IMG/VR virus record: IMGVR_UViG_3300027733_000032
Reading direction: 5' to 3' (one strand)
Source: a virus
Length of the DNA stretch: 64,000 nt
Position numbers and translations under genes: made by a program. Shown in pieces: positions 1 through 64,000 of this stretch (positions within the stretch are counted from its first letter, which is position 1; each line of letters opens with the position of its first letter). The notes below the pieces were generated by a model. It had not been told where the DNA came from. It was given only the letters and a program-made list of their open reading frames with translations, and searched no databases.

Positions 1-96
1 TATGAAAAAAATAATTTGGGTGATGATGACTACTTTTGTCGGCATTGCATGTTTTCTCTATGGTTTTTTTAGCGCGCCACAGAAGGTTATTAAAAA

Positions 97-426
97 ATGA
101 TTGCTAATACAGAACCAGAACCACTAATTGTTCTTGCTTTGGGACAAAAAAAGCCACAGCCAGTAATCAGTTGCTCCTACCAAGGAATTGAATTCACACA
201 TAACGGTGGCAGGTGGGGCGCAAGGCGTGAGTATGACACCGAGACAATCTCATTGTTTACTATCAAAGAGTACGAAGGAAGCAACACTCGCACCCACTCG
301 CTTGTTGCGGTCATTCCATCAGGACATCCGCTATTGGGGAATTTCGACTCTTACTCGGAGTTCTCGGCAATCGTGAAGTATCTAATCGAGCACTATTCTG
401 TAGAAAAGTATATTGAGGCATCGTGA
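97..426 (+). CDS. hypothetical phage protein
   Basis: 109-aa ORF whose stop overlaps the next start (GTGA); no recognisable motif. Confidence 0.55.
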   Translation: MIANTEPEPLIVLALGQKKPQPVISCSYQGIEFTHNGGRWGARREYDTETISLFTIKEYEGSNTRTHSLVAVIPSGHPLLGNFDSYSEFSAIVKYLIEHYSVEKYIEAS

Positions 427-641
427 ATAACGAAGAATTGTTTGAAGAAAACGAATTCATTGACCTAGACAACCCCAATAACGCCCCAGTTCATTTTGCT
501 ATGGAACGCTGGAATATTTGCATGTCGTGCGACAGGCTTTTAAAAGTTACTCGCCAATGCAAAGAGTGTGGATGCTTTATGAAGGTTAAGGTCAGACTCA
601 AGAACTCATCGTGCCCATTGGGCAAATGGGGACAAGCCTAA
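423..641 (+). CDS. small Cys-rich (probable metal-binding) phage protein
   Basis: CxxC...CxxCGC...CPxGKW pattern (CMSC, CKECGC, CPLGKW), a common small phage protein pattern. Confidence 0.65.
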   Translation: MNNEELFEENEFIDLDNPNNAPVHFAMERWNICMSCDRLLKVTRQCKECGCFMKVKVRLKNSSCPLGKWGQA

Positions 642-644
642 TTC

Positions 645-1448
645 TCAGCACTCTGAGTGTGCATCTATAAAGGAAATCAATTTCCCTGCAGTTGTATCTC
701 CGTCGTATGCTGATTCATTTCTAAGCCACTTGATAAAGTCGTACCAACGGCGCTGCTGCTCTGGTTCATCAAAGACAATGGTGTATTGAACAACCGCCTT
801 GGGAGCATTAGGTACTTGCATCTGATTGGTTACAAGTCCGCTACCACGCACGGCGACGTCGTCGTGTGAGACGTTTGAAGGGGCAACAATCTGTCGCTCA
901 CCTTCATCGTCCTCTCTTACTAAAGAAGAAAGAATGTGGGCCCCAATGTCCGCAATAGGTTGAATTACAGGGGTCATATATTCGGAGCGTGATGCTTGTT
1001 CTGGCATACGTTCCTGTTCGTACATATTCTCTTCCATGGATGCAATTTCAAAATCGTCCCAACCGAGGCCATCGAGAAGTTCTGAATAATCCTCAACGAT
1101 TTCACCAAGAAGGTCGGTAATAAGAGCGGAGTCAGAGCGACCAAGTTCAGATGTTCTGTTGTCTGCCAACGCAAACGCAACAGCCCTAGAGTCATCGGCG
1201 TCATATTGGATTGCGGCAATATGGGTCCAACCCAATTTCTTAGCCGCCATGACCTGATGGTTCCCAGCAATGATTGTGGAGGTTCCATCGTCATTGGGTC
1301 TGACGACAATCGGTCGTAACTGTCCGAACTCTGCATATGAGGCCATAATTGCATTGACATTTCCGGTTCTTGGGTTTCCACTGAGATGTTCCAAGGTCGT
1401 TATGTCCACAGCAAAATCTTCTAAGGATTTATCAATTTTATGATTCAT
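645..1448 (-). CDS. ParB/Srx-like N-terminal domain protein
   Basis: NPR...SYAEFGQLRPIVV...IIAGNHQVMAAKKLGW...ALADNRTSEL, the ParB-like nuclease fold motif of phage ParB proteins. Confidence 0.8.
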   Translation of the reverse strand: MNHKIDKSLEDFAVDITTLEHLSGNPRTGNVNAIMASYAEFGQLRPIVVRPNDDGTSTIIAGNHQVMAAKKLGWTHIAAIQYDADDSRAVAFALADNRTSELGRSDSALITDLLGEIVEDYSELLDGLGWDDFEIASMEENMYEQERMPEQASRSEYMTPVIQPIADIGAHILSSLVREDDEGERQIVAPSNVSHDDVAVRGSGLVTNQMQVPNAPKAVVQYTIVFDEPEQQRRWYDFIKWLRNESAYDGDTTAGKLISFIDAHSEC

Positions 1449-1504
1449 TATTATTCTCCATTTCTCATGAACCTAACCACTTTAACTCTAGCAATTTAAC
1501 GCCA

Positions 1505-1852
1505 TTACGGCCCTACCTGAGCCCTTACGTTTGCATTGAGCGTACGCATTGCATCAATCGACGTACGAAGGGAGAGGAGTTTTTCACGTTTGGCCTTAAC
1601 TAGGCTTTCAGAAATCTTATAATCAAAATGTTCGTCAGCAAGTTTATATTCTGCCCAAGCCTCACGTTCTTTGATTGAACCTTTTGCAGAGAGATATTCT
1701 TTCGCCCAGTTCGATTTATACAATGCTTCTTTTTTTGCAGCGTCACCAGCAAGTTTTTCAAATGCTTCAGTCTCTTCTTCTAGCATGTCGAGGAGGCGGA
1801 GCATCTCGTTTTCAATATCAATTTGACTGATTGGTCCATTACGTATTCCCAT
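1505..1852 (-). CDS. helical hypothetical protein (possibly UvsY-like recombination mediator)
   Basis: 115-aa coiled-coil ORF coupled to ruvC; the UvsY resemblance is weak inference. Confidence 0.55.
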   Translation of the reverse strand: MGIRNGPISQIDIENEMLRLLDMLEEETEAFEKLAGDAAKKEALYKSNWAKEYLSAKGSIKEREAWAEYKLADEHFDYKISESLVKAKREKLLSLRTSIDAMRTLNANVRAQVGP

Positions 1853-2375
1853 GAGGAGCGCCCGTTTCCATTATCGGTGACCAATCAACATTCTTCAATG
1901 CATCAAGGCTCACTTTTGGCCAATCATAGTGCCCCATACCCAGTGCTGTCCAGCCCATCTCCTCTAGCAACCATGCGTCAACCTCGTCATCGGCACCCTT
2001 ACCAGACCAAACTATCCCAGTTCGTGCAGAGACAGCAGAAATGACTTCAGTCTTTGCGGCGTTCCCTCGCCCTGTAGCAAACTTTGCTCGACAAGTTGGC
2101 GGAACGTCTACGTGAGGGATGCCCAATTCAAACAACATTAGACGAATAACGCCACCCAATTCACCTATTTTGTGCGACTGTGAATTTCTAGCAGCAAAAG
2201 CATAACCCTCAACAACAACGCAAGTTACCTGATTTTCTACAATAATTCTATTAACTTCTTTGCGAATATCGTAAAGGCGCTGAGATTCTTTGGTCTTGAC
2301 GGCAATTGAACCTGTTTTATTATTAATTGCCCATCCTGTTGATGTCAAAGATAAATCAAGTCCCAATATACTCAC
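1839..2375 (-). CDS. ruvC: RuvC-like Holliday junction resolvase
   Basis: ILGLDLSLTSTG, VVVEGY, GRGNAAK and DDEVDA acidic catalytic motifs; probable GTG start at 2375 (ORF track extends to 2426). Confidence 0.88.
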   Translation of the reverse strand: MSILGLDLSLTSTGWAINNKTGSIAVKTKESQRLYDIRKEVNRIIVENQVTCVVVEGYAFAARNSQSHKIGELGGVIRLMLFELGIPHVDVPPTCRAKFATGRGNAAKTEVISAVSARTGIVWSGKGADDEVDAWLLEEMGWTALGMGHYDWPKVSLDALKNVDWSPIMETGAPHGNT

Positions 2376-2423
2376 AGTGAGAGCATAGTGCATATTCTCA
2401 ATATGAAATGAACGCATAAATAG

Positions 2424-2455
2424 CAAAAACGGCGGAGGATAATCCTCACGCCGTT
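2424..2455 (-). terminator. intrinsic terminator
   Basis: stem aacggcg-gaggat / atcctc-a-cgccgtt followed by a U-tract on the minus strand, just downstream of 2512..2868. Confidence 0.7.
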
Positions 2456-2511
2456 CTCACTACTACCTTGTCGGGTTTAGTTCTTGTTTATAAAACTATT
2501 GTACATTAATT

Positions 2512-2868
2512 TTAATAGTCAAAATCTACCCATATACCAATAGTCAAATCTTCTCCTGGAATTTCCGTTCCAACCCTGTCAATATCGACCACGATAATAT
2601 CGCCTAAGGCAAATTTATTATTAGCCGCCGTTCCCGCAGCCGAAGAATATGCCCCTACCGCTATGGTTGGCCTGTTTGCTTGGGTGGTAAATACTGTCGT
2701 ATCCGCGATGTTGATGTCGACAATGATTGTTGCACCAGATGCTGGAGTACCCACTGAGGTGTATACGCCAATAATTTTTCCGCTAGCAGGCATTCTTGCC
2801 GAGGTGCGTCTTTTTGCTGCGGATAGTTCTCCACCAACACATAGGGTTATTAGTTGTTTGGCCATCAT
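2512..2868 (-). CDS. beta-rich virion protein, possibly capsid decoration/cement (paralogue 1)
   Basis: Ala/Thr/Val-rich beta pattern; aligns by eye with the N- and C-terminal parts of 2957..3595. Confidence 0.5.
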   Translation of the reverse strand: MMAKQLITLCVGGELSAAKRRTSARMPASGKIIGVYTSVGTPASGATIIVDINIADTTVFTTQANRPTIAVGAYSSAAGTAANNKFALGDIIVVDIDRVGTEIPGEDLTIGIWVDFDY

Positions 2869-2902
2869 CTTTTTTCTTATTTAATAGTTAAGTGATAAAG
2901 CA

Positions 2903-2930
2903 GAAAGCGGGAGGTCTCCCTCCCGCTTTC
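2903..2930 (-). terminator. 11-bp hairpin (terminator or mRNA-stabilising stem)
   Basis: gaaagcgggag-gtctcc-ctcccgctttc perfect inverted repeat between 2957..3595 and 2512..2868; U-tract is weak. Confidence 0.6.
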
Positions 2931-2956
2931 ATACAAATTACTGAATTATTTACGAA

Positions 2957-3595
2957 TTAGAAGCGGCCAGCGTCAAGTCCGCCAACTGCAAGCGTTGTAG
3001 ACGCTGCTTCCTTGTATCTGATTGCAAGCGTGTAACCAGAACCGGCGACTGTCGAGCCAACTGAATCACAGTCAAAAGAAAGAACTGCGCCTCTTGGAAC
3101 GATGACTGGCGAGGTGGTGCAGACGATAGTTCCGCCACTGCTATAGGTACCTGGAGTGCCAACGACGCCAGTAACAGTGACTGTCGTCGAAGTAACTGCA
3201 GAAACCTGCTTGTCGGTAAAGTTGTAAGGCACTGCGCTACCTGCTGAAACAGTGACTCCCGAAACAGTAACCTTGTCGCCGACCTTGAAAAGGTGACCAG
3301 CGGCAACGGTGTAAACAGCGGTTGGTCCGGCACCATTGACGGCACCGCTGATGGTGCCATTCTTGCGAATGACAGCGGCTGTAGCCGGCACGAATGTCGT
3401 GGCGGATACGGAAAGACCAGCGGCAAGGATGCTGGTTCCGTCAGATTCAATGTCGAAAGTCGCAGCGGAGCCAGTGGGGGCGGTGTTTAACTGCAACGTC
3501 GCGCTAAGAATTTCTGCGCTGAACGGCATTACGAGTGCAACCTTTTGAGCAGCGGTCAGTGCTGCTGTATCATTAAAAACAAATGCTAGCGTCAT
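2957..3595 (-). CDS. beta-rich virion protein, decoration-like paralogue 2 with an inserted beta domain
   Basis: MPFSAEILSA...TAPTGSAATFDI...SFDCDSVGST matches 2512..2868; insertion HLFKVGDKVTVSGVT...YN is typical of phage structural proteins. Confidence 0.55.
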   Translation of the reverse strand: MTLAFVFNDTAALTAAQKVALVMPFSAEILSATLQLNTAPTGSAATFDIESDGTSILAAGLSVSATTFVPATAAVIRKNGTISGAVNGAGPTAVYTVAAGHLFKVGDKVTVSGVTVSAGSAVPYNFTDKQVSAVTSTTVTVTGVVGTPGTYSSGGTIVCTTSPVIVPRGAVLSFDCDSVGSTVAGSGYTLAIRYKEAASTTLAVGGLDAGRF

Positions 3596-3782
3596 TATTT
3601 TCTCCTACTTTTAAGGGCCCTTTCTGGGCTATTAAAACTTTACTACAAAATGATTGACCGTTAGCAGAAGTATTGCATTAATCCCAGGAATGTTTTGCTG
3701 GGCTAAGTTTGAATGGTGACGAAAGATGATTCATAATTTTCTAGGAGCAAGTAGGATATAATGAAAATAAAAGGATGTTCGC

Positions 3783-4079
3783 ATGCCAGGACCACTCGTA
3801 GTCAAGCACTCACACGTAACCTTGTCAAACACGACCGCTGCCGCCGCCCTATTTGATGATGGTGATGATGTGAATTATAGTGTTACTTTTATTGTTCAAA
3901 ATATTCATGCAACAGCAATAGTGTATATTGGCGGCGCTAGCGTCACATCTTCTAATTATGGCATCAAAATAGCACCTAACGAAAAAATTGATTTTACAGA
4001 AATGCCTCGATACCCTGGTATTTATGCCATCAGTGATACTAATGCATCAAAAATATCAGTAATGCGGATGAGTAAGTAA
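3783..4079 (+). CDS. small beta-rich hypothetical (possibly structural) protein
   Basis: 98-aa ORF with an upstream TATAAT at ~3760 and AAGGA; VYIGG...GIKI pattern. Confidence 0.6.
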   Translation: MPGPLVVKHSHVTLSNTTAAAALFDDGDDVNYSVTFIVQNIHATAIVYIGGASVTSSNYGIKIAPNEKIDFTEMPRYPGIYAISDTNASKISVMRMSK

Positions 4080-4102
4080 TTAAGATTATTTACAAACAGG
4101 CA

Positions 4103-4480
4103 CTAAGCCCAAGAATGTTTAGCCAAGCCAAGTTCGAACGCCAAGGCAGGGTGGTTCCCTATCCTCATATGGCACGAGCGGCACACGCACAATAAATTTG
4201 ATTCATCAATAATTGAACCGCCCTGGGAGCGCCTAACGAGTTCATGTACATCGACGCTACCCATTCTTACGTAGGTCGCCTTTTCGTCATGCTTGGCGAA
4301 AACAGGACACGCTTGGCAGTATGGGAATTTTTCAAGCATTCGTACAACGACTTTTCTTCGCTCTACATATTCTGCTTCTTTTTTCTTGCTTCTAAAACGC
4401 ATAACTGCCTTTCTATAGGGATGATACGTCGATATTATCAAATTCCCACTTGTTTTGAAGCGACGCCCAGAGTGCTTCAT
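4103..4480 (-). CDS. HNH endonuclease
   Basis: CQAC...DVHE...GGS...NLLCVCRSCH; real start probably the internal Met of MRFRSKKK. Confidence 0.85.
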   Translation of the reverse strand: MKHSGRRFKTSGNLIISTYHPYRKAVMRFRSKKKEAEYVERRKVVVRMLEKFPYCQACPVFAKHDEKATYVRMGSVDVHELVRRSQGGSIIDESNLLCVCRSCHMRIGNHPALAFELGLAKHSWA

Positions 4481-4973
4481 CTATCGAAGTTGGCTCCATA
4501 TCGTTTTCTGTCAACAGTTGACGATGTGCAGAAATTGCACGTTTCAGGAATTCGACTTGTTCCCAGCCAGTTGAGTGCATGATTGAGCCGGTTTCAATCA
4601 TTTTCGTTATTTCATCAAGTTTTTTATTAACATGAAACTTGAAACGTTCAATTTTTGTTCGCTTGTTCTTATATGAATGCTCTGCCTGCTGGAGTAAATT
4701 TCTCTTACTCCCGTAGCGAGACTCAATCTCTGAAAAACGCCGAAAATCAGCAGTCTCGTCTTCGTGCAAATCTTCCAGTTGTTCTTCGAGATTATTAATT
4801 AACACAAGCAGGCACTTCTGCCACTTCTGCCAATTTTCTTTTTCCATAAGGATGCTTTTTTGCGATGACGATAATTTGTTTTTCACATCCTCCGCAACCA
4901 TATAGGCAAACATGTCGTCACTAATCATTCTGTTCATTTCTTCCATCCTGGACATATCGTCTTGTAAGCACAC
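4413..4973 (-). CDS. coiled-coil hypothetical protein
   Basis: 186-aa helical ORF coupled to its neighbours; real start probably ~4937. Confidence 0.6.
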   Translation of the reverse strand: MCLQDDMSRMEEMNRMISDDMFAYMVAEDVKNKLSSSQKSILMEKENWQKWQKCLLVLINNLEEQLEDLHEDETADFRRFSEIESRYGSKRNLLQQAEHSYKNKRTKIERFKFHVNKKLDEITKMIETGSIMHSTGWEQVEFLKRAISAHRQLLTENDMEPTSIDEALWASLQNKWEFDNIDVSSL

Positions 4974-5725
4974 CAGTCACATAGGCGCGTTTTATTGTAT
5001 TTAAATTCACCAGTTCTACATGCCTCTTCTACCATTTCATGGCTTTCGGATACATATTGAATGATTCCCTCATTGCTTTCTTCGGTTAATTGATAGGTGA
5101 AATTGACCCCATCCTTAAGATACAACAACTGAAGTTCGGTGATATTTGGGACTTCTTTTGATAATAGTGCAGCATAAATTCTTAATTGAATGAATTTATC
5201 TTCAACATAGTTTTTGCTAGGTTTTTTGCCAGTCTTGTAGTCGGAAATTCTAACTTTTCCATCCTCTATGCCCTCGTAGCGGTCGATAAAACCTTTAACT
5301 GTGGCTTTCCCCAGAGGACCATTGAGTTCACTTTCTATCCCTTGAGGAAACACTTCTTTTGGATTTTCGACTTTCCATAAATTCTCAAGACACCACCATG
5401 CGCTCCAACGGAATTTAAGCATTTCGTCGGCGCGAACATAGCCACGAATTCTATTTTCCCAATCCGAACGATGCCATACCGTTGACGCAAGCGATTTTAC
5501 GGATGTAATTGTTCTTTCTTCATTGGGTAGCACATAGAAGTCCTCTAATATTTCATGAACAAAGTTGCCCAGCAGGGTGGCCGACGATGGCTGGTCGGGG
5601 ATTTTGTCAATCTTGTTGAACTTGAACTTCAATGGGCACTGCCTGAAGGTACTCATTGAAGATGGCGACAAATATGGTGGCATTGCATAAACAAAGCCAG
5701 TGGGGATTTCCTTTTCCTCACTCAC
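4934..5725 (-). CDS. PD-(D/E)XK exonuclease, RecB/Cas4-like family
   Basis: LSPSS..FRQCP, LGNFVHEILE, KGFIDRY, ISDYKTG, QLRIYA, CDWCAYKTIC (four-Cys cluster); probable GTG start at 5725. Confidence 0.88.
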   Translation of the reverse strand: MSEEKEIPTGFVYAMPPYLSPSSMSTFRQCPLKFKFNKIDKIPDQPSSATLLGNFVHEILEDFYVLPNEERTITSVKSLASTVWHRSDWENRIRGYVRADEMLKFRWSAWWCLENLWKVENPKEVFPQGIESELNGPLGKATVKGFIDRYEGIEDGKVRISDYKTGKKPSKNYVEDKFIQLRIYAALLSKEVPNITELQLLYLKDGVNFTYQLTEESNEGIIQYVSESHEMVEEACRTGEFKYNKTRLCDWCAYKTICPGWKK

Positions 5726-6578
5726 CCTTATCGTGCATGAGTTCTGAGCCAGGGAAAAGAATCTTCGTGGACTGCTCAATGAGCGCCATGACTCCATGAA
5801 TAGTTACTGTTTCTCGCGTTGGCTTCGGCTGTCCATTGGCGAACTCGCCCCAGAATCGGGAAAGTTCCTCCTTTTGCGTAGAGTCAAACTGCTTGCTCAA
5901 TTCAATGAACTTCGACCAAAGTGCGGAGATTTTGGGGTCTACTTCAATAACCGGATTACTTACGGCATGGTCACGCTCGATTTCAAGACTAAGCGCCTCG
6001 TCGGAACGAGCAAGATATAGAGCCACGCCAAGTTGCTGGGCGGCCTTTTTTAGCGCATCAGAAACAGCGCCCTTGAATTCATCACCAAGGTCAACAATGT
6101 CGCCTTGTTTTGTGCGCTTAATTTTCTGACCGCCGAAACCGTCTTTTTGGACCATTCTGAAGTTGTCATCCATATGGATATTTAATCGAACATGAGCCAC
6201 GATGAAATCTGGGTCAAGGGCATCCCTTTCGCATCTAATAATTTCGGATGACCACCCGTGTATCCCGAAAATCCTATTCAAACGTGCAATTACTTCGCTG
6301 ACAGGAATGTAAACAAGAGTCGTACCACCCTTACGAAGTTCGCGCTCCATCTCTGGGGGAAAGGGTTCGCTGAGTTCGGCCTGAATGCGCTCGTTCTCAA
6401 TTTTTAATTCCCGTGCAAACTTTGCTTGGCGCTCGTCAGTCTTGCGCCAATGCTCCTCTTCCCAATTATCGTCACGTGAAGCAATATCATGAGCAATATT
6501 CATTTTCTTTATCCCCTTATCGTTAATTATGTTGTCGGTTTCCGACTGTTCTGATTGTTGTTTTTTGGCAGACGCCAC
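5718..6578 (-). CDS. Rad52/Rad22 (Sak-like) single-strand annealing recombinase
   Basis: YIPVSEVIARLNRIFGIHGWS...KDGFGG...FKGAVSDALKKAAQQLGVALYL, the Rad52 family signature. Confidence 0.85.
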   Translation of the reverse strand: MASAKKQQSEQSETDNIINDKGIKKMNIAHDIASRDDNWEEEHWRKTDERQAKFARELKIENERIQAELSEPFPPEMERELRKGGTTLVYIPVSEVIARLNRIFGIHGWSSEIIRCERDALDPDFIVAHVRLNIHMDDNFRMVQKDGFGGQKIKRTKQGDIVDLGDEFKGAVSDALKKAAQQLGVALYLARSDEALSLEIERDHAVSNPVIEVDPKISALWSKFIELSKQFDSTQKEELSRFWGEFANGQPKPTRETVTIHGVMALIEQSTKILFPGSELMHDKGE

Positions 6579-7078
6579 TACAGTTTTTCTTTACTAATAA
6601 CAACGCTGATTTTTCCTTCAGATTTTTGGCAATAATCATCAGCACTAATACCAATTTTATTTAATTCCCCAACTCGCCAATAAGAGGGGGCCGCATATTC
6701 CAGCATCTTCTGCATCATTTCCAGGGGAGACGCTAACACTTCTCCCGTATCAATGTCAATAGATGATTGATAAACGCGATTGGAAACTTCTGCAGCAAGA
6801 CCCTTGTGGTCCCATGACTTCCTGTCACTACCAATTCTTCTTTCGGCAAGGAAGCCGTCGGGAAGGGACACAAACGATTCGTTCATACGGTCCGCCACCA
6901 ATGTCTCTGTGTGTTCATTCAACATTGCAATATCCTTTTTCAAGGAATTAATTGCTGAATAGATTAAACAAGACTCTGTGATGTCTGCGCCATCCGATGT
7001 TATTGCATCGACGATATCGGCACTCGCTTCTCCAATAAGTCGGCGGATTTCCTCAATTAACTCAACTGGAGTAGCCAT
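6578..7078 (-). CDS. hypothetical phage protein
   Basis: 166-aa ORF in the recombination operon with an AGGAAGG SD upstream. Confidence 0.65.
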   Translation of the reverse strand: MATPVELIEEIRRLIGEASADIVDAITSDGADITESCLIYSAINSLKKDIAMLNEHTETLVADRMNESFVSLPDGFLAERRIGSDRKSWDHKGLAAEVSNRVYQSSIDIDTGEVLASPLEMMQKMLEYAAPSYWRVGELNKIGISADDYCQKSEGKISVVISKEKL

Positions 7079-7101
7079 AGTACCTTCCTGGTTGCAACTT
7101 C

Positions 7102-8406
7102 CTAGACGATGATACCTATGCGCTTGCGCTGTGGCAACCCCAAGCCCGTCAAATGTGTAAAACCTCCAACCACGGAGTCAACCTGGTCGTCGTGGTCGCA
7201 GGCTTCCGGGAAAGATGAAAGTTCATCCATCCAATCCGTAAGCCAAGTTGCCCGCACGCACCGGACGTTGCCATTCGCCACTGCTGCGGCAAACGGCATT
7301 GCTCGTGTCGTTTTATCACCAGTTGAACGAATTCCCATGAAATCGTAACCACTCAGTACGTATCGGGCATATTGGTCGACTAAAGCCTTACCTGATGAGC
7401 CTGGCTCCTGCTCCATGCGTATTGCTACAGCGTGACCATCTTCGTATGCCGTTTGAGCAATCAACTGCTCAACTTTCTCCCCACGCACTCGCGCTTTCTT
7501 TACGTCAAGCACGTAGGTTATGCCTTGGTCAAACAAAACCAAGGTGCCGACTGTCCAGTCTGGATTGGGGTTGCTGTGTGAAGGCTCTGTGGCAGCAAGG
7601 TCCCAGAATCGTACAGCCCTGGCGGACGTGGTAATTTTTGGCATATCCTCGTTGTCGATAATTACTATATTTTCACGGTCAAACATCGACCCAAGTGTGG
7701 TTGCCCACCAGTCACCATCTTCTAGGCGCTTTCGTTCCACTGGGTCCAATGCTTGAAGTGCGGCGCGATAGGAGTCAGCGTCAATTCCGGGGTTGTCGGT
7801 CAGTTTTGATGGGACGAATATTCTACCCTTGTCATGCCCTTCAACGATAAAACGTTGCCGAACCCAGTTAGGCGCAGGGTTGCATGCTGAACGCATTCTC
7901 AATGGGACTTGGGATAGTGGTCCAGATACTGGTCGACGGAGACGAGAGAACATGTATCGATAATCATTTTCTCGTATTTCCGTAACTTCGTCCATCCCAA
8001 TAAATTGGAATTCGGCACCTTTGTAGCGCAGGTAGTCTTGTTGATTGTTGAGATAACCAAAAGAAATTCTAGCGCCCGACGGGAATACTGCCGTATAGTT
8101 ATTCGCGTTCCAGCGAACGTCATCATATGGGGCCATCCAGTTAATAAACCGGTCCATGATGGCTCCAGGGAGAGCAAGGTCGGCATACGTACGGCGGAAA
8201 ATGATTGCTGAATAATTAGGTATATCTACATACTGAAGAGCGGACATAAGGAGTGCGGACGACTTGCCCCCGCCTGCTGCTCCGCCAAATAGGGCTTCTA
8301 GTGAGTAGGTGCGCAGGAAAACCTTTTGAGTCATTGATGCTTCTTCTGGGCAGAAAGGCGGCAGTTTTGGCTGCAAAAAAGCAAGTACACTATTCCAATC
8401 TGTCAT
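7102..8406 (-). CDS. terL: terminase large subunit
   Basis: Walker A GGAAGGGKS, Walker B FIGMDE, C-terminal RNase H-like RFWDLAA...HDDQVD. Confidence 0.93.
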   Translation of the reverse strand: MTDWNSVLAFLQPKLPPFCPEEASMTQKVFLRTYSLEALFGGAAGGGKSSALLMSALQYVDIPNYSAIIFRRTYADLALPGAIMDRFINWMAPYDDVRWNANNYTAVFPSGARISFGYLNNQQDYLRYKGAEFQFIGMDEVTEIRENDYRYMFSRLRRPVSGPLSQVPLRMRSACNPAPNWVRQRFIVEGHDKGRIFVPSKLTDNPGIDADSYRAALQALDPVERKRLEDGDWWATTLGSMFDRENIVIIDNEDMPKITTSARAVRFWDLAATEPSHSNPNPDWTVGTLVLFDQGITYVLDVKKARVRGEKVEQLIAQTAYEDGHAVAIRMEQEPGSSGKALVDQYARYVLSGYDFMGIRSTGDKTTRAMPFAAAVANGNVRCVRATWLTDWMDELSSFPEACDHDDQVDSVVGGFTHLTGLGLPQRKRIGIIV

Positions 8407-8486
8407 GTTCTACCTCTGAGGCTAATTTTTGTATTAGATTGCCGTTACAAGAAACCGACAACAATGGACGAGAAACACATTAACAC

Positions 8487-8696
8487 ATGAAAAATATTCT
8501 ACGCCGCCTGCTCGGCCCATGGGACCCAGCATCACTACTAGGTCGTTTATTCATGCGTTCCACAGCCGCCAATGTAATGATGGTATTGTTTATATTATTG
8601 ACTAGCGTTGGAACAGTATTAATCTCGCCTCCCGTGGGCCTCATTGTAGCGGGTGTAACTTGTGGAATCTACGGCTATTTGTTGGGCTCTGAATAA
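8487..8696 (+). CDS. small membrane protein preceding portal
   Basis: two hydrophobic segments; same position as in HK97-like head modules. Confidence 0.65.
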   Translation: MKNILRRLLGPWDPASLLGRLFMRSTAANVMMVLFILLTSVGTVLISPPVGLIVAGVTCGIYGYLLGSE

Positions 8697-8698
8697 TT

Positions 8699-10729
8699 AT
8701 GGCATGGAATAAGACAGAAACAAAATCACTCATCCCTGGTCCGACTAGGGCCATTCTTGGGCCTGGTGCTCCGATTGCACAAAACCCATCCTTTGAAGGC
8801 AAGGGATACCGTGACCCGTGGGACATTGAACGTGCCTACAAAGAGGGAATGCAGAAAGTTACTTGGGTTTCCCGTTGCATTGACGCAATTGCCGGGAATC
8901 AGGCACGCCTTCCAATTATTCTTCGTAAGAACAACTCTCCTGATGGCCAGATTGTAAGCAAGGGCAGGAGCGGGAAGTCAACAATATTAGACCTCTTAAA
9001 TACCAAGTCCAATATTGGTGAAAATTCATACATTTTTAGGTACAGAATGTCATCTCAGATTTTGCTGGGAACTCGTGGTGCCTTTATTGAAAAAGTGCGT
9101 GGGCGAGATGGTGGGATTATTGGACTAAACCTGCTCCCGCCGCAGCATACAAGCCCTATTCCCGACCCTAAAACTTTTGTTTCTGGATACGAAGTCCTTA
9201 TGCCGAATGGCGACAAGGTAATCATGAAACCTCAGGACGTATGCTGGATTCGTAGGCCACACCCAATTGACCCGTATCTTTCCTTGACTCCAATGGAATC
9301 TGCTGGTGTTGCCATTGAAATTGAAAACTTAGCCAAACTATATAACCGCAACTTCCTTCTCAATGACGGTAGACCCGGTGGGCTTCTTGTTCTTCGTGGA
9401 GAGATTGACGATGATGATAAAGAAGAATTGAGAAGTCGATTCAGAGGAAATATTGGACGAGTTGGCTCAACTACGGTAGTTAGTGCGGATGATGGCGTTG
9501 ATTTCGTGGATACCTCATCAAGCCCAAGAGATGCCGCCTATATCCAAATGCGTCAAATTACAAAAGAGGAAATTCTTGCCTCTTTCGGAGTCCCCGAATC
9601 AGTCATTGGCAACGCCTCTGGCAGAACTTTCAGCAATGCGAGTGAAGAAATCCGTGTTTTCTGGAATGAAACGATGGGGCCACACTTGGAAATTCTTGCC
9701 AGAGCACTCGACGAACTAGACGATGACCATTACGTCGATTTTGACACTTCGTCTGTCCCTGTTTTGATTATGGCCAAACAAGAGGTTGAGCGTTATAGCC
9801 TAGAAGAATTCAGAAGCGGAATGATAAGTCTAAACGAATATAGGACTGTGACTGGCAGGGAAAAAGTTGAGTCAGAACTGGCCGACAGCCTCCTAATGAA
9901 CCCCAACCTGACCCCAATCGGCAATACGGAAAAGCCCATGGCCCCACCACAGCAGGGTATGCCCATGCCGGGGGCACAGCCAGGAATGCCGCCGGGAATG
10001 CCGGGAATGCCACCAGAAGCAGCAGGAATGCCCCCAGGGGCGCCAGATGCAAATACGATGAGCGGTGCACTTGCCATGGAGCAAGCCGGGGGAATGGCCA
10101 CTCCAGGAGGCGCTCCTGCGATACCCCCAGAGATGACTGGAGGCCCTGCGGCTGCCGGTCCGGGAGCGTTCGGTCAAATGTCCATGAATCCTGCGGAAAT
10201 GCAGTTCAAAGAAGACATTAGTGAAGTTTCGCTCAATCGCTGGACCGAGATATTAGATAGAAGTCTCGAACGAGTTATGGAGCGTAGTCAGCGTGTTGTT
10301 TTAGAAAAATTGAGTGGTCAAAAATCAAAGAAATCCCTAGCCCAGGGTGTTCTTGACATAAATTCAATTCTTCAAACCGATGTTTGGACCAGACAGATGG
10401 ACGAGGACATTCGACCCGTTCTGTCTGCCATTATAAAAGACTCAAAAATCAATCATGCGGAGAAGTGGGCAATGTATACGCCCCCCACAAACGAAGAAAC
10501 TGCCGTAAACATAGATGCTCAAATGGGAAGAATAAAATCCCTTTATGATTCCTGCGTAGCAACACTTTCAGAATCTATATTCAACTCTTACGGGATAAGT
10601 AGTGATGATGAGCGGTATACCGCTTTACGGACGTCTGTTAATACCGTCTTTACGGACATGTTAGCCAACCAGCGTCCACGCATTGCTTCCTCAGAGGCAA
10701 AACGCGCATGGGAATTCTGCCGCCCATAA
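8699..10729 (+). CDS. portal protein (HK97 family) with a Pro/Met-rich linker and C-terminal extension
   Basis: VSRCIDAIA..ARLP, LLGTRGAF, GLSPM-like YLSLTPMESA, FLLNDGRPGG, ILASFGVPESVIG, SLNEYR. Confidence 0.92.
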   Translation: MAWNKTETKSLIPGPTRAILGPGAPIAQNPSFEGKGYRDPWDIERAYKEGMQKVTWVSRCIDAIAGNQARLPIILRKNNSPDGQIVSKGRSGKSTILDLLNTKSNIGENSYIFRYRMSSQILLGTRGAFIEKVRGRDGGIIGLNLLPPQHTSPIPDPKTFVSGYEVLMPNGDKVIMKPQDVCWIRRPHPIDPYLSLTPMESAGVAIEIENLAKLYNRNFLLNDGRPGGLLVLRGEIDDDDKEELRSRFRGNIGRVGSTTVVSADDGVDFVDTSSSPRDAAYIQMRQITKEEILASFGVPESVIGNASGRTFSNASEEIRVFWNETMGPHLEILARALDELDDDHYVDFDTSSVPVLIMAKQEVERYSLEEFRSGMISLNEYRTVTGREKVESELADSLLMNPNLTPIGNTEKPMAPPQQGMPMPGAQPGMPPGMPGMPPEAAGMPPGAPDANTMSGALAMEQAGGMATPGGAPAIPPEMTGGPAAAGPGAFGQMSMNPAEMQFKEDISEVSLNRWTEILDRSLERVMERSQRVVLEKLSGQKSKKSLAQGVLDINSILQTDVWTRQMDEDIRPVLSAIIKDSKINHAEKWAMYTPPTNEETAVNIDAQMGRIKSLYDSCVATLSESIFNSYGISSDDERYTALRTSVNTVFTDMLANQRPRIASSEAKRAWEFCRP

Positions 10730-10853
10730 ATAGTATACTGAAACTCAATACACTAATTTCAGTAAACTAGACATATTTCCAACATAGTTATCATTAGTTG
10801 CAGAATACTCACACCTACTGAAACTATCATTGTCAATAGACGCTAGGAGAGAT

Positions 10854-12314
10854 ATGTCGCAAAATACCACGTCAGATATCAATTTCAAGGCACTTAATGG
10901 GCAGTTCAATATTGATGAGGCCCAAGGAATCGTCGAATGTTTTGTTGCTGCTATTGGCAACAAGGACAGCGTAGGCGACGTAATTGTCTCGGGGGCGTTT
11001 AATGAAAGTCTCAAGCGTCGCAAGCCTCGCGTAGTTTGGGGACACAGTTGGAATGACCCCATCGGTAAGGTCATCGAGATTTACGAAGTACCCGCAAACG
11101 ACCCGCGACTGCCAGCAAAGATGAAGCAGGCCGGAGTTGGTGGAGTTTATGCACGCGTTCAGTTTAATCTCGCAACTGAAAAAGGAAGAGAAGCATTCTC
11201 TAGCGTTGCATTCTTTGGTCCAGAACAAGAATGGTCAATTGGCTACAAGACACTCAATGCCACTTTCGACCCAAATGTACAGGCTAACATTTTAAGAGAA
11301 GTCGAACTTTATGAAGTAAGTCCTGTTCTCCATGGTGCCAATCAGTTGACCGCCACCATCTCCGTAAAGAGCGAAGAGGGTGAAAAGTGTGGCGTTCCAA
11401 TGGGTATGCCAAATTCCCCTCATATGTACGGTGGTACCCCTGCCCCCTCTGCAATACCACGGATTGTCTCCGTTGATGCCAACAGGCTTTCTCCAATACG
11501 AGTCATTAGTGGAGTTGCCCAGCAGGCCCGACCCGACCATAGCAATAATTCACGTGAAGATATTTTTGGTGAAGGAGAGGCGAGAACACTTTCGGATGAA
11601 GCACGGAATATGCTTGCCATGGAATTAATGACGCGTTCCCGTGCGAATCTTGATGTTGTTTATGCAACAGAAAATTCCGTAGTATTCAACCGCGAGGTTG
11701 GGCAAGGAAACCACATTACATACCGTCTTTCGTATTACAGAGACCCGGATAGTGGCGAATATATGTTTGGCAAGCCCGAAAAAATGGGCAGTCATAGCGA
11801 TGACAGTAGAATTGCCTCGCCAACCGTAGTCCCATCACAGATGCCTTCGATGCCAATGATGGTCAAACCACAGGCCGTCAATCCGTACTCGATGAGCGGA
11901 ATGCCTTCTGCTGTTCCCCAGATGGGTAATTATGGAATGGAAAAGTCACTTGATTTTGGCGCAGATACAGCGGCAGATTTTGTTCTTTCAGGAATTCAAA
12001 ACGGCTCTATTTCTTCGTCTACCGGAAATGAAAAAATTGACGCAGTTATTGACATTCTCAAGGGAATGACCGGGAAGTCGGATAATCAGCAGGTATTTAC
12101 CATTGCGTGTGAACCACATGAGGCTTTCTATATTAAGTCAGCAATCGACCCGGTTCTCGAATACCACCGCCTTGATGTAGAAATCGACGAATACGGTATT
12201 CATGTCGTCAATGGGCTATCCACTGAATCAATTAGCGCATTAACCAAGGCCGCAGAATCTATCGAAACTATCACCACTAAGGCTGGTGGTTCAAAAAAAT
12301 ACAAGCGCCCTTAG
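10854..12314 (+). CDS. HK97-type prohead maturation protease with a long C-terminal extension
   Basis: GNKDSVGDVI..GAF, VWGH (His), WSIGY (Ser), LYEVSPV..GAN; AGGAG SD before ATG 10854 (track start is TTG 10830). Confidence 0.92.
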   Translation: MSQNTTSDINFKALNGQFNIDEAQGIVECFVAAIGNKDSVGDVIVSGAFNESLKRRKPRVVWGHSWNDPIGKVIEIYEVPANDPRLPAKMKQAGVGGVYARVQFNLATEKGREAFSSVAFFGPEQEWSIGYKTLNATFDPNVQANILREVELYEVSPVLHGANQLTATISVKSEEGEKCGVPMGMPNSPHMYGGTPAPSAIPRIVSVDANRLSPIRVISGVAQQARPDHSNNSREDIFGEGEARTLSDEARNMLAMELMTRSRANLDVVYATENSVVFNREVGQGNHITYRLSYYRDPDSGEYMFGKPEKMGSHSDDSRIASPTVVPSQMPSMPMMVKPQAVNPYSMSGMPSAVPQMGNYGMEKSLDFGADTAADFVLSGIQNGSISSSTGNEKIDAVIDILKGMTGKSDNQQVFTIACEPHEAFYIKSAIDPVLEYHRLDVEIDEYGIHVVNGLSTESISALTKAAESIETITTKAGGSKKYKRP

Positions 12315-12349
12315 TTTTCGGCCTTGGGTTAAGTCTCGAATCTAAGGGC
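12293..12349 (+). promoter_or_regulatory. putative -1 programmed ribosomal frameshift signal
   Basis: A_AAA_AAA at 12293-12299 in X_XXY_YYZ register; 7-nt spacer; stem gcccttag (12307-14) / ctaagggc (12342-49); -1 frame open from 12281 to 22699. Confidence 0.72.
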
Positions 12350-12406
12350 CTAGGGCCAAAAATTGGAACACGACTTAGTGGTGGGCTTCGTGCAGCACCG
12401 CCAGGA

Positions 12407-15400
12407 ATGTCATTTGTTGACATAACAGGAACCGTTGACGCAGATACAGACGGAATAGTGTTTGAAGGCAAGCCCGGTCTTGAACGACCCATAATCCCTA
12501 GATTCCTTGTACCTAAGAATCTTGCTCGCAAAATTTCTTCACTCACCGAAGGCGACGCCCTAGAAATAGAAAAGCAACGACGCAGTGGTGACGGCAATAT
12601 TTCCTTTGACGAAACAAAACTTCGCTCAATTATTGAAAAAATTGGCGGAGACGTCAACTCCTTGAAGCCCGTGGACGATACAGCCGAAACCGGCATGCGT
12701 AGTGCGAACGCCTCAGACGGCCCGGATTTCCAAGAACCACCGATTGCCGATGTACCAGAACAGTTTGATGGTTTCTGGACCCCAGACGAAGAACAATTGC
12801 GCGACCTAGATAAGCGTTCTGGTCGCAGGACACCTCCTCCTCCTCCTGCCAATATCGGGCAGAAGTATGTAATTTCACGGGATGATGATGGCGTTTATTT
12901 TGCGGAGAATATTTCAGCAGAAGATGTTTGGTCGCTTCGTTCCGGTGCATCAAAAGCGCCGAAGCGTCCTTTCTTTGCCCCACGTGGAGGCGGGAATAAG
13001 CCAGATAACGGCGAAGGTTATTACTTCTCTACAAACGGAAAACGCTATTGGGGCAAGTATGGCGCAGCGGGAGCGTTGGTCCGTCGTAAAAATTCAGACG
13101 GAGAATACGAATATTTTCTAGCGAGACGCGCTGATGGTATGTCGGTCGGTGGTGGCAAGTGGTCATTCCCTGGTGGGGCACACAAAGATAAAGAAAATTC
13201 AAAACTTCCAGGTGCTACTGCGATTGAAGAATTTGGCGAAGAGGTTGGTGGAGATATCTCTACACTCAAACCAATTCACACCTACACAGACCAGGTTGCC
13301 CCTGACTGGAAATACGACACTTACGTGTTTGAGGTTGGGCCGGATGAACTGAATGACTTACGGTCGATGGACGGCGAAAGCACTGATACGGGTTGGTTTA
13401 CGGCATCTGACATTATACAAATGGCAGAAGACGACAAACTTCTAGAGTCATTCAAACGTTCAGCAAAAGAAGTATTTGCTCTTTCTGGAGATGAAGTCAA
13501 GGGCAATAAAACTACAAGAAAAATTAAAAAAACATTGAAGAAAATTAGTGGCGAAAAAGTTACTTCTTGGCAAGAAAAGATAAAAAAATACGAACCAATT
13601 GAACCAGAAGATTATTTTGATATCAATAATGAAATGCAGTCTGATTTTGGTATTTCTATTGGCCAAGTGATGCAGGATGAATACGATGAAGGCGCATCTA
13701 TTAAGGAGATTGCGGAAAACTGGGGAATTTCAGCCCATGAAGTTGAAAAATTGCTTAGTGAAAATAAAAAGGGCGGAATGTCATCAACTTCCGTCGGACA
13801 AATCATGCAGGATGAATACGACGAGGGTGCGTCAATAAAAGAAATTGCAGAAAATTGGGATATAACGACTCAAGAAGTTGAAGATTTTATGAGTCGACCA
13901 CCTTCTGTCGGGATGTCATCTGCCAAAACGAATAGAGATTCACGAGGGCGCGACGCAACGCCAGCAAAAAAGAAAAAATTAGACTCCGTTATAGATTTTG
14001 TTATAGACAAAATTAGTCCAGTCACAGTAATCCAAGCATATATAGATTTTTCTGATAGACGACAGGAAAAAAAGAATCCAAGCCTTACGGCTGAACGTCT
14101 TGCAAGAGAAGAAAAAATGAAGTCAGGAGTCGATAAAGCAGGCAAATCAGGCATATCTATTGCTACAAAAATGGCATTACCAGAGTACAAGACGCTTATG
14201 GAGAAAGTTTCCCTAAATGGGGAGACTGTTCTGGCAAGTACATCAGCAAGAACTGCCGAAGTTCAAAAACTTATCGACAATTTGGCATCAAAAGTTGATG
14301 GTGATTTGGATGGAATGGATTTCTCCAAAGGAAACTTCTCTGGCATTGATTTTAAAAATTACTCATTACGTAACGCAAGTTTCTTTGGCTCCACTCTTGA
14401 TAAATCTAATTTTTCTGGATGCATTATTGACAGCGCCACTTTTGAAGATGCTTCTTTAATTGATGCAAATTTAAGCAAGATAAGTCAAGCATGGCGCATC
14501 GATTTCTCGGGAGCGAATCTAACAAATGCAGATTTAACCAAACTCAATATGCACTCCGCTCTATTGAACGAAACAAACCTTGAAGGGGCAAAACTTGATG
14601 GAGTAAATCTAATCATGGCTGACATTAGGGATATGGATTTCTCTAACGCTCGAAGCATGAGGGGTGTCTTGCTAGAAGAAGTACAGGGAGAAGGTGCAAA
14701 CTTTGGTGGTCTCGATATGACCAACTCATCCTTTGTCTCCGCAAACTTGACAAACACTAATTTTAGTAATGCAAATTTAACTCGTTCAGATTTAAGAAAC
14801 GCAAAACTGGATAAGGCTGATTTTAGTGGCGCAAACATGGAGGGTATTGAACTAGAAAAACCAGGTTTATCTCCATCCAGCATGAAAGAAACAAAATTTG
14901 ACAATATGCCGACCAAGGGCGAAGAGGGCACCCCTTCGGGTATGAGTTCCCTTACGCGTCCCTATCGTGATACCAGTGATGAAGAGTTAAAGGCCCTGTA
15001 CGAAAAATATTTACGTTACCTAGGCGGCCCTGGGGACAAGGGTGACAGCGATTTTACATACATGCGACGGTCAAAAGAATATGACAAAATTAAGAAAGAA
15101 ATTGCTCGGCGTGAGAAAGATGGCAAAAAACCAAGCAAGGGAATGAGTTCTGAAACAAAGTTGCCAGGAAATAAAGAAATGCCAGGATTACCAGATGATG
15201 AATTAACATCAAAACTTGATGACAATGTAAATTCGCTCAATGAACTGGAAACTCTTCTTGACGATGGAGAAATTGACCTCGCCGAGTACAGAAAGCGTCA
15301 AATCCCATTACGTAAAGAAGCGGCAGAATTGGGCGCAGAGAAAAAACGTCGGTCTGGTGAAAAGCCAAAAACTGGTGAAACTGGCACTCTAAAAAGAGAA

Positions 15401-18400
15401 AAAGTCATAGACCGTGGCGATGGGATGATTAAGCGCGACGAACGCGGAAATCCATCTGAATGGAATGGGCAGAAATTCTTAGACGGAGAAGCAGGAAAAC
15501 GCAGACAGGCGATTCTTGAACTTGGCTTCACCGAGCAAGAAGCAGACACTCTTCTTGGCCAGCGACCAAGTCCGCAAAAATCCGGCATGGGAAGTCGCAG
15601 CAGCGCCAAGACTAAGCCTACATTTTCACTCACTCCATTGAACTTGTTCATCAAGCGCGAGACAACGCGAACAAAAGGACCGGTCCCAGAGTTGAGCGGA
15701 TGGTCAGACAGAGAATTGGCCGATTCTCTCTCAATGTACGATATTCGCGCACCACGTGCGTGGGACGAAGAACGTGGTTCATTCATTCCTTCATGGTTCC
15801 CTTCGAAAGACTCTCTAGTTCGTGAATTTGATAGTCGTGGTTACAACGTATTTCTTGGTACGTCTGGTTCAAGACAATACAACGATTTAATGTTCTCTGT
15901 TCTGGCGAAAGATAATGCCATCCCGCAAGAAATGCGCAGGAGAATATGGAAGCCGTCAGGATTGCTTACGAAGGCAGTACGTGATGGTGAAGAAGAAACG
16001 GGTCAAGTTTTCCCATTGAAGTCAAGGATGAAGAATTGGGAGTTTGCGGCGCAAGCGGCAGATATGACTGATGTAGAAGTTCGCTCACTAGATGTCGAGT
16101 TCGACAATGAACGAGCAAATAAACTCGCCGACGTACGGTCGGGAATAATCTCCAAGGAGCAGTTTAATAAATGGTACGAGGGAGAACTCACGCCGCTTAG
16201 ACGTGCGCTTTCTGCAGAACTTACACGTCGTTCGTTAAGGAAGGCCGTAGATGGAAAACAGACAATAGAATCTGTTTTTGGTACCGGACTAACACCAAGA
16301 GAATATGCATTCCTATCAAAGGACCCATTGTTATTTACTCGGGCAGCGGGAATGATGTCGCGCAATGGTGGTTCAACTATCGACAAGATGGTTAAAAATG
16401 GAGAAATTACTCAAGAAGACCTTGAGTTCATACAGCAATACCATGACCTATCTGACAGACTAAGCGTTGATTTGTATGACGAGTTAACGAATTTATTTGG
16501 CTCAAATCCGGATGACGTTGATTGGGATTCGCTTGATATCGATACTAAGTCAAAGTCGCGAGATATTCACGCTAAGTGGATGAGAAAATATTCTGCATCA
16601 TTATCTCAATTGGGCGACGGTCAAAAAAGAAGTCGCAATGAACTTGCGAATATGGGCTTTGACGATGGGGAAATCGACGACATAATGACCGGAAGCATGT
16701 CTTCTGGTGGCATGTCTTCCAAGCGTAAATCAAACAAAAAAATTACGTCAAAATGGTCTGAAGAAGACAGGCGTGCATTTACTGAACAAAACCTTCGTTC
16801 CAAGAAAGTACCGAAGAAGAAAAAGAAAGGTCCAGTAGCCAACGAATGGACCGAACGTCGCGCTGGAAGAGAAATTAAGTCAACGACGCGAGCAAGTGAT
16901 TCTACTTATGGCGATTCTGCAAAAACAGCATCGTATTACGAGTCTCTCGCAAATCAATATTTTTCTGGAATTGCTGAATATGTTGGCGAAGACACTCGAA
17001 TAGTAAACAGTAATTACAACCCAAATATACCTACCATGGATGAGCCGTTTGCATCAATCCGAACGTCGACAGTTGGCTCACTCAAGGATGGGGACTTCCT
17101 TCCTGACGGATTTGATGCTCCAAGCATGTTTTCTACTCCTACGAATCCACGTTACAAAGTTGTCTATGTGAGCAAAGACAAAGATGGGCAGATTGTATTC
17201 GGAGCACGCGATTTACAGACTGGTGAATTGCTCGTAAAGAAAATGGGCGTAAATGAAATTCTTCCAAATGTCATGCGTCAATCTACCAATAAGCGATTTG
17301 GTGGAATGTCCAGTTCTAGGAAAGTTGGAGATGTAAAACTTCACGCCAAGTTGGCCGACCAATTTAAATTCGAACAATTTGATGAAATTGAGAAAGACCT
17401 GAATGGTTTTATTGACGAAATAAATTCAATCAATGAACAACTTAATATTATTTGGAAAAATGGCCAGCGCCGCACAGACGCTGGACTGCCAGATTCTGAC
17501 TTTGACGAAAAACGCTATGGCGAACTAGAAGATATGCGTTCGAGCCTAGAAGATACAGTCGGAGAATATGTAAAATTCGCCGAATTTGTTGCTCAAGAAA
17601 ATATTATGCGTCGCCGCAATAAGGCTGCAGTAAAACTTGCAAAAGAAAAAGTTCAAAATGCACTAAAAAAACAAGAGTCTCCAAGCGGCAATCCATTTGA
17701 GATGAACGATATTGATACTCGTAGGCTTTTTGAACTTGGAGTGACAGAAGCAGACGTTGCTGACATATTGGATTCATTCGACATTGATGACCGAGAGATG
17801 GAAAGAGTATTTACTGCTGGTCGACCACCATTTACTGGGACAAAATTTGCTAAGCAAATTTCCAGCATTATAGATAGTCGCTCTTCACTAGATGGTCCTG
17901 AATTTGAAGAATTTGACCCAGAAGACGAAGACGAACAAAGAGAGATTTCAAAACTTGCAAGAAGAATGATTAATTCTGCGGCAGACGATTCTGCTCGTCG
18001 TTCCAAAATCACCGACCGCTCAAAGACGATGATTGATGTTGGCGTATCCTCTTCGTCTTCTGGCGGCATGTCAAGCAAGACACCAATGGGTAAAGGGCTT
18101 GGCACCAGTAAGGTCCTCTACCCAACGCGACCAAATAAATTTATCGCAAAAGATGTTTCGTTTGTATTTTACGATGCCAATCGCGAAGAGTTGTCTGTTG
18201 GCTACAAAGATAAAAAGAAATATGTTTTTGGTGGCATTACTCCAGAAATGGTCAACGACATTGAGAATGGCAAAAATTCACTAATCGCTTCACTCAATGC
18301 CGTCAAGAAAGATGCGCGCTACACAATCAACCCAGATGGCACGGTCATGGGCTCGCCCCCGAATACCCTCAAGTTACTGAATCGCGACAAGGACAGACTT

Positions 18401-21400
18401 GAGTTAATTGGCGATGACCTCGAAGTCGTTGAGTCTGTTATTGACGGCCTAAAGAATGGCCAAAACGACATGACGCGCAAAATGCGCAGCGATAGAAGAA
18501 ATCAAGCCATGTCAATGGCATCTGGATTGGCTAAAAATAATGAATACGCAATGGCTTTCAATATCATGGACGCACTTGATGAGATAGATACGCGCACTAA
18601 TGGCGCTGGGTATATGCCCAATGGAATGCGCTCGTACGCGGCAACAATACATCCAAGAGTTCAAGTTGGTCTATCACAGGATGAAGTTGGCGAAATCCGT
18701 GATGAAATACGCGCGATAATGCGTAAACATAACGGGAATTTCTTTATCAAGGATGGCCTATCCAAGTACGACGGCAATCTTGCTGCTGCACAAAAGAAAG
18801 AAGGACGTGCTCAACTAGTACTCCTTTTGCCTGAATATAACGCCATCATGAATTCCTATGAAGAATTAGCGAAAATTGACCCAGACTGGACTTCTGTTGT
18901 CGGGCCACATCCGGTGGAACTTGCTGGTGTTAGCAAGGACGGACGATTCGACACGGAGAAATTCAAGCAGACTGGAGATTTTGCCGGAAAACTCATCAAC
19001 AATGGAGCACCTAGTGAAATCACTGTTGCTGAACAGCGCGAATTGATTAATTGGGCAAGACGTCAACCCGGTTTCAGAATTGTTCAAAGTATTGCCTCTT
19101 CATATGATGAAAAAAATGGCGCACTTACCGCGAATCAGTGGCGCACGCTCCGTTCACTTCATAGTAACTATGGCAAGAATCAATACAACAGAGGCGGCTT
19201 AGAATCTAGAAGAAACTCTATTGGTATGCGTTCAACCAGTAGTACCGATGGACCCATGCCCATGAATGCGGTTTCCGGAAATACCATGGGGAATTTTGTT
19301 CCCTATGGCGGACCAACCGAAGGTGGCTCACGCAACGCCGAAGTTATTCCCAATGTAGACATCAAAGGCAAATCAGTAGAGCAGGTGGTTCCAGAAGGAA
19401 TCAGCGATGAAGAAGCATTGGCACTCATAGAGAGTATCGGTGCATATCACCCCAAGGCGAACCCTGATGGAATCAAGGGACGAGAGTATGTCGAGCGTAG
19501 AACGCGCTTGCTGGATTCAATCGCAGAAACACGCAGAATCACCGAGCGACGAGCAGCACTTGAGCGCGCTCAGCAAAGTGGCCAAATAGGCGACGACGTC
19601 AACCTGCCAAGTCATTTAGAGTTTTGGCCATTGGTTTCAGAAGACACTAAGTCCAGGTTGAATACGGCTGCGCAAAACAAATATGGCGCTCAATTCATAG
19701 ACCTAGAACCATACCAAATGGAAGATGTATTGGTTTTTGAAACAGGCGCATCTGGCTACTACTCCGCTGGGACTTTTAAGCAAATTAAAAAGCGACCAAA
19801 CGCCATTGATATGGAGGACTGGGAACGCTTGCTCCTTCCAGTTCATCAGCGTGTCAGCGAAATAGATGAAGAAGAAAAAATAAAGCGCGAGGCTGCTCGA
19901 CTTGAAGCCGATAATAGTCCATCGCTCGAAGACATGTTAGACGACCCCAATATTGCCCCAGAACGCAAAGCCCGAATTGAAGGCATCCTTGCAATGCGGC
20001 GCGAGTCGGAGCGAAAGTGGAAAGAGTCTGCACAAACCTCTTCGGCAAAACGCAGAAGTGCTGCAAAGAAGGAAATAAAACTTCAAAAATATGAAACCAT
20101 TGATGATGTTGGGCGAGACTCAGTTAAAAATATTGAGACAATGGCCAAGGCTAAGTATGGGTCTAAGTTTGACTCCCTCACTCCCGTACAACAAAAAGAT
20201 GTACTTGACTCTTACGCCAAGGAAAGATTTGGCGTTGAGCATTACAGGAACATTGAACAGTCAGTCCAGAAGGCGCAGTCAATGGCCGAACGTTTCTCTC
20301 AACAAGAAAGAATTGACGGAGAACACCTAGCGGCATGGGATTCAATTACTGATTTCTTCAACTCATCAGAGCAACCTTCATTCACTGGCGAAAAAATAGA
20401 TTCTTTACGTGAACTACTAGACAATTATCCAATTGAAAATGAAAATTCAACCGATGCCGAATTATTGTTGAGTAATAAGATTGAAGATATTTCTTCACTT
20501 ATTGACGAAATGGAAATGTCTTATGATGACGAAAACATAACCATACCTACTGGCCGTACCGGTGGAATGGCTTCAAGCAAAAAATTCACTCCGCGTGGGG
20601 TGGAGGTTGAGCGAGATGAATCATCTTCACGTATTGGTGGCATGTCATCTCTATTTAACAGAAATAAGCCAGACAAAACAGAAACAGATACTGGCACGGT
20701 GAAGGCTCCAGATAAGCCTTCAAAGCCGGAACGCAAGAAGCCAATTGTTACAGATGGATGGAAAAAAGTTGGCGGTCAAGGCGGCTCTAATCCGGGCGGA
20801 TTTTTTGAAGATGAGAATGGCGTTCGCCATTACGTAAAGACGCCACGAAGTCTCTCTCATATTGAAAGTGAAGTGCTCGCGGCAGAACTATACAAGATGC
20901 TCGGTCTCGGGGTTCCGCAAATTTCCCAAGGCTCGTATCAAGGTAAGCCCAATGTCGTATCAACACTTATTAGCGAACCAAGCAGACCCATCACTGGGGC
21001 TATGGGTGACGGTAGTAAGCAATGGCAAGCAAAAGTCATTGAAGGATTTGTGGCAGACGCATGGCTCGCCAACTGGGATGCCGTACTTAATGACAATGTT
21101 CGTGCTGACAAAAACGGAAACCCTATTCGTGTTGATAATGGTGGCTCCATGAAGTGGAGAGCGCAAGGCGGCCCGAAGGGTGCAGCATGGGGGAATACTG
21201 TTGGTGAAATTGACTCACTAAGAGGACAAAGCCCTGCTGCTCCTGTGTATAGGCAGATAACTGACCAGCAAATCAAGGACCAAGTTGCAAAACTGGAAGC
21301 AATTTCTCCGGACACAATCAAAGCGACTGTGGCTTCAATCGTGTCCGACCCCGCCGAAGCAAAAGAATTAACAGACACGCTGTTGGCAAGAAGGCAAGAC

Positions 21401-22699
21401 CTCATTAATCGCTTCGGCAAGGGGCGTAGTGCAGGAATGTCTTCACGCACTGCACTAAAACCAATGCCAGAATTTGGTTCACAGAAATTTATGGAATCTC
21501 TGCCTGCGACACTCAGCGACCTCTCGAATGAGGAACTTATGCGAATGTGGGACTCAACGAGGCCGTTTGTCAACCTACAGCAGTACGAGATGGGCGAGAA
21601 TGCGAAGAATTTGAATATCCGAATGGAGAAAATTAAAACAGATATTCGTAAGAGAATTAAGAGTGAAGTTTCTTTGAGGAATGGTGCTCCGGAATCTCGT
21701 TCTGAAAAAATCGGCCAAGGGTCTGCTGAGGCCATGGCTCGGGCTTCGGTAGAAAGAAAGAATCGCTCCGAGGCAATTAGAAATTTATTAAATAATCGTT
21801 CAAACGCGATTAAGAAGTATTACTCCTCAACGCGCATGGAAGACGACCAACACACCGCCATATGGGACGACATAGATGCAGCCCTCATGGCAGACGGTGA
21901 TACAGACATTACACTCTCCAAACTTGACTCAATGATTCAACTTTTAGATGACTATATTTCTTCTAACAAAAAAGATGTTTCCAAAAATGAACAGAGACGC
22001 AATGTGGGTCAGGCTGAAAAAATGCGCATCTCTCTTGCTCAATTAGCAGAAGAGTATGCAAGCGACCCATATGTGAAAAATGGCGGAGAAGACTTGGAAA
22101 AGCCAAAGACTCCACGAATTAATCGCAATGGGGCAGAAACTCAGAATCCTGCATCAGAAAATAACAATATTTCTTCACGAATTTCCATGGCTCCAACTAA
22201 AACAACCGCTCAATATATGAGCGCACGCAAGGGTGAAGCAAGAGCAGAGGGGATGCGTTCATCTACGGGTATGGCGTCCAAAACCGGGAGGGCGGAGATT
22301 CGTGGAGAAGCAACTTTCTTTAAGTCTATCCAAGACATGCTCTTATATGAAGCAGGAAAATCAGACGATTCTAAAGCGTCTTCCGCCCTACGTACGCTAC
22401 ACACAATAATGACAAGACAGAAGTCGGGCCTCATATCCGACAAGAGAACTAACGCTGGGGCAATATATTTAATGCAGGATGAATTAGACAACATTTTAGA
22501 TGCGTTATTTCTATCCATTGACAGACAGGTCGGTAGAGACAATGCAGATAGAGCAAAATTGCTATCAAATTTTGCTGACATGCTAGCAATGGCTGGTATG
22601 GCCACATTTATTGACAAGTCAGTTCCAGAAGTCAATTCCCGAACAGTCAAAAAATTCAATAGCGAGGGGAGAGAAGTGGAAATACCCTTAAATGAATAA
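12407..22699 (+). CDS. giant polyvalent protein 1 (NUDIX, 2x HTH-like, pentapeptide repeats, KTSC, HipA/PI3K-like kinase; 17 GMxS motifs)
   Basis: NUDIX WGKYGAAG...FPGGAH...ATAIEEFGEEVG; A(D/N)LxxA repeats 14320-14880; KTSC 18150-18310; kinase GSNPGG..YVK..EVLAAELY..LANWDAV..DNGGS 20760-21420; coding frame begins upstream of this ATG. Confidence 0.85.
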   Translation: MSFVDITGTVDADTDGIVFEGKPGLERPIIPRFLVPKNLARKISSLTEGDALEIEKQRRSGDGNISFDETKLRSIIEKIGGDVNSLKPVDDTAETGMRSANASDGPDFQEPPIADVPEQFDGFWTPDEEQLRDLDKRSGRRTPPPPPANIGQKYVISRDDDGVYFAENISAEDVWSLRSGASKAPKRPFFAPRGGGNKPDNGEGYYFSTNGKRYWGKYGAAGALVRRKNSDGEYEYFLARRADGMSVGGGKWSFPGGAHKDKENSKLPGATAIEEFGEEVGGDISTLKPIHTYTDQVAPDWKYDTYVFEVGPDELNDLRSMDGESTDTGWFTASDIIQMAEDDKLLESFKRSAKEVFALSGDEVKGNKTTRKIKKTLKKISGEKVTSWQEKIKKYEPIEPEDYFDINNEMQSDFGISIGQVMQDEYDEGASIKEIAENWGISAHEVEKLLSENKKGGMSSTSVGQIMQDEYDEGASIKEIAENWDITTQEVEDFMSRPPSVGMSSAKTNRDSRGRDATPAKKKKLDSVIDFVIDKISPVTVIQAYIDFSDRRQEKKNPSLTAERLAREEKMKSGVDKAGKSGISIATKMALPEYKTLMEKVSLNGETVLASTSARTAEVQKLIDNLASKVDGDLDGMDFSKGNFSGIDFKNYSLRNASFFGSTLDKSNFSGCIIDSATFEDASLIDANLSKISQAWRIDFSGANLTNADLTKLNMHSALLNETNLEGAKLDGVNLIMADIRDMDFSNARSMRGVLLEEVQGEGANFGGLDMTNSSFVSANLTNTNFSNANLTRSDLRNAKLDKADFSGANMEGIELEKPGLSPSSMKETKFDNMPTKGEEGTPSGMSSLTRPYRDTSDEELKALYEKYLRYLGGPGDKGDSDFTYMRRSKEYDKIKKEIARREKDGKKPSKGMSSETKLPGNKEMPGLPDDELTSKLDDNVNSLNELETLLDDGEIDLAEYRKRQIPLRKEAAELGAEKKRRSGEKPKTGETGTLKREKVIDRGDGMIKRDERGNPSEWNGQKFLDGEAGKRRQAILELGFTEQEADTLLGQRPSPQKSGMGSRSSAKTKPTFSLTPLNLFIKRETTRTKGPVPELSGWSDRELADSLSMYDIRAPRAWDEERGSFIPSWFPSKDSLVREFDSRGYNVFLGTSGSRQYNDLMFSVLAKDNAIPQEMRRRIWKPSGLLTKAVRDGEEETGQVFPLKSRMKNWEFAAQAADMTDVEVRSLDVEFDNERANKLADVRSGIISKEQFNKWYEGELTPLRRALSAELTRRSLRKAVDGKQTIESVFGTGLTPREYAFLSKDPLLFTRAAGMMSRNGGSTIDKMVKNGEITQEDLEFIQQYHDLSDRLSVDLYDELTNLFGSNPDDVDWDSLDIDTKSKSRDIHAKWMRKYSASLSQLGDGQKRSRNELANMGFDDGEIDDIMTGSMSSGGMSSKRKSNKKITSKWSEEDRRAFTEQNLRSKKVPKKKKKGPVANEWTERRAGREIKSTTRASDSTYGDSAKTASYYESLANQYFSGIAEYVGEDTRIVNSNYNPNIPTMDEPFASIRTSTVGSLKDGDFLPDGFDAPSMFSTPTNPRYKVVYVSKDKDGQIVFGARDLQTGELLVKKMGVNEILPNVMRQSTNKRFGGMSSSRKVGDVKLHAKLADQFKFEQFDEIEKDLNGFIDEINSINEQLNIIWKNGQRRTDAGLPDSDFDEKRYGELEDMRSSLEDTVGEYVKFAEFVAQENIMRRRNKAAVKLAKEKVQNALKKQESPSGNPFEMNDIDTRRLFELGVTEADVADILDSFDIDDREMERVFTAGRPPFTGTKFAKQISSIIDSRSSLDGPEFEEFDPEDEDEQREISKLARRMINSAADDSARRSKITDRSKTMIDVGVSSSSSGGMSSKTPMGKGLGTSKVLYPTRPNKFIAKDVSFVFYDANREELSVGYKDKKKYVFGGITPEMVNDIENGKNSLIASLNAVKKDARYTINPDGTVMGSPPNTLKLLNRDKDRLELIGDDLEVVESVIDGLKNGQNDMTRKMRSDRRNQAMSMASGLAKNNEYAMAFNIMDALDEIDTRTNGAGYMPNGMRSYAATIHPRVQVGLSQDEVGEIRDEIRAIMRKHNGNFFIKDGLSKYDGNLAAAQKKEGRAQLVLLLPEYNAIMNSYEELAKIDPDWTSVVGPHPVELAGVSKDGRFDTEKFKQTGDFAGKLINNGAPSEITVAEQRELINWARRQPGFRIVQSIASSYDEKNGALTANQWRTLRSLHSNYGKNQYNRGGLESRRNSIGMRSTSSTDGPMPMNAVSGNTMGNFVPYGGPTEGGSRNAEVIPNVDIKGKSVEQVVPEGISDEEALALIESIGAYHPKANPDGIKGREYVERRTRLLDSIAETRRITERRAALERAQQSGQIGDDVNLPSHLEFWPLVSEDTKSRLNTAAQNKYGAQFIDLEPYQMEDVLVFETGASGYYSAGTFKQIKKRPNAIDMEDWERLLLPVHQRVSEIDEEEKIKREAARLEADNSPSLEDMLDDPNIAPERKARIEGILAMRRESERKWKESAQTSSAKRRSAAKKEIKLQKYETIDDVGRDSVKNIETMAKAKYGSKFDSLTPVQQKDVLDSYAKERFGVEHYRNIEQSVQKAQSMAERFSQQERIDGEHLAAWDSITDFFNSSEQPSFTGEKIDSLRELLDNYPIENENSTDAELLLSNKIEDISSLIDEMEMSYDDENITIPTGRTGGMASSKKFTPRGVEVERDESSSRIGGMSSLFNRNKPDKTETDTGTVKAPDKPSKPERKKPIVTDGWKKVGGQGGSNPGGFFEDENGVRHYVKTPRSLSHIESEVLAAELYKMLGLGVPQISQGSYQGKPNVVSTLISEPSRPITGAMGDGSKQWQAKVIEGFVADAWLANWDAVLNDNVRADKNGNPIRVDNGGSMKWRAQGGPKGAAWGNTVGEIDSLRGQSPAAPVYRQITDQQIKDQVAKLEAISPDTIKATVASIVSDPAEAKELTDTLLARRQDLINRFGKGRSAGMSSRTALKPMPEFGSQKFMESLPATLSDLSNEELMRMWDSTRPFVNLQQYEMGENAKNLNIRMEKIKTDIRKRIKSEVSLRNGAPESRSEKIGQGSAEAMARASVERKNRSEAIRNLLNNRSNAIKKYYSSTRMEDDQHTAIWDDIDAALMADGDTDITLSKLDSMIQLLDDYISSNKKDVSKNEQRRNVGQAEKMRISLAQLAEEYASDPYVKNGGEDLEKPKTPRINRNGAETQNPASENNNISSRISMAPTKTTAQYMSARKGEARAEGMRSSTGMASKTGRAEIRGEATFFKSIQDMLLYEAGKSDDSKASSALRTLHTIMTRQKSGLISDKRTNAGAIYLMQDELDNILDALFLSIDRQVGRDNADRAKLLSNFADMLAMAGMATFIDKSVPEVNSRTVKKFNSEGREVEIPLNE
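14939..15150 (+). repeat. dispersed ~65-codon module (RPYRDTSDEELK...GGPGDKGDSDFTYMRR), copy 1; copies 2-3 in tandem at 33672-34085
   Basis: near-identical protein and DNA (cgtccctatcgtgataccagtgatgaagag vs cgtccttatcgcgacacgagtgacgaagaa vs cgtccttatcgcaatacgagtgatgaagaa). Confidence 0.9.
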
Positions 22700-22761
22700 T
22701 CATAAAATATTATTCATTTGCACTGCTCAATATAGGGTATACTGAAATCACGTAATCAAAT

Positions 22762-24558
22762 ATGGCCAAACAATTCAAATACTTCTGCATGGTGAACCAA
22801 GAAAAGGCTATTATGCCATGTAGTGGTTGTAGTAGCCCCAATGGCTGCCTTTTAAAAACCATGCACTACAAGGAGTCGACAACAATGAACTACGACGAAA
22901 AAGCAATAGTTAAGATTGAAAGCGACGGCAGTGTTGCTAAGTGCGCTAAGGGTCTTGCCGTCAGCGAGTGTGGCTTTAAGGCTGGCTCAAAAGTCTGTGG
23001 CAAGTGTGGTGCCATGCCTGTTCAAATCAAGATGGTTCCTGTTGATGACATGGCAGACGAAGACATGATGGACGAAGAAGACGACATGACCGAGCAGCAG
23101 AAAATGATGATGCGTCGTCGTACTGCTCGCAAGGCTATGGGGATGCCCATGGACGATACGGAAGACGAAGAAACCGTAGCCGAAGACATGGAGTCAATGC
23201 CTGAAGATGAGGAAATGACTAACGGCAAGATGTGGGGCGGAAAGCCGTACCGCAAGGGCATGCGTATGCCTGCATCAGAAATCATGGACGACGAAGACAT
23301 GATGGATGACGAAGAAGACGTGGCTAGCAAGTCGCATGACGACAACATGAAGAGAATGCGTCGTCAAAGAAAAGCAATGGATGCCGCAATGAGCATGGGC
23401 GATGACGAGGATTTGCCAGACGAAGACATGATGGATGATGAAGAAGAAGTCATGGCTACTCCAAAGGGCTACGGTCGTGGTGGTATGCGCTACAAGTTGG
23501 ACGAAGAAGACATGGCCGAAGGTCCAGAAGACGGCATAGATGATGAGGAAGACCTCCTTGAAGGCGACGAAGAGGAAGACATCGTTCCCATGCGTCGCCC
23601 AATGAATGGTCAGACCCCCAGCATGGAAGACCTCCGTATGGCTCGTCTCCGCAAAATGGGCACCAAGTCTGCCGACGTCGGAATTAATGGATACCTCTGT
23701 GCAATTGACCGCAAAGTACATCCAGGTTCAATCTCCGTCTGTGATGACTGCCCAGGTGGCTGCATGGCAGAAAAGGGACTCCCAGGGCTCCTCCACATCG
23801 AAGGTCTCGCAGAAATGATGTTCAAGGGTGACGTTATCGATTCTGGCTACTCACAAGAAGCCGACATGTTCGTTATCGACGTTCAGACTAAGTCTGGCAA
23901 TGTCAATGAGATTTTCATTGATGGAACCACGGCAGAAGTGCTTGGATTCCACCGTCTTGATGACAGCGTTTTTGAACAGAAGTCGCTCATGGACGATATT
24001 CAACTTATCGACTTCAATGAAGCCGCTGAACTTGCCGTGAAGTCGGTTCCTGGAATCGTCGTGGCTGTTGAGCCAAGCGTATTTGAGGGATTTGACGCCT
24101 ATCAAGTAGAAGTGGATGGCTTTGACCAGAAGTCCTATGACGTGTTCGTCGCCCTTGATGGCGAAGTTCTTGGCTGGGATAAGTGGGAGCCTGAAGACAC
24201 CGACCAGATTGAGGCAGAGGCTGCAGAAATTGCACTAAAGAGAGCGTTTCCGGACGACAAGCGTCAAGAAATGGCCAAAGAAGGCACCGCAATGGATGAC
24301 GGTTCTTTCCCAATTGCCAATGAATCTGACCTTCGTAACGCAATCATGTCTCATGGCCGAGCAAAAGATGTCGAGGCAGCAAAAATGCACATCATGAAAC
24401 AAGCCAAGGCAATGGGCAAGGAAGACATGATTCCTGCTGAATGGGTTTCCGGCGGGGAGAAGTCGCTAACTGTCGAAGGCGGTCCCACCGATGAATTCCT
24501 TAAGACTCTTGTTGAGTTTGAATTGCTTTCGGCTGAAGTTGACGAAACCGGTAAGTGA
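22762..24558 (+). CDS. acidic head-associated (scaffold-like) protein with Cys clusters, 2x PepSY-like domains and a protease-associated DGSFPI domain
   Basis: very D/E/M-rich middle; EAAELAVKSVPGIVVAVE...YQVEV...DVFVALDGEVL PepSY pattern; KRQEMAKEG.AMDDGSFPI...DLRNAI..HGRA (DUF6582-like, recalled); real start may be ~22887. Confidence 0.65.
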   Translation: MAKQFKYFCMVNQEKAIMPCSGCSSPNGCLLKTMHYKESTTMNYDEKAIVKIESDGSVAKCAKGLAVSECGFKAGSKVCGKCGAMPVQIKMVPVDDMADEDMMDEEDDMTEQQKMMMRRRTARKAMGMPMDDTEDEETVAEDMESMPEDEEMTNGKMWGGKPYRKGMRMPASEIMDDEDMMDDEEDVASKSHDDNMKRMRRQRKAMDAAMSMGDDEDLPDEDMMDDEEEVMATPKGYGRGGMRYKLDEEDMAEGPEDGIDDEEDLLEGDEEEDIVPMRRPMNGQTPSMEDLRMARLRKMGTKSADVGINGYLCAIDRKVHPGSISVCDDCPGGCMAEKGLPGLLHIEGLAEMMFKGDVIDSGYSQEADMFVIDVQTKSGNVNEIFIDGTTAEVLGFHRLDDSVFEQKSLMDDIQLIDFNEAAELAVKSVPGIVVAVEPSVFEGFDAYQVEVDGFDQKSYDVFVALDGEVLGWDKWEPEDTDQIEAEAAEIALKRAFPDDKRQEMAKEGTAMDDGSFPIANESDLRNAIMSHGRAKDVEAAKMHIMKQAKAMGKEDMIPAEWVSGGEKSLTVEGGPTDEFLKTLVEFELLSAEVDETGK

Positions 24559-24569
24559 CAAAGCAGTAA

Positions 24570-27500
24570 GTGGGATTGGAGCCCGGAATGGCGGGTAAAG
24601 GTATCCCTCATCGTTATTCCATTAAGCGTTCCAATACGTTGCATGAGCGTAACATCGATGAGGTTGCTCTATATTTTAAAGAACTACAGACGTATGCTGC
24701 TGCTCAGCCATACCTCAACCCATTTCTTTCCATCAAAGCACTAAGCCCTGACGCTAAGGCCAGCAACGCCACTGCTAAGCCTGAATCAAAACGTACCTCA
24801 GCAGACGAGGATGAGCAAAAACTAAAAATAGAGTTCAACCCTAAGGCGACACGTAAACCAGGTCAGGTATTAAAACTTCACGTTACCTATGACGAAATGA
24901 AGTCAAAAGAAGGTGCCAAATTTGGCTGGATTGACCCAGCAAAAATGCCTTCCAAAGAAGAAATAAAAGCAAGCAAAGAAGAATTCAAAAAGACTATTGC
25001 AAGTAGGCCTACTGCAGTTTTTCGCGAGTATGAGCGTGGTCTGGACGGCAACCCAACACCTCGCCTTCTAAGTGAAGTTCGCTACAAGGGGCTTGGACAA
25101 ACGATTGGGCAAATGCAGCCCGAACAGCGTGTAGGTAATGCTGCAGCGGCGGCTCTTGGTGTCGTATTTGATGCTGCCGGAAAAATGCGCTGCCCTCCAG
25201 GCACACCAAATGCAAACCAATTTACTGACGAAAACATGTCTAACTGTTTTGTATTTTCCCCATTGACCGTAGCGCGAGAAATTCTACGCGTTGGTCGACG
25301 TCTCGCCGAAAGACTAGATGGCAGCGGTGGAGCGACCAGCAGGCAAGACCTTCGTTTTGATACTGCCTATGACGCCGAAGCATTCCGAAAAGCAGAACGA
25401 GTAAAGGGCGTCTACACTAAAGCCGAAAGAATGCGGGAGAAGTGGGGTGCAAGAACAAGCGCAATAGAAAATATGTTTACAAAACATGGCATTGATATGG
25501 ACGACTCCATTGGTGCTGCAAACGGAGACCATATTCATGCTCTTGCTAATGAATATAGTTTTTCTAAAATTGCAAAAATATATTCCGATGCGGACCCTGA
25601 CTTTACATTCTTCGACCCATCAAATGGCGAGGAAATAACCGACGACATCTGGAATTCTTTTGACTCTGCAAAGAAGGCAGAAGTCGCGTCGTACAATGCA
25701 AAACGCTACGACGAATCATTACGTCAAGAAATTACAGAGATGGTTCCTGAATCGATTAGGGAAGCAGCAAGAAATGGTGATGCTGATGCTCAGAAAGCCC
25801 TAGACGAGTATGTCGAGCGCACCCGAGAGATTCACCACAAAACGCAACGAGGAATGCTTGGTTCATTGCTTCAATACAAAGACGAAATGGGCGATAGGCA
25901 AGATGCTTTTGGTGGTTTCAGTAGTCATGGAATTTCTGGAAAAGATTTAGTCACTACGGAGGCAATGGCATTGCCTAACATGGATGAAAATGGGATGCCT
26001 GCGGTGACCATTACCATCAATCCAATGTCCGTCGCTGTTCGAGGTAGGATGCCTTACGAAAAAAATGGTTCGCTATTTCTTGAAATAGAATCAGATGTGT
26101 CTCTCAGTGAAGCAGAGAAACAAACAGAGATATTAAGAGTTATGCGCGAAATTACTGATGCGCAAGAATTTGTAAACCTTGTTGGTTATGCTAACGAACA
26201 AAGTGCCGCTCGTGGAGTTGCTGACCTTGGCGTTTCCTCAGAGGAGATGAAGGGTGCTCACGTCATGTGGCACGAACTTGGTCACGTTCAACAATATAAC
26301 GTTGCTAGAAATAAAATATATGATTTTTATGACAAAAATGGTTTCTTCCCCGTAGTCATTGACGGAAAACTTGAAAAATTAGAAACACCTCCAGCAGCAT
26401 GGAGCAATGGGACGTGGGCAAGTGCCATGGACTCAATGATGGGTGCCACTGCCGATAGAGGGGGGCCCTTCGCCAAAACGGGCGCAATGGGATTCCCTCC
26501 CTTTGGGACAGACGAGTTTGAAGATTCATTTCTTCATTTTGTATCTGGCAATTACTATCAAGACAAAGTTCAGGGAGCACTAGGAGTACTTGGTCTCCCT
26601 GAAGAAGGTGCGCATCGTCAACTTGCCCTCATGGAGGGAACGACAGAACTCTTTGCGCTTGAAAAATTGGGAGTTATCGAAGGTCCGGAAGTAAGGCAAT
26701 TCACTTCATGGATGGACCCCGTAGACCCAGCACCAGTACCCTCACTACCTCCTGGGGCCCCACCTGAGGTTCCTGACGTCCCAGGACCAGATGTCCCCGA
26801 GATACCGACTGCGCCGCCAACAACGCCATCCCCGCCCCCTGGAACAACAATAATTGATAACAGCACGACTATCAATATCGTTATCAATGGACCAATAAAT
26901 ATCCATGTTGGTGGAACGGCTCCGGATTGGGACGAAGGAGCCATTGAGCCCCCAATTCCACCAAGAAAAACCGTCGACCTTAAGTGGGAAGACATAACGC
27001 CAATGATTCTTGCGGACAAAGACTCTCAGTGGACTGCCTCTCCATCAAGTGGCGCTGATATTGGGCAGAACAAAGACATGCAAAAACTGTGGTTGGACAG
27101 CGTATTTGGCATGGGTCCAGAAGAGGGGGGATTTGTACCAGAACAAGGTGAACTTCCTCGCATAGATAAAGACGCCTATTGGAAGTTGTCTCCACAGCAA
27201 ATGGATACTAGATACGAGTTTTTACGTGGTGAAGCAGATGCTTTAATTCTTAAATCGGAAACAGAATCATTAAATAAAGATGAGCAAGCCAAGTTATGGC
27301 TCGCAACAAAGGGCATGCAACAAATACTTGACATGAATGGCAAGAAAGCAGCACTCGCCGACGCCAAACGTGAAGAATACCTAAGAGATGGCTTCGACCC
27401 GACTCCAGGGAAGTACCTAAGACAAGTCGACTCACCACTGAAACCTCAGCAAAAAGGTTTCCGAAAATTAGCAACAAAACGTGCCGAAGAACGTGGTTAC

Positions 27501-30500
27501 GATGTCGTTGAAATAGACGATGATGAACTTTCGCACTGGGCGCGTGAAATTTCAGACCATGCTGGAACAGCGAGTGATTCTGGTGCGGATGCCTTCAGCG
27601 GAGCCGACCGCCCATATAAGCGTGGCGAAGTAAGAAATAATCCAAGTTTCAATACCAAGAAGAATCTTGAACGTAATCCAAACTACGAACCAAGCAATGA
27701 GCCTCCCACTCCAGATACGGATTCTGCAGGATATGTTGGAAGTAAATTGGACGAAATCAAATCACGCTCGACTCCAGAACAGCGTGCGATTCTTGACAGT
27801 AGTGAAACTGTAGAAAAGCGCGAATCGGTCGAAGCCCTTATGGATTCTTCAGACCCAAGCAAATTGTCTGGGATGCTGAGTAGGAGTGCGGAAAAACGAC
27901 AAGCAGCAAAAACTGGGGGGGAAATAAAGCGCTCAACTCCTAGTGAGTCTGGCGACATTATTGATGATGATTTCGAGAGCGGCGTTGTGCCATTCCTGGA
28001 TTTAATAGAAACATCAAAATTTGACGACGACGTCAAACTGGTTACCTCCATGCAAATTCCAAAAAATGGAATTTCGGATGGGGACACAATCGACCACACT
28101 AAAATTATGCGTGGCAAAGTTGTCGATTTTGATACTAGTGATGGTTTTGATTTCAGCCAGCCCGAAGCCAACAGGCGAGTGGTCATCGAAATGCCCAAGG
28201 GCAGTCGTGGCGTCCCATCAAAGAATGCACACAACGGCGACACTGATGACTACCTCTTGCCGCCAGGAAGTCTTTCTGTTGTTCGCGTCGACCCTGATGG
28301 GACAATTTTTGCAACACCATTAGAGCAACATGGCAAAAAAGAAATTCTCGATGACATGGAGAAAAATCTCAATGGGATTGAACTAGGTGCTGATTCTTTG
28401 GAAGAATTGGAACGTCGTACGCTCTTGAGTTCAATAAGCAAAGAACGTTCAAAAGTTGTTCCAGAAAAGCGTACAACTCGTGGATTGAGTAGTTCAGGTC
28501 CCAGGGCCGCGCGTCAGTCTGCTAGAAATCAAGCGATTGTTGATGGCTTCGATAAAAATGGAAGCAGTATCTACGGTACGGATACCCGCATCGGCATGTC
28601 GCCCGAAACGCTTGCACGTATGGAAGGCGAGAGTAATGACAAATTCAGAAAAGCACTTGGCCTAGACAGAAGCGTAGAGATTCCAAAGCGTGACCAACGC
28701 GTTGAATCGTCCGTAGCAAAACTTGGTGGTCTCCTATCTGGGAAAGCAGAACCCTCAAATCAAGAAGAATTTGAATTTGTTAATTCGCTTTCACCGGAAC
28801 TCAAAGATTTATTCACAAGCCTCGATGCCTCTGAAATTAAGTCAATAGTTGACGATGAACTTTTCGACTACCACCAACAGTTTGACGACAGGGTTCGAAT
28901 TTCCCTGCACCCGGAAGAGTTTAAGGAATTCTTAAAGACTGGAAAACTCAAGAACATTACGGAAACAAAGCCGAATAGTGCATCGGCGTCGATGTTAAAG
29001 GAGTTTGAGGGCAAATTAGGAATGTCTGAAAATTTGCCAGATGGTGCTCGCAGCCACTCTGGTTTCATGGTTCACAAAACACATACGGACGAAATTGCGG
29101 ATTACTTAAATGAACTGCCTGGAAATGGCATTTCTCGCAATCCGCACTTCTTCTCTGAAACAGATGATGTAAATCCATCCGGAAAATCACGTGCTGGCGG
29201 AAAAGTTATTGATTTGGTTCTCGCTCCAGAAGTTGCTCAGCGTGCCGTATACGGTCGCGGAGACGTCACTGGTGGAGAAGTACTTCCAACTCCCGTACTT
29301 TCTACCAACAGAGCAGAAGTCGGTAGTGCTTTTGTGAATCTATCGGATGTTTCTGAATCAAGCGAACTTGATGGAATGAAACAAATTGCCGAAGTCCTAG
29401 AGTCAAGCATTACCGGAAATAAAACAGGCCTTGGTGGCGGACACGGGGTCCCAACTTCTGTCAAGAGCAGAAACCCAGGATTTGCGCATGAGGCACTTGT
29501 TGCTGGTGGCGTGACTATTGCAGACGCAGAACAAATCCGCATCCCCGTAGAAGCACTAGACATGGAAGATGTCACTGTTTCGTTTGATGGTGTCGAGTTA
29601 GATAATGTGCGACAGCAATTAAGTCAGGCTGGATTGACTAATTCAGAAATTGATGACGTCATTGACAAAATTGGTGCTGGTATTGCGCCGTATGCGCTAC
29701 CCGAAATTGAACGCATGCGACAGGGGATGGCCTCTGAAAAAATGTCAGAGGAACTCTCATTGGTTCCGAATCATTCAATGACGCTCGTTCCTACTAATCC
29801 CGATGGCGTAGACGTTCTTAATCCAGACCCATTACCCGGCGAGCCGACTACAAATAAAGAAATGCGCGATGCTTGGAGAAAGCGTTATGCCGTCGAGTCT
29901 CAACTGAAAAGTATTAAGGATTTGGCTAAACATGAAAAAGAAACCAAAGGCAAAATTGAACCACGCATGTCGGCCAAATCCCCGTCAGGAGAATCGAGGG
30001 TTTCACAGAGACGACAAGGTATTCGTTATTCAGAAGACGGATATAAATCAATATACGAAAATGGTATTGACGACTTCGTAAGCGAAGCGGTAGATACTGT
30101 TGAATACAACCCCAAAACACGTGAACTTCGCGTCTTATTTAAGGGACAGTCAGACCCCTATCACTTCCTTGACGTAGACCCTGATGATTTAGAGGATTTT
30201 GGCGACGAATTTGAGCCAATCGGCAACAAGATTGACAGAATTAAGCGCACCAACAATCGTACTGTTAGAGGCCCGGACGGTTCCGTAATTCGCTGGGACG
30301 GTAAAGAATGGTCCTATGAAGACGCTGGCATGAGTAGCAAGAAGCCTAGTGTTCCATTCGATGGCGATATTTCCGATAAGACCCCAGATGACATTGCGTT
30401 TGACAGTGACATTGATGAAATCATTAGCCCAAGTAGCACTTCCAGAATCGGAATGTTTATCCCTCAGGAGAGAGCGACAGACTCGGACATTTTTGATACC

Positions 30501-33500
30501 GATGAAATAAAAAAACGCATTGAGGGAATGAGTGCTCGCCTTGGGGAAATGAACCCTCGCGATATGGACAGACGGAAACCTCGCGTCGATGAAAATGGCC
30601 GTCCCCAACAACTCCTTGGTGCTGGTATGGCATCTCGTCGCGATAGTAAACTTGCAGAATCTGACAAGCCCAAGAAATTTGGATTTGGTAAAAAATCAAA
30701 AATCAAACAGGGCGTCGAATCCGACGATGAGAGGCGCAAGCGCATTCTTGAAATGTCAAAGGGAGACCCTCGCACTTCTCCTGGCGTAAGAAAAGCCAAT
30801 TATCAAACATATGACGGCAAGGATGTTTACGCAGTAGACAACATGGATGATGCAATTGCACTCTTAGTTGCCGGACATCATGTTGACCTGTCTGACTCCC
30901 ATGACGAGGGTGACCTTTGGGGAGAATTTAAGTCCTTTAAGAAATGGCTCAAAGGCGTAGACAAGGCCGCTGCCAAGAAAATGAGTTTCAACCTTTGTTC
31001 CGTGCATAAAGAAGGAGCAAACATTTTCTGTGGAAAGCACAAGGGCATTATTCGTGACGATATGCCGCAAGTTGGTGGAACCGTGACTGACCCCAACGCC
31101 CCTGCAATAAGGCTCTGGGTTGGTGGCCATGTTCATGGCAACTCCTTTGACTCCTACAACGGCGCAAACACCCCAGACTGGGTGAAGCAGGGGCTATTGT
31201 CCGAACAGACAGACCCAGAACTTTTCAAGCGAGCCAAGGCTGAGTCTGACAGATTAGAAAACGTATATCGCGCCCTCGGTAGTCGCTACTACCCAGGAAA
31301 CACGGTTGACCCATTGACAGAGGCTGAGAAACAAGAATTCTTCTCATTGACCGACATCCGCAAGGTTGAGCCGGACATGATTGACAATTTTGTTGATGTT
31401 CTTAGGGCAAACGGCGTTAACGTCAGCGAACCAGAAGACCGCGACCCCATGACTCTGCGCGCAACACAAAATGAACTTGTTGCTGGAACAGTTCTTGGAC
31501 TATCAGACGCAATTACTAGTTACGAAGACATGTTGCAAATTGGTCAACGACCAGATGGCACGCCATTCACTCAACAAGATTATGACAGAGTTCGGATGCT
31601 TGGGCCAATACTTGTCACAAAAGACGGTTATATTCTAGATGGCCATCATCGCGTATTCGGAAAAGTAGCGGCAAACTTTGACCGAGAAGATAACGACCAA
31701 CTTGCGCAAAAAGTTCGTGTTGTTGATATGCCACTAGAAGCACTTTTGTCGTTTACTCGTGCCTATGGAGAGCACATTGGAATTGCCGCAGCAAGTGGGC
31801 AAAGCACGGAACGACGTACTCTTCCAGATGACATCAAGACCCCACTTGACATCATTCCAGCAGCAGCGGGGGATTTGGAAAAACTAAACGCCGAATTCAC
31901 AGACAACCTAGATGACAAAGTTAAAGCCCTCGAAGAACGTGATGGACATCCATTCTTTAAGCCTGAATCACCAGGATTTGAACAGGGTGAATCGTATAGG
32001 CAGTCAATGCAATTTGTTGAGCGTCGCGTATTGACTGACAAGCAACCAGGAGAACGTTCATCTCCGTCGCGCGTTCCTTCATCTGGAGGAATGGCGTCGC
32101 GTCGCTCGGGCATTACGACGCCAGGAGGACGAGACAGCGTTGGTGCAAATAGGGTAGATACATCAAGCGCAGTGCAGCCCAATGCCAGAAAGATGCATGA
32201 GGATGCTGTCAGTAAAACAATGGATGCCCTGGACGGAGTGAACCTCGATGGTTTGAGCGAAAGTGAACTCCAATCACGATTTGGTGTTGCGCGAAGTGGA
32301 GAAAAGTCTTTAATTGATAGCAGGGACATCTACCATACGACAGATGGTGCTACGGCAATCGCAATGCTCGCACGTGGGTACAACGTCGAAGTAGATAATG
32401 ATGGTCTTGCAGCAGAAGTATCCGACAGTCAAGCAGCATTCAGGAAAATGATTGAAGCAAATGTTAAAAAACTTGAAAATCTTTCTGCTGACGAAAGAAA
32501 CGCACTACTCGATGAACTTACCGTAGATTTATGCAAACTATATGTTGCTGGCAAAAATGTCATGTGTGGAGAAAATATCGGCATTGATAGGGAACAGATG
32601 CCACAATTGTCGGGCCGCACACTGGGTGACGATACGCTAGCGATGCGTGCCGCAAAAGATGGACACATCCCTATGAAATGGGCGGCTATCGATGAAAAGA
32701 ACCTTCCGCCAGAGGAATTGGCAAGATTTAAAGAATTAGAAGCAAAACATGTAGCACCAGGCAGGGATGAAACATTTGGTCCTGGTGAAAAAGAAGAGTT
32801 CTACAGTCTTGTCGACTGGAATAATAGCGAGGCTGATGTTGTAAAAGAATTTGAAAAGAGTCTTGAATCATCGTTAAAGCCTGTAGACAAGGATGGCAAC
32901 CCTACTTCGGCAGTTATTCTAAAAACAGCCAGGCCAGAATCGTATAAAGCATCACAACGTCAATTGGTTGGTCATAAGACTGACGAAATGCGTGATGGTA
33001 TTCGAGAAAATTTAACAAAATTTGATTCACACGCCGAATCACTCGGACTCAAAAAAGGTACACCAGAATATAAAGAAATGCGTGCGAAGTGGCTTGCTGG
33101 GGAATATAAATTTGCTGACAGCAATGGGGTAAAAGTCAAAGCATGGTGGACTGACCCATTACTTGCAACACGCGATGGATACGTACTGGACGGCCATCAT
33201 AGGTGGGCGGCAATTAAGTTAATTAATGACGAACTTCCAGAAGATGAGAAACTTAGCCTTCGATGGAAGGAAGTACAAACAAACGTTGTCGAAGCCCTCA
33301 CTTTAGGAAAAGCATTCCAGGATAAGTGGGGAATTAAAGAGGCGAAACTTAAAGGCGAACGTCAATTTGTTAAAAATGATGAAGTCCCAGGAATTGAGTT
33401 GGGTGAAATAGTCAAAGAGATGGATGAATATCACTCCAAATTGACAGACACGTTGGATGAATTACATAGCAATAATCAATTCATTCGTAAACAATCTCTT

Positions 33501-34877
33501 GGTGCACGAAAGAATCCAAAAGTTGCCGCAGCACAGGTGGAGGCAGGCAAACGTGGCGAAGAGTGGGCCGCTCGACAGAGTGGGGTGAGTGGCGGAAAAG
33601 TACGCGTACCTCGTGAAAAACTTGAAGAAATACGTGGCGGAAAACTTGAAGAAGTGAGTGGTGAACCTCAAGGAATGCGTTCTCTTTCGCGTCCTTATCG
33701 CGACACGAGTGACGAAGAACTAAAAACCCAGTACGACAAGTATTTGCGCTACTTGGGTGGCCCTGGAGATAAGGGAGACGGCGACCTTACCTATATGCGA
33801 CGGGCTAAAGAGTTTGATAAAATTAAAAAAGAAGTTGCTCGACGTAGGGAAGATGCTGGAGTAGATGGCGGTGGTCGCGGTTCTCTTTTACGTCCTTATC
33901 GCAATACGAGTGATGAAGAATTAAAAGCAATATACGAAAAATATTTACGTTACTTGGGAGGCCCTGGAGACAAGGGTGACAGTGATTTTACCTACATGCG
34001 ACGTTCAAAAGAGTTCGATAAAATTAAAAAAGAAGTTGCTCGGCGTGAGGAATATGCTAAAAAACCAAGCAGGGGAATGCGGTCCTCTGTTGGCAAGAAT
34101 GTGCGCGTCCGTGCTGGCGAGGGCGGCGTCCCCGAGAAAGTATCCTCAGGCCAGCCCGATACTCCCGAAGTAAAGACGCCACCAAAAATTGAGAGAACTC
34201 ACAAGGGTGTAGATATACCTGAATTTATCGACGAAATGCCAGCCGAAGGTCAATATAGCGACGAGGTTGTTGAAAAAGCAGTTGAACTACATGACAAAGT
34301 CAAAAAAGTTGAACCAGAACTTACTGACAATTTGATTGACATGGCCGCCGAAGGTGGCGGAGAGATGGAAGGTCTTGAATTCAGGTTTAAGGCAACTAAA
34401 GGAAACGCAAAGAAGATAACTAATATTTCGCGAGATAGCGGCATATCGGTAGAAGAGGCACAACTGCAGGTTCCCGACGCGGTCAGATACACAATGACAT
34501 TTCCTGAAGAAGAATATGTTGGCGGAGCAGAAAACGTAATTAGTCGTCTTGAGGGAATAGGGCATGAAGTACAAGTTAAAAACTACTGGGACGAAGGCGA
34601 TGGATATCAAGGAATTAACATCGTAGTAAAACACCCTGATGGTTTCTTGTACGAGTTGCAACTACACACGCCTGAATCGTTTAAAGTTAAGCAAGCAGCA
34701 CACGATGCTTATGACGAGTATCAAAAAGAAAAAGATGATGTCATTCGTTTGGAGTTATTCCGAAGAATGGCTGCCGCTGCAGGAGAACTTCCAATGCCCA
34801 AGGGTGACGTCAAGGGAATAGGCAACCTAGCCAGGAAGAACTTTCAGACTTGGGCACAACAACAGGGAGGCAAGTAA
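24570..34877 (+). CDS. giant polyvalent protein 2 (zincin, degenerate ART, DUF3626-like, KTSC, 2x ParB-like, C-terminal RelA/SpoT synthetase)
   Basis: HELGH ~26270; IEMPKG...YLLPPG ~28190-28270; KTSC ~30090; two DGYxLDGHHR motifs (~31620, ~33170); RFK...DAVRY...GYQGIN...ELQLHT 34380-34680. Confidence 0.85.
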   Translation: MGLEPGMAGKGIPHRYSIKRSNTLHERNIDEVALYFKELQTYAAAQPYLNPFLSIKALSPDAKASNATAKPESKRTSADEDEQKLKIEFNPKATRKPGQVLKLHVTYDEMKSKEGAKFGWIDPAKMPSKEEIKASKEEFKKTIASRPTAVFREYERGLDGNPTPRLLSEVRYKGLGQTIGQMQPEQRVGNAAAAALGVVFDAAGKMRCPPGTPNANQFTDENMSNCFVFSPLTVAREILRVGRRLAERLDGSGGATSRQDLRFDTAYDAEAFRKAERVKGVYTKAERMREKWGARTSAIENMFTKHGIDMDDSIGAANGDHIHALANEYSFSKIAKIYSDADPDFTFFDPSNGEEITDDIWNSFDSAKKAEVASYNAKRYDESLRQEITEMVPESIREAARNGDADAQKALDEYVERTREIHHKTQRGMLGSLLQYKDEMGDRQDAFGGFSSHGISGKDLVTTEAMALPNMDENGMPAVTITINPMSVAVRGRMPYEKNGSLFLEIESDVSLSEAEKQTEILRVMREITDAQEFVNLVGYANEQSAARGVADLGVSSEEMKGAHVMWHELGHVQQYNVARNKIYDFYDKNGFFPVVIDGKLEKLETPPAAWSNGTWASAMDSMMGATADRGGPFAKTGAMGFPPFGTDEFEDSFLHFVSGNYYQDKVQGALGVLGLPEEGAHRQLALMEGTTELFALEKLGVIEGPEVRQFTSWMDPVDPAPVPSLPPGAPPEVPDVPGPDVPEIPTAPPTTPSPPPGTTIIDNSTTINIVINGPINIHVGGTAPDWDEGAIEPPIPPRKTVDLKWEDITPMILADKDSQWTASPSSGADIGQNKDMQKLWLDSVFGMGPEEGGFVPEQGELPRIDKDAYWKLSPQQMDTRYEFLRGEADALILKSETESLNKDEQAKLWLATKGMQQILDMNGKKAALADAKREEYLRDGFDPTPGKYLRQVDSPLKPQQKGFRKLATKRAEERGYDVVEIDDDELSHWAREISDHAGTASDSGADAFSGADRPYKRGEVRNNPSFNTKKNLERNPNYEPSNEPPTPDTDSAGYVGSKLDEIKSRSTPEQRAILDSSETVEKRESVEALMDSSDPSKLSGMLSRSAEKRQAAKTGGEIKRSTPSESGDIIDDDFESGVVPFLDLIETSKFDDDVKLVTSMQIPKNGISDGDTIDHTKIMRGKVVDFDTSDGFDFSQPEANRRVVIEMPKGSRGVPSKNAHNGDTDDYLLPPGSLSVVRVDPDGTIFATPLEQHGKKEILDDMEKNLNGIELGADSLEELERRTLLSSISKERSKVVPEKRTTRGLSSSGPRAARQSARNQAIVDGFDKNGSSIYGTDTRIGMSPETLARMEGESNDKFRKALGLDRSVEIPKRDQRVESSVAKLGGLLSGKAEPSNQEEFEFVNSLSPELKDLFTSLDASEIKSIVDDELFDYHQQFDDRVRISLHPEEFKEFLKTGKLKNITETKPNSASASMLKEFEGKLGMSENLPDGARSHSGFMVHKTHTDEIADYLNELPGNGISRNPHFFSETDDVNPSGKSRAGGKVIDLVLAPEVAQRAVYGRGDVTGGEVLPTPVLSTNRAEVGSAFVNLSDVSESSELDGMKQIAEVLESSITGNKTGLGGGHGVPTSVKSRNPGFAHEALVAGGVTIADAEQIRIPVEALDMEDVTVSFDGVELDNVRQQLSQAGLTNSEIDDVIDKIGAGIAPYALPEIERMRQGMASEKMSEELSLVPNHSMTLVPTNPDGVDVLNPDPLPGEPTTNKEMRDAWRKRYAVESQLKSIKDLAKHEKETKGKIEPRMSAKSPSGESRVSQRRQGIRYSEDGYKSIYENGIDDFVSEAVDTVEYNPKTRELRVLFKGQSDPYHFLDVDPDDLEDFGDEFEPIGNKIDRIKRTNNRTVRGPDGSVIRWDGKEWSYEDAGMSSKKPSVPFDGDISDKTPDDIAFDSDIDEIISPSSTSRIGMFIPQERATDSDIFDTDEIKKRIEGMSARLGEMNPRDMDRRKPRVDENGRPQQLLGAGMASRRDSKLAESDKPKKFGFGKKSKIKQGVESDDERRKRILEMSKGDPRTSPGVRKANYQTYDGKDVYAVDNMDDAIALLVAGHHVDLSDSHDEGDLWGEFKSFKKWLKGVDKAAAKKMSFNLCSVHKEGANIFCGKHKGIIRDDMPQVGGTVTDPNAPAIRLWVGGHVHGNSFDSYNGANTPDWVKQGLLSEQTDPELFKRAKAESDRLENVYRALGSRYYPGNTVDPLTEAEKQEFFSLTDIRKVEPDMIDNFVDVLRANGVNVSEPEDRDPMTLRATQNELVAGTVLGLSDAITSYEDMLQIGQRPDGTPFTQQDYDRVRMLGPILVTKDGYILDGHHRVFGKVAANFDREDNDQLAQKVRVVDMPLEALLSFTRAYGEHIGIAAASGQSTERRTLPDDIKTPLDIIPAAAGDLEKLNAEFTDNLDDKVKALEERDGHPFFKPESPGFEQGESYRQSMQFVERRVLTDKQPGERSSPSRVPSSGGMASRRSGITTPGGRDSVGANRVDTSSAVQPNARKMHEDAVSKTMDALDGVNLDGLSESELQSRFGVARSGEKSLIDSRDIYHTTDGATAIAMLARGYNVEVDNDGLAAEVSDSQAAFRKMIEANVKKLENLSADERNALLDELTVDLCKLYVAGKNVMCGENIGIDREQMPQLSGRTLGDDTLAMRAAKDGHIPMKWAAIDEKNLPPEELARFKELEAKHVAPGRDETFGPGEKEEFYSLVDWNNSEADVVKEFEKSLESSLKPVDKDGNPTSAVILKTARPESYKASQRQLVGHKTDEMRDGIRENLTKFDSHAESLGLKKGTPEYKEMRAKWLAGEYKFADSNGVKVKAWWTDPLLATRDGYVLDGHHRWAAIKLINDELPEDEKLSLRWKEVQTNVVEALTLGKAFQDKWGIKEAKLKGERQFVKNDEVPGIELGEIVKEMDEYHSKLTDTLDELHSNNQFIRKQSLGARKNPKVAAAQVEAGKRGEEWAARQSGVSGGKVRVPREKLEEIRGGKLEEVSGEPQGMRSLSRPYRDTSDEELKTQYDKYLRYLGGPGDKGDGDLTYMRRAKEFDKIKKEVARRREDAGVDGGGRGSLLRPYRNTSDEELKAIYEKYLRYLGGPGDKGDSDFTYMRRSKEFDKIKKEVARREEYAKKPSRGMRSSVGKNVRVRAGEGGVPEKVSSGQPDTPEVKTPPKIERTHKGVDIPEFIDEMPAEGQYSDEVVEKAVELHDKVKKVEPELTDNLIDMAAEGGGEMEGLEFRFKATKGNAKKITNISRDSGISVEEAQLQVPDAVRYTMTFPEEEYVGGAENVISRLEGIGHEVQVKNYWDEGDGYQGINIVVKHPDGFLYELQLHTPESFKVKQAAHDAYDEYQKEKDDVIRLELFRRMAAAAGELPMPKGDVKGIGNLARKNFQTWAQQQGGK

Positions 34878-35161
34878 TGAAAATGATTTCATCCGATACC
34901 CCTGAATCAACTAGGTACTTCTTTCATGTGCTCAACAATGGGAAGGTTATTGGCCTATTTCGCCTTTATCTCAACCTGGACTACCCGAAGAAAGGCTCCA
35001 AGGGGATTGAGGAAGTTGAATGGAGAAAAGATGAGTGGCTCGCCACCACCGACCTTACTGGTTTTATGATTAACGGCTCCCATGAAATAATGGAAGTCGA
35101 CGAGGAAATAGCACGTTCAAAGTTTCCAAAAGCATTTGATGAAAATGAAGGCACAAAGTGA
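34877..35161 (+). CDS. small protein after the RelA/SpoT domain, candidate immunity protein
   Basis: ATG overlaps the stop of giant 2 (TAATG); aromatic/acidic ~94 aa; arrangement matches MuF-type toxin-immunity pairs. Confidence 0.65.
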   Translation: MKMISSDTPESTRYFFHVLNNGKVIGLFRLYLNLDYPKKGSKGIEEVEWRKDEWLATTDLTGFMINGSHEIMEVDEEIARSKFPKAFDENEGTK

Positions 35162-38100
35162 AATTGCGTGCAGTTTTAGTAGGAACTTTTTACGACAGCA
35201 AGTTGTATTACTTACTCGACCCCGTTGGTGAGAAAAATTCAACTGGTGCTCTCGTTGATAAAAAGGGAAATGTTGAGTACGTTAAATTCTTTCATTTCAT
35301 TAAATCTAACCCCAATGTCAAAGAATTAAAATTCAGCAAATTTCATCGTTTCCTCTGGAATGCCCCCAGTCCTGAAGATAAGCCCAAGTGGATGCGTACG
35401 TTCATTAATGGCACCCAGCCAGTCGGCGAAGAAATGTTGCAGGGTGCAAAGATAATCACCGAACTCTCTCCTGTTGTTGAGAAAAAACAAGACATAGGAG
35501 AAAGGGCTCTTCAGTTTAAGTCAATGAATGCATCACAAAACGCATCACGAATACAGGGTTCTGTACTTGCTAGAAGCGTTAAGTCCATTAGAGAAAAATA
35601 TGGATTTAAGGGTATTGGAATGTCAATAGGAAACAAGCCAGCCATAGATGGTGATGGTGATGGATTTGTAGATGACGGGCTTCCAACAATGAGGCCATTC
35701 ATCCCTGGCTTCGACTTTGTCTTAGATGCCGCCGGGAACATTCGGGAGACCAAACCTACGAATCAGATTACAAAACCCGTAACTCGTGGCGGGATGAGAA
35801 GTGGTGTCGTGACAAGACCACAGACACTCGAAGATAGGCTTGCTCCAATTTCAGAACAGGAAATGCGAGATAGTTTTAGAAAAATTCGCTCATATGTTGA
35901 GATGAAATTCAACGATGGTGTCCCTTTTTCAAAAAAAGGCGAGGCATTAGCAATACTTAAAAAAACTATTCCGTCTTTTGCCTCTGGCGAATCATACATT
36001 GAGTTTTTAAATAATTTGCCGAATGATGATGATGTTATCCCTGATTGGGCAAGGCGATACCTGGATTCCTTCCTACTCTCAATAGATGCCCAACCAATGT
36101 CTGCTCAATTTAATTATCATATGAGAAGAGCAGCGGATAGTAAGAGTTACGAAGGTGCAGTCGGCACTAGGCCCGGAACCAATGATTATGTCATGGTCGA
36201 CCCAGTAGGGGAAAAGTACGCTCCAACACGAACAAGGCAGCCCCTTATTGTTTTTTGGTACAAAGAAGCAGTTGCAGTAACGCCAGCAGTATCGGTTACT
36301 GCCGATAAAAGAATGGCTCCATTCTTAGTAAGCCATGCAATTTCTGCAAACGCAATGAATGAGCAACTCTTGAATGCCGGGATAACTAAGCGCCAACTAG
36401 AAGATTTGAACAATCTAGATAGGGTTGATGCAACACTTGTGAGTATTATTACTTCACTAAATGAAATAATTCAACAAAATCCAACTGCGAGAGTTAATGA
36501 TGCTGAAAAAATATCACAAAACCTAGTTAATGCCATTGAGGCTTTTGTAGATGTAAAAATATCTAATTCAGTCATAGACCCTAAAACTAATTTTTTTCTT
36601 GAAACTCCAAAAATTCCAGCAGTAACTTTCAAAGACTCCAAAGATAGAGAAAAGCCTTTTATACAAAGCAATATTTTGCGACAACTCGTAGACAAAATTG
36701 TAAAATCCAATAACAATCCTTTGCTTTCAGACTTGCTAACAAGTGCCCAGGATGCGAGTTTGTCGGCTCAGCGAACAATTTCTAGTGACAACACTCTTAG
36801 AAAAACTCAAAGAAAACTATCATCCATCATGGAAGATGCGCGAGTTTTAACGACCGGCATGATTGCAGTGCATGAATCAAATCACATGCTACAAAATATT
36901 CAAGCATATATTGATGTGCAAAATGAAGCATCTATTCTGAGAAAAAAATTAATAGACGAACGCATTAATGCAGCAAACAAATTGCAGATTCCAATAACTC
37001 CCGAGATACTCGCAGCAATAGAAGATGAAATAAAAGTAGAAAATTTATATCAAGATTTATTTGTTGAAAAAGCAGTAAAACTTGCTAAGAGCGATATTGA
37101 TTTAGCAAAGAGTCGACTCCTTCATGCTGATTTGGCGCGTGTCGACGCAATTTCCTTAAACTTAGAACGCGATAAAAAGTCTCCTGAATATAAAAAAACT
37201 CCGGACGAAGCACCCGCTCATTATGGATGGAGAAATACGGATGCCGTAGTTGATGCCACGAATCAAATGATATTGAAGTGGGCTGAATTCAATAATCAGG
37301 GTGATTCTTCTTTGTCTGACAAGCAAAAATTAGCAAAACAAGCAATAGTAGATTTTCTAAAACAACCACTATTTGATGGAACTAATGAGATAAAAATTGG
37401 AGAAGGGATTGCTCGTATACTAAATCAATTGGACGCTATCTACGTTGGCGACCTGTCTACTGCGTTTGCAAACAATGGGCCTAGATTTGTATCGGGAGAA
37501 AATCTTAATATTGGAATGGTCGCAATACTCCTTAATTCAGCACTGATTGAAGATGCTCAGCGAAGAAATATCTTTAGTGGATTGAAATTGCGCAATTATT
37601 CAGCACTTCTTAATGAAGTTGGATTTCCTGATTTCGCTATTATGGACATGAATGGCGATGGAGTGAAGATACAGGGACTCGATATTAATGAGTCAAGGAA
37701 ACTATCTGCTGCAATCATGAATATGAATAGACTTGCCCTGTCAATTCCTACCGACCCAACAAACGGCATGGTATCTCCGTCACTGAGCGTGAGAGCAACA
37801 ACTGCGTTGAGGGCATTTCCTGACGATGCAATGCTGCCATGGCCATTTTCAAATTTGACCAAAACTGAATTCCTAGCACTACCGGATGATACTTTCATTA
37901 AAGGATATGAAAAATTAATTGATACATCATTAAAGGCACTTTTGGGCGTCGCAAGACCACAAGATATAGGCACGTTCCTTGAAGATTCATTAATATCAAT
38001 GAATTGGTGGGACAAACTGTCAAAAGAAGAAATAGAACTACTTCTTGAAGTGGGAAAACGAATTGGTGAACCGAGCATCAAGACGGGCAGGTCGGGTACG

Positions 38101-38370
38101 GGTTATGCCCCATATATGGGACACCTCACTCCTCAGCATTTACCAATGTTGGCCATCCATCCACAATTTTCTGAATTTACGGCAGAATTTGCCGTTGCCG
38201 AACTATTTGGTGTTGCTTTATCGCAAATAGACATATCTATATCACCAGATGGTAAAAAATCTGCCACTACGCGAGCATTGTCGGATAATGAGATAGCGGC
38301 AATAATGAAATTTATGAGATGGATGTATCCAAATCAAATGTTGGGCGAAAAAATGGAGACAATGCAGTGA
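35158..38370 (+). CDS. large virion-associated protein (DxDxDG module, GMRS, HExxH zincin-like)
   Basis: IDGDGDGFVDDG ~35645; GGMRS 35788; VHESNH ~36870; EFTAE near the C-terminus. Confidence 0.75.
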   Translation: MKLRAVLVGTFYDSKLYYLLDPVGEKNSTGALVDKKGNVEYVKFFHFIKSNPNVKELKFSKFHRFLWNAPSPEDKPKWMRTFINGTQPVGEEMLQGAKIITELSPVVEKKQDIGERALQFKSMNASQNASRIQGSVLARSVKSIREKYGFKGIGMSIGNKPAIDGDGDGFVDDGLPTMRPFIPGFDFVLDAAGNIRETKPTNQITKPVTRGGMRSGVVTRPQTLEDRLAPISEQEMRDSFRKIRSYVEMKFNDGVPFSKKGEALAILKKTIPSFASGESYIEFLNNLPNDDDVIPDWARRYLDSFLLSIDAQPMSAQFNYHMRRAADSKSYEGAVGTRPGTNDYVMVDPVGEKYAPTRTRQPLIVFWYKEAVAVTPAVSVTADKRMAPFLVSHAISANAMNEQLLNAGITKRQLEDLNNLDRVDATLVSIITSLNEIIQQNPTARVNDAEKISQNLVNAIEAFVDVKISNSVIDPKTNFFLETPKIPAVTFKDSKDREKPFIQSNILRQLVDKIVKSNNNPLLSDLLTSAQDASLSAQRTISSDNTLRKTQRKLSSIMEDARVLTTGMIAVHESNHMLQNIQAYIDVQNEASILRKKLIDERINAANKLQIPITPEILAAIEDEIKVENLYQDLFVEKAVKLAKSDIDLAKSRLLHADLARVDAISLNLERDKKSPEYKKTPDEAPAHYGWRNTDAVVDATNQMILKWAEFNNQGDSSLSDKQKLAKQAIVDFLKQPLFDGTNEIKIGEGIARILNQLDAIYVGDLSTAFANNGPRFVSGENLNIGMVAILLNSALIEDAQRRNIFSGLKLRNYSALLNEVGFPDFAIMDMNGDGVKIQGLDINESRKLSAAIMNMNRLALSIPTDPTNGMVSPSLSVRATTALRAFPDDAMLPWPFSNLTKTEFLALPDDTFIKGYEKLIDTSLKALLGVARPQDIGTFLEDSLISMNWWDKLSKEEIELLLEVGKRIGEPSIKTGRSGTGYAPYMGHLTPQHLPMLAIHPQFSEFTAEFAVAELFGVALSQIDISISPDGKKSATTRALSDNEIAAIMKFMRWMYPNQMLGEKMETMQ

Positions 38371-38753
38371 TTTACATAGAAAATGATAATCAAATAAAGT
38401 GGGAGAATTTTGTTAATAAAATGTTTGGAGTGTTTCCAGTCAACCTCACCAACACTGGTAATCTATCAATCGACCAGGCAATTGGGTTTATGCAAAAACA
38501 ACAATATGGAGTTGACACCTACGCCGACATGAGAATGACCAAGGGCGAAGAATTCTTTGGAATTGACAATACTGGCCGAGGCAACATTATTCGTGATAGC
38601 GAATATATGAGTTACCTACTTCTAAAATACGGTATGATTAATATTGCTCCAGAAAATAGACAGCAGTATTGGTCGACACCCGAGGGCAAAGAGGTTTTTC
38701 GTTCCATAACAAACGAACTTGCCGACAAAATGCTTGTCCCTTTTGAACTATAA
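38367..38753 (+). CDS. small hypothetical protein
   Basis: in-frame GTG overlapping the upstream stop (GTGA); track start 38319. Confidence 0.6.
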   Translation: MIYIENDNQIKWENFVNKMFGVFPVNLTNTGNLSIDQAIGFMQKQQYGVDTYADMRMTKGEEFFGIDNTGRGNIIRDSEYMSYLLLKYGMINIAPENRQQYWSTPEGKEVFRSITNELADKMLVPFEL

Positions 38754-38766
38754 TCATATATAACGA

Positions 38767-39426
38767 GTGGAGAATTATATGGGTGAATACAATATCAAAG
38801 CACCACAGGATGCAATAATCCCAGATATATTTCCTCAGGAACGCATTACTGGAGACATTCTCAAGGGTCATGGTCCGCGTCGTGGCAATCTAGAACGCCT
38901 CCTTCGATACTGGCGTCCAATCATGCGTAAACCAGGTGGCTTTAGGCGGTGCAAGGTCATCCTCGCAGACCATCCTGAATTATTCCCACTAAACAACATT
39001 TGCGCTTGGCTCCACCACGAAACTACGGGATTGTGGCCAAACGAAGGATGCCACCATCCCACCATGAAAAACTGCCGTCGCAAACTAAAAAAAGGCGTAA
39101 ATGGTTCACTTTTCTCAGATTCACAATTCAATAATCGTCTTCGTAAATTAAATGGTCCTGATAAGAAATCAGCAGACGATGTATTTTTTTGGGACGAATG
39201 GAATACAAAAGGTTTACAGCCTTACGAGAATGACGAGAATCCAGTAGTCACTACAGAGGATATAAAACATGCTATTTTAGTATTAGTTGACTTCTCTACA
39301 ATGGAGCCAGACTTCTGTGACTACCTTCGCGACGATTCTCAATGGGATTACGAAGGCGAAATGGACGATGGTGCAATGTTTAAGTCCGCTGTTCCACCAA
39401 GCGAGGATTGTGGATGCGATAAATGA
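38767..39426 (+). CDS. conserved phage head-associated protein (YW..PGGFxRC...CAxLH...GxWP domain)
   Basis: LLRYWR...PGGFRRC...ICAWLHHETTGLWP resembles a domain I recall from actinophage head genes. Confidence 0.6.
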   Translation: MENYMGEYNIKAPQDAIIPDIFPQERITGDILKGHGPRRGNLERLLRYWRPIMRKPGGFRRCKVILADHPELFPLNNICAWLHHETTGLWPNEGCHHPTMKNCRRKLKKGVNGSLFSDSQFNNRLRKLNGPDKKSADDVFFWDEWNTKGLQPYENDENPVVTTEDIKHAILVLVDFSTMEPDFCDYLRDDSQWDYEGEMDDGAMFKSAVPPSEDCGCDK

Positions 39427-41456
39427 TTATTTACGATTTGCAGAAACCGAGTAAATGTTGCCCAAATTCCGTGGTTACTGTTCGTCGTCATATCGTCGAA
39501 ACGAACCGCCAGCCACAGGGCGGAAGCATTCTTTTTTCTCAAAAGGCCGTAAATCCAGAAATAGTCACATACAAAGCACTTTCTCAGTCCCACGGAACTA
39601 GATTTAAGTACGAAGTTAAAAGAGTAGGGCTGGTTGGCTCTAGTGGGAAATTGGGACAAACACTACAGGCTGCTGGTTCCTATGTCCTTCCTGGAGATTC
39701 GTCTCCATTGCGTAGCCCGGTTAGGTCCGGTCTATTCACGGCAATAACTCCCGGAGTACCTAACTTCAGTAGGCCACGCGGCCCCAAGAGGGACAGAACA
39801 GCAAGATGCCCTGAAGGATATCAATACGGTGGTCGTTTTACTAATAACGAACTATCCACATGTGGAGCCCAACTATTTGACATTCCAGGACCACTGGGGG
39901 TCGTTATTGGCGTAATTGCCCGAGCACTTCGTCGTGGCGAACGAGCCGTAGCCGATGCCATGCAAGGGACCCCATTGACCCCTGGGGATTATGGTGGCAG
40001 CCTCATAGATTCACGTCGACCACAAATACCGCGCGTCGCAGACGCTAATCCAGCCTCACGGATGGCCGAAATTACCCGCCTTGCAAAAGAGATGGGCGCT
40101 CCCAAAATCAATGCTTCACGCATGGTGCGTCGTGATGGATTTGTTCTTGAACCAGTAGTAACACCAAGAGTCCTTCGCGCAATTCCAGACAACAGAGACA
40201 TGGAGGGTGCCGCATATCTTATGCGAATCAACGACCTTCCAAGCCTGGGTCAAGATGAATTAGGACTTCTTTCCAATACTGGAGTAACTAATCTAACCTA
40301 TGTTCTTCCAGGTGGCTCAACAATCACTCTCGAAAAGGTACGCTCATTAACCGTTGGCGAGCGCCGCAAACTTGGTAGAACAGTCAATTCAGCAGCAGCG
40401 ATTGATAATTCAGAAAATCCAACCGCCCGTCTCATGAAGGTAGCCCAAGAAACTGGCGATGGTATTAAGTATTCCGAAAATTTTGTAAGCGTGAATAGAC
40501 CCCATGAAATTGTTAGGGGTAGAAATGGGAAAAAGACGGAACGGTGGGTTCGTGAACTTCTTGACGGCATCCCAGTGGCAGAAACAGCGCCATCACGTGA
40601 GACTTCGTCTGTTGCCGCAATAGCCGACAAGATTAAAGACGTAGATGAGGCTGCAGCCTTTATTGAGCAGGGTGGAAGCCTGGCAAGAATTTCGCCGGAT
40701 ATTCTTCAGCAGGCCCTCACAAAAAACAATTTATTCCGCTTGCGAGATATGGGCAATGGAGTCACTCGGCTTGATGGCCCTAGAGGCAAAACTTATTCAA
40801 TTTATCAATCTCGCAATGAGTTTGACCATATCAATAGCACTTATGCTTCCGATATTCAACAACATCTGGGCCTAGAGTCGCCAGATGTGTATCCGATTGG
40901 TTCGGGTAGTCGCCGTAATTATCTTATGGATTCGACACTAAATACCTACCCTGGAATAACTCCACGTCGAGACATTCCAATGAATCAAGTTAGTCCAAAA
41001 AAAATGGCATCACTATTTGTCTCTGACTATTTGAGTGCCAATAGAAACAGAAATCCGCTGTCAATAGAAGTGATGCAATTAGCGGACGAAAATGTTCCAG
41101 TAGTCAATTCCTTTGACTCAGAATTAACAGACTTGGCTAAAATAAAGATTGCAGACCGTAATAAGGGCGCAATTGAAGACATGCGCTCATTGTCTGCCAA
41201 TGGCGTTTTCGGCAAATATTATGCTGAACTTAAAAAATCACAGCAAAATCAGTACATTACTGAAATTAGGGAATTAATTGCACGGGCTCGCCTATTTAAT
41301 TTTGTAAACTTTAAAGAGAGACTTCAGCGTGATGGCGCGCTTTCCGATGCGGAACTTGCACATGTTGACATTATTAATACAATCAGCAAGCAAAGGCTGA
41401 ATATTCTCGAAAATCAACAGGAAAGACTTGTTGAAATACTCGGAGGTAACAAGTGA
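39423..41456 (+). CDS. virion-associated protein with an RCP-G-GxFT-C motif and a C-terminal degenerate HipA/PI3K-like kinase fold
   Basis: RCPEGYQYGGRFT ~39805; LGLESPDV...SDYLSANRNRNP...NSFD resembles DxLxxNxDR but the catalytic Asp residues are changed. Confidence 0.65.
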   Translation: MIIYDLQKPSKCCPNSVVTVRRHIVETNRQPQGGSILFSQKAVNPEIVTYKALSQSHGTRFKYEVKRVGLVGSSGKLGQTLQAAGSYVLPGDSSPLRSPVRSGLFTAITPGVPNFSRPRGPKRDRTARCPEGYQYGGRFTNNELSTCGAQLFDIPGPLGVVIGVIARALRRGERAVADAMQGTPLTPGDYGGSLIDSRRPQIPRVADANPASRMAEITRLAKEMGAPKINASRMVRRDGFVLEPVVTPRVLRAIPDNRDMEGAAYLMRINDLPSLGQDELGLLSNTGVTNLTYVLPGGSTITLEKVRSLTVGERRKLGRTVNSAAAIDNSENPTARLMKVAQETGDGIKYSENFVSVNRPHEIVRGRNGKKTERWVRELLDGIPVAETAPSRETSSVAAIADKIKDVDEAAAFIEQGGSLARISPDILQQALTKNNLFRLRDMGNGVTRLDGPRGKTYSIYQSRNEFDHINSTYASDIQQHLGLESPDVYPIGSGSRRNYLMDSTLNTYPGITPRRDIPMNQVSPKKMASLFVSDYLSANRNRNPLSIEVMQLADENVPVVNSFDSELTDLAKIKIADRNKGAIEDMRSLSANGVFGKYYAELKKSQQNQYITEIRELIARARLFNFVNFKERLQRDGALSDAELAHVDIINTISKQRLNILENQQERLVEILGGNK

Positions 41457-44400
41457 AAAATTACGCCATCCTTAGAGACGCGGTCGAGGAAAAAGTATTT
41501 GGCCTCGTCATTGAAAAAGATGGTGGTTTTCGTTTCTACGGAGCCGATGACAGAGCAAAAGAGTGGGCTAATTGGGCTAACTCGACATCACTCAAGTCCC
41601 TACAAGAAGCACTTCCGGTTGGCGTCATTGCCACCGACAAGCGTCCATTAGTGAATGATACTGAATTATTTATTGAATCACTTATTGAATCTGCATCAAA
41701 TGCTGGCGAAATAAAGAAGCCGACTTTTTCATACAAGAGTTCATATGTTACTAGAGCAAACTCATCAACCCCGTCAGCCCGAGATTTTCAACTGCGTTCG
41801 TTCAATATCGACGCCAGACAGAATGCCATCAACTTCAAGGTTTACGCATTTAAGAATGACCAGAAGTCATCTTCGCTAATGGCGAAAATTCGTTCGGCTG
41901 GTCTTGGCTTCAATGAAAAAACCGGTGAATTCAGAAGCAATGACATAACAATTTCTCATTCCTCGCTACAGCAGAATATCGAAACTACATACACCAAGTC
42001 GCTACAGCGCAATATTGGTTTCAATGTCATGGCAGCCAAGAATGTTTATGCTAAATCACTCAGTCCTTTCTATACGCACCCCAAAGTCATTGAACTCAAA
42101 AGACTCGGTGGTGCAATTGGTCCAAAGTTGGGTCGTGGACTACGTTCCGCTCCGATGGGAATGGTATTCGTCGACGTTACCGGAGCGATTGATGCTGACA
42201 AGGATGGCATTGTCTTTGAGGGTAAGCCTGGATTAGAACGACCAATTATTCCTAAATTCATTCTTCCAGAAGGTGTCGGTCGTCGTGTGGCTTCACTGAT
42301 TGGTGGAGCAGCAGAACAGAATGAAAAGAATCGCCGCTCGGGCGCGAATGGTGGTGGAGTAATTGACGAGGCAAAACTTCGCAGTATTCTCGGAACTGAC
42401 GCCTCATCCCTCAATAAATTAAATGCTCCTTCTCCGTTGACTGATAGCGATAACGCAAATGCCACTGGCATGCGTTCTATTGCTGGGAACATTAGAAGTC
42501 GACGTGATGCGATTATCGCTAAACGTACTGGCTCGATAGACCTGTCTAGGGTTGGGCGTGGTGAAAAGACTCAGTTGAATACCGGCGATTCGCGCGCTGT
42601 TGAAAAAATGACATGGGATGATTCGGCAAAGGAATTAATTGTCACGTTTGCTGGTGGTCGCACATATACGTACAACAACGTCGACGACAGTTGGGTTGAT
42701 GAACTAGAGAAAAATCCTGATGCACTCGGTCGCATCATGAATGACATCAAGAAGGCTGGATACGATTTCACTTCAGGTGGAACCCACGCTCCAGACAAAA
42801 CGCTTGCCAGCAGAATGCAGGGTCGCCGTGAGGCGGCAGGAATGCGCTCGGCTAGAACCGGCAACAATAACCCGCTCAAGCAATCCGAAGTAGATGAACT
42901 TTTCTTCGACAATGCTGCATGGTCAAATGATGCGCTTCAGTTCGGTATAGATACGGACTCTCGTGGGAATTATGATATTGAGGGAAATAATCCATTGTCA
43001 GATGTTTTGTATCGAGAATTCCCCGGCAGATTCAATGTAGATGAAGGTGGCAGAGTCGGAGTACCACGCCAAGACCCTGAAGTTGTTTTTGATTCCTCAA
43101 ACATGAGCGATGAAGAACTTGCTCTTTTCACTGACATTCTCGCAGAAAATGACCCTGCAGTCTTGAAAGATTTCCCTACTAGTTCAGGTACTGGCATGTC
43201 CTCTCGCAAGGGACCAGACGCGACTACTAAAAAGACGAATTTGTCCGAAACGAAGTGGAAAGGCAAGCGTCTTTCAGATGATTTGCTAAGTAGGGAAGAT
43301 TTAAGTGGAGAAGACCTTTCTGGTGCCAATCTCGAAGGTGTGAATTTAAGTAATAAAAACTTCACTGGAGCGAATTTAAGCGAAGCCAATTTATATGAAG
43401 CCAATTTGCAAGGCGCCCGCCTCGTAGATGCTGACCTTTATGCAGCCGATTTAATTAAAGCAAATCTCGAAGATGCAAATCTCGAAGGCGCACGTCTAGA
43501 GTATGCCGATTTGCGTGAAGCAAATTTATTAGATGCCAATTTGAATGGAGTAAATTTAAACGATGCTCAACTTGGTTTTGCAAATCTAGACAAGGTTGAC
43601 CTTGGGGGCGCCAAACTCAGTGGCGCTGACCTAACTGGGGCATCATTATGGAAAGCAAATCTTGAAAATGTAGACCTGAGTAATGCTTATTTAGGCAATA
43701 TTAAATATATGACAAATGCCAAACTACAGGGGGCAAATCTCAGAGATGCAGACCTCAGAGGTACGGACTTGTCCATGGCAGACATGACAGATGCAGACCT
43801 CAGGAATGTCGATTTTACTGGCGCAAACCTAGATGGTGCAATTTTTTCTGGAGCAAATCTAAATGGCACAAAACTAGATAAGGGCTGGGAACAAAGCGTT
43901 GGCATGCGCTCATCAAGGAAGCCAAGCAATAATGACTTTGACACGAATAGATTTCTTCCCTCATTGGCTGACAGAGAAAACTACGTTGCTAGTGACGAAT
44001 ACGAAGCAGACCTAGAGGATTGGCTCACTCGTTTTCCAAGAAAGACAGAAGCGGATTTCCGACGCAGCAAGACGTTCATGGAAAACGTAAGCATGTTTAA
44101 TCCAGGCCCGGATGTCTCTGAATTCTCAAGAGAAGCAGACATTTACGACGGATGGTCTCCTGAGGAAATTGATTCAGGCCTACCCGACACTCTCTGGCGA
44201 GGTATGAGTTCACGTACTAGTGGCCTCACTCCAGAAGGCAAACGCGATATTAATGACGCAACAAAGAAGTTGTCAGATTTCTCGCGCAATTCAGCGTTTG
44301 GTGACGTGTATCCAGGTGCAGAAAAATTTGACAGCAATAAGAGACTGCATCAATCCATTAGTGACATGTTCGAGGATGCAGACATGCCTTCGCAACGTGT

Positions 44401-46714
44401 TCAAGATGTTCTCAATGCCATACAGGCACTTAAAGAAGTCTTTGGTGAGGATTCCGACGTTGGAATTAGCGACCGCGTTGAGTACGCATTAGACTATATC
44501 GCCCCAACATTTGACTCACGCGTTGCATTGAGCGGTGGCGTTCGACGTAGTAGCGGTAGTGTTGCCCCCAATTCAGGCATGGGTTCACGCACTAGTGGCG
44601 CTGTACGACCCGCTGGATTTACTCAGCGTTCACGCACGGCAATGCTGGAAAGAACAGCAATCGGCTCACCAACAGGAATGCGTTCTGCCCGGAAGAGTGC
44701 GCTCTACAAGGCGCATGAGATAAGTCCAGGGCAACAGAGGGCTTCTGCTAATGATGGGCAATTATGGGAAACCCTATCGCCCGCAGATAGGCAGTTATTT
44801 GCCGAAAGGGCACGTGCGCGTGAAAGCGAACTTATCGACATGTTGTTCGACAAGTTTGATATTCCAGTCAATGGAACAGATAGACGTCTTCTTGACGAGA
44901 CGTTGCCAGCAAAAGAACGTGCAAAAATAATGAAACAAACAGGGGGAGGAAATCCGTGGGTTGTCGCAAACCAAGATGCCTATGGTCATTTCCTTCTTGC
45001 AGAAGAAGGGCTTAAGCCTTTATTTTCTGGCGAGTATGGCGTTCAGAAAAAAGCAAAAGAACTAGCCAAGGAAGCGCGTGAGCATCTTGCCAAGGGCGAA
45101 ATAAAAGAACATAAAGAAAAAGTCACAAAACTAACCACCCTTCTGCGTCTATCCGATGACCTGGAGACGCTTAGTGCAGCGCGCATACAGGGAGATGCCG
45201 ATGATTCACTCATTGACAAAAATGACTCATACGACTTCGCCATTGACCATTTACATCCAGTTTCCAAGGCAAGAATTATGGACATTGGCGCAACGACGAC
45301 GACTAAGGGCAAGAACTCTGCCCCAGTGGAGAAAATAAATCCCTATTCAAAGTCTGGCTCGAATAGGCCTTTTGAGTTCAATTTTTCTAAAGCACAAATG
45401 GCTGCAACTTCAACCGCAATCAATGTACCTGGACGTCCATTAAGCGAAAAAGACGACATTCTTCGTTCTGCTGGAGTTCCTGGAGATGACGTCAAGGTAA
45501 AGAAAGCAAGCAGAGTTGGTGGATTACTTGATTTCTTACGTACAAAAACACAAGACCTAAGTAAGGCTGACGAAAAAGCCAAAGAACGCCGAATCAAAAA
45601 GATGCGCCAACAAGGCATAAACATTGGTTCAGTACAGGTTGGCGAGCGAAAGACTGACAGGCCGTCACTCCTTGACAAGCGAGCAATGAAGATAAGCCGT
45701 ATTGCTCGAAAGAAACTACTCAATGCGAAGGCTCGCAAGATGGACGCTCTTGATAAGAGTGCGGCAGGCAACAACGACTCCGTGCCATTAATTGCTTCTG
45801 CTGAGTCTGGTGCAAGAATGCTGACACCAGGTGGCATCCTTGCTCTTTCTAAAGACCTCAAAGTAGGCGAAAGAGAATGGAAAAAGGCCTACAACAGTAA
45901 GGGGCGAAATGACAGCGGACACTCCCTCGCATTTGCATGGGAAGCGGCGGGCATGAATGGAACTCCAAACCCAATTAATGAAGAAGAATATAGCGCACTC
46001 CTTGCTGCCGGTTGGATGCCAATCAAACGTGGAACTGGTGCTCGTGGTTATGCAATTTCGTACATGGACCATCCAAAGCGATTTCTCCCACCCGCTGGCG
46101 AAGCATATGGTCCTGGTGAATACTGGTCAACTGGTCCAAGTACTGCTTGGATTGGAGGGTACTATCCAGACCCAGGCGAACTTGGTGACGGACCAGGAGG
46201 AATTGCTGGCCTACTACCCCCGACCGCCAAAATTATGAAATCTAGCGAACTTAATACCATTCGTGAACAGCATCGTGCGTTTTCTTCACCCATTCTTGGA
46301 AACTTCTCTGGTTATCCAGAGGGAGAATTAGAAAAAACCCCACAACAAGATTTTGTTGACCAATTAGTTAGTGACGTTTTTGGAAAAATTCCACGAGATT
46401 CAGAAGTTTGGGATTCGGCCATTGGAGGAATGACATTGCAGTTAATTAGTGCACTTGAATCGAATCCATCGCCAGAAGAATATAAGAAATTGCGAAATGC
46501 GCTATTCCGCCTAACCACCCTGGTTAATCAACACGAAAACGTTTATGGTCCAATATTTGGTGCTGACGCCCTAGATGTTGGAGGTGATGTAATGTTGCTC
46601 ATGAACCGTGCAGCGGTTTCGGTATTTGCTGACCCACTTCCAGTTGATGAGATTCTTTCACTCTCTCAAGGACGAGGTCTTTCGCCGGGATACGTAGTAC
46701 CAGGACGTAAGTAA
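41453..46714 (+). CDS. giant polyvalent protein 3 (targeting module, KTSC, pentapeptide repeats, C-terminal ART-like domain; 7 GMxS)
   Basis: DADKDGIVFEG ~42190; KTSC 42600-42750; pentapeptide 43300-43880; KRG...GEAYGPGEYW ~46020-46130. Confidence 0.85.
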   Translation: MKNYAILRDAVEEKVFGLVIEKDGGFRFYGADDRAKEWANWANSTSLKSLQEALPVGVIATDKRPLVNDTELFIESLIESASNAGEIKKPTFSYKSSYVTRANSSTPSARDFQLRSFNIDARQNAINFKVYAFKNDQKSSSLMAKIRSAGLGFNEKTGEFRSNDITISHSSLQQNIETTYTKSLQRNIGFNVMAAKNVYAKSLSPFYTHPKVIELKRLGGAIGPKLGRGLRSAPMGMVFVDVTGAIDADKDGIVFEGKPGLERPIIPKFILPEGVGRRVASLIGGAAEQNEKNRRSGANGGGVIDEAKLRSILGTDASSLNKLNAPSPLTDSDNANATGMRSIAGNIRSRRDAIIAKRTGSIDLSRVGRGEKTQLNTGDSRAVEKMTWDDSAKELIVTFAGGRTYTYNNVDDSWVDELEKNPDALGRIMNDIKKAGYDFTSGGTHAPDKTLASRMQGRREAAGMRSARTGNNNPLKQSEVDELFFDNAAWSNDALQFGIDTDSRGNYDIEGNNPLSDVLYREFPGRFNVDEGGRVGVPRQDPEVVFDSSNMSDEELALFTDILAENDPAVLKDFPTSSGTGMSSRKGPDATTKKTNLSETKWKGKRLSDDLLSREDLSGEDLSGANLEGVNLSNKNFTGANLSEANLYEANLQGARLVDADLYAADLIKANLEDANLEGARLEYADLREANLLDANLNGVNLNDAQLGFANLDKVDLGGAKLSGADLTGASLWKANLENVDLSNAYLGNIKYMTNAKLQGANLRDADLRGTDLSMADMTDADLRNVDFTGANLDGAIFSGANLNGTKLDKGWEQSVGMRSSRKPSNNDFDTNRFLPSLADRENYVASDEYEADLEDWLTRFPRKTEADFRRSKTFMENVSMFNPGPDVSEFSREADIYDGWSPEEIDSGLPDTLWRGMSSRTSGLTPEGKRDINDATKKLSDFSRNSAFGDVYPGAEKFDSNKRLHQSISDMFEDADMPSQRVQDVLNAIQALKEVFGEDSDVGISDRVEYALDYIAPTFDSRVALSGGVRRSSGSVAPNSGMGSRTSGAVRPAGFTQRSRTAMLERTAIGSPTGMRSARKSALYKAHEISPGQQRASANDGQLWETLSPADRQLFAERARARESELIDMLFDKFDIPVNGTDRRLLDETLPAKERAKIMKQTGGGNPWVVANQDAYGHFLLAEEGLKPLFSGEYGVQKKAKELAKEAREHLAKGEIKEHKEKVTKLTTLLRLSDDLETLSAARIQGDADDSLIDKNDSYDFAIDHLHPVSKARIMDIGATTTTKGKNSAPVEKINPYSKSGSNRPFEFNFSKAQMAATSTAINVPGRPLSEKDDILRSAGVPGDDVKVKKASRVGGLLDFLRTKTQDLSKADEKAKERRIKKMRQQGINIGSVQVGERKTDRPSLLDKRAMKISRIARKKLLNAKARKMDALDKSAAGNNDSVPLIASAESGARMLTPGGILALSKDLKVGEREWKKAYNSKGRNDSGHSLAFAWEAAGMNGTPNPINEEEYSALLAAGWMPIKRGTGARGYAISYMDHPKRFLPPAGEAYGPGEYWSTGPSTAWIGGYYPDPGELGDGPGGIAGLLPPTAKIMKSSELNTIREQHRAFSSPILGNFSGYPEGELEKTPQQDFVDQLVSDVFGKIPRDSEVWDSAIGGMTLQLISALESNPSPEEYKKLRNALFRLTTLVNQHENVYGPIFGADALDVGGDVMLLMNRAAVSVFADPLPVDEILSLSQGRGLSPGYVVPGRK

Positions 46715-46733
46715 CTAGGACAAGGAAAATAAA

Positions 46734-47072
46734 ATGGCACAAAAAGTAGACCCACGAGAAGAATTTCATCTAGCACATAACCTCATAGGTTTGCTTATGA
46801 CATTCCCTCCATTTTCAATTGACCAAGATATGAGAAAGCAGTTTCAGAATGAATCAGTTCTAGCAATTGAAAGTCTTGTTCAATCTAGTGCTAGTGATTC
46901 CGAATGGAATTCAGTACATGACACGCTAATGGAAAAGTACGCTACCGAACTAGAGGAAGCGTCATTATGGAATGCTAGAAGTAGCGGAGACACGGAAGAG
47001 GCGAAAAAGTTGGCGTTGGCCTTGGAGGGTAAGACCCCAGAAGAAATCAAAACTTATTTGTTCTTGTCCTGA
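46734..47072 (+). CDS. small acidic helical protein after giant 3 (candidate immunity/chaperone)
   Basis: 112-aa ORF with AAGGA upstream. Confidence 0.65.
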   Translation: MAQKVDPREEFHLAHNLIGLLMTFPPFSIDQDMRKQFQNESVLAIESLVQSSASDSEWNSVHDTLMEKYATELEEASLWNARSSGDTEEAKKLALALEGKTPEEIKTYLFLS

Positions 47073-47098
47073 ATATCACTGCTTTAGGTGGATTGAAA

Positions 47099-50000
47099 AT
47101 GGCTGCTCTATCATCGAAAACTATGTCCAAGATGAGGGCATTGCGTCAAGCACAAAAACTTGGTTGCTCTGGTGCTCATCAAATGGACGACGGAGCATGG
47201 CATCCATGTAGTAATCATGACGACTACGTCAGTGCAAAAAAGCGCATTCAGTCATCGTCCGTAATAGGGACTCCCCCACAACGAGATGCTCGTGGTTCTA
47301 ATAAGATTAAAAAACAGTGGGAAACTCTAGGACAACGACCAATATCTGCAATTGACAATATCCAGGGTGGTGGCATTGTCGCCGGAGCGCCGTCTGCGCT
47401 TATTGGTGGAGGAATGGGCACAAAGTCCCTCGGGTGGGCGCCCAACGATAATGACCCAGATGTATTTAGCGATGTAGAAGTGGCGCGTAATAGGTCTCGT
47501 CAATTGGGATGTATCGGTGTTAGTCGAAGAATTTCTCGTGGTGGCAAGACTGTCTGGATGCCATGTACCAACATGAGCGACTATGCCCGCCTTGCCGGAA
47601 CCACATCCCTTGGGCGTCGCCATATGCGCCAAGCAGCAGAACGAACAATCACTGAGGCTTTCAAGAAGTTAAAACCAAAGCCCAAACGCGAGCGAAGTAA
47701 ATCGCTATTTTCTGAACTCCACCTAGAAACACACAAGAAAGTTCTAGCAGCGCAAGTTAATGGCGCACAGGTTGCTGAGATGGAATTTAAAGGACTTGGG
47801 CCAAAATTAGGAAGAGGCCTACGGTCCGCCCCTCCCGGTATGGTGTTTATCGACGTCACAGGAGCAATTGACGCCGACAAAGACGGAATTGTTTTTGAAG
47901 GGAAGCCGCTCGAAAGACCTATTATTCCAAGATTCACTATTCCTGAAAGTCTTGCAGGGCGTGTTTCTAAACTTATGGAAGGAACCGCTGAGCAAAACGA
48001 AAAGAATAGGCGTCTCAGCAGTGACCCTATGGCTGGCGCGATTACTGAACGTGATGTTCAAAATTTAGTTAGCAATCTTGGAGTTGGCTCATCTGGATTA
48101 TCTAGTAGTCGACGAACAAGAGAGTGGGCAGAAAATACCGTACTTACTCCAGGAGTTCTTCCTCCAGTTGATGCTGGAGTTTCAATACCCAAGAAGTTTG
48201 TCAGAGCGGCTAAAGGTACAGTCAGGGCAAGAACTTGGCCAATGCGTAACGTTTCTGGAAAATATGAGAATAACAGTAACGAGCAACTGAAGTGGCTGGT
48301 TGATGACAACGTCATATCTAGCCCTGGCACGCTTCGTACTGCTCTAGAAAAAAGCCCCTACTTGGTTGGGTCACCAAAAAATCTTTCACGACGCATTGAG
48401 GACGCAGAAATTGATTACGATGCTGGTCAACAACTTGCTCGGTCATTAAAAGACCAAATCGACACAAATCCTGCGGTAGCGAATTTTATTCGGAGATATG
48501 GTCTTCCGGTCATGGTTGTGACAAACCATCAACCCAACACTGAAACTGCAAACTTTGGTCCGACCTCATGGATGTCAACAATGGCTGGGTGGGCGCCTCA
48601 GGGCTTCATAGGTTTTAATGCGGCAACCTTCCCAAGTTCTTCATTCTATGCAAACGGCGGACATCGTGACACTGACAATGTCATGAACATGCGACACGAA
48701 TTGGCCCATGCATGGGAAACAATGGCCGCCAAAACAAACGATAAAGCAAAAGAACATTACATTGCACAATTTGCTGAAATGTTTCAAGGTCTGCAAGAAA
48801 TTGAAGACAGAGGAGAAGCAACATTCAGAACTTCTTATCACGAGGCCGCATGGGGAACTGATGACGAGCATGAATCGGCATTAAGAATAAGCAACTATGC
48901 GGAAACTGCTCGCATTGAATGGTTTGCCGAAGCATTCGCCCATGCGACTGATGGCGATGCAAACAATCGCAACAGAGTGGACAATCTCTCAAAGCAAAAT
49001 ATGGCAGCGGTTCTTGGTTTAGATATGTGGGAATTGGAATCAATGCTCGGTGGGAATGGCTTCTCTTCTTTTGATGACGACCCATTCTCTGGGGGTATGG
49101 CTTCATCGCAAAGATTTGGAAATTCGATTTTCCCATCATCAGATAATTTAGACTCGAAAGAATATGTTGATTGGCTAAATCAAAATCCTGGATATATTGA
49201 CGATGCTCCATTAGAGATGCTGTTGCGAACAGGCTCTGAATCACTTAACGAAAATCGTCGCATGGGCATGCGCTCGTCCACGGGCCTACTAGGCAAAGAC
49301 GAACAACGCGCACGAGCAATAATTTTCGACAGGGTAGATAAAAGCAAACTTGGCAAACAGCAACCCACATATCATCACGTTGGGGGCATCCCTGGTTCGG
49401 GTAAATCTACACTAGTCACTACTGGGGTTCTTGGTGTACCAAATAGTAACAACGCTTTTCATATTGACCCAGATGAGATAAAAACACACATGGACGGGTG
49501 GGGTGGTGGGCGTGGCGCTCAAGCCTTGCACCCACGCTCACGACGCTTGACCGACCTATTTATGGCCGAAGCGGCAGAATCGCATGGAGATGTTGTCGTT
49601 CAAGGAATAGGCAAACGAACAGAACATCTTGCAATGATGCGTGATGCTGGATACAGAACTGTTGGCCATTTTGTCTACGTCCCATCCAAGGAAGCGGATG
49701 CAAATATTAGCAAGCGTGCGGAGAATGGCGGAGCAATTCTTGGTAATGGATATGGTAGTCACATATCGGATGAGTTGCGTTCACGAGGAACTATTTCCAG
49801 ACAAATAACGTCTGGTCTTTATGACGAATTTTATCTTTGGGATAATACTGGGCGCACTCCGAAAATTGCTGCAGAACGCCGCCAGGATGGGACATTCATT
49901 ATTCATGACCAAAAAGTTTGGGATAAGTTTTTTGGGGACAAGAAGTATGGCGCTGGTTCATTGAGTAATGCCGAATGGGCAAAACAATACTTTGAAGAGA

Positions 50001-53000
50001 GAATGCCAGAATCTGGCGGAATGAGTTCCAGCAGGGGCGTTCGAAGAAATTCAATATCGCTAAATTCAGTAAATAATATTCTTGAAAATTCAAATTTCTT
50101 GCCGGATATATCGGCAAAAGAAGATGCTCGTTTATTGAACGGTCTACTCAAACGAGATAATGGCCGCACTTTACTAAGCGACCACAAGTTGGAAAATATG
50201 GATGTATCAAACCTCTACATCTCATTTCCTGAATTTAATAACGTTGACATCGAGAATTGCGACATAACAAATGGCGTGATGTCTAATGGAACTTTTATAA
50301 ACCTATCCGCTAGAGACATAGACATGACGAACGGAGACTTCTCTCATTCATTTTTTGCCAATTCATCCATTGATGGCTCTTATCTGGCTGGTTCAAATTT
50401 CTCAAATAGTATCATCGTTGGGAATTTGTCTCTAAAAAATACAGACCTTCGTGGTGCAAATCTATCAAATTTAACTTTCTCTGACGAAAACGGATATGCG
50501 ACTATTGACCTAGAGGGCTCCATGCTTGATGGTGCCTACTTAGGGAACACTGACCTGACCCGATTAGTCGCCAATGAGAATACTGAATGGGGCGACGTAA
50601 ACGTTGGATACATGAACTCTACAATACCGCGCAGTCTTCGTTCTGAAGGACTTAAGGAAGAAGAAAGACTCAACTCGCTCCACCTTATGGGCGCAGGAGA
50701 AATACATGGGGCATTCAATGATGCACTTATAGATGTCAACTCCTCTAAGGACAAAGCCACAAAAATTAGTGCGCTCAACAATATTGATGCCATACATTCT
50801 CATCTTTCTGGTATTAACACAGAACTGATGACAATGGAGGATGACCGACGACTCACTCTTGAAAGATTTAATTCAACAACATCGCAATTGCTCTCGATGA
50901 AAAACAGTAAATTGAGCGACGGTTCTTTAATTAACCCAGTCAAATTTATTGAATCTAACGATATTGCAGGATGGGTAAAAGAAGTCAATTCGACCAGAGA
51001 GAAAAATCCATCAGCGTTTAAGGATATGCCTCCGAATAAGTTATTGGCAGATGCATCGCAGATACACAGAGAGCAACAAATATTACTTGATTCTTTAAAT
51101 AAGTTTGACTCTGAAATATCTGAGGCAAAACAAAAACAAACTCTTCTTTCTTCTATTAACGCAATATTGTTTGCAGATAAAGACAATGTTTTTGGTACAA
51201 AATTAACAATTCCAAAAAAAGCAAATCGTGTTAAATCAAATCGAGCCCATATTGCTACAGTGCGGGAACAGGTTTCCAATAACACAATCAAAGACAACAG
51301 AAATGATTTGAACCCGCGAGCCGTAAAGATGCTCAAGCAATTTAGTGGAATTGTTGCGGGCGATACCGTCGGTATGCGGTCAGCCAAGGCAACAAATGAC
51401 AGCAAAAAAGCAGAAGACAAAATTGAAGAAATGTATTCAAAATTGTCAGACGCAATACTTGCCTCGCTGGATGAAGCAGACGGGGACAAATGGGTTAGGC
51501 CATGGAACCTAGGGGCTCTGCTTCCCCGAAATGCGAAGACCAAACAGGCCTATCGTGGTTCCAATATATTTAATCTTGGAATAACGCAAACAGATTCTAA
51601 CCATACGCACCCAATGTGGGGCACATACAAGATGTGGCAAGAACTTGGTGGTCAAGTTCAAAAGGGCGAACGTGGGACAATTATTGTCCATTGGTCATCA
51701 ATGGAGAAAGAGATTATTGGTCCAAACGGGACAATAGAAACACGTAGGTACATGAGACCGCGACTCCACAATGTTTTTAATATTGACCAAGTGTCTGGCG
51801 TCGACCCAGAAAAGTATGCGCTACCGGTTCTTAGCGATGAACAACGAGTTCAGCGCATGGACTCCATAATTGAAGAACTTGGGGCCACGATTCGTGAGTC
51901 AACGAATATGCCAACTAGAAATGGCGGATTTGGTCTGCGTGCTTTTTACAATCCAACAGATGACTCCATAAGTCTGCCCCCATTCTCCACATTCACTGAG
52001 CCGCTTGGCTATTACCAGACGGCGATGCATGAACTTGTTCACTGGACCGGGCATAGTCAGCGACTCAATAGGCTTGATATGAATGAGTTTGGTAATCAGG
52101 ACTACGCGTACGAAGAGTTAGTGGCTGAATTTGGTTCAGCCTTTCTTATGGGCGTGCTTGGTATGGAAGCAGAACCGCAGCAAAACCACTCTGAATACAT
52201 CAAGGGTTGGAAGAGAAAAATAAAAGATGACCCAGATACTGTCAAGAATGCTATCTCGGATGCGCAAAAAGCCGTAAATTACATCCTCAATAACTCACCG
52301 ACATTTCGCGATGAAAATGGAATGAATGATGTGAATTCTGATGCAATTGATTCTGATGGAACCCTTCCTGTTGCTGAGGAAATGGGTGACATTGTAAAAA
52401 ATATAGTATCCCCATCAAGTGATGTCCCTGGTCTAATTTCTCCTGGTCGCGATATGGTCGGCATGCGTTCTAAAATAGTTTCTGAATGGCTGGATGTAAC
52501 TGCTCATGATTCATTTGGTGAAGCGGGTTCAGAATTACGAAATACTTTTGGGCGGACAGACTTGGAAAAGTTGCAGAAAGTATTGCAAGACGAAAAATCC
52601 GTTTTATCAAAAACTATTGATGAATGGCAAAAAACAGGCATATGGAATGGGGAAACAAATGGCGTCGCATTGCCACGAACGCAATATCCAAAAAAAGGCA
52701 TAACCCGAAATATCTCAGCAGAAGAATCAAGCGGGATGGGCGACAAGGACGCTTTGGGTTCCATATTTAATGGCTATCTATCTCAAATTGAAAAACAACT
52801 CGAACACGTAAACGACCGAATTGCCAATTTGGACAGAATGGAAAACGATGGAGATATTGCACATATAAATGCAATATCAATCGTTGACCTACCAAATTTT
52901 GCAGCCCTCGCCGAACGTGGTAAGCAAATAAGAGAATCACGTGGCTCGATGGAGGACAGGGCATGGTCGTTAACTAAAGACGACCCCGATGCGACGTGGT

Positions 53001-56000
53001 TGGTTCATACTGGCGTACCAGTACTTGACGGTGGCGTTCTTGACCCATCATTCACGCTGCCCAAGGGCGGCGATGGGACTTATGCACGTCAAGGCATGGA
53101 TACTCAGAGGCTCAATGCCATAACCCGAAACAGTATCATCAACCGCTACGAGGAGGCGGAGCAGGATTTGAACGCTTATCAACTTGCGTTGAAAGAATAT
53201 GATGAAACTGGAGTTTGGGATGGGCCAAAGTTGGCTCAAAACACAAGAGTTCCAGGTAGGGATATTGGTCATAGGGACTATGGCACCTACATAGAAGGCC
53301 AAGATGATGAACGCATTAATCCTGAATATTTAAGAGATTTGGCGCGTCGCTATATTGATAATGGGAAAATAGTAATGGCTCGGTATGAATATGCTTATCC
53401 GCTAGCAAAAGCAGGAAAAGAACATCTCAGTTACAGCCATGTATCACAAGGACCTAGTACTGGATATGTACGCAACGACTTCCCAACAAGTAAAACATAT
53501 CTCGTAAGAGTCCCCAAGACAGAAGTAGTGGAAGGGTTTCCGTCTCAGGAATATCAAATTTTTGGGGTCAGAACACCAATAGCAAGTTTTGAAGTACCCA
53601 ATCAGTTCAATTCTCCCAATGTGTACGAAGCACAGGACGCTGCTATTGCTCTATTTGAGCAGGCCGCACAGAAATATGTTTCAAAAGATAAATTGCCATC
53701 CGGGATGCTTTCTCGTCGTGATTTGATTTCACTGCATGGGAAAACACTCCAAGAAGTACTAAATGCATTAGAGATTGACGATGCCGAAAGCATGCGCGGC
53801 TTTGAGGAATTAGAAACAGCAATTGACAAACTTGACGACCGTAAAATAAGAAAAGCCCCATTTCATCCAGCGGTGAAAGATTCGGTCAATGACATTATTG
53901 ATTCAATTGCAGTCAGCGTATCTTCTGATGGAATCATAATGCTTCATTCAAAACCAAATCCAATATTTCAAAAAGAATACCCAGTTCAACGAGACTGGAG
54001 ACTGATTGAATTAACAAAACCAGAAAATGTTGAAGCAGCCTTAAAGAAGGCATTGGAAAATCAATTTACAACAAAAGAAGATGGTGAATGGATTAACTAC
54101 TACTCCCCTGCGGGAGAATTAGTGGCGCGTAAACGCTATACGGGAGAAACTGGAAATCCGGAGTCAATAGAAGGTATGTATAATGTCGCAGAATGGGAGA
54201 TATTGGATGAGAAATACGCCGATATTCTTGGTGGCGACGGTGGTGAGTTGTCAAGATTTGAAGATTTTTTAAGAAATTTACTTAAAAAACTTTCCAAAGG
54301 CAGTCGGGTTAGTCCTGTGAAAGCAATAGAGCGTATTCCAATAAACAATTTATTTGTAGGTTCTTTTCTTGCTTCATTAATTAATCCAGAGGCAGGAGAC
54401 ATGGGCGGTCGAGATGGATTGCATGATGCCTTCGGTCATTTTGCTATGGGCAGGGGTGTCGATAGGCATGGCGAGTGGGCAAATGCTCTTGCAATAATGT
54501 CATTAGTTGACCATCCTGATTTTGATGCAACCCCAGCAGAAAGGAATGCTGTAAAACAAGCATGGTTTGGCGAATACGGTTTATATTTTATTACCAACTT
54601 CAATGAAGATGTAACAATGGAGCCGTCGGAACTTTGGGGCGCAATAGCCAATTATGTAGGAAATTTTGATGACATTTTAAAAATTTTAGATGATTCTCCA
54701 CGTTCCTCTAGTGGCATGTCATCGCGCTCGATGCCAATTGGTCGGGTGAGTGACTTAATGCTTAGGGAAATATCGGACCAAGAAATTTTGCACAATAAGA
54801 AACGTGCCCTAATTATTCGTGCACAGAATAATCCCGGCGTTCTTTCTAGTTCAGAAGATTACAGAATGTCACATACCGCTCCACTGCGTGATGCTGGGGC
54901 GCCATTAAGCGACCTGACAGGAAACGGGATATACCCAGAAGACGTATATACGGATGATGGTTACAGAATGTATAGCCACGGGCAGATGTTGCTGAATAGC
55001 AAGATGTTCAAGTTGATTAAAGACATGCGCGGAAAGCCCGAGAAGGAAATAACCATCTATCGCGCTGTTCCCAAGAATGTTGGCGATGATATAAATGCAG
55101 GTGATTGGGTTTCTCCGTTACGCGAATACGCCCAATATCACGGCGAATCCAATCTTGATGGGGATTACAAGATTGTTTCTAAGAAAGTCAAAGCCGGAGA
55201 AATCTTTACCGAAGGTAATTCATGGCTGGAATGGGGCTACTCTCCTTCTGACGACAGCAGAACTGGAATGTCTTCTGTCATGACGCCAACAAGACCAACG
55301 ATTCCACCGCCTCCCGGAGCGCCAACAGGACAGGCAATTCAGAAGCCAGAAATAACACCATCAACCAGGCCAACATTGTCGTTGACTCAAGAGGCCGTCG
55401 AGGCCATTGAAGATTTCAGAAACGCTATTAAGGTCGACAGCAATGACCCTTACACGTTGAACGGGTCGTCTTTTGTGGGCCAACTTGACGGCATCTTTGC
55501 ACAAACATTTTTATCAGATTTGCCAGAAGGACATAACATCCTCATAAGAGATGTCCCGATTACGAGCAAGACAAAGGCAATTCCCTACGCCGTTGCAACA
55601 AAAATCAATGGAGCATTAGTTGTTAAGCAAATTACGCAAGAAACATACGACTATCTCTACAGAGTACGAAAACTTGATAAACGATTGCATCAACAGAACA
55701 ATATAAGTTCCTTGGAGCAAATGAACCTAAAAGCAATTGAATACGAAATAGCAAATATTGCAGAACTTTCAAAAAAATACAAAATGAAAGTGCCTCAACT
55801 TTTATTAATAGACGCAGCAAATGAAAACGATAAATTTTCGCAAGAAAAATATGGTAATCCAAACTTTGTTTCTGCCGCAACAATGAGTGCTAATGGAGTA
55901 ATGACGGTTTATAACGGCGCTCTGCCGAGCGTCCATACTCTGCGTCACGAATGGGGTCATTCTTTTGACAGGGTCGCTGAACGAATTTCAGAAGATGCCG

Positions 56001-56914
56001 GAGGAATATTTGGAATCATAAAGCAGTGGCATCATGAAAAAATATCGGACGGCGTAGCATGGAGAAACGCCTCGGATGGGGATAAAAGAACTTCACAAGA
56101 ATGGAAAAATGAGTTTCTTGGCAAAGGTTGGACTATTAAGTTTGTGAGCAGGCGTTTTACTGCGGGAACAGATGGGGTTACTCCGTATGCCCAAACAGCG
56201 TATGATGCTGGCGAATATACTCTGATTGAAGATTTTGCTGAATCTGTAGCATTATTCCTAATCGATAGAGAAAAAGGTTATATTGGTAAAAAATTTAACG
56301 AAAATGGCATGGAGCGCGGGAATGTCAGATTTGCAACCCTCTATCCAAAGCGAGCCGAAATTCTTACTGCGCTCTTTGACCAGTCAGACGATTGGATGCG
56401 AAGCCCACAAGGAATGTCATCCAAAACCAAGAACTTTGATAGCCGTTTTGAGAAGAAGTATGGGCAAGTAAACCCAGACGGAGATGGGGATTGCTATTCT
56501 GCCGCTTTTGAATTAGCCCAAAAACTAACCAACAGATTTAGCAAAGAAGAAGGAACGGAAGTCAAAGTCGTGCATGGCATACCCCTCGGAACTGGTGGTG
56601 AGGCTGCTGGCATCAGGTATGGACATGCCTGGGTTGAAGTCGACAGGACGGCAGGAGAGATTCTGCGTCTCAATGAAAAACTACGTGTTGCCAAAACGGA
56701 GTCAGAAAAGGCTCGCATTGAGTCAAATATCAGACAGGTGCGCTTGATGGGCGAAGCAACGGTCTACGATTACTCCAATGGCGGGAAACATGAAATTCCA
56801 AAATTCTTGTACTACGCAATGGGGAATATCGACGAATCAGAAACTCGACGCTATTCAGTTGATGAGTCAAGGAAGTACGCCCTCGACACCAAGCACTACG
56901 GACCATGGAAATAA
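47099..56914 (+). CDS. giant polyvalent protein 4 (2x DUF3721-like, zincins, zeta toxin-like, pentapeptide, ArdC+MPTase, ART-like, papain/transglutaminase-like; 9 GMxS)
   Basis: LGCxG...PC x2; HELAH ~48695; GGIPGSGKST..IDPDEIK ~49380; WVRPW..YRGSN..GGQVQKGE..HELVHWTGH..YAYEELVAE; IYRAVP..GDWV..EWGY; HEWGH; DCY..GHAWVE; ATG at 47099 (track TTG 47093). Confidence 0.87.
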   Translation: MAALSSKTMSKMRALRQAQKLGCSGAHQMDDGAWHPCSNHDDYVSAKKRIQSSSVIGTPPQRDARGSNKIKKQWETLGQRPISAIDNIQGGGIVAGAPSALIGGGMGTKSLGWAPNDNDPDVFSDVEVARNRSRQLGCIGVSRRISRGGKTVWMPCTNMSDYARLAGTTSLGRRHMRQAAERTITEAFKKLKPKPKRERSKSLFSELHLETHKKVLAAQVNGAQVAEMEFKGLGPKLGRGLRSAPPGMVFIDVTGAIDADKDGIVFEGKPLERPIIPRFTIPESLAGRVSKLMEGTAEQNEKNRRLSSDPMAGAITERDVQNLVSNLGVGSSGLSSSRRTREWAENTVLTPGVLPPVDAGVSIPKKFVRAAKGTVRARTWPMRNVSGKYENNSNEQLKWLVDDNVISSPGTLRTALEKSPYLVGSPKNLSRRIEDAEIDYDAGQQLARSLKDQIDTNPAVANFIRRYGLPVMVVTNHQPNTETANFGPTSWMSTMAGWAPQGFIGFNAATFPSSSFYANGGHRDTDNVMNMRHELAHAWETMAAKTNDKAKEHYIAQFAEMFQGLQEIEDRGEATFRTSYHEAAWGTDDEHESALRISNYAETARIEWFAEAFAHATDGDANNRNRVDNLSKQNMAAVLGLDMWELESMLGGNGFSSFDDDPFSGGMASSQRFGNSIFPSSDNLDSKEYVDWLNQNPGYIDDAPLEMLLRTGSESLNENRRMGMRSSTGLLGKDEQRARAIIFDRVDKSKLGKQQPTYHHVGGIPGSGKSTLVTTGVLGVPNSNNAFHIDPDEIKTHMDGWGGGRGAQALHPRSRRLTDLFMAEAAESHGDVVVQGIGKRTEHLAMMRDAGYRTVGHFVYVPSKEADANISKRAENGGAILGNGYGSHISDELRSRGTISRQITSGLYDEFYLWDNTGRTPKIAAERRQDGTFIIHDQKVWDKFFGDKKYGAGSLSNAEWAKQYFEERMPESGGMSSSRGVRRNSISLNSVNNILENSNFLPDISAKEDARLLNGLLKRDNGRTLLSDHKLENMDVSNLYISFPEFNNVDIENCDITNGVMSNGTFINLSARDIDMTNGDFSHSFFANSSIDGSYLAGSNFSNSIIVGNLSLKNTDLRGANLSNLTFSDENGYATIDLEGSMLDGAYLGNTDLTRLVANENTEWGDVNVGYMNSTIPRSLRSEGLKEEERLNSLHLMGAGEIHGAFNDALIDVNSSKDKATKISALNNIDAIHSHLSGINTELMTMEDDRRLTLERFNSTTSQLLSMKNSKLSDGSLINPVKFIESNDIAGWVKEVNSTREKNPSAFKDMPPNKLLADASQIHREQQILLDSLNKFDSEISEAKQKQTLLSSINAILFADKDNVFGTKLTIPKKANRVKSNRAHIATVREQVSNNTIKDNRNDLNPRAVKMLKQFSGIVAGDTVGMRSAKATNDSKKAEDKIEEMYSKLSDAILASLDEADGDKWVRPWNLGALLPRNAKTKQAYRGSNIFNLGITQTDSNHTHPMWGTYKMWQELGGQVQKGERGTIIVHWSSMEKEIIGPNGTIETRRYMRPRLHNVFNIDQVSGVDPEKYALPVLSDEQRVQRMDSIIEELGATIRESTNMPTRNGGFGLRAFYNPTDDSISLPPFSTFTEPLGYYQTAMHELVHWTGHSQRLNRLDMNEFGNQDYAYEELVAEFGSAFLMGVLGMEAEPQQNHSEYIKGWKRKIKDDPDTVKNAISDAQKAVNYILNNSPTFRDENGMNDVNSDAIDSDGTLPVAEEMGDIVKNIVSPSSDVPGLISPGRDMVGMRSKIVSEWLDVTAHDSFGEAGSELRNTFGRTDLEKLQKVLQDEKSVLSKTIDEWQKTGIWNGETNGVALPRTQYPKKGITRNISAEESSGMGDKDALGSIFNGYLSQIEKQLEHVNDRIANLDRMENDGDIAHINAISIVDLPNFAALAERGKQIRESRGSMEDRAWSLTKDDPDATWLVHTGVPVLDGGVLDPSFTLPKGGDGTYARQGMDTQRLNAITRNSIINRYEEAEQDLNAYQLALKEYDETGVWDGPKLAQNTRVPGRDIGHRDYGTYIEGQDDERINPEYLRDLARRYIDNGKIVMARYEYAYPLAKAGKEHLSYSHVSQGPSTGYVRNDFPTSKTYLVRVPKTEVVEGFPSQEYQIFGVRTPIASFEVPNQFNSPNVYEAQDAAIALFEQAAQKYVSKDKLPSGMLSRRDLISLHGKTLQEVLNALEIDDAESMRGFEELETAIDKLDDRKIRKAPFHPAVKDSVNDIIDSIAVSVSSDGIIMLHSKPNPIFQKEYPVQRDWRLIELTKPENVEAALKKALENQFTTKEDGEWINYYSPAGELVARKRYTGETGNPESIEGMYNVAEWEILDEKYADILGGDGGELSRFEDFLRNLLKKLSKGSRVSPVKAIERIPINNLFVGSFLASLINPEAGDMGGRDGLHDAFGHFAMGRGVDRHGEWANALAIMSLVDHPDFDATPAERNAVKQAWFGEYGLYFITNFNEDVTMEPSELWGAIANYVGNFDDILKILDDSPRSSSGMSSRSMPIGRVSDLMLREISDQEILHNKKRALIIRAQNNPGVLSSSEDYRMSHTAPLRDAGAPLSDLTGNGIYPEDVYTDDGYRMYSHGQMLLNSKMFKLIKDMRGKPEKEITIYRAVPKNVGDDINAGDWVSPLREYAQYHGESNLDGDYKIVSKKVKAGEIFTEGNSWLEWGYSPSDDSRTGMSSVMTPTRPTIPPPPGAPTGQAIQKPEITPSTRPTLSLTQEAVEAIEDFRNAIKVDSNDPYTLNGSSFVGQLDGIFAQTFLSDLPEGHNILIRDVPITSKTKAIPYAVATKINGALVVKQITQETYDYLYRVRKLDKRLHQQNNISSLEQMNLKAIEYEIANIAELSKKYKMKVPQLLLIDAANENDKFSQEKYGNPNFVSAATMSANGVMTVYNGALPSVHTLRHEWGHSFDRVAERISEDAGGIFGIIKQWHHEKISDGVAWRNASDGDKRTSQEWKNEFLGKGWTIKFVSRRFTAGTDGVTPYAQTAYDAGEYTLIEDFAESVALFLIDREKGYIGKKFNENGMERGNVRFATLYPKRAEILTALFDQSDDWMRSPQGMSSKTKNFDSRFEKKYGQVNPDGDGDCYSAAFELAQKLTNRFSKEEGTEVKVVHGIPLGTGGEAAGIRYGHAWVEVDRTAGEILRLNEKLRVAKTESEKARIESNIRQVRLMGEATVYDYSNGGKHEIPKFLYYAMGNIDESETRRYSVDESRKYALDTKHYGPWK

Positions 56915-57225
56915 ATATGGATGACGAATTAAAGAAAATTTTTAATTTACGAATTAGCGATATTGGCGCAACCGCAGCGCCATTGAATCGGCGTAAGCCC
57001 AAGAAGCAATCCAAAAGCAAGGTCAAGAAGAATCAAGATTTAGCCATATTCCTTGACAAAGACGGGAATGCCGTAGACCCTGGCTCGGCAGACATTGTTC
57101 GTGGTGAAATTTGGACGTATGACGAAAATAGTGACGTTACAAGAACGTATGTTGGCGATTCTTGGGTATCCGCAACAGATGAAGAGTCAGAGGACGACAA
57201 AGAGCAAGGGATGGATTCACTATGA
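56905..57225 (+). CDS. small hypothetical protein
   Basis: ORF overlapping the end of giant 4; real start probably ATG 56917. Confidence 0.6.
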   Translation: MEINMDDELKKIFNLRISDIGATAAPLNRRKPKKQSKSKVKKNQDLAIFLDKDGNAVDPGSADIVRGEIWTYDENSDVTRTYVGDSWVSATDEESEDDKEQGMDSL

Positions 57226-57413
57226 AGCAGAAACCAGAAGGACAAGACGGAGAAATTACAGCAGAACAACGTCGACGTGCTACCTATTATGCGCTCAATA
57301 CAATGGCGGTATCACTAGGGGAAGATGACGAAAAGGTAAGTAATTTACTTGACAAAATGCGCCTTGGTTTTAGGTCTATACCTGCTAAAAAGAATGATTC
57401 AGAAGCAGAATGA
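57222..57413 (+). CDS. small hypothetical protein
   Basis: 63-aa ORF with ATGA overlap. Confidence 0.5.
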   Translation: MKQKPEGQDGEITAEQRRRATYYALNTMAVSLGEDDEKVSNLLDKMRLGFRSIPAKKNDSEAE

Positions 57414-57586
57414 CCTGTATCTGATTTTTTAGTTACTAATATAATAAAAAACTGCAATTGTTGCAATACGCTATGTTATTGATGATGTATGTTTGTATTT
57501 AAGTTTCAGGACCGGGTGCTTACCTAAGCCAGAGCAAAAGCAATAAATAACCCAACCCACTACAAAGAAACAGAAGAGGTTTCAAA

Positions 57587-58897
57587 ATGTCAGAAGACAC
57601 TTCCCGCCTGAATGAACTGCAAAGCGCACTTCGTTCAAAAATGTCAGAAAACAAGGCTATTGCCGATTCATTCCAAATTGAAAACGGTACCGTCGTTGTT
57701 TCAACCGCCCAAAAGTCAGCCTTTGACGTCAACATGAAGGACATCAGAGAAATCAAGAGCCTCATCGAGGGTCTTGAAGGAATGCGCGATGTTGACGCAT
57801 GGGGTTCGGCTCCTCAGGGCTCGGTTGCTGGTGCAGCCGCCGCTGGTGGTTCGTACAGCAATAACACTCCTCAGTTCAAGTCAATCGGTGACGAATTCAT
57901 CCAGTCTGCTCAGTTCAAGAGCCTTGACGGTGGACGCAACGGTGCCAACATGGCTTCGCCGTTCATCACCACCAAGACACTTACTGGCGGCAACTACAAC
58001 GTGAAGGACGTCTACTCGGGTCTCCCCTCGTACGACCGCCCTTTCGGTGGAATCCAGCGTGACCCCATCGTCGTCCCCGCAATGCGTACAAAGCGCGTCC
58101 GTGACTTGTTCCCGGCCCGCACTACCACTGCCGCAATCATTGAATACTTCCGTATGACCGGTTTCGCAAACAACGCTGCTACAGTTGCACAGCGTAATAG
58201 CGACAACACCAACTTTGGTGTTAAGCCGCAATCATCCTTCACTTTCGTGGGTGAGCAGGCTCCGGTCCGCACCATCGCTCACTGGGAAGCAGCACACCGT
58301 AACGTTCTCGCCGATGAGCCGCAATTGCGTTCAATCATCGACAACGAATTGATGTACGGTCTCCGCTTGCAGGAAGATGCTCAGATTCTTTCCGGTAACG
58401 GTACTGGCGAAAACCTCCTTGGCGTTCTTAACACCACTGGTGTTCAGGAATACTCATGGTCGGACGGCGCTACCACTCCGGTTGCGGACAACAAGGCTGA
58501 CGCAATCCGCCGTGCCGCAACCCTCGCATTCCTTGCCTACTACGAGCCGACCGGCGTGGTTCTCCACCCGAACGACTGGGAAGACATCGAATTGTCGAAG
58601 GATGCCTACGGTCAGTACCTCGTGGCCGTTTCGGTGGCCCTTGGTGGCGAGCCCAAGTTGTGGCGCATCCCCGTCGTCGAAACTCCCGCCATCCCCGAAG
58701 GTACCGCTCTTGTCGGTGCATTCGGTACCGGCGCACAGTTGTACGACCGTGAGCAGGCCAGCATCCGCATCAGCGAACAGCACAGCGACTTCTTCGTCCG
58801 TAACGCCATTGTGGTGTTGGCCGAACAGCGTTTGGCTCTCGCAGTCAAGCGTCCGGAAGCCTTCGTTAAGATTGATTTCGACAGAGCCCCTGCCTGA
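57587..58897 (+). CDS. major capsid protein, HK97 fold
   Basis: N-terminal coiled-coil delta domain then QFKS; VRTIAHW, LxxQEDAQILSGNG.GENLLGVLN, VLHPNDW, LWRIPVVET, FVRNAIVVLAEQRLALAVKRPEAF. Confidence 0.95.
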   Translation: MSEDTSRLNELQSALRSKMSENKAIADSFQIENGTVVVSTAQKSAFDVNMKDIREIKSLIEGLEGMRDVDAWGSAPQGSVAGAAAAGGSYSNNTPQFKSIGDEFIQSAQFKSLDGGRNGANMASPFITTKTLTGGNYNVKDVYSGLPSYDRPFGGIQRDPIVVPAMRTKRVRDLFPARTTTAAIIEYFRMTGFANNAATVAQRNSDNTNFGVKPQSSFTFVGEQAPVRTIAHWEAAHRNVLADEPQLRSIIDNELMYGLRLQEDAQILSGNGTGENLLGVLNTTGVQEYSWSDGATTPVADNKADAIRRAATLAFLAYYEPTGVVLHPNDWEDIELSKDAYGQYLVAVSVALGGEPKLWRIPVVETPAIPEGTALVGAFGTGAQLYDREQASIRISEQHSDFFVRNAIVVLAEQRLALAVKRPEAFVKIDFDRAPA

Positions 58898-58930
58898 TAA
58901 ACGCCCTGGCGTAATTTAGTGAAGTAGGCG

Positions 58931-58968
58931 AACCCCCAGTACCGGTTAATCCCGGGCTGGGGGTTTTC
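58931..58968 (+). terminator. intrinsic terminator after the capsid gene
   Basis: aacccccag ... ctgggggtt stem followed by a T-run. Confidence 0.8.
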
Positions 58969-59223
58969 CATTAACGCACAAATGTGAGAAAGATTTATGG
59001 GACGTAAGTTCGAAACAGAAGATGACGACATGGATTGGCAAAATCTAGAAAAAGTCGCCAAGAATTTCAAAGGCTCAGCGGATGATATAGAAGAAATCAT
59101 CTATGAACTGGGACCAAAAAAGAAAAAGAAGAAACAGGTTGGTAAATACAATCTGAGAGACGATTTTTAACATTACTTTCATTAGTGTTGTAATGTATAA
59201 TTTATAATGACCAAGGAGTTGCG

Positions 59224-59706
59224 ATGCGCAAAAAAGACTTAATGTCGGCAATAATCATGATGGAAGGCTCAGGAGAGGGCAAACTGGTAAGCGCCTTAAA
59301 AGAAGCAATGGCAAATGCCGTAGTTTTGTATTTCACAGCCCATCGTGCTCACTGGAACGTTACTGGTCCTGATTTTTTTCAATACCATGCCCTATTTGCC
59401 GAAATCTATGAAGATATCTATGGTTCGATTGACCCATTTGCCGAAAACATACGCAAAATGCGAGCATTTCCTCCTGCACTAGGAGAAATGATGTCCCTGG
59501 CATCCATTTCAGACGACACCAAAGTGACCACACCACGCGAACTTGCTTCGGACTTTATGATGAAAAACACAGGCATGGTTCAACTTCTCAAAGATGTATT
59601 TACGGTCGCCGAGGATGCCAACGAGCAGGGTGTAGCGAACTTCATCGCTGAAAGAATTGACCAGCACGAAAAATGGGATTGGCAACTTCGCTCTTCCCTT
59701 GGCTAA
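59224..59706 (+). CDS. dps: Dps family DNA-protection/ferritin-like protein
   Basis: AHRAHWNVTGPDFFQYHALFAEIY...IDPFAENIR...HEKWDWQL ferroxidase signature. Confidence 0.92.
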   Translation: MRKKDLMSAIIMMEGSGEGKLVSALKEAMANAVVLYFTAHRAHWNVTGPDFFQYHALFAEIYEDIYGSIDPFAENIRKMRAFPPALGEMMSLASISDDTKVTTPRELASDFMMKNTGMVQLLKDVFTVAEDANEQGVANFIAERIDQHEKWDWQLRSSLG

Positions 59707-59713
59707 TTAAGGA

Positions 59714-61939
59714 ATGGACATTCACATGGATGACGTTGAGTTCAAAGCAGAGAAAACTATCTCATGCCCAATTGCCACTCAGGACATACCTGTCAACTTA
59801 AAAAATAGACAGAATGCAATTGATAACGGTGGATATGGTCCGCTCAATCCGACGCAGGCAAATAATGCTTTCTGGAAAAAGAAAGCGTCTCGCTGGAATG
59901 TGACAATCGGTGAGTCAAAGAAGCAACTATGTGGCAACTGTGCTGCCTTCATTCGCACCCCGAGAATGCTTGATTGTATTGATAAGGGTCTCGGCAATGA
60001 AAAAGGCAATGCTGCATGGGATGTAATTAATGCTGGCGAACTCGGATACTGCGAGGCCTTTGACTTCAAGTGTGCATCTGCTCGAACCTGTGATGCATGG
60101 ATTGTCGGCGGACCAATTACCAAGGAAAAAGGAAAGAAACAAGAAACAAAGAGTCTTGAAAATTTTCTATCCGTAGAAGAGGGTAATGCAATTGAATTTG
60201 TTGAGTCGCTAAGTAATCGTGAATTCGTGGCCCTGTTTCCAAATGAGTACACTGACGAGGCTAATGACGTCAAGTGGCTATTTGATGTTAGTTACGATTT
60301 TGCTGACCGTCTTATTAACTCTAGACATGCGGGCGCCATTTCATACAATGAAAAATCAGCAGAATTACGTGACCCAAAAGGTGGCCTAACCGCCGCTGGA
60401 CGCAAGTACTTTAATAACAAAGAGGGCTTAAATCTCAAGCCTGGAGTCAAGGGTCCGGCAGATACTCCGGAAAAAATGCGACGCAAAGGTTCATTCCTCG
60501 TTCGTTTCTTCACTAATCCTTCAGGTCCGATGCAGGACGACAAGGGCAACCCAACACGCCTTGCATTGTCTGCTTCGGCATGGGGGGAGCCAGTGCCAAA
60601 GACCGTAGCAGCAGCAGCAAAACTTGCAGCAAAAGGTAGCCGTCTTCTTGAGAGATATAAGAATCTCAAAGAAGCAAAAAAGAAGAAAGATGCTTTTGGT
60701 GACATAGAAATCAAAGAACTTGGTGCTCCTGTTGCTCGACAGGCGGGCACTGTAGGTCAATCAAATGCGCCACGCAAACCGCAGACAATTGGCGGTCGTG
60801 GTGGTGGTTCTCCTGACGAGAACTATGACCCCAATTCGCGAGACGCAGATGGCGATGGCAGCGTTCAAGAGGGTACAGATTTCATGCGTTCCGCACAGCC
60901 TCGTCAAGGAACCGCCGACTCGATGGAACGTAATACCCCTAGAGCAGCAACACTCCCCGCCAAACCCCCTACTGCAGCAAAGGTCCCCGCTAAACCCTCT
61001 GTAGCCGCAACACTCCCCGCCAACCCTCCTGTCAAGCCGACAGTTTCTGGAAATATTGACTTAAGCAAGCGCAAGCCAGTGACGTTACCAAGTGGGGAAC
61101 AGGCAACAGTAAGAAGCATATCAGTCGGATTCGATGATGGTGAAGTCCTCATTCCAACTATTGGGCCCAATGGAGAAAATTGGGACCCTGATACGGATGA
61201 GGGTTACGATGCCGCGGTGTCGCACTATAAAAAAACCGGTCAACACTTGGGTAAATTCAAAACACCAGACGAGGCTACGGCGTACGGCGAGTGGCTACAT
61301 AATCAAGAGGCAGTACGTATTGGTGAGACTCCAGACCCACCCGCTAACACAACCAGTCGGACCTGGCAAACAGACACAGGCTCGGCGGATACCCGTGAAC
61401 GTGGAATAATTCGCGAAGACCTTGAGAAAAGAGGCTTTGACGGCGAGGCATTCAGGAAATTCGTAGATGCGGAATCGCGCAAACTCAAGCCGGGTCAGAA
61501 GACAAACTGGAATCCTGGCCGTTTGCCCAATGGTGGCAAGATTGCCGCTGATGGAACCTACATTCCGCCAGACATGGTTCGTGAAGACGACAAGCGCGTA
61601 AGCGACTATTACCGCAATCGACGTGACGAGAAAAAACCAAATCGCCCGCAAGGTAGTGCCGACAGCATGGAACGGCAAGCCGAGAACGATGAACGGAACA
61701 GAACCGGACGAGGACAGGGCTACGACAAGATTAATTCTCAGGCAGAAATGGATGCCTATAGAGCATCGATGGGATTGCCCTCAATCCCATTTAAGCCAAA
61801 GCCATCGGTTGGTTCGCCAATCGCTCCGAATAAGCCAAAGCCTTCGCTCCTCATGCCTGATTTGCCCAAAAAACCTCGCACCGGATGGCTTTCCCCATAT
61901 TTTGCTGGTGACTATGCCGATGATGAAGGTGGCTATTGA
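59714..61939 (+). CDS. mosaic virion-associated protein (Cys-rich CP.AT.D domain, DUF6321-like, DxDxDG module, low-complexity tail)
   Basis: CPIATQD..NLKNRQ...CGNC...GYC..FDFKCASARTCDAW; DPKGGLTAAGRKY..NLKP; RDADGDGSVQEG; AATLPAKP repeats. Confidence 0.7.
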   Translation: MDIHMDDVEFKAEKTISCPIATQDIPVNLKNRQNAIDNGGYGPLNPTQANNAFWKKKASRWNVTIGESKKQLCGNCAAFIRTPRMLDCIDKGLGNEKGNAAWDVINAGELGYCEAFDFKCASARTCDAWIVGGPITKEKGKKQETKSLENFLSVEEGNAIEFVESLSNREFVALFPNEYTDEANDVKWLFDVSYDFADRLINSRHAGAISYNEKSAELRDPKGGLTAAGRKYFNNKEGLNLKPGVKGPADTPEKMRRKGSFLVRFFTNPSGPMQDDKGNPTRLALSASAWGEPVPKTVAAAAKLAAKGSRLLERYKNLKEAKKKKDAFGDIEIKELGAPVARQAGTVGQSNAPRKPQTIGGRGGGSPDENYDPNSRDADGDGSVQEGTDFMRSAQPRQGTADSMERNTPRAATLPAKPPTAAKVPAKPSVAATLPANPPVKPTVSGNIDLSKRKPVTLPSGEQATVRSISVGFDDGEVLIPTIGPNGENWDPDTDEGYDAAVSHYKKTGQHLGKFKTPDEATAYGEWLHNQEAVRIGETPDPPANTTSRTWQTDTGSADTRERGIIREDLEKRGFDGEAFRKFVDAESRKLKPGQKTNWNPGRLPNGGKIAADGTYIPPDMVREDDKRVSDYYRNRRDEKKPNRPQGSADSMERQAENDERNRTGRGQGYDKINSQAEMDAYRASMGLPSIPFKPKPSVGSPIAPNKPKPSLLMPDLPKKPRTGWLSPYFAGDYADDEGGY
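60942..61032 (+). repeat. intragenic 30-nt tandem repeat (AATLPAKPPT x3)
   Basis: gcagcaacactccccgccaaaccccct / gcagcaaaggtccccgctaaaccctct / gccgcaacactccccgccaaccctcct. Confidence 0.75.
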
Positions 61940-62343
61940 TGATTAATCCATACTGGTACACAGGAAAAGTTCTCAATGTCGTAGACGGAGATACCGTTGA
62001 CTTAATGGTCGACCTTGGTTTTAGTGTCCACCACAAAATCCGTGTACGCCTATACGGAATCAACACACCCGAATCACGCACCAAAGACGCAGCCGAAAAA
62101 GAAATGGGACTCAAGGCTAAGGAATTTACGAAAGATTGGCTACACAACCACGAGACCGTTTTTATTAAAACCATCGTTGACAAGAACGAAAAGTACGGTC
62201 GTGTACTTGCAGAACTCTACTCATCGGGCGACATCGAATCACCAACAACCGCATGCCTCAACAAAGACATCGTTGGCGCAGGATATGCACGCGAATACTT
62301 CGGTGTTGGCGACAAGACATGGACTGAATTCAAAACCAAATAA
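61936..62343 (+). CDS. staphylococcal nuclease (SNase/thermonuclease) family protein
   Basis: VVDGDTV...VRLYGINTPE...KYGRVLA. Confidence 0.9.
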   Translation: MMINPYWYTGKVLNVVDGDTVDLMVDLGFSVHHKIRVRLYGINTPESRTKDAAEKEMGLKAKEFTKDWLHNHETVFIKTIVDKNEKYGRVLAELYSSGDIESPTTACLNKDIVGAGYAREYFGVGDKTWTEFKTK

Positions 62344-62385
62344 AAGTTTGGGTTGACCAAGACTTGCTTACTGGAGGAAAATAAA

Positions 62386-63093
62386 ATGGCAGCACAAAAA
62401 GGTATTGGAGTTGTTTTTCATTGCTCAGACTGTGACCCCTATGAAGTGAGGTCTTACGGTTGGGGTGGTGAATGGCAAGGTTCAGACTGTGGCTATCACG
62501 CACTTACCGAAAACGCCAGAAAGTACATCCACGCTCACCCTGAAGAGAACCACACGTTTGAAGACATGATTGCCTTAGAGGTGGGAGACGAAGTAGTACC
62601 AGTACTCATTGATTTGGGAAACAAAATAGAATCAGGCTATGAAATAGTAAAAGATGGCGTAATCGATGCCTACCATTGGGTGGATGAAAACGGCTGCAAC
62701 ATAGCAGTGACTGCAGCAATCTCGGCTGGGGTTATTGCATATTTTACGCCAGCACAACCCGCAGGTGCAGCAACATCAACCACTCTATCAATTATGGCAC
62801 AGCCGTTTCTTTATGTTGCAGATATGGCAACCAAGGCCGTGGCAGTAGCGGCAATGAGCGAAATCATAACGGAAGGATTTTTACTAATACCATTCGTTAG
62901 TGAGAGTATTGACCACACGCTATTAAAAAACATAATCTCGAACTGTTTAGCGAAAAGTTTAGATTCAGCAGCATTATGGGCAACGCCAGCGGGTGTTGGT
63001 ATTGCAATCGGAGCAGCAGTTGCACCTGTTATCGCAGATTTGATATGCAAAAAAACTTGTCCTGAAGGATTTACTAAAGCGTTTAATGCGTAA
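62386..63093 (+). CDS. hypothetical protein with a hydrophobic C-terminal half
   Basis: GGAGG SD before ATG 62386 (track TTG 62353); Ala-rich hydrophobic helices. Confidence 0.6.
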   Translation: MAAQKGIGVVFHCSDCDPYEVRSYGWGGEWQGSDCGYHALTENARKYIHAHPEENHTFEDMIALEVGDEVVPVLIDLGNKIESGYEIVKDGVIDAYHWVDENGCNIAVTAAISAGVIAYFTPAQPAGAATSTTLSIMAQPFLYVADMATKAVAVAAMSEIITEGFLLIPFVSESIDHTLLKNIISNCLAKSLDSAALWATPAGVGIAIGAAVAPVIADLICKKTCPEGFTKAFNA

Positions 63094-63140
63094 TGCAGAA
63101 TACGGAGCCTGTAAATGAAAGTTTGGATTGACCAAGACCT

Positions 63141-63977
63141 ATGTTGAGCGTTCCTGACCACATTGTGAAGCCGCCGTACGCAGAGACTGGCAAGGTCACG
63201 CGCTGGCAGGAATCTGCTGTGAAGTCCCCTGAAATTATTGAACGCATGCGCATTGCGTGTTCTGCTGCTGCCGAAGTACTACGCCTTGCAGGAGAATTTG
63301 TTCGTCCAGGAATAACCACCGATGAAATTGATGTGTATGTGCATAACTTGTGCATTGAGCGTGGTGCATACCCGAGCCCATTGAATTATTCGGGCTATCC
63401 AAAGAGTGTGTGCACTTCAGTGAACGAAGTGATTTGTCATGGAATTCCCGATTCACGCGTGTTGCAAGACGGTGACATCATTAATCTTGATGTCACCACA
63501 TACATGAATGGCGTTCATGGCGACACCAATGCAACATTTGCGGTAGGCGAGATTGACGACGAGAGCCGCAACCTAATTTCTGTAACCGAAGAGTGCACAT
63601 GGCGCGGCATTGAAGCCGTTGTTCCTGGTCGCCCACTAAGTGACATTGGAAAAGCCATTGAAACCCGAGCAAAACAAGACCAAATGAGCGTTATTCGCGC
63701 CTTTATTGGTCACGGTATTGGCGAGCAGTTCCACACCGATATTCAGGTGCTGCACTACTACGACAAGAGCAACAATACAATAATGCGACCTGGCATGACA
63801 TTCACGATTGAGCCGATGATTTCACTTGGCACATGGCAGTACCGCATGTGGAACGACGGCTGGACAGCAGTCACTGCAGACGGCAAGCGCACCGCGCAAT
63901 TTGAACACACCGTGTTGGTCACTGAAACTGGTGTTGATGTATTGACAGGTGGACCAATCACCAAAGGGAAAAAATGA
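63141..63977 (+). CDS. map: type I methionine aminopeptidase
   Basis: GAYPSPLNY.GYPKSVCTSVNEVICHGIP, DIINLDVT..HGDT, GHGIG..FH, FTIEPMI, AQFEHT. Confidence 0.95.
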   Translation: MLSVPDHIVKPPYAETGKVTRWQESAVKSPEIIERMRIACSAAAEVLRLAGEFVRPGITTDEIDVYVHNLCIERGAYPSPLNYSGYPKSVCTSVNEVICHGIPDSRVLQDGDIINLDVTTYMNGVHGDTNATFAVGEIDDESRNLISVTEECTWRGIEAVVPGRPLSDIGKAIETRAKQDQMSVIRAFIGHGIGEQFHTDIQVLHYYDKSNNTIMRPGMTFTIEPMISLGTWQYRMWNDGWTAVTADGKRTAQFEHTVLVTETGVDVLTGGPITKGKK

Positions 63978-64000
63978 GAGTATGGATTGACCAACACATT

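Follow-up and report, generated by a model that had tools for sequence, protein, structure and literature searches.

The locus raises the question of how a start-less ORF of 3,472 codons (stop to stop, 12281-22699) could be translated when it opens within the 3' end of a prohead protease gene. The window, which is the whole 64,000-nucleotide stretch of viral DNA analysed here, carries this ORF (the cargo 'giant 1') in the -1 frame relative to the protease gene (10854..12314), and all features described below are located on the + strand. The capsid maturation protease was identified by its Pfam match (PF04586, E 4.5e-12; Peptidase S78, 46.9 bits against a cut-off of 21) and by PHROG 80. Its S78 domain is N-terminal, with His64 (WGH) and Ser128 (WSIG) invariant in the alignment, and the gene is found after a portal protein gene (8699..10729; Pfam Phage_portal, E 1e-45). 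The Pfam match, the His/Ser motifs and this location meet the criteria for an HK97-type prohead protease. The start is placed at ATG 10854, which has AGGAG upstream, and the TTG at 10830 proposed by the ORF finder is less likely. The 0-frame product has 486 aa (about 53 kDa), and beyond S78 the structure model (mean pLDDT 47) shows two small folded domains at about 240-315 and 411-476, for which fold searches of this low-confidence model returned common folds only (cystatin-like, Z up to 7.2; KH/ferredoxin-like, Z up to 7.1).

The nearest proteases from isolates belong to Gordonia and Brevibacterium phages, with about 39-41% identity in the catalytic domain only. That of Chidiebere is a stand-alone gene, and the full arrangement was found in no isolated phage. 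The host is probably an actinobacterium. A genome scan returned only phage contigs in mixed MAG bins and was uninformative about the host. Giant 1 is followed by a gene for a 598-aa protein with Cys-rich and acidic parts (22762..24558, tblastn), and since a homologue of this gene also follows the protease-cargo gene in relatives, the locus is considered orthologous among them.

At the joint, the protease-frame codons are GGT TCA AAA AAA TAC AAG CGC CCT TAG. The slippery heptamer A_AAA_AAA (12293-12299) is in X_XXY_YYZ register, encodes Lys-Lys in both frames and lies four codons ahead of the 0-frame stop TAG (12312-14), so that the codon reading bears out the heptamer, register and stop given in the initial annotation. 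The ORF scan likewise agrees with its claim that the -1 frame is open from 12281 and lacks a start before 12407; the first ATG/GTG/TTG of this frame is ATG 12407, 38 codons past the heptamer. Counted from the heptamer giant 1 has 3,468 aa, and the computed length of a protease-cargo fusion is 3,948 aa. Two criteria for bacterial -1 frameshifting are met here, namely a heptamer in 0-frame register and an overlapping -1 ORF without its own start that is conserved at the protein level. We consider it highly probable that the protease gene ends in a programmed -1 ribosomal frameshift site and that two products arise from its one start, as the initial annotation had proposed. The anatomy of the joint, its conservation and covariation, the orthology of both halves and two independent origins are observed; the ribosomal shift and its efficiency are inferred, as there are no expression, reporter or proteomic data.

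A constitutive fusion gene disrupted by misassembly or by a recent inactivating indel is conceivable, since homopolymers are prone to error and the fusion is in frame in most relatives. However, contigs of runs X1, X5 and X6 (contigs only, not raw reads) were found to carry the heptamer spot without an indel, run X6 being a different strain with 20 substitutions in 888 nt. Both halves of the gene are intact, and the split state recurs in 13 distinct junction sequences with 60-93% protease identity and separately in L179/L181. This explanation is largely refuted and its remaining chance is negligible. The unbroken contigs support the frameshift proposal, as do the conservation of heptamer and hairpin across the family and the in-frame fusion of the same two parts in relatives.

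A total of 94 distinct related junctions from this uncultured freshwater phage family were compared, and an in-register heptamer was found at the joint in 74 of them (25 clusters at 75% identity), located 5-16 codons past the last protease domain. Elsewhere in these genes such heptamers occupy 0.2% of codons, which corresponds to a 2.5% chance per 12-codon window, and the conservation is therefore above chance, although the sequences are related and the counts overstate their independence. G_GGA_AAA (51 junctions) and A_AAA_AAA (21 junctions) are the main types. Earlier studies had reported low efficiency of the former in E. coli, which counts against a shift, although IS elements do make use of it (PMC4066793). 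The codon preceding the heptamer encodes nine different amino acids across the family, but its third base is always G at the 51 GGA AAA sites and always A at the 21 AAA AAA sites, as in Ser TCG versus TCA and Pro CCG versus CCA. Of 356 Gly-Lys or Lys-Lys pairs located elsewhere, 6 make up a heptamer of this kind.

The same data bear on transcriptional slippage, in which the polymerase would add one A within the A7 run and normal translation would then yield the fusion, as in Thermus dnaX. The site in the window is indeed a pure A run. However, it has only seven A, and 50 relatives have four, whereas descriptions of efficient slippage concern runs of at least 8-9 (PMC1088944; PMC5009743), so that the criterion for such a site (an A/T run of about 8-9 or more, independent of register) is not met. 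Moreover, the run is kept in codon register, its preceding base covaries with the codon and a hairpin lies at ribosome distance 3' of the run, three features that would not be expected from slippage by a polymerase. The four-A sites and the register covariation favour ribosomal slippage, as far as can be judged from sequence, and we regard the transcriptional route as improbable.

The fusion is reached through the -1 frame in 14 junctions including the window ('split'), where the 0 frame stops after 0-7 codons. In the other 60 junctions the fusion is in frame and it is the -1 frame that ends early, with 1-13 codons before its stop (a single codon in 24 of these junctions). The claim that a fraction of ribosomes make the fusion thus holds for the lineage of the window, but most relatives use the signal in reverse to make a short protease. 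The state in which -1 gives the fusion has at least two origins on the tree, a single clade being rejected (AU test, p 7e-11). Since the sense of the joint has flipped at least twice, the selected trait would be the pair of products and their ratio. An ancestral cassette in the family forms part of our best explanation, in which, taken as a whole, we have strong confidence. About 20 of the 94 relatives lack the heptamer at the joint, which indicates that two products are not required in every lineage. Polarity was also considered as a correlate of cargo size and this was rejected, as the cargo of the split L179 has only 557 aa, while that of several in-frame members is longer than 1,300 aa.

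A conserved Shine-Dalgarno-like GGTGG (12285..12289) is located 3 nt upstream of the heptamer and its role is unexplained. Its columns are conserved in 73, 73, 61, 67 and 69 of the 74 junctions, and the GGT codon is used in 61 of 73 cases against a background of 26%. Shine-Dalgarno spacings of 3 nt for +1 shifts and 9-14 nt for -1 shifts have been given (PMC5009743); the motif therefore has +1-type spacing, which counts against the -1 reading, and positions -9 to -14 are variable, so that the optional criterion of an internal Shine-Dalgarno 9-14 nt upstream is not met. No second GGxGG-heptamer cassette was found elsewhere in the genome of the window. A +1 or mixed-direction shift as in prfB, serving truncation only and with the fusion in the window as a by-product, would fit this spacing, and either shift would truncate the product in the in-frame relatives. 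However, the cargo is reached only by the -1 frame in the window and the 13 other split junctions, where the +1 frame closes within 5-21 codons. In-frame relatives keep the -1 stop close but not the +1 stop (0-119 codons), and X_XXY_YYZ covariation is a -1 signature. We therefore hold a +1 shift to be extremely unlikely.

Downstream of the heptamer a candidate stimulatory hairpin (12307..12349) was observed, which consists of an 8-bp base stem (12307-14/12342-49) and inner helices and encloses the 0-frame stop TAG. As first described in the initial annotation, GCCCTTAG (12307-14) and CTAAGGGC (12342-49) are perfectly complementary and the stem begins after a 7-nt spacer; the hairpin, in which RNAfold extends the 8-bp stem, has an energy of -18.1 kcal/mol (z -2.5; p ~0.01 when the -1 peptide is recoded synonymously for comparison). 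A longer, mutually exclusive hairpin (12312..12365, -20.8 kcal/mol) for which no function is shown begins 12 nt past the heptamer, and as the more stable competitor it counts against the 8-bp-stem hairpin. It contains the 12320-27/12350-57 helix that had been read as a possible pseudoknot; this pairing can form, but it acts as the competing hairpin. An H-type pseudoknot was rejected for its geometry, with zero nucleotides between the 3' strands of stems 1 and 2 and a 5-nt loop that would need to cross both stems, and for the poor conservation of the second stem (L002 has one broken pair, and across the clade 73% of cells are paired). Rfam gave no match close to the frameshift site.

The stem of the window is invariant in the four closest sequences and therefore shows no compensatory change, and a sister subclade pairs the same GCCC with a nearer partner, which counts against it. 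In these four sequences, fourfold sites are identical at 69 of 72 positions in the hairpin region compared with 72 of 171 downstream, and synonymous sites are frozen across the 20 codons following the heptamer. Across the family, 36-nt windows have a mean folding energy of about -6 kcal/mol, which drops to -14.3 kcal/mol precisely where the heptamer ends, and hairpin spacers of 4-8 nt are close to the 5-8 nt given for -1 frameshift 3' structures (PMC4066793). In one clade set the stem is 100% paired with both sides changed in four of six pairs (covariation 0.705 against 0.285 shuffled, 0/500); in another, where pairing is also 100%, one G-C pair is exchanged for C-G. The compensatory changes that had been suggested as a check were thus found in relatives and not in the stem of the window itself, and the criterion of a 3' structure about 5-8 nt downstream is met.

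The -1 frame is also conserved upstream of its first start codon. A cargo leader module (12335..12703), comprising a Gly-rich segment, F-V-D-x-T-G, D-x-D-x-D-G and R-P-I-I-P, begins before ATG 12407 and was matched by BLASTP to ORFs 41453 and 47093, with further copies in frame at 42089..42478 (within ORF 41453-46714) and 47735..48013 (within ORF 47093-56914, which has ArdC-N, MPTase-PolyVal and zeta-toxin-like domains). The -1 peptide before ATG 12407 matches the interiors of these ORFs with 53% identity over 130 aa (E 2e-31) and 59% over 98 aa (E 7e-27) respectively, which confirms the homology to other giant proteins suggested earlier. Giant 1 itself contains NUDIX, HTH, HNH-like and pentapeptide-repeat parts and repeated G-M-[RSA]-S tags. 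Its C-terminal domain of about 150 aa (22199..22642) is homologous to the C-terminus of in-frame fusions (27-41% identity to 22 relatives, E down to 1e-24); homology to the segment that fused relatives carry in frame is thus seen at either end of giant 1. HK97-type proteases cut between Lys and a small residue. From this specificity, cleavage is inferred at E-S-K|G (12338..12349, -1 frame, upstream of ATG 12407), where the sequence fits the E-x-K|[AG] that relatives and other cargo ORFs have at the equivalent location.

Giant 1 might alternatively have its own start, at ATG 12407, at a non-canonical codon or by re-initiation, with the heptamer as a relic or pause site. Exactly this layout, with a stop, a purine-rich Shine-Dalgarno-like stretch and an independent ATG, is present in the L064 group and L151. 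Relatives with an independent start had been named as a possible refutation, and such relatives do exist; they do not refute a frameshift here since the heptamer is gone from both of these junctions. A TTG or GTG is present four codons past the heptamer in five split relatives, but this position is GCG in the subclade of the window, ACG in L056/L059 and CTG in L058, where the change from the TTG of its near twins is a synonymous Leu swap. AGGA abuts ATG 12407, but with zero spacing; the ATG lies within the conserved module, is replaced by Leu in L003 and is preceded by 38 codons conserved as protein, the putative cut site among them. An own start is thus highly unlikely. The predicted tryptic peptide IQAPLVFGLGLSLESK would be made only upstream of ATG 12407 in the -1 frame.

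Under a programmed -1 frameshift, ribosomes remaining in frame would terminate four codons past the heptamer and release the free 486-aa protease. The hairpin 7 nt downstream would pause others and favour a slip back by one base on A_AAA_AAA with tandem tRNA-Lys, giving the 3,948-aa fusion, and both products are probably made. The fusion would probably enter the prohead along with the protease (packaging is inferred) and then undergo cleavage at E-S-K|G, a short way beyond the joint. This cleavage, also inferred, would free a cargo polyprotein with the leader common to the other giant proteins of the phage, and delivery of the cargo into the host is a further inference. If true, this explains how enough free maturation protease is made while the same protein carries a cargo of ~400 kDa.

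The family is a natural experiment with four wirings of one joint and at least two independent flips, which allows a direct test of whether selection acts on the product ratio or on the mechanism. As a more speculative extension, which we would not back at even odds, the cassette may act family-wide as a dial that sets the copies of a giant anti-host polyprotein per head, polarity flips retuning it and the GGUGG at 3 nt modulating -1 shifts of actinobacterial ribosomes in a manner not described before. The wirings, seen from this angle, have the fusion frameshifted, default, constitutive, or split off with its own start. The annotation is also corrected, as gene callers split the locus and place the start of giant 1 within a conserved module, and in about 60 relatives the short protease escapes them entirely. 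The 70-odd natural cassettes form a ready panel for actinobacterial frameshift rules.

Most phage frameshifts known so far concern genes for tail chaperones, capsid proteins and tail proteins, and our literature search, which did not cover subscription papers, found none described in a prohead protease gene. In the tail assembly chaperone gpG/gpGT of lambda, and of actinophages with GGGGGAA-type sites (PMC5009743, PMC10885494), a conserved -1 shift ending a morphogenesis gene likewise sets a short:fused ratio, and the G-rich/A-rich heptamers are similar. Here, however, the carrier is a head protease, most members shorten rather than extend by the shift, and a strong conserved hairpin is present. 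A tail chaperone identity was rejected, the site being in the head module with the tail genes elsewhere and not between tube and tape measure genes. E. coli dnaX makes tau/gamma by a -1 shift at A_AAA_AAG to a stop, with a reversed layout predicted in Chlorobium and A9 transcriptional slippage in Thermus (PMC5009743). The protease cassette resembles it in the heptamer and 3' hairpin giving two forms of one protein, short and long, in a stop one codon after the shift and in both polarities occurring among relatives. Unlike dnaX, it is part of a phage head gene with a swappable cargo of 500 to >3,400 aa as the extension, the A-site codon is AAA rather than AAG, the Shine-Dalgarno-like motif lies at 3 nt and not 9-14 nt, and no measurements exist for it.

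Frameshift-extended capsid and tail proteins, as in T7/T3 gp10, Lactobacillus A2 and Listeria A118/PSA, and with Ig-like extensions (PMC5009743), similarly place a C-terminal extension on a share of head-protein copies and exist in in-frame and frameshifted versions. The differences are that the carrier here is the maturation protease, that the extension is a multi-thousand-residue internal cargo and that in-frame relatives retain the signal for the short form. Carboxysome CsoS2A/B (PMC5009743) is also a case where a frameshift gives two lengths of a protein inside an icosahedral shell, but CsoS2 is cellular, unrelated in sequence and a scaffold rather than a protease with cargo. Finally, polyvalent proteins are giant, multidomain and encoded among head genes, and are predicted to be packaged, injected and cut by a peptidase (Iyer et al. 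2017, PMC5512222). Giant 1 fits them in size and context, although Pfam finds only NUDIX, HTH and pentapeptide repeats in it and no hub domains; ORF 47093 does carry the hub domains ArdC-N and MPTase-PolyVal. The assemblin-like peptidase of polyvalent proteins is always C-terminal and frameshifting is unmentioned (PMC5512222), whereas at this locus the S78 protease is N-terminal and would be coupled to its cargo through recoding.

A total of 211 loci were retrieved in three scans with the protease query, and these gave 94 distinct protease-cargo junctions having enough downstream sequence. The last protease domain was placed by HMM and slippery heptamers (X_XXY_YYZ) were then sought irrespective of frame layout. 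A heptamer was observed 5-16 codons beyond the last protease domain in 74 of the 94 junctions, compared with a background frequency of 88 in 40,994 codons. G_GGA_AAA is the dominant type (51 junctions), followed by A_AAA_AAA (21), with G_GGA_AAG and U_UUU_UUA found once each. The U_UUU_UUA stands where other junctions have a Lys-type site; it belongs to L121, which branches deeply, and may represent either an independent solution or a coincidence. The 74 heptamer junctions form 25 clusters at 75% nucleotide identity and therefore the signal does not come from one clonal group. With this good comparative support, we consider a real, conserved recoding signal at the protease-cargo joint to be well supported, although it is untested at the bench.

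In the window, the 3' end of the protease frame (10854-12314) reads TCA AAA AAA TAC AAG CGC CCT TAG, where the heptamer occupies 12293-12299 and the stop 12312-12314. The initial annotation had proposed a -1 shift here into the start-less cargo ORF (giant 1), and all its coordinates were borne out on rechecking the sequence. The -1 frame is open over 12281-22699 with no ATG, GTG or TTG ahead of 12407. The region before ATG 12407 had been held to be coding, in agreement with which the 38 codons from heptamer to ATG are homologous to in-frame internal segments of two other giant ORFs. The computed products are 486 aa (~53 kDa) without the shift and 3,948 aa (~438 kDa) with it. No indel was found in the A run in contigs (not raw reads) spanning it from three runs, one of which, X1, is possibly the window's own source; one of these contigs is from a different strain sampled years later. 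The protease itself has two small folded domains (11570-11800 and 12085-12280), with arrangements that are only tentatively cystatin-like and KH-like (Z of 7 or less).

The constraint at the junction acts on the RNA. When the family is compared, nine amino acids are represented at the codon preceding the heptamer, yet the third base of this codon always equals the following two bases. As an example, serine is TCG before GGA AAA and TCA before AAA AAA, while proline is CCG and CCA respectively. Elsewhere in the same genes such heptamers occur in 6 of 356 Gly-Lys and Lys-Lys pairs, and the A-site lysine codon is AAA in 72 of the 74 junctions against a background of 49%. Folding energy falls sharply immediately 3' of the heptamer, with spacers of 4-8 nt. 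Compensatory stem changes, suggested earlier as a check, were observed in relatives: all 84 cells of one clade set are paired even though both partners have changed in four of the six pairs, and all 105 cells of a second are paired with one G-C to C-G swap. Furthermore, fourfold-degenerate sites in the window's subclade are 96% identical in the 20 codons past the site but 42% further on.

The stem in the window (12307-12314 with 12342-12349) is the predicted fold when the 3' end lies at 12350-12356, and a longer hairpin from 12312 becomes slightly more stable once additional sequence is free. The stem begins at the same GCCC as does the sister subclade's shorter hairpin, but the partner on which it closes lies farther away. 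A second helix, from which a possible pseudoknot had been proposed, is part of the longer alternative hairpin. A pseudoknot was rejected as the stimulator because its 5-nt loop would have to bridge 16 base pairs, because the second helix has one break in a relative (L002) and because the sister subclade does not retain it.

The window site has the sequence features by which a bacterial -1 frameshift is recognized. Ribosomal -1 slippage at the heptamer is very likely because the register lock, four-A sites and hairpin distance fit (PMC4066793), pending a bench test. Slippage by the polymerase instead of the ribosome is described for longer runs (PMC1088944) and is improbable here. One feature at odds with a textbook -1 site is a GGTGG conserved 3 nt upstream of the heptamer; this spacing of such a motif is that given for +1 shifts (PMC5009743). 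Identity as a tail chaperone site was rejected for this junction.

Two layouts were found among the heptamer junctions. In 14 of them, including the window, the 0 frame stops after 0-7 codons and the cargo is in the -1 frame (split), while in 60 the cargo is in the protease frame and the -1 frame stops after 1-13 codons, often one. The 20 heptamer-less junctions are mostly in-frame fusions. In some members lacking the heptamer at the joint (L098, L111, L119), an A_AAA_AAA in codon register lies 45-55 codons beyond it with only weak hairpins; that of L111 is preceded by GGTGG and followed by a -1 stop. Two heptamer-less junctions have a stop and then a separate cargo ATG, a third wiring of the joint (L064:4384-4620, representing a group, and L151:4381-4620). 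Relatives with an independent start, named in the initial annotation as grounds for refutation, thus do exist, but all have lost the heptamer and the split clade has no conserved start codon; independent initiation of the cargo is very improbable for the window.

Ribosomal slippage remains the preferred reading, and its polarity was found to vary. In the protease tree, the window's split clade (13 members) is surrounded by in-frame members, and a second split lineage, L179, lies far from it. A single origin of the split state was rejected (p-AU 7e-11), a test resting on a quick tree with a longish L179 branch. The -1 peptide of L179, present in two contigs, gives a direct alignment to the peptide that neighbouring members encode in frame. 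Giant 1 is an orthologue of the fused cargo, since its C-terminal 150 aa match the C-terminus of the in-frame fusions and the following gene is conserved. The simplest reading is that short and long products are both under selection and that the long one may be encoded in either frame.

HK97-type proteases go into the prohead and cut after lysine before a small residue. Lys/small-residue sites were located ahead of the shared leader in cargo ORFs, and a putative cleavage site, E-S-K|G, 16-19 codons past the shift, matches this pattern. By inference, giant 1 would reach the head as part of the fusion, free protease would come from the short form and the protease would cut the fusion at this site; neither packaging, product ratio nor cut has been observed. 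In addition, G-M-[RSA]-S tags occur in five giants between 12293 and 56914 (GMSS 16, GMRS 14, GMAS 6), with clade-specific variants in relatives (GMRSR, GLAS, GFAS), and are candidates that may mark further cuts between cargo modules. Residues 879-953 of giant 1 (~70 aa; ~14930-15150) share 77-83% identity with two places, residues 3031-3096 and 3102-3172 (~33660-34085), in a second cargo ORF, giant 2, a likeness that we interpret as recent module copying between cargo genes. The ORF at 47093-56914 (3,273 aa) is a classical polyvalent protein with ArdC-N, MPTase-PolyVal, zeta-toxin-like and DUF3721 domains. The gene at 22762-24558, conserved directly after the protease-cargo gene, encodes a scaffold-like protein of 598 aa that contains Cys-rich repeats, a long stretch both acidic and rich in Met, and numerous x-K-[SAG] sites, and has neither a Pfam nor a PHROG match.

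The window forms part of a tailed-phage contig of 90 kb from freshwater metagenomes. The gene order is terminase (minus strand), portal, prohead protease, several giant ORFs and an HK97-type major capsid gene at 57587, with a ferritin-like gene (59224-59706) two genes past the latter; tail sheath-, tube- and tape measure-like genes, judged by eye, lie outside the window. The host is predicted to be probably an actinobacterium because the nearest proteases among isolates are those of Gordonia and Brevibacterium phages and because a methionine aminopeptidase at the window end has 82% identity to a protein named Ilumatobacteraceae. The latter is a hint only, since the gene is partly off the 90-kb contig, from which bases 63214-64000 are absent. 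This aminopeptidase (63141-63977) has 95% identity to actinobacterial-type proteins, most with an additional N-terminal SEC-C domain, and may be a host gene carried by the phage or a chimeric end.

Our literature search found no paper describing frameshifting within a gene for a prohead protease, and the polyvalent-protein paper (PMC5512222), which reports assemblin-like peptidases at C-termini, does not mention frameshifts. Polarity reversal has a predicted precedent in dnaX (PMC5009743) and the flip is therefore not new as a concept. The window cassette would act in like manner to dnaX, and also to the gpG/gpGT and capsid-extension frameshifts.

Follow-up and report, generated by a model that had tools for sequence, protein, structure and literature searches.

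What could place one short element in five giant phage proteins that otherwise have nothing in common, and what would such an element do there? The question is raised by the head-gene cluster of an uncultured phage, in which five giant, otherwise unrelated proteins share a single short conserved cassette, referred to here as the module. The window, meaning the whole stretch of virus DNA that was analysed, is 64,000 nt in length (IMG/VR record IMGVR_UViG_3300027733_000032) and was read as one strand; every feature given below lies on the plus strand. An earlier note on this DNA had proposed a docking tag for the inner capsid, in the manner of the T4 CTS. In our view the five-protein cassette is best read as a docking tag for incorporation into the head, and we hold this with a little less than even confidence.

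Copies and anatomy of the module

The long form of the module occurs three times. In giant protein G1, whose frame is open from 12281 to a stop at 22699, it occupies 12296..12712, with K-G-L-G at 12344-12355, DxDxDG at 12437-12454, R-P-I-I-P-R-F at 12485-12505 and a closing G-M-R-S at 12692-12703. The copy in G3 (ORF 41453-46714) follows a conserved 200-aa N-domain and spans 42053..42487; its putative cut-site motif is at 42092-42109, its DxDxDG at 42191-42208 and its G-M-R-S at 42467-42478. G4 (ORF 47093-56914) carries the third copy at 47738..48127, after a 215-aa N-domain with two DUF3721 units, and here the cut-site motif (47783-47800) and DxDxDG (47870-47887) are followed by a G-L-S-S joint at about 48095-48106. 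These copies had been called near-identical, and BLAST bears out their kinship with 52-59% identity over 98-130 aa at E 1e-24 to 1e-29. An HMM built from the three scores G1, G3 and G4 at E 1e-63 to 1e-72, and a six-frame scan of the window with this HMM gave no further strong match.

Two short copies complete the five. In M (ORF 35158-38370), the short module lies at 35605..35802 and comprises F-K-G-I-G (35605-35619), DxDxDG (35647-35664), R-P-F-I-P-G-F (35692-35712) and G-M-R-S (35791-35802). In ORF 59714-61939, which has DUF6321 in its N-terminal part, it lies at 60710..60892, with I-K-E-L-G at 60710-60724, Y-D-P at 60824 and DxDxDG at 60842-60859. The long-copy HMM reaches only E 0.012 with the M copy (35605-35712) and misses the 59714 ORF copy (60710-60892). 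Aligned by hhalign, the short-form and long-module profiles match over 26 core columns at 96% probability and E 3e-9, and the short form is conserved among the orthologues of both M and the 59714 ORF; the looser copies of the earlier note are thus true relatives in the core. Long and short forms also swap at the same position of orthologous proteins, for example after the protease in the complete relative G002. When the motif coordinates were rechecked, all five module sites fell where they had been placed.

Two points of the first description have to be revised. The module is not N-terminal, but lies about 150-480 aa into the protein after a carrier domain, starting at aa 214 in G3, aa 231 in G4, aa 150 in M and aa 333 in the 59714 ORF, and after the 494-aa protease in G1. 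A conserved unit is indeed present, but it is longer than was noted, about 100-125 aa, and runs to the G-M-R-S joint that usually closes the long form. The module opens with a hydrophobic-K-x-(L/I/V)-G motif, continues with a disordered linker of 10-40 residues rich in Gly, Arg and Lys, and leads to an invariant core, D-x-D-x-D-G-hydrophobic-V-x-(D/E)-G...R-P(-x-I-P); in the long form, a short strand stands before this core and a 24-residue helix after it. By its sequence the core is a DxDxDG-type calcium loop, having DxDxDG, the hydrophobic residue and a downstream acidic ligand, and the same pattern is present in the short forms. D42, D44, D46, G47, I48, V49 and E51 are invariant in 27 sequences, and conservation reaches well past the loop, to R-P-I-I-P and to the preceding G-G-L-R-x-A-P-x-G-M. 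The module is conserved at 42-67%, as against 26-42% for the G3 N-domain.

An AlphaFold model of the module has a pLDDT of 69 overall, with a disordered cut site and linker, an ordered core and helix (pLDDT about 80) and no metal in the model. Among the sequence and structure searches, no solved relative of the module was found and no known fold can be named. Foldseek against the PDB gave no match at E 0.001 or better (top row DnaK, E 3.9, TM 0.21), the highest Z among 48,161 chains compared by VIA-align was 2.1, the ESM Atlas held no usable match, and no Pfam family spans the module. The best result of a PDB profile search was a weak match to a 33-residue DnaK segment (E 0.07-0.3), and this Hsp70/DnaK match, at its E of 0.07, may reflect chance or convergence. 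FrpC-type Asp-Pro self-cleavage was also rejected: D-P precedes the loop in many short forms and is replaced by D-V or D-I in the long forms, so D-P is not a defining feature of the module.

The Lys at the module start is at least 90% conserved and had been said to look like a maturation site. It does resemble the phage's own predicted capsid junction as well as K103/S104 of HK97 (a slash marks the cut). The predicted junction between delta domain and mature part of the capsid protein (ORF 57587-58897) is F-K/S-I-G at 57875..57889, with a putative cut at K98/S99; this junction (aa 97-101) and the module start have the same K/x-hydrophobic-G pattern, from which two capsid orthologues differ. 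HK97 itself is cleaved at K103/S104, with L105 next (PMC10275583), and the shell here is HK97-like (capsid protein against HK97 gp5, E 1e-52). The predicted site in the module has the P1 Lys, small residue, Leu or Ile, and Gly of an HK97-type substrate, in a disordered stretch. The module is bracketed by this Lys motif and the G-M-R-S joint, and since the putative cut K/x-L-G falls at its N-terminal edge, it would remain attached to the chain behind it up to the following joint. A G-M-R-D of the capsid protein was considered as a joint and discarded, as it is not conserved in orthologues.

Carriers, cargo and the protease frame

The module always stands between a conserved carrier domain and variable effector cassettes; it does precede the cassettes, as had been observed, and comes after the carrier. 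When the carrier domains were compared pairwise by hhalign, the probability was <1% for every pair. Common ancestry of the carriers was rejected on this result, and the idea of a cassette common to unrelated proteins is upheld by it. As the carriers are mutually unrelated, the module is the sole shared element. As to cargo, G4 bears ArdC-N, MPTase-PolyVal and Zeta toxin domains, and pentapeptide repeats score strongly in G1 and G3 but stay under the threshold in G4. The genes of G1, G3 and G4 lie between the portal/protease genes and the capsid gene and, like polyvalent proteins, encode several unrelated effector domains per polypeptide beside virion genes. No head-operon protein had a Pfam match to the Phage_Mu_F domain at E up to 0.01. 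The DxDxDG core is missing from G2 (3435 aa) and from the 39423 ORF, which have an R-C-P-x-G variant in its place; both still carry the K-x-hydrophobic-G motif.

The carrier in front of the G1 module is the prohead protease (ORF 10830..12314, 494 aa), in which an S78 domain (aa 31-183) is followed by a clade-specific extension of ~300 aa. The first description needs a further correction for the G1 copy: the module opens ahead of the first ATG, GTG or TTG, no in-frame start occurs before 12407, and the start codon at 12407 is inside the module. The copy is joined to the protease ORF by a predicted -1 frameshift signal at 12293..12349, made up of a slippery A AAA AAA (12293-12299), a 7-nt spacer and a stem with GC-rich arms at 12307-12314 and 12342-12349. 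The zero-frame heptamer (X XXY YYZ), the spacer (within the 5-9 nt range), the structure and the conservation are, at the level of sequence, those of a programmed -1 ribosomal frameshift. The same -1 offset and signal are present in 13 loci from independent assemblies. In other relatives the protease-module fusion is in frame; the heptamer and hairpin are retained there too, and the -1 frame soon meets a stop. Frameshift signals giving a module-free protease are preserved in each of the three gene arrangements, and the protease without module is a conserved, predicted frameshift product. Because this product is conserved, the protease probably enters heads without the module, and G1 would therefore not strictly need a tag. 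An in-frame protease-module fusion (L012, 597 aa) folded into a poor model with a junction pLDDT <50 and no sign of docking in cis; such a model, with its disordered junction, says nothing on docking.

Distribution among viruses

A profile search with the module gave 64 matches in 1.84 billion (1.84e9) protein representatives, in viruses only, and its weak matches are generic repeats of the DxDxDG loop. No relative of the module is encoded in 185,000 prokaryote genomes. Among cultured phages, neither the long nor the short module found a match, nor did the protease-linked short form; a match to a phrog_7924-type protein spanned only its N-terminal half. A profile search for enrichment in head operons had been proposed earlier, and it places the long module exclusively in giant proteins encoded in the head operons of a single clade of uncultured phages. 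A module found mostly in non-virion proteins, which had been named as the result that would speak against a tag, was looked for and is not what the search returned.

The five proteins of the window are exactly the five module-bearing protein classes of the wider clade. All five classes keep the module, long or short, at the same place in about 50 close contigs, and it is also kept there in the wider clade, where the protease is about 45% identical. One copy per protein is the rule, though a few distant ORFs have two. Within the five classes the copy marks the boundary of carrier and cargo and never separates cassettes further on. Trees of the module group partly by genome lineage and not by protein class, with exchange between classes within lineages; this lineage-wise grouping fits one putative shared partner.

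The bare core is common across viral contigs, where it is placed terminally both in polyvalent effectors and in small proteins encoded among virion genes, and at least 120 exact pattern matches occur in IMG/VR as against about 0.03 expected by a rough chance estimate. Zeta-toxin/ADP-ribosyltransferase polyvalent proteins carry it at their extreme N-terminus, and a 76-aa protein whose gene lies between those of a head maturation protease and the major head protein has it at the C-terminus; it is also found in small proteins adjoining tail and lysis genes, and in a LysM protein.

A docking tag and its rivals

The docking-tag reading keeps part of the earlier proposal, a cassette shared by unrelated proteins, and changes its wording: with the bare core present next to tail and lysis genes as well, "virion address" is a better description than "inner capsid". 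The cassette would mark proteins that are built into the procapsid together with the shell. During head assembly, the core may dock the whole precursor on a conserved part of the procapsid interior, the candidate partners being the portal, the extension of the protease, or the capsid protein by its delta domain or inner surface, and one tag could hence bring a whole series of effector cassettes into the head. Cleavage at K/x-L-G by the S78 prohead protease would follow, as predicted in the capsid protein, and the joints would be cut too, so that carrier domain, tag and effectors may be freed inside the head and ejected with the DNA. In G1, the conserved -1 frameshift would set the ratio of free protease to protease-tag-cargo fusion. 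That polyvalent proteins are packaged in phage heads is itself expected in the literature (PMC5512222). Counted against a docking tag were the core-less G2 and 39423 ORF, the core beside tail genes and in the LysM protein, the module-free protease, and the poor cis model of the protease-module fusion.

Much the same material could be read as processing alone, the module being a recognition and cleavage region of the protease while the N-terminal carriers, including the protease with its extension, target the head. This agrees with the likeness of K-x-hydrophobic-G to the capsid junction and the HK97 site, with the Lys motif of the core-less G2 and 39423 ORF, with the flanking of the module by Lys motif and G-M-R-S joint, and with the conserved module-free protease. 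It is nevertheless quite unlikely, as the invariant part is the DxDxDG...RP core and not the Lys motif, and other proteins have the core at their extreme N- or C-termini with no Lys motif, so that it has a function of its own; mutually unrelated carriers would, moreover, each need their own docking site. The module might instead act post-assembly, as a leader that is switched by calcium and forms the mature N-terminus of every cargo chain, either placing the chain at the portal for first exit or folding only at high calcium (cell envelope) and aiding tail exit. A cut at the Lys would turn the module into a new N-terminus led by a flexible basic stretch, in other phages the core comes right after a short basic N-terminal peptide, and the core is found in connector-like small proteins upstream of tail genes and in the LysM protein. 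It also agrees with phage N4, where injection is served by the N-terminal region of the virion RNA polymerase (PMC5512222). We consider such a leader unlikely, since small proteins have the core C-terminally and, with the G-M-R-S joints cut, only the first fragment would keep the module and the later cassettes would not be led out.

A generic calcium-binding linker, spread by duplication and recombination among neighbour genes and stabilising long proteins with no specific partner, would explain the exchange between classes within genome lineages and the generic loop repeats among the weak profile matches; DxDxDG loops are reportedly found in many structural contexts (Rigden and Galperin 2004). 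Such a linker appears very improbable in view of the normally single copy at the carrier/cargo boundary in five classes, the conservation well past the loop (R-P-I-I-P; G-G-L-R-x-A-P-x-G-M) and the restriction to viruses.

The docking tag has likenesses among known systems. The CTS of the T4 internal proteins (IPI-III, Alt) is likewise a short peptide common to otherwise unrelated head-internal proteins, and is linked, according to reviews, to a prohead-protease site and to cargo ejected with the DNA (for example PMC3012670). The analogy drawn with it is structurally wrong, however. The T4 CTS has about 10 residues at the extreme N-terminus of the precursor, stands before the cut and is removed with it, and binds a separate scaffolding core, whereas the module has 60-125 aa, lies 150-480 aa in, is behind a putative cut at its own N-terminal edge and has a calcium-loop core. 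The two have no sequence similarity, and the scaffold of the present phage is a delta domain, its protease being of the S78 and not of the T4 type.

With the polyvalent proteins of phages and conjugative elements (Iyer, Burroughs, Anand, de Souza, Aravind 2017), G1, G3 and G4 share the multi-cassette build and the place among virion genes. Their paper predicts head packaging and proteolytic processing, and its passages that were searched give MuF or portal-domain fusion as the head link and a zincin peptidase as the processing enzyme (PMC5512222). Compared with the proteins described there, those of the window have no detected MuF domain, and have an unannotated module and a prohead-protease fusion instead. 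Ejection proteins of phiKZ-like and SPN3US giant phages have propeptides: before DNA packaging, the prohead protease cleaves many proteins of the head interior at a shared motif (PMC7411985, PMC10052503). Protease family and cut motif differ from those here. We know of no shared folded module with a DxDxDG core described for these giant phages. Encapsulin cargo-loading peptides are short and attach a passenger to the inside of an HK97-fold shell, and the C-terminal targeting tail of the HK97 maturation protease is said to dock its passenger on the shell inner face too (Duda et al. 2013); both are terminal, shorter than the module, without calcium loop and without detectable sequence relation to it.

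Head-protein selection is known in detail only for a few models, such as T4, the P22/T7 core proteins, and MuF or gp7 carriers. For the many uncultured phages whose heads are of the HK97 type, the module offers a sequence-defined candidate head signal to a large group. If the docking-tag reading is true, packaged anti-host effectors would be predictable straight from metagenomes, and effector polyproteins would be explained by a single tag serving many cassettes. The module could also become a compact handle to load foreign proteins into HK97-fold shells, and the frameshift-controlled protease-tag-cargo fusion would be a new way to set cargo stoichiometry.

A broader reading is rather doubtful when taken with all its parts together: the ~26-residue DxDxDG...RP core as a general portable virion address tag, with calcium docking, satellites and protease wiring. 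Many uncultured phages would then load arbitrary proteins into HK97-fold heads by calcium-dependent docking, possibly along with small satellite-like elements whose only genes are those for a primase, a small-terminase-like protein and a tagged toxin. A tunable frameshift would, via the tag, connect even the maturation protease to cargo.

The shared module in the head operon

The window corresponds to the reverse strand of an IMG/VR viral contig that is 90 kb long and, by estimate, about 60% complete. On its plus strand, the head operon holds a portal (8699-10729), an S78 prohead protease (10830-12314), the giant protein G1 (open frame 12281-22699), an ORF (22762-24558), the giant protein G2 (24570-34877), the ORF M (35158-38370), a further ORF (39423-41456), the giant proteins G3 (41453-46714) and G4 (47093-56914), an HK97-type capsid protein (57587-58897), a ferritin-like, Dps-type ORF (59224-59706; Pfam PF00210, E 3e-14) and an ORF at 59714-61939. 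It ends with a homologue of staphylococcal nuclease and a peptidase of the M24 (methionine-aminopeptidase) type (61936-62343 and 63141-63977). The ferritin-like gene is an unusual neighbour directly 3' of a capsid gene, and is reminiscent of ferritin-like encapsulin cargo. G4 contains ArdC-N, MPTase-PolyVal and Zeta-toxin domains, while pentapeptide repeats are present in G1 and G3, with sub-threshold matches only in G4. G1, G3 and G4 are polyvalent proteins as defined in PMC5512222.

The earlier note had claimed one shared module at five sites, and this was confirmed. The copies in G1, G3 and G4 are 52-59% identical in pairs across 98-130 residues (E 1e-24 to 1e-29), and an HMM built from them, run over the six frames of the window, scored these three, and no others, at E 1e-63 or better. 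The looser copies, in M and the 59714 ORF, score weakly with this HMM. A short-form profile of orthologue sequences nevertheless aligns with the long-module profile over the DxDxDG...RP core (96% probability, E 3e-9), and both loose copies are kept in orthologues. The similarity extends past the stretch originally described, through a helix to a joint, G-M-R-S in G1 and G3 or G-L-S-S in G4; the M copy also ends in G-M-R-S.

Across 27 sequences, the invariant or near-invariant elements are the Lys, G-L-R-x-A-P-x-G, D-x-T-G, D-x-D-x-D-G-I-V-F-E-G, R-P-I-I-P and R-R at the helix end. In the AlphaFold model, residues 1-24 (Lys motif and Gly/basic linker) are disordered. The rest is ordered (pLDDT about 80): a pair of short strands flanks the loop, and there is a 24-residue helix. 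Structure comparison of this model matched no known fold. The segment G-L-R-x-A-P-x-G-M-x-F-V-D-V-T-G-x-I-D-A-D (42140-42230 in G3, and equivalents) has a non-significant likeness (E 0.07) to a conserved hairpin in the substrate-binding domain of DnaK.

In 51 related viral loci, the module lies near residue 10, 210 or 470 of the open frame. The first class has a separate protease ORF upstream and no usable start codon before the module; the second places it behind the G3 or G4 N-domain, both conserved clade-wide; the third is an in-frame fusion with the prohead protease. When 1.84 billion representatives were searched with a profile, only 64 matches emerged, the strong ones all being giant proteins of the same classes. 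In a complete 137-kb relative, both the protease fusion and the G4-class protein have the short form at exactly the window's long-form positions, and in the wider clade (protease about 45% identical) a pattern scan found the short form in the same five protein classes, among the matches listed. Within the clade each module-bearing protein has one copy, at the boundary between carrier (the domain N-terminal to it) and cargo (the variable effector cassettes behind it). The module is more constrained than most of its flanks and has been swapped between protein classes inside lineages.

Protease junction and predicted processing sites

With respect to the protease, the G1 module is encoded in frame -1, and it starts before the first start codon. 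The protease ORF ends in T-C-A AAA AAA, with a stop shortly after, and the signal at 12293-12349 comprises A AAA AAA, a spacer and a GC-rich hairpin. Thirteen loci (the window, L005, L006, L011, L013, L015, L018, L023, L026, L028, L030, L033 and L035) have the A7, or in one case A8, together with the same -1 offset and, 5-7 nt further on, a GC-rich hairpin, despite protein divergence to about 60% identity. This is strong sequence evidence that the junction is a programmed frameshift. The in-frame relatives (L010, L012, L017, L022, L024, L027 and L049-L053) still have a slippery heptamer (A AAA AAA or G GGA AAA) and hairpin, with a stop after 2-15 codons in the -1 frame, a dnaX-like inverse layout in which slipping would give free protease. 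Since both layouts keep heptamer and hairpin, both should yield free protease and a protease-module-cargo chain.

HK97 is cut at K103/S104, followed by L105 (PMC10275583). In the window's capsid protein, residues 97-101 read F-K-S-I-G, at the expected end of a delta domain of about 98 residues; mature residue 17 of HK97 gp5 aligns with residue 157 of this protein, the alignment start. Orthologues have K-S-V-G, except two with G-(S/T)-V-G. We infer K-x-(L/I/V)-G to be a predicted prohead-protease site. The same motif opens a second, Cys-containing kind of cassette in G2 (25083-25202) and the 39423 ORF (39615-39818), in which K-x-(L/V)-G is followed 30-60 residues on by R-C-P-x-G...F-T...C. This cassette is N-terminal and conserved in every orthologue seen, and may be related, in diverged form, to the DxDxDG core, because the G2-class version of the complete relative reads V-D-A-D-G-K-F-R-C-P-P-G. 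Exact G-M-R-S occurs 14 times across G1, G2, M, G3 and G4 (for example 12692-12703, 35791-35802, 42467-42478 and 49265-49276) and is absent from the other head-operon proteins examined; a role as processing joint is likely, with S78 or the G4 zincin as candidate proteases.

Proposed function of the module

The carriers (protease extension and the N-domains of G3, G4 and M) are mutually unrelated. As the module is the sole element common to unrelated carriers and cargoes, once per protein at their boundary, a docking tag with subsequent release would explain the pattern and also account for the polyprotein design. We tentatively favour this reading, in which the module would dock the carrier-cargo chain during co-assembly and proteolysis would then release the parts. 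Against it stand the conserved protease product without module, the absence of the core from G2, and the occurrence of the core outside head genes. A post-assembly leader or calcium switch is unlikely, a pure processing cassette somewhat more so, and a generic linker is the least probable. The in-frame protease-module fusion folded in cis gave a poor model with a disordered junction, uninformative on docking.

The T4 capsid targeting sequence, to which the module had been likened, resembles it in outline of working, as proposed here from sequence, but differs in the defining features tested, namely position and relation to the putative cut. Nor is the module a MuF-type carrier. No match covering it was found in Pfam, solved structures or cultured phages.

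The bare core beyond the clade

The exact back-translated core pattern matched at least 120 viral contigs, with a chance expectation roughly estimated at 0.03. Among the matches listed, and outside the five classes, the core stands right behind a short basic N-terminal peptide in proteins of 500-2500 aa. Distant representatives keep the N-terminal placement, some with Zeta-toxin and ADP-ribosyltransferase domains. The core is also present in one LysM protein adjoining an M23 peptidase. Small proteins of 76-120 aa end in the core (L097:5115-5414; L075:5664-5891; L096:9143-9502), for example a 76-aa ORF with a head maturation protease on one side and the major head protein on the other. In PHROGs, the bare core is found only within one family of unknown function, phrog_7924, in its last 30 positions; members lie upstream of tail genes and give a weak head-tail connector signal. 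Being found in proteins without the Lys motif, the core would appear to work without it, and its neighbourhoods, among the matches listed, look to be virion modules.

In three short contigs (L071:3614-4570, L105 and L137), a Zeta-toxin/ADP-ribosyltransferase protein begins with the bare core and is preceded by an ORF of primase-helicase type and an HTH protein resembling small terminases. Such contigs may represent satellite-like elements loading a toxin into a helper's head. In the complete relative (G002), a putative 68-aa ORF ending in a short core (L070:11369-11575, minus strand) lies outside the head operon, among small early-type genes.

Follow-up and report, generated by a model that had tools for sequence, protein, structure and literature searches.

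Forty-two copies of the motif GMxS are spread over five giant proteins (12,961 aa) of an uncultured phage, and this motif is most likely cut by a protease to free modules inside the capsid. As to whether these giants are polyvalent cargo that is loaded into the capsid and cut at GMxS by the S78 prohead protease, we consider the balance to be even. The window, the whole stretch of DNA that was analyzed, covers 64,000 nt of the phage genome (roughly 150 kb; IMG/VR record IMGVR_UViG_3300027733_000032).

Gene layout of the window

The giant genes are placed between the portal and protease genes and the capsid gene, and the layout is identical in four related contigs. The features used below are as follows.

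8699..10729, + strand: portal protein (PHROG portal 6.8e-62; Pfam Phage_portal 1.1e-45)
10830..12314, + strand: prohead serine protease S78 (residues about 30-185) with a scaffold-like C-terminal part; zero-frame product of 494 aa
12293..12299, + strand: slippery heptamer A_AAA_AAA for a predicted -1 frameshift from protease-scaffold into giant 1
12307..12349, + strand: hairpin 7 nt past the slippery site, with an 8-bp stem GCCCTTAG/CTAAGGGC and the protease stop codon buried
12407..22699, + strand: giant 1, 3430 aa from its ATG and about 3956 aa when fused by frameshift
12407..12694, + strand: junction/putative targeting module, copy 1 (residues 1-96 of giant 1, up to the first GMxS)
22762..24558, + strand: conserved 598-aa protein without the motif, its ends 52-78% identical in three other lineages
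24570..34877, + strand: giant 2, 3435 aa, 7 GMxS
25500..26729, + strand: conserved zincin-like domain, giant 2 residues 311-720, HExxH at 568-572
34074..34874, + strand: RelA/SpoT-type small alarmone synthetase module, with a GMRS site at its start (PDB 8vx3 SaSAS, E 4.1e-14)
35158..38370, + strand: 1070-aa cargo protein, 2 GMxS, HExxH at residue 572
39423..41456, + strand: conserved motif-free protein of 677 aa, with a full-length identity of 41-55% in three lineages
41453..46714, + strand: giant 3, 1753 aa, 7 GMxS, KTSC and pentapeptide modules
41996..42478, + strand: junction/putative targeting module, copy 2 (giant 3 residues 182-342); GLRS at residue 229 precedes
47093..56914, + strand: giant 4, 3273 aa, 9 GMxS, with DUF3721, Zeta, pentapeptide, ArdC-N+MPTase and further HExxH modules
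47729..48070, + strand: junction/putative targeting module, copy 3 (giant 4 residues 213-326); GLRS at 242 before, GLSS at 335 after
51914..52255, + strand: MPTase-PolyVal zincin within the giant 4 ArdC module (Pfam PF18818, 8.2e-35)
57587..58897, + strand: major capsid protein (HK97 fold) without the motif (Pfam Phage_capsid 1e-43; PHROG major head protein)

The start of giant 3 is overlapped by the stop of the 677-aa protein gene. Pfam and PHROG searches gave no family match for the 598-aa protein, and the 677-aa protein likewise had no family match, with only chance-level matches in the ESM Atlas. No cultured relatives were found, the top phage capsid match being 47% identical (Gordonia and Brevibacterium phages).

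Enrichment of GMxS in the giant proteins

Giant 1 contains 17 GMxS motifs (Gly codons at 12692, 13775, 13910, 14939, 15140, 15584, 16349, 16709, 17303, 18065, 18623, 19223, 20564, 20639, 21434, 22250 and 22268), giant 2 contains 7 (27870, 29724, 30327, 30624, 32088, 33672 and 34074), the 1070-aa protein 2 (35791 and 37765), giant 3 7 (42467, 42839, 43193, 43901, 44201, 44576 and 44675), and giant 4 9 (49094, 49265, 50018, 51371, 52460, 53702, 54713, 55265 and 56411). All Gly-codon coordinates listed in the preliminary description were reproduced, as were its counts for giants 1, 3 and 4; its "about 7" for giant 2 is exactly 7, with 27870 and 29724 missing from the list, and its "1-2" for the 1070-aa protein is 2. 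The 2-3 motifs that it had estimated by chance agree with the 2.36 expected from composition, and the enrichment it had reported was borne out by shuffling, with a mean of 2.4 motifs (maximum 9) in 2000 whole-protein shuffles and of 2.9 (maximum 10) when residues were shuffled inside 30-aa blocks. GM.S was also the top gapped 3-of-4 word in the giants, seen 42 times compared to 19 for the runner-up. Elsewhere in the window, the motif occurs once each in the portal, the protease-scaffold and a 106-aa ORF and is absent from the capsid protein, the terminase and the 598-aa and 677-aa proteins, in line with its earlier description as almost absent from portal, capsid and terminase.

The codon diversity described previously was also found, with all four Gly codons and all six Ser codons in use and 39 distinct 12-mers among the 42 sites, indicating that selection acts on the peptide and not on the DNA. 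The same 39 different 12-mers rule out a DNA repeat or recombination site as the origin of GMxS, and a low-complexity artefact is ruled out by the block shuffles. About 5 of the 42 sites are probably due to chance, as no counterpart was seen in relatives for those at giant 2 residues 1101 and 1719 (27870 and 29724), residue 870 of the 1070-aa protein (37765), and giant 3 residues 339 and 817.

Modules between motifs and their linkers

The giants unite unrelated conflict and effector domains in one chain, including NUDIX, pentapeptide, KTSC, Zeta, ArdC-N, MPTase, DUF3721 and alarmone synthetase domains. Several of these had been called from the sequence beforehand, and Pfam confirmed the NUDIX, two pentapeptide, KTSC, Zeta and ArdC-N+MPTase domains, each between successive GMxS sites, while the RelA/SpoT call was confirmed by its PDB match. 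A zincin at positions 55265-56411 of giant 4 is plausible, with an HExxH at residue 2952 falling within this stretch; five HExxH domains occur in the giant proteins. The kinase, ART-like and papain-like modules gave no Pfam or PDB sequence match and are neither confirmed nor excluded. The alignment of stand-alone ArdC proteins (about 300 aa) with giant 4 covers residues about 1446-1735, a region that falls inside the module bounded by the GMxS sites at 1427 and 1790.

None of the GMxS sites in the giants lies inside a Pfam match. The preliminary description had proposed to test for disordered linkers, and the flanks of the motif have lower hydrophobicity and more S, G, P, T, R and K than random positions (p 1e-7 to 1e-12), and in an AF2 model of giant 4 residues 668-1799 all five GMxS sites are in segments with pLDDT <50, which make up 24% of the model. 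The GMxS linkers are basic.

Comparison of module content and order showed the motif to be the exact point at which gain, loss, duplication and reordering of modules take place. A 71-aa module begins directly after the GMxS Ser in three copies, an extra 41-aa module stands between two GMxS motifs in the relative L001, and modules are absent in L002. Module order differs from that of the relative G004, and the matches begin 0-25 aa past a site in both partners. These results support the view that the giants are polyvalent proteins and that GMxS is a module boundary in a flexible linker.

Lineage-specific variants of the motif

Conservation of the motif in related contigs, which the preliminary description had proposed to check, was found in the form of a different variant for each lineage at equivalent positions, namely G-[MFL]-R-S-R, S-S-R-S-x-R, R-G-L-x-S-S-T, G-F-A-S and [LF]-S-S-G. 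One variant is used throughout the giants of a lineage (44 GM.S and 52 G.RS in G004, 26 RS.R in G002, 16 GL.S[S/E]T in G005), and equivalent linkers hold the local variant, with SSRSKR standing for GMRS, for example, and GLRSST for GMRSST. Most lineages have M, F or L at position 2 and the SSRS lineages have Ser there, and the Ser of the motif is the residue most widely kept. Near relatives, with proteases 62-86% identical, already differ in the motif word. The presence of a lineage-specific motif in all giants and at equivalent linkers points to a trans-acting reader, and the polyvalent nature of the giants, the linker boundaries, the peptide-level selection and the recurrence in relatives fit a processing code. 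At least 281 metagenomic proteins, 2000-5700 aa long, join polyvalent cargo to an S78 head, nearly all of them with an enriched Phi-x-S word, and if this pattern in hundreds of proteins marks cut sites, it would represent a widespread and undescribed phage strategy.

Predicted fusion of giant 1 to the prohead protease

Giant 1 is joined to the S78 prohead protease by a predicted -1 frameshift. The heptamer fits X_XXY_YYZ in the zero frame, where it is read TCA AAA AAA, and the -1 frame is open from this point, with conserved residues encoded upstream of the ATG at 12407 in the window and in L001, L002 and L003. Across the junction, the predicted frameshift product can be aligned with single in-frame ORFs of L004, L009, L010, L014, L020 and others. 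The 78-nt stretch with the hairpin has a folding energy of -21.7 kcal/mol and a z of only -1.9; L003 has a hairpin of other sequence at an equal distance from the slippery site, and its 78-nt stretch has a z of -3.5.

The S78 domain scored 46.9 bits with Pfam Peptidase_S78 (cut-off 21) and matched the PHROG head maturation protease. His72, Ser136, Glu159 and Glu162 are invariant in the protease of 17 relatives, His72 and Ser136 being the candidate catalytic residues, and position 131, five residues ahead of Ser136, varies between three motif classes. The junction module that follows the protease is conserved in all relatives. Copy 1 has homologous stretches in giant 3 (residues 237-342) and giant 4 (residues 250-307), and giant 3 residues 182-342 match residues 438-591 of the G004 protease fusion protein, a distribution in which we see a putative capsid-targeting element. 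The giant 1-protease fusion, the lineage-varying motif, the shared putative targeting module and the likely chance sites were absent from the preliminary description.

Proposed processing of the giants and alternative readers of the motif

We infer the packaging, cleavage and delivery of the giants, as well as the enzyme and the scissile bond, as follows. GMxS would be the conserved core of flexible joints between cargo modules and a proteolytic processing site. Giant 1 would enter the procapsid through the frameshift at A_AAA_AAA, which would fuse it to the S78 protease-scaffold, and giants 3 and 4 may do so through their own copies of the module found after the scaffold. Within the procapsid, the S78 protease would cut at the motif, with the favoured bond after the invariant Ser (Met at P3, Gly at P4) and a cut before the Ser also possible. 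Up to about 45 fragments (median about 210 aa) would be released, NUDIX, pentapeptide, Zeta, ArdC, alarmone synthetase and zincin fragments among them, and these could exit through the tail alongside the DNA. The conserved five-position span, with a hydrophobic residue two before the invariant one, resembles the P4-P1' logos of T4 gp21 (I/LxE; PMC12991175) and SPN3US gp245 (V-A-x-E↓S; PMC10052503).

Other observations count against S78 as the reader. Its domain is 72-97% identical between lineages with markedly different motifs, leaving few residues to explain the change in specificity, the N-terminal linker of the capsid protein has no motif, and no targeting module is recognisable in giant 2 or the 1070-aa protein. 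Two GMxS occur in the predicted tape measure protein (chance of two or more, p = 0.09), with only motif-like words nearby in its relatives; these sites, if real, should be out of reach of the prohead protease and would count against it as well.

The zincin of giant 2, whose HExxH is kept across the four lineages, is just as available an enzyme and a serious rival to S78. A zinc metalloprotease on the cargo, either this thermolysin/lethal-factor-like domain or the giant 4 MPTase, would then read the site and cut directly after the Gly, with the hydrophobic residue as P1', either within the capsid or once injected. We regard this as unlikely overall, with a good deal in its favour. Across 22 homologues of the giant-2 domain, His568, Glu569 and His572 hardly vary. 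The domain evolves fast (27-36% identity), as does the motif, and M, F or L at position 2 is as expected for a zincin S1' pocket, but the Ser at this position in the SSRS lineages is not hydrophobic, and the most widely conserved residue would lie three positions past the putative cut, an unusual arrangement among zincins. By VIA-align, the closest folds to the AF2 model of the domain are site-specific zincins, namely the catalytic domain of anthrax lethal factor (Z 6.9), followed by PPEP and thermolysin (Z 4.2-4.5; 4.4 for PPEP and 4.5 for thermolysin), all weak matches with Z below 8, and neither Foldseek against PDB (E <= 0.001) with the domain or N-terminus nor Pfam and PDB sequence searches gave a match. 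An injected zincin could also gain access to the tape measure protein, and processing of polyvalent proteins by MPTase, including after injection, has been proposed by Iyer et al. (PMC5512222). Against this, P0027, a polyvalent giant with ArdC and MPTase, lacks any enriched word, as do P0002, P0028 and P0030. The motif-free P0027 and the motif-bearing ArdC giant P0046 both adjoin a ferritin-like gene and show no S78 in their short visible flanks, so this pair cannot separate S78 from MPTase.

It is quite improbable, in our estimate, that the motif is left uncut as a conserved hinge or docking peptide of giants that act as intact multi-domain proteins, for instance in chaperone docking, packing on DNA or the capsid wall, or tail threading. 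N4 vRNAP, ArdC and TraC1 are polyvalent proteins delivered uncut (PMC5512222), basic linkers could bind DNA, and the signs of cutting are all indirect. Passive linkers, however, do not need an invariant core of 3-4 residues and are not expected to be recoded in concert over 16-66 sites between unrelated modules of one genome; a docking reader could account for this, but there is no candidate, and proteins of 3400 aa would have to exit the capsid as single chains. Cleavage by a host protease after injection, with a code that reflects host specificity, would agree with variants that differ by phage lineage if hosts differ too, but is very unlikely given that near relatives use different words, that this module of the phage itself contains six or more peptidase-like domains, and that no general bacterial endoprotease is known to have GMxS specificity.

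Taken jointly, S78-fused and capsid-loaded effector modules, freed by a Gly-hydrophobic-x-Ser code that is rewritten with its reader in each lineage, would characterize a large group of uncultured phages of roughly 150 kb, possibly of Actinobacteria, a reading to which we give somewhat less than an even chance. If it is true, about a third of the genome consists of plug-and-play effector modules, the load is set by in-frame fusion or -1 frameshift, each inter-site module is an independently evolving injected protein, and the mature injected proteome can be read from the sequence by a site grammar. If the joints are cut, five opaque giant genes become a parts list of up to about 45 virion-delivered proteins, most without a known family and each a candidate anti-defence or host-takeover factor. 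Cutting would also link polyvalent proteins with capsid maturation, with protease-cargo fusion as the loading mechanism, and provide a natural case in which a substrate code and its reader evolve together. The motif-bounded modular design could inform engineered protein delivery via phage capsids.

Relation to known systems

The giants resemble the polyvalent proteins of Iyer, Burroughs, Anand, de Souza and Aravind (2017, PMC5512222) in lying beside virion genes and carrying ArdC-N, MPTase, Zeta and RelA/SpoT domains. These authors already likened polyvalent proteins to viral polyproteins processed by embedded peptidases and predicted domain release, with MPTase as the proposed enzyme and without a site motif, whereas here one short word is found at every joint. 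The assemblin-like peptidases in their proteins are rare and always C-terminal (PMC5512222), whereas the S78 peptidase here is N-terminal and joined in frame or by a predicted frameshift.

The reading of the giants as cut polyproteins in the preliminary description is partly supported, through their polyvalent nature, the motif at module boundaries and selection on the peptide, together with the recurrence seen in relatives. Its remark that it knew of no such shared cleavage code in a phage is overstated, since shared head-protease cutting motifs are already known in T4 (gp21, I/LxE) and in phiKZ-like phages (phiKZ/SPN3US, AXE with P1' Ser; PMC10052503). The T4 proteins IPI-III and Alt are, like the proposed cargo, targeted to the procapsid, cut by gp21 at the short I/L-x-E motif and injected with the DNA, and features of this type are seen here in a prohead protease in the same module and a consensus common to all five giants. 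In T4, however, one N-terminal targeting peptide is removed per protein, whereas up to 17 cuts per chain between unrelated enzymes are predicted here, and both the protease family (S78, HK97-type) and the motif are different. In phiKZ, 201phi2-1 and SPN3US (gp175, gp245), many head and ejection proteins are cut at A-x-E with P4 Val and P1' Ser, and some propeptides are cut several times (PMC10052503, PMC5694885); these are mostly N-terminal propeptides of separate gene products, unlike an effector polyprotein, and are not fused to the protease.

Comparable arrangements exist beyond head maturation in these phages. In MuF-fused phage toxins and effectors, the effector also enters the capsid by fusion to a head-assembly protein, but the carrier is MuF/gp7 and not a protease-scaffold, and there is usually a single effector with no repeated joints. 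Herpesvirus assemblin is a protease made as a scaffold fusion that cuts (V/L/I)-x-A↓S. It shares with the system here a protease of the same fold fused to a scaffold and a hydrophobic-x-small pattern adjoining Ser; the spacing of the hydrophobic residue differs, and its substrates are only the scaffold and itself, with no cargo. RNA-virus polyproteins, such as those cut by 3C protease at Q↓G, likewise combine a multifunction chain, a short consensus, a viral protease and a lineage-specific word, but their domains and protease are unrelated, and they serve gene expression and not the supply of virion cargo.

A recurrent peptide motif in the giant proteins

The 44.5-kb interval between the genes for the prohead protease and the capsid is occupied by five very large open-reading frames and a few small ones, a layout that is identical in the three relatives whose whole interval was retrieved (contigs G002, G004, and G005).

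Main features of the locus (window coordinates)
First in gene order, before the portal, minus strand: large terminase
8699-10729: portal
10830-12314: S78 prohead serine protease with scaffold-like tail
12407-22699: giant 1
24570-34877: giant 2
35158-38370: 1070-aa protein
41453-46714: giant 3
47093-56914: giant 4
57587-58897: HK97-fold capsid gene

The motif G-M-x-S (GMxS) occurs 17, 7, 2, 7, and 9 times in giant 1, giant 2, the 1070-aa protein, giant 3, and giant 4, and every Gly-codon coordinate of the preliminary description was reproduced exactly. These 42 copies compare with 2.36 expected from composition, a mean of 2.4 (maximum 9) in 2000 whole-protein shuffles and a mean of 2.9 (maximum 10) when 30-aa blocks were shuffled, confirming the enrichment first noticed in the sequence. 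GM.S ranks first among gapped words, twofold above the next. Of the 42 sites, 36 have S, R, or A at the third position, and the two positions after the Ser prefer R/S/K and then T/R/S/K. The sites comprise 39 distinct 12-mers and use all four Gly and all six Ser codons, as had been claimed for the Gly codons and both Ser families, indicating selection on the peptide. The motif had also been described as almost absent elsewhere; the other window proteins hold three copies in total, and none is in the capsid, the terminase, or the 598-aa and 677-aa proteins. For five sites the relatives have nothing equivalent: positions 1101 and 1719 of giant 2 (within a region alignable across lineages), position 870 of the 1070-aa protein, and positions 339 and 817 of giant 3. 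These are probably chance hits, their number being near the 2-3 expected.

Sites lie between domains

Within 12 residues on each side of the sites, the hydrophobic fraction is 0.20 compared to 0.28 at random positions, and the S/G/P/T/R/K fraction is 0.53 compared to 0.39 (p = 1e-7 to 1e-12 for flank composition). All Pfam matches fall between two consecutive sites, bearing out the domains previously placed there (NUDIX, two pentapeptide domains, KTSC, Zeta, and ArdC-N, the last with the zincin MPTase), and the last module of giant 2, earlier called RelA/SpoT, is a small alarmone synthetase. Stand-alone ArdC proteins (~300 aa) align to residues ~1446-1735 of giant 4, within the module bounded by sites 1427 and 1790. 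Residues 668-1799 of giant 4 were modelled with AlphaFold2 from 67 sequences (mean pLDDT 69.6), which gave confident domains with stretches of pLDDT <50 between them. These stretches make up 24% of the model and contain all five sites, expected by chance ~8 times in 10,000, so that in this segment the motifs do fall in putative disordered linkers.

Module exchange at the motif, and its recoding between lineages

Giant 1 has one copy of a 71-aa module and giant 2 has two in tandem; conservation in each of the three begins one residue past the Ser, after GMSS, GMRS, and a degenerate GRGS. Compared to orthologues in the related loci L001 and L002, entire modules are gained or absent with breakpoints at the motif, for example, a 41-aa helix-turn-helix-like unit inserted between SMSS and GMSS, and conservation of the motif Gly and Ser is 0.76 versus 0.24-0.47 in the flanks. 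In G004, a 57%-identity lineage, module order is changed and matches start 0-25 residues past a site in both partners; residues 1790-2204 of giant 4 correspond to G004 residues 930-1337, with a site at each end in both phages. A helix-turn-helix-like mini-module of 41-45 aa, with weak HTH and sigma-70 region 3 matches, is present once in giant 1 (13775-13910). The L001 giant has a second copy (residues ~1440-1480) at the equivalent of residue 1435, where the window has only a tandem scar (SMSS-G-GMSS).

The pattern is conserved in related contigs, each relative using its own word throughout its giants.

Motif words in related phages
G004: G-[MFLV]-R-S-R (44 GM.S, 52 G.RS)
G002: S-S-R-S-x-R (26 RS.R)
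G005: R-G-L-x-S-[S/E]-T (16)
L003 (related locus): S-S-R-S

In alignable linkers, GMRS of the window stands opposite SSRSKR or GLRSST at the same position. A single trans-acting reader would predict just this kind of joint change in unrelated modules of the same genome.

Fusion of cargo to the prohead protease

The protease frame closes at 12314, and the called start of giant 1 is the ATG at 12407. The -1 frame is open from a seven-A run (12293-12299), and the residues it encodes are also conserved in L001, L002, and L003. A hairpin lies 7 nt downstream of the run, and L003 has one of other sequence at the same place. In L004, L009, L010, L014, L020, and other loci, the junction lies in one open frame (1182-4433 aa), and the predicted frameshift product of the window aligns to these fusions without a break. 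The module after the scaffold (~100-160 aa) is present again in giants 3 and 4, where GLRS comes before it and the first site after it, and is plausibly a capsid-targeting element. Its copies (12407-12694, 41996-42478, and 47729-48070) share a D-x-D-x-D-G-x-x-F-[DE]-G segment, kept even in relatives whose proteases are 45% identical, that resembles a calcium-binding loop.

When the L009 segment spanning protease, scaffold, and junction was searched against a database, 281 or more proteins of 2000-5700 aa matched; most of the 120 that were listed join S78 to ArdC-N, MPTase, UvrD, sigma-70 region 4, KTSC, pentapeptide, or exonuclease domains. De novo word enrichment in the cargo parts of S78-fusion proteins yielded a word of (G)-[M/F/L]-[A/S/R]-S type in nearly all (GM.S, G.RS, GFAS, GLAS, [LF]SSG[RK], and SRS), and a GFAQ variant occurs in giants without visible S78. 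In one phage group (L060 and L061, the contigs of P0027 and P0046), ArdC/MPTase giants have a ferritin-like gene upstream, with DUF5824 also in L060; G-F-A-S is replaced by G-F-A-Q in one giant, and in another no word is enriched.

Comparison with known systems

The proposal that the giants are polyproteins cut at GMxS is well supported by the comparative evidence but unproven. Polyvalent proteins were defined by Iyer et al. 2017 (PMC5512222), who likened them to viral polyproteins, proposed MPTase autoprocessing, and found assemblin-like peptidases to be rare and C-terminal; unlike here, a site motif was not described. A text search of the literature pairing polyvalent protein with prohead protease returned nothing pertinent beyond that paper. 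In T4 and phiKZ-like phages, the head protease is already known to recognise a single short motif across numerous head proteins (PMC12991175, PMC10052503), so the sharing of a code is not in itself a novelty, although the preliminary description knew of no such case. What is new is the scale, with as many as 17 joints in one chain and 42 in the genome, together with the apparent use of the code for separating unrelated effector modules, the N-terminal S78-cargo fusion, by predicted frameshift or in frame, and the lineage-to-lineage recoding of the motif.

Candidate cutting enzymes

Whether the S78 protease reads GMxS we regard as an evenly balanced question. It is physically joined to the cargo, and its His72 and Ser136 are invariant. 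Motif conservation covers five consecutive positions, and the residue two before the invariant one is hydrophobic. Assemblin sites have a logo of the same shape. The logos of T4 gp21 (I/L-x-E; PMC12991175) and SPN3US gp245 (V-A-x-E|S; PMC10052503) are likewise similar. Residue 131, five before Ser136, varies between the three motif classes, which is weak evidence for S78. Against it, the domain is 72-97% identical across lineages with different words, no site was found on inspection of the capsid protein, and GMxS occurs twice in the predicted tape measure, which alone is not significant (p = 0.09), although motif-like words lie nearby in relatives.

A cargo zincin is a less likely reader but a serious rival. 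In all four lineages the conserved N-terminal part of giant 2 carries a zincin-like domain with a nearly invariant HExxH, and the cargo holds four further HExxH domains, MPTase included. Lethal factor, PPEP, and thermolysin are the closest structural matches to the model of the giant 2 domain, but weak ones (Z of 6.9 or less); Foldseek with this model found nothing, and MPTase is also carried by some motif-free giants. From a zincin, cleavage just N-terminal to the hydrophobic residue of the motif would be expected.

Other features of the locus

The zincin-like domain of giant 2 and an invariant Cys-Pro-Pro-Gly...Cys segment (residues 204-226) belong to residues 1-1900 (24570-30300), which are alignable across lineages, lack conserved sites, and appear to form a large constant core to which variable modules have been added. 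Inside the cargo block, the motif-free 598-aa (22762-24558) and 677-aa (39423-41456) proteins are kept in all four lineages at 41-78% identity; family, PHROG, and Atlas searches gave no match to either. Each gene is directly upstream of a giant, and the 677-aa stop overlaps the giant 3 start.

The window comes from a phage record. A 90-kb contig (G000) matches 63.2 kb of the window, and the last 787 bases (63214-64000) lie outside that contig, so the record is longer or differently assembled. Relatives are fragments of 54-125 kb, the 125-kb one an estimated 84% complete, and the nearest cultured capsid proteins, from Gordonia and Brevibacterium phages, are 47% identical. Upstream of the window, locus L062 (G000:C1:77309-82325) contains the gene for a tail assembly chaperone (PHROG 5088) and, after it, a Gly/Ala-rich ORF of 1439 aa, the presumed tape measure protein, with GMxS at residues 615 and 633 and lineage-type motif-like words near the same place in relatives. 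Just 3′ of the capsid gene, a 741-aa protein (59714-61939) contains DUF6321 (1.3e-28), which is found too in some protease-fusion giants (P0202, P0220, and P0231).

Follow-up and report, generated by a model that had tools for sequence, protein, structure and literature searches.

A predicted Apk/EAS-type alarmone synthetase cassette at the C-terminus of a giant phage protein and its candidate IapK-like partner gene

Giant 2, a 3435-aa protein encoded in the window (the whole 64,000-nucleotide stretch analyzed from IMG/VR virus record IMGVR_UViG_3300027733_000032), ends in a RelA/SpoT homolog (RSH) cassette that sequence comparison and structure modeling identify as a catalytically intact RelA/SpoT-type pyrophosphokinase, nearest to the known phage toxins that make (p)ppApp. 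The 94-aa gene that follows, P0002, is a candidate distant homolog of the immunity protein IapK, with remote similarity at the profile level. By comparison of related loci, the cassette and the small gene are gained and lost together across the phage clade.

The giant 2 gene (24570-34877, plus strand) lies in the head module, with the portal and prohead protease on one side and the major capsid protein on the other. The polyvalent-type product carries a zincin HExxH motif near its N-terminus, two ParB-like modules, and tandem 65-aa repeats ahead of the terminal RSH cassette. PHROG matches cover the ParB-like modules and, at the C-terminus, phrog_2859/7625; a KTSC match is weak. Its sister giants feature ArdC-N, MPTase-PolyVal, Zeta-toxin-like kinase, ParB-like, and pentapeptide modules, and giant 4 matches ArdcN at 4.5e-23 and MPTase-PolyVal at 8e-35. 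The gene block of giant 2 thus contains the hallmark modules of polyvalent proteins, namely MPTase-PolyVal, ArdC-N, and ParB-like. We note that the C-terminus of giant 3 and the 112-aa ORF downstream of it form another candidate toxin/immunity pair, for which Pfam, PDB, and PADLOC return no match.

The cassette comprises 267 residues (34074-34874, plus strand) and begins at a GMRS motif at giant 2 residue 3169, which corresponds to nucleotide 34074. The original prediction recognized a RelA/SpoT synthetase here from four motifs, and all four are located in the translation: EFRFK (34377-34391), DAVRYT (34476-34493), KNYW..GDGYQGIN (34578-34619), and YELQLHT (34650-34670). A phmmer search of the PDB identifies SaEAS (PDB 8VX3), the exported alarmone synthetase of Streptomyces albidoflavus, at E = 4e-14, a similarity that on sequence statistics is far beyond chance. 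The cassette family profile matches 8VX3 at 3.9e-39 and Tas1 (PDB 6OX6) at 5e-7, and the cassette is 35% and 33% identical to the Apk2tox domains of S. pneumoniae and M. haemolytica prophages, respectively. Homology to Apk1, Apk2, and SaEAS places it in the Apk/EAS branch of the superfamily. Pfam RelA_SpoT (PF04607) does not match the cassette at E ≤ 0.01, and it matches 17 of 41 cassette relatives weakly (best E = 2.7e-4). Among 1.84 billion representative proteins scanned, homologs fall into 3440 clusters at E ≤ 1e-3 and into 2108 at E ≤ 1e-10.

P0002 (34877-35161, plus strand) begins where giant 2 ends. The TAA stop codon of giant 2 (34875-34877) overlaps the ATG of P0002 (34877-34879) in the sequence TAATG, and a Shine-Dalgarno element, GGGAGG (34865-34870, plus strand), is positioned within the end of giant 2, 6 nt 5' of this ATG. 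Overlap and ribosome-binding element together bear out the translational coupling proposed earlier for an ORF of about 94 aa. The P0002 stop codon in turn overlaps the GTG start (GTGA, 35158-35161) of a 1070-aa gene (35158-38370, plus strand), which has no assigned function and serves as a flanking synteny marker. P0002 homologs fall into 37 clusters with identities down to about 25%, and on this comparative footing P0002 is a real gene.

The similarity of P0002 to IapK emerges when family profiles are compared. With hhalign, the P0002 profile aligns to IapK with a probability of 92% and E = 6.4e-7 over 57 columns, which span nearly all of IapK. The score of 37.7 compares with a maximum of 18.8 among 100 column-shuffled controls and with 11.8 for the reversed profile; plain HMM scores for the same similarity are about 12 bits. 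By this profile match, an IapK/Tis1-like gene is found directly downstream of the toxin domain, which is the arrangement of Apk2 systems. P0002 itself has no match in Pfam, PHROGs, PADLOC, the PDB, or the phage collection (tblastn), and a search of viral contigs with the P0002 alignment returned no related loci. In the ESM Atlas, P0002 has a cosine similarity of 0.83 to a cluster of 69-aa proteins, 11% of whose members carry Tis1_ImmP, a weak lead. The IapK profile finds no solved relative in the PDB and IapK does not match Pfam Tis1_ImmP, while Tis1 has no detectable sequence match to either P0002 or IapK.

For comparison of the locus across relatives, IMG/VR loci were gathered by anchoring on the conserved 677-aa neighbor, and 75 were informative. 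Three have a terminal RSH domain followed by a P0002-family gene, 66 have neither, and six have an internal RSH domain without the partner. In metagenome loci found through P0002, an RSH domain closes the giant upstream in 11 of 11 cases (complete giants measure 2003-3815 aa), and one further locus (L017) also combines a terminal RSH domain with a P0002-family gene. Among clade loci with a terminal RSH domain, a P0002-family gene follows in 15 of 15; among the syntenic loci that lack RSH, it is found in 0 of 66. Neither the cassette nor P0002 is present in the nearest relatives (L018 and L027), and there the homolog of the 1070-aa gene starts at the stop codon of the giant, with both flanking genes retained. 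The family also follows RSH domains in two other proteins, a 525-aa XkdF-protease fusion (E = 3e-9) and a 578-aa protein (E = 4e-7). P0002-family genes are therefore seen only together with the toxin domain. The converse does not hold. The internal RSH domains of the six partnerless loci have intact motifs, and a search of these loci for a P0002- or IapK-like ORF or in-cis segment gave nothing significant; an 869-aa RSH carrier (L100) likewise has no P0002-like partner. The partner is therefore not obligatory.

These exceptions, along with the remoteness of the IapK similarity, fit an alternative in which P0002 has a routine head-module function, for example as an assembly factor or a chaperone of the giant, and neighbors the cassette by chance without inhibiting it. 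We consider this unlikely. P0002 is missing from every RSH-less syntenic locus, including the closest relatives, which keep the two flanking genes; its family recurs behind RSH domains in two carriers of unrelated architecture; and the IapK match stands well above its shuffled controls. The remote profile match, the joint gain and loss, and the RSH association in unrelated carriers all speak for the small ORF as the partner of the cassette, as the original prediction had it.

The position of its gene and its polyvalent architecture suggest that giant 2 may be linked to the virion and injected. It could instead be that the domain acts late in the producing cell, in metabolic shutdown or signaling, with no packaging or injection and with the small protein as its regulator. 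Co-transcription and translational coupling of toxin and partner in a late operon are compatible with such a role. The company that the gene keeps argues against it: giant 2 is encoded amid the portal, the protease, the ArdC-N/MPTase-PolyVal giants, and the capsid gene, homologous RSH domains are fused to MuF and XkdF/S78 head proteins, and relatives encode giant 1 and the S78 prohead protease as a single fused protein. Action confined to the producing cell thus appears improbable, and delivery with the virion is the reading that we retain.

The predicted structure agrees with the sequence assignment. A single-sequence AlphaFold model of the cassette reached a pLDDT of only 50, and the AF2 model built with a 41-sequence alignment (pLDDT 90.2) was used instead. 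In this model, residues ~31-263 (34164-34862, plus strand) form a folded SYNTH core; the SYNTH fold consists of a central antiparallel sheet with helices on its flanks. Foldseek identifies SaEAS 8VX3 as the closest structural homolog (TM 0.85, E = 1.5e-12), followed by Tas1 (E = 3.5e-6), RelP, RelQ, Rel, CapRel, and FaRel2. There are 34 PDB matches at E ≤ 1e-3, and all 18 of those listed (to rank 34) are RSH-family synthetases. The presence of CapRel (7ZTB) and FaRel2 (8PU3) in the fold search raises the prospect that the cassette, like CapRel, PhRel2, and FaRel2, pyrophosphorylates the 3'-CCA of tRNA, in which case it would stop translation and make no free alarmones; toxSAS enzymes of the same fold do pyrophosphorylate tRNA (PMC12691689), and substrate cannot be read from sequence. 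Both structures nevertheless rank far below SaEAS (E = 2e-3 to 4e-3, TM 0.32-0.42), sequence searches retrieve only SaEAS, Tas1, and Apk2 among characterized relatives, and an IapK-like partner belongs with Apk-type systems. Modification of tRNA is accordingly very unlikely, and a nucleotide 3'-pyrophosphokinase is the better description of the cassette.

The active site is preserved in full. Cassette residues Arg104, Lys106, Lys114, Asp135, Arg138, Asn182, Glu194, and Gln196 supply the catalytic Asp and Glu and the ATP-binding Arg, Lys, Asn, and Gln, and they are invariant in 41 relatives. Asp135, Arg138, Asn182, Glu194, and Gln196 align to SaEAS Asp121, Arg124, Asn169, Glu182, and Gln184, which belong to the active-site residues named for SaEAS/Apk1 (PMC12691689). 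The one departure is in the syn1 motif R-x-K-x3-S-x3-K, where Gly replaces a nearly invariant Ser at cassette residue 110. This substitution and the missing Pfam match could be taken to mean that the cassette is a decayed, inactive remnant with only a structural part to play in the giant, a view that is scarcely credible given the retained catalytic and ATP-site residues, the 90% identity to the domain of a cluster representative (P0011), the unchanged motifs in L002-L004 and conserved motifs in distant relatives (38-46% identical), and the retention of the cognate partner gene. The cassette also contains RYT / GxN / xH, the adenosine-kinase signature (PMC12226406). The choice between ppGpp and ppApp cannot be read from sequence, because SaEAS, which has this signature too, makes both alarmones while other EAS make only (p)ppGpp (PMC12691689), and motif swaps in Apk2 did not convert specificity (PMC12226406).

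Among known systems, the locus most resembles Apk2 (MuF-adenosine 3'-pyrophosphokinase), a toxin of the MuF-linked kind with which the cassette was originally compared. Apk2 systems with IapK and Aph1 are found in prophages of S. pneumoniae, M. haemolytica, P. multocida, and B. caccae (PMC12226406, PMC10083569); a Tis1-like gene is always present and Aph1 is variable (PMC10083569). [quoted passage not shown] The toxin domains are homologous, with RYT/GxN/xH common to both, and in each case the toxin sits at the C-terminus of a protein from the head region, immediately ahead of a small gene; here the profile of that gene's family matches IapK. The carrier differs, being a polyvalent giant with no match to MuF (PF04233) in giant 2 or elsewhere in the 90-kb record. 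This record, which is ~60% complete, also yields no match to the HD-type pppApp hydrolase Aph1 (HD_4, PF13328), no integrase or recombinase, and no sign of lysogeny. Furthermore, the partner here has only remote similarity to IapK. The analogy with MuF toxins is therefore one of function and does not establish membership, since neither a MuF domain nor an integrase or recombinase indicative of a temperate lifestyle was found.

Other relatives share parts of this arrangement. SaEAS is the best match among solved structures by both sequence and fold and has identical active-site residues, yet it is an exported enzyme and not a cassette of a phage giant with a partner gene. Tas1/Apk1-Tis1 belongs to the same superfamily branch and follows the logic proposed here, in which a delivered toxin has a small immunity protein to occlude its acceptor site, but its carrier is a PAAR protein, a type VI secretion (T6SS) effector, and its Tis1 is not recognizably related to P0002. 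Phage polyvalent proteins, which like giant 2 are giant multi-domain proteins, have been described to include RelA/SpoT modules (Iyer et al. [quoted passage not shown] In the toxSAS toxin-antitoxin modules (FaRel, CapRel, PhRel), a SYNTH-fold toxin is likewise neutralized by the product of a neighboring gene. Those are stand-alone cellular or prophage toxin-antitoxin or defense modules, several of which target tRNA; their fold matches to the cassette are weak, and PADLOC finds no match at the locus.

Taken together, these observations lead us to propose, as on balance the probable account, that an Apk/EAS synthetase cassette with an IapK/Tis1-type immunity protein is packaged, cleaved, and injected. 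Giant 2 would be one of several polyvalent proteins in the head block of an uncultured tailed phage of ~150 kb, and its cassette a predicted nucleotide 3'-pyrophosphokinase of the Apk/EAS (Tas1-like toxSAS) branch. ATP would most likely be the pyrophosphate donor, and the product (p)ppApp, possibly with (p)ppGpp as well; the high rates typical of the branch could then deplete ATP and ADP and arrest the cell. P0002, made together with giant 2 late in infection, would cover the acceptor site of the domain by binding to it, which would keep the producing cell from being poisoned ahead of assembly. We infer that giant 2 is subsequently incorporated into the capsid and that cleavage at GM[RSA]S joints separates its cassettes, which reach the recipient cell along with the phage DNA. 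The inhibitor would be left behind, and the free domain would therefore be active early in the next host.

A more far-reaching version of this scheme is speculative, and we hold it as doubtful. In an apparently non-temperate phage of ~150 kb, an uninhibited (p)ppApp/(p)ppGpp synthetase, cut at a GM[RS]S joint from a polyprotein packaged in the capsid and then injected, might briefly collapse host ATP or impose a stringent-like state, aiding takeover or excluding competing phages. The IapK-like protein, made only late, would safeguard the virus factory. Cassette and immunity gene would form a mobile pair, passed jointly among giants and other proteins of the head.

The role of phage-borne alarmone-synthetase toxins in infection has been stated as an open question (PMC10083569), and in the locus described here a known toxin-immunity pairing appears on a new carrier. 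It widens the system in three respects: the toxin domain is borne by a polyvalent giant instead of a MuF protein, the Tis1/IapK-type immunity family would extend far past its named members, and the domain and its candidate immunity gene are gained and lost as a unit across a large clade of uncultured phages. Loci whose RSH domain is internal and partnerless offer a natural contrast for asking when the inhibitor is needed.

The original prediction placed a RelA/SpoT synthetase at the end of giant 2, a 3435-aa polyvalent-type protein (window 24570-34877, plus strand). All of the motifs it quoted lie within the last 267 residues (the cassette, 34074-34874), and the assignment as a RelA/SpoT-type (RSH) synthetase domain is upheld by homology, fold and active-site conservation. 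A Pfam search returned no match for the cassette itself, and SaEAS, an exported alarmone synthetase from Streptomyces albidoflavus (PDB 8VX3, E = 4e-14), is the only solved structure matched by its sequence. The cassette also matches PHROG 2859 and the 'head morphogenesis' PHROG 7625, in each case in the C-terminal part. A profile built from 41 relatives recovers SaEAS (3.9e-39) and Tas1/Apk1 (5e-7), and 17 of these relatives give weak matches to Pfam RelA_SpoT. The AlphaFold2 model generated from the same alignment has a pLDDT of 90.2; Foldseek aligns it with SaEAS (TM 0.85), Tas1, RelP, RelQ and Rel, while CapRel and FaRel2 score far lower. Cassette residues Asp135, Arg138, Asn182, Glu194 and Gln196 are the counterparts of the SaEAS/Apk1 active-site residues Asp121, Arg124, Asn169, Glu182 and Gln184 (PMC12691689), and all five columns are invariant across the family. 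The near-invariant Ser of the first motif is replaced by Gly in the cassette.

An HMMER scan of 1.84 billion representatives identified 3440 clusters related to the cassette. The domain stands alone, forms the C-terminus of 500-900-aa proteins, or is internal or terminal in giants of 2000-3800 aa; its fusion partners elsewhere include MuF with ADP-ribosyltransferase, an XkdF-type protease, and ferritin. In some members (representatives P0014 and P0017), a MuF protein carries the RSH domain followed by the ADP-ribosyltransferase, giving two toxin-type modules per carrier.

Matches in the phage collection are to the C-termini of MuF proteins from Streptococcus pneumoniae, Mannheimia, Pasteurella and Aggregatibacter prophages, with 35% identity to the S. 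pneumoniae toxin domain and 33% to that of Mannheimia. These proteins are Apk2 toxins, whose toxin domains produce (p)ppApp as the sole product in vitro (PMC12226406). The adenosine-kinase signature of RYT, GxN and xH (PMC12226406) is found in the cassette. SaEAS has this signature too, yet makes both alarmones, and other EAS enzymes make (p)ppGpp only (PMC12691689); moreover, motif swaps do not convert Apk2 (PMC12226406). The likeliest product of the cassette would be (p)ppApp, a reading that we favor slightly.

Downstream of Apk2 lie iapK, encoding a small protein that inhibits the toxin by occluding its acceptor site, followed by aph1, encoding an HD hydrolase (PMC12226406). In the window, the giant 2 stop codon overlaps the start of a 94-aa ORF (P0002, 34877-35161, plus strand) as TAATG, confirming the proposed coupling, and a GGGAGG ribosome-binding site is found 6 nt before the ATG. 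The ORF belongs to no family in Pfam, PHROGs, PADLOC, the PDB or the phage collection. The gene is nonetheless conserved, with eight close homologues in a first search and 37 clusters, down to ~25% identity, in a profile search. Aligned by hhalign to a 60-sequence IapK profile, the small-ORF profile matches over 57 columns, nearly the whole of IapK, with a probability of 92% and E = 6.4e-7. The score is 37.7, compared with at most 18.8 for 100 column-shuffled IapK profiles and 11.8 for the reversed profile, and the result is the same after more distant members are added.

Homologues of the small ORF led to 11 metagenome loci, and in every one the gene immediately before it terminates with an RSH domain. 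These giants vary widely in length (2003-3815 aa where complete). The wider clade was sampled at 80 IMG/VR loci anchored on a conserved 677-aa neighbor, 75 of which were informative. In three, the RSH domain is terminal and the small ORF comes immediately after it; in six, the domain is internal and the small ORF is missing; the other 66 have neither. At L018 and L027, the two loci whose anchors are most identical to that of the window, giant 2 is homologous to about residue 3000 and then continues into a different terminal module; its stop overlaps the start of the homologue of the 1070-aa gene (35158-38370 in the window, plus strand), with no small ORF between. Cassette and small ORF are lost together, indicating that they constitute one insertion/deletion unit. 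The small-protein family also occurs 3' of the RSH domain of a 525-aa XkdF-protease-RSH fusion (E = 3e-9), from a phage whose capsid is of another type, and after that of a 578-aa protein (E = 4e-7), where the end of the contig truncates the ORF. Homology to IapK, position and joint gain and loss thus uphold the small ORF as a candidate immunity partner of the cassette.

The six internal domains (L066, L068, L077, L089, L090 and L091; for example, L066:6709-7366) lie mid-giant 2, ~500-1050 residues from the C-terminus, and retain all RSH motifs. No P0002/IapK-like ORF or fused segment was found at these loci, and the partner gene is also absent beside one 869-aa RSH carrier. The small ORF depends on the toxin domain, but the toxin domain is not always accompanied by the small ORF. 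The six internal domains may be silenced in cis or otherwise protected.

We infer that giant 2 and its cassette are linked to the virion. The window corresponds to the minus strand of a 90,311-base IMG/VR virus record, ~60% complete according to CheckV. (The last 787 bases, 63214-64000, are outside this record, indicating that a slightly longer version of the contig was the source of the window.) The giant 2 gene sits within the head-morphogenesis block. The large terminase (7102-8406) is on the window's minus strand; on its plus strand follow the portal (8699-10729), S78 prohead protease (10830-12314), giant 1 (3430 aa, 12407-22699), a 598-aa gene (22762-24558), giant 2, the small ORF, the 1070-aa gene, further genes up to 41452, giant 3 (41453-46714), giant 4 (47093-56914) and the major capsid protein (57587-58897), which is 47% identical to Brevibacterium and Gordonia myovirus capsid proteins. 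Searches of the 90,311-base, ~60% complete record for integrases and serine recombinases were negative. The protease ORF ends 92 nt upstream of the giant 1 ATG (10830-12409); in relatives (L008 and L009), giant 1 has the protease, along with ArdC-N and MPTase, as its N-terminal part. Elsewhere, MuF and XkdF head proteins carry fusions to the RSH toxin domain.

The modules of the sister giants, namely ArdC-N, MPTase-PolyVal, Zeta-toxin-like kinase, NUDIX and pentapeptide, are those of the polyvalent proteins for which Iyer et al. predicted co-delivery with the DNA; their list of phage-type modules includes RelA/SpoT (PMC5512222). Giant 4 (49349-52255) has the classical polyvalent-protein set, with the kinase at residues 753-879, ArdC-N at 1446-1540 and MPTase-PolyVal at 1608-1721.

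A GMRS motif marks the exact start of the cassette. Giants 1-4 (12407-56914) contain 16, 8, 8 and 10 copies of G-[ML]-[RASG]-S, where fewer than one copy is expected; the motif lies at module boundaries and may be a processing site. Giants of the more distant relatives L006-L011 contain only 0-2 copies, which marks the motif as a trait of the close clade. Giant 1 also contains a NUDIX hydrolase module (residues 221-340, window 13067-13426; Pfam E = 1.4e-5). Since some Nudix enzymes degrade alarmones, one could speculate that its substrates are the RSH product or host signaling nucleotides. Another candidate toxin/immunity pair consists of the giant 3 C-terminus and the 112-aa ORF after it (45812-47072), neither of which has a match in Pfam, the PDB or PADLOC.

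Apk2 systems use a MuF carrier, whereas giant 2 is a polyvalent carrier, with no MuF in it or in the rest of the 90-kb record. Because MuF is absent, the pair is not Apk2 as that family is defined. No aph1 gene was found in this ~60% complete record; at Apk2 loci, Aph1 is variably present and Tis1-like immunity genes are always present (PMC10083569). By analogy, the cassette and small ORF would function as an Apk toxin and its IapK immunity protein do, with a polyvalent giant as the carrier. The Apk-type toxin/immunity pair is known; what is new here is the polyvalent giant as its carrier.
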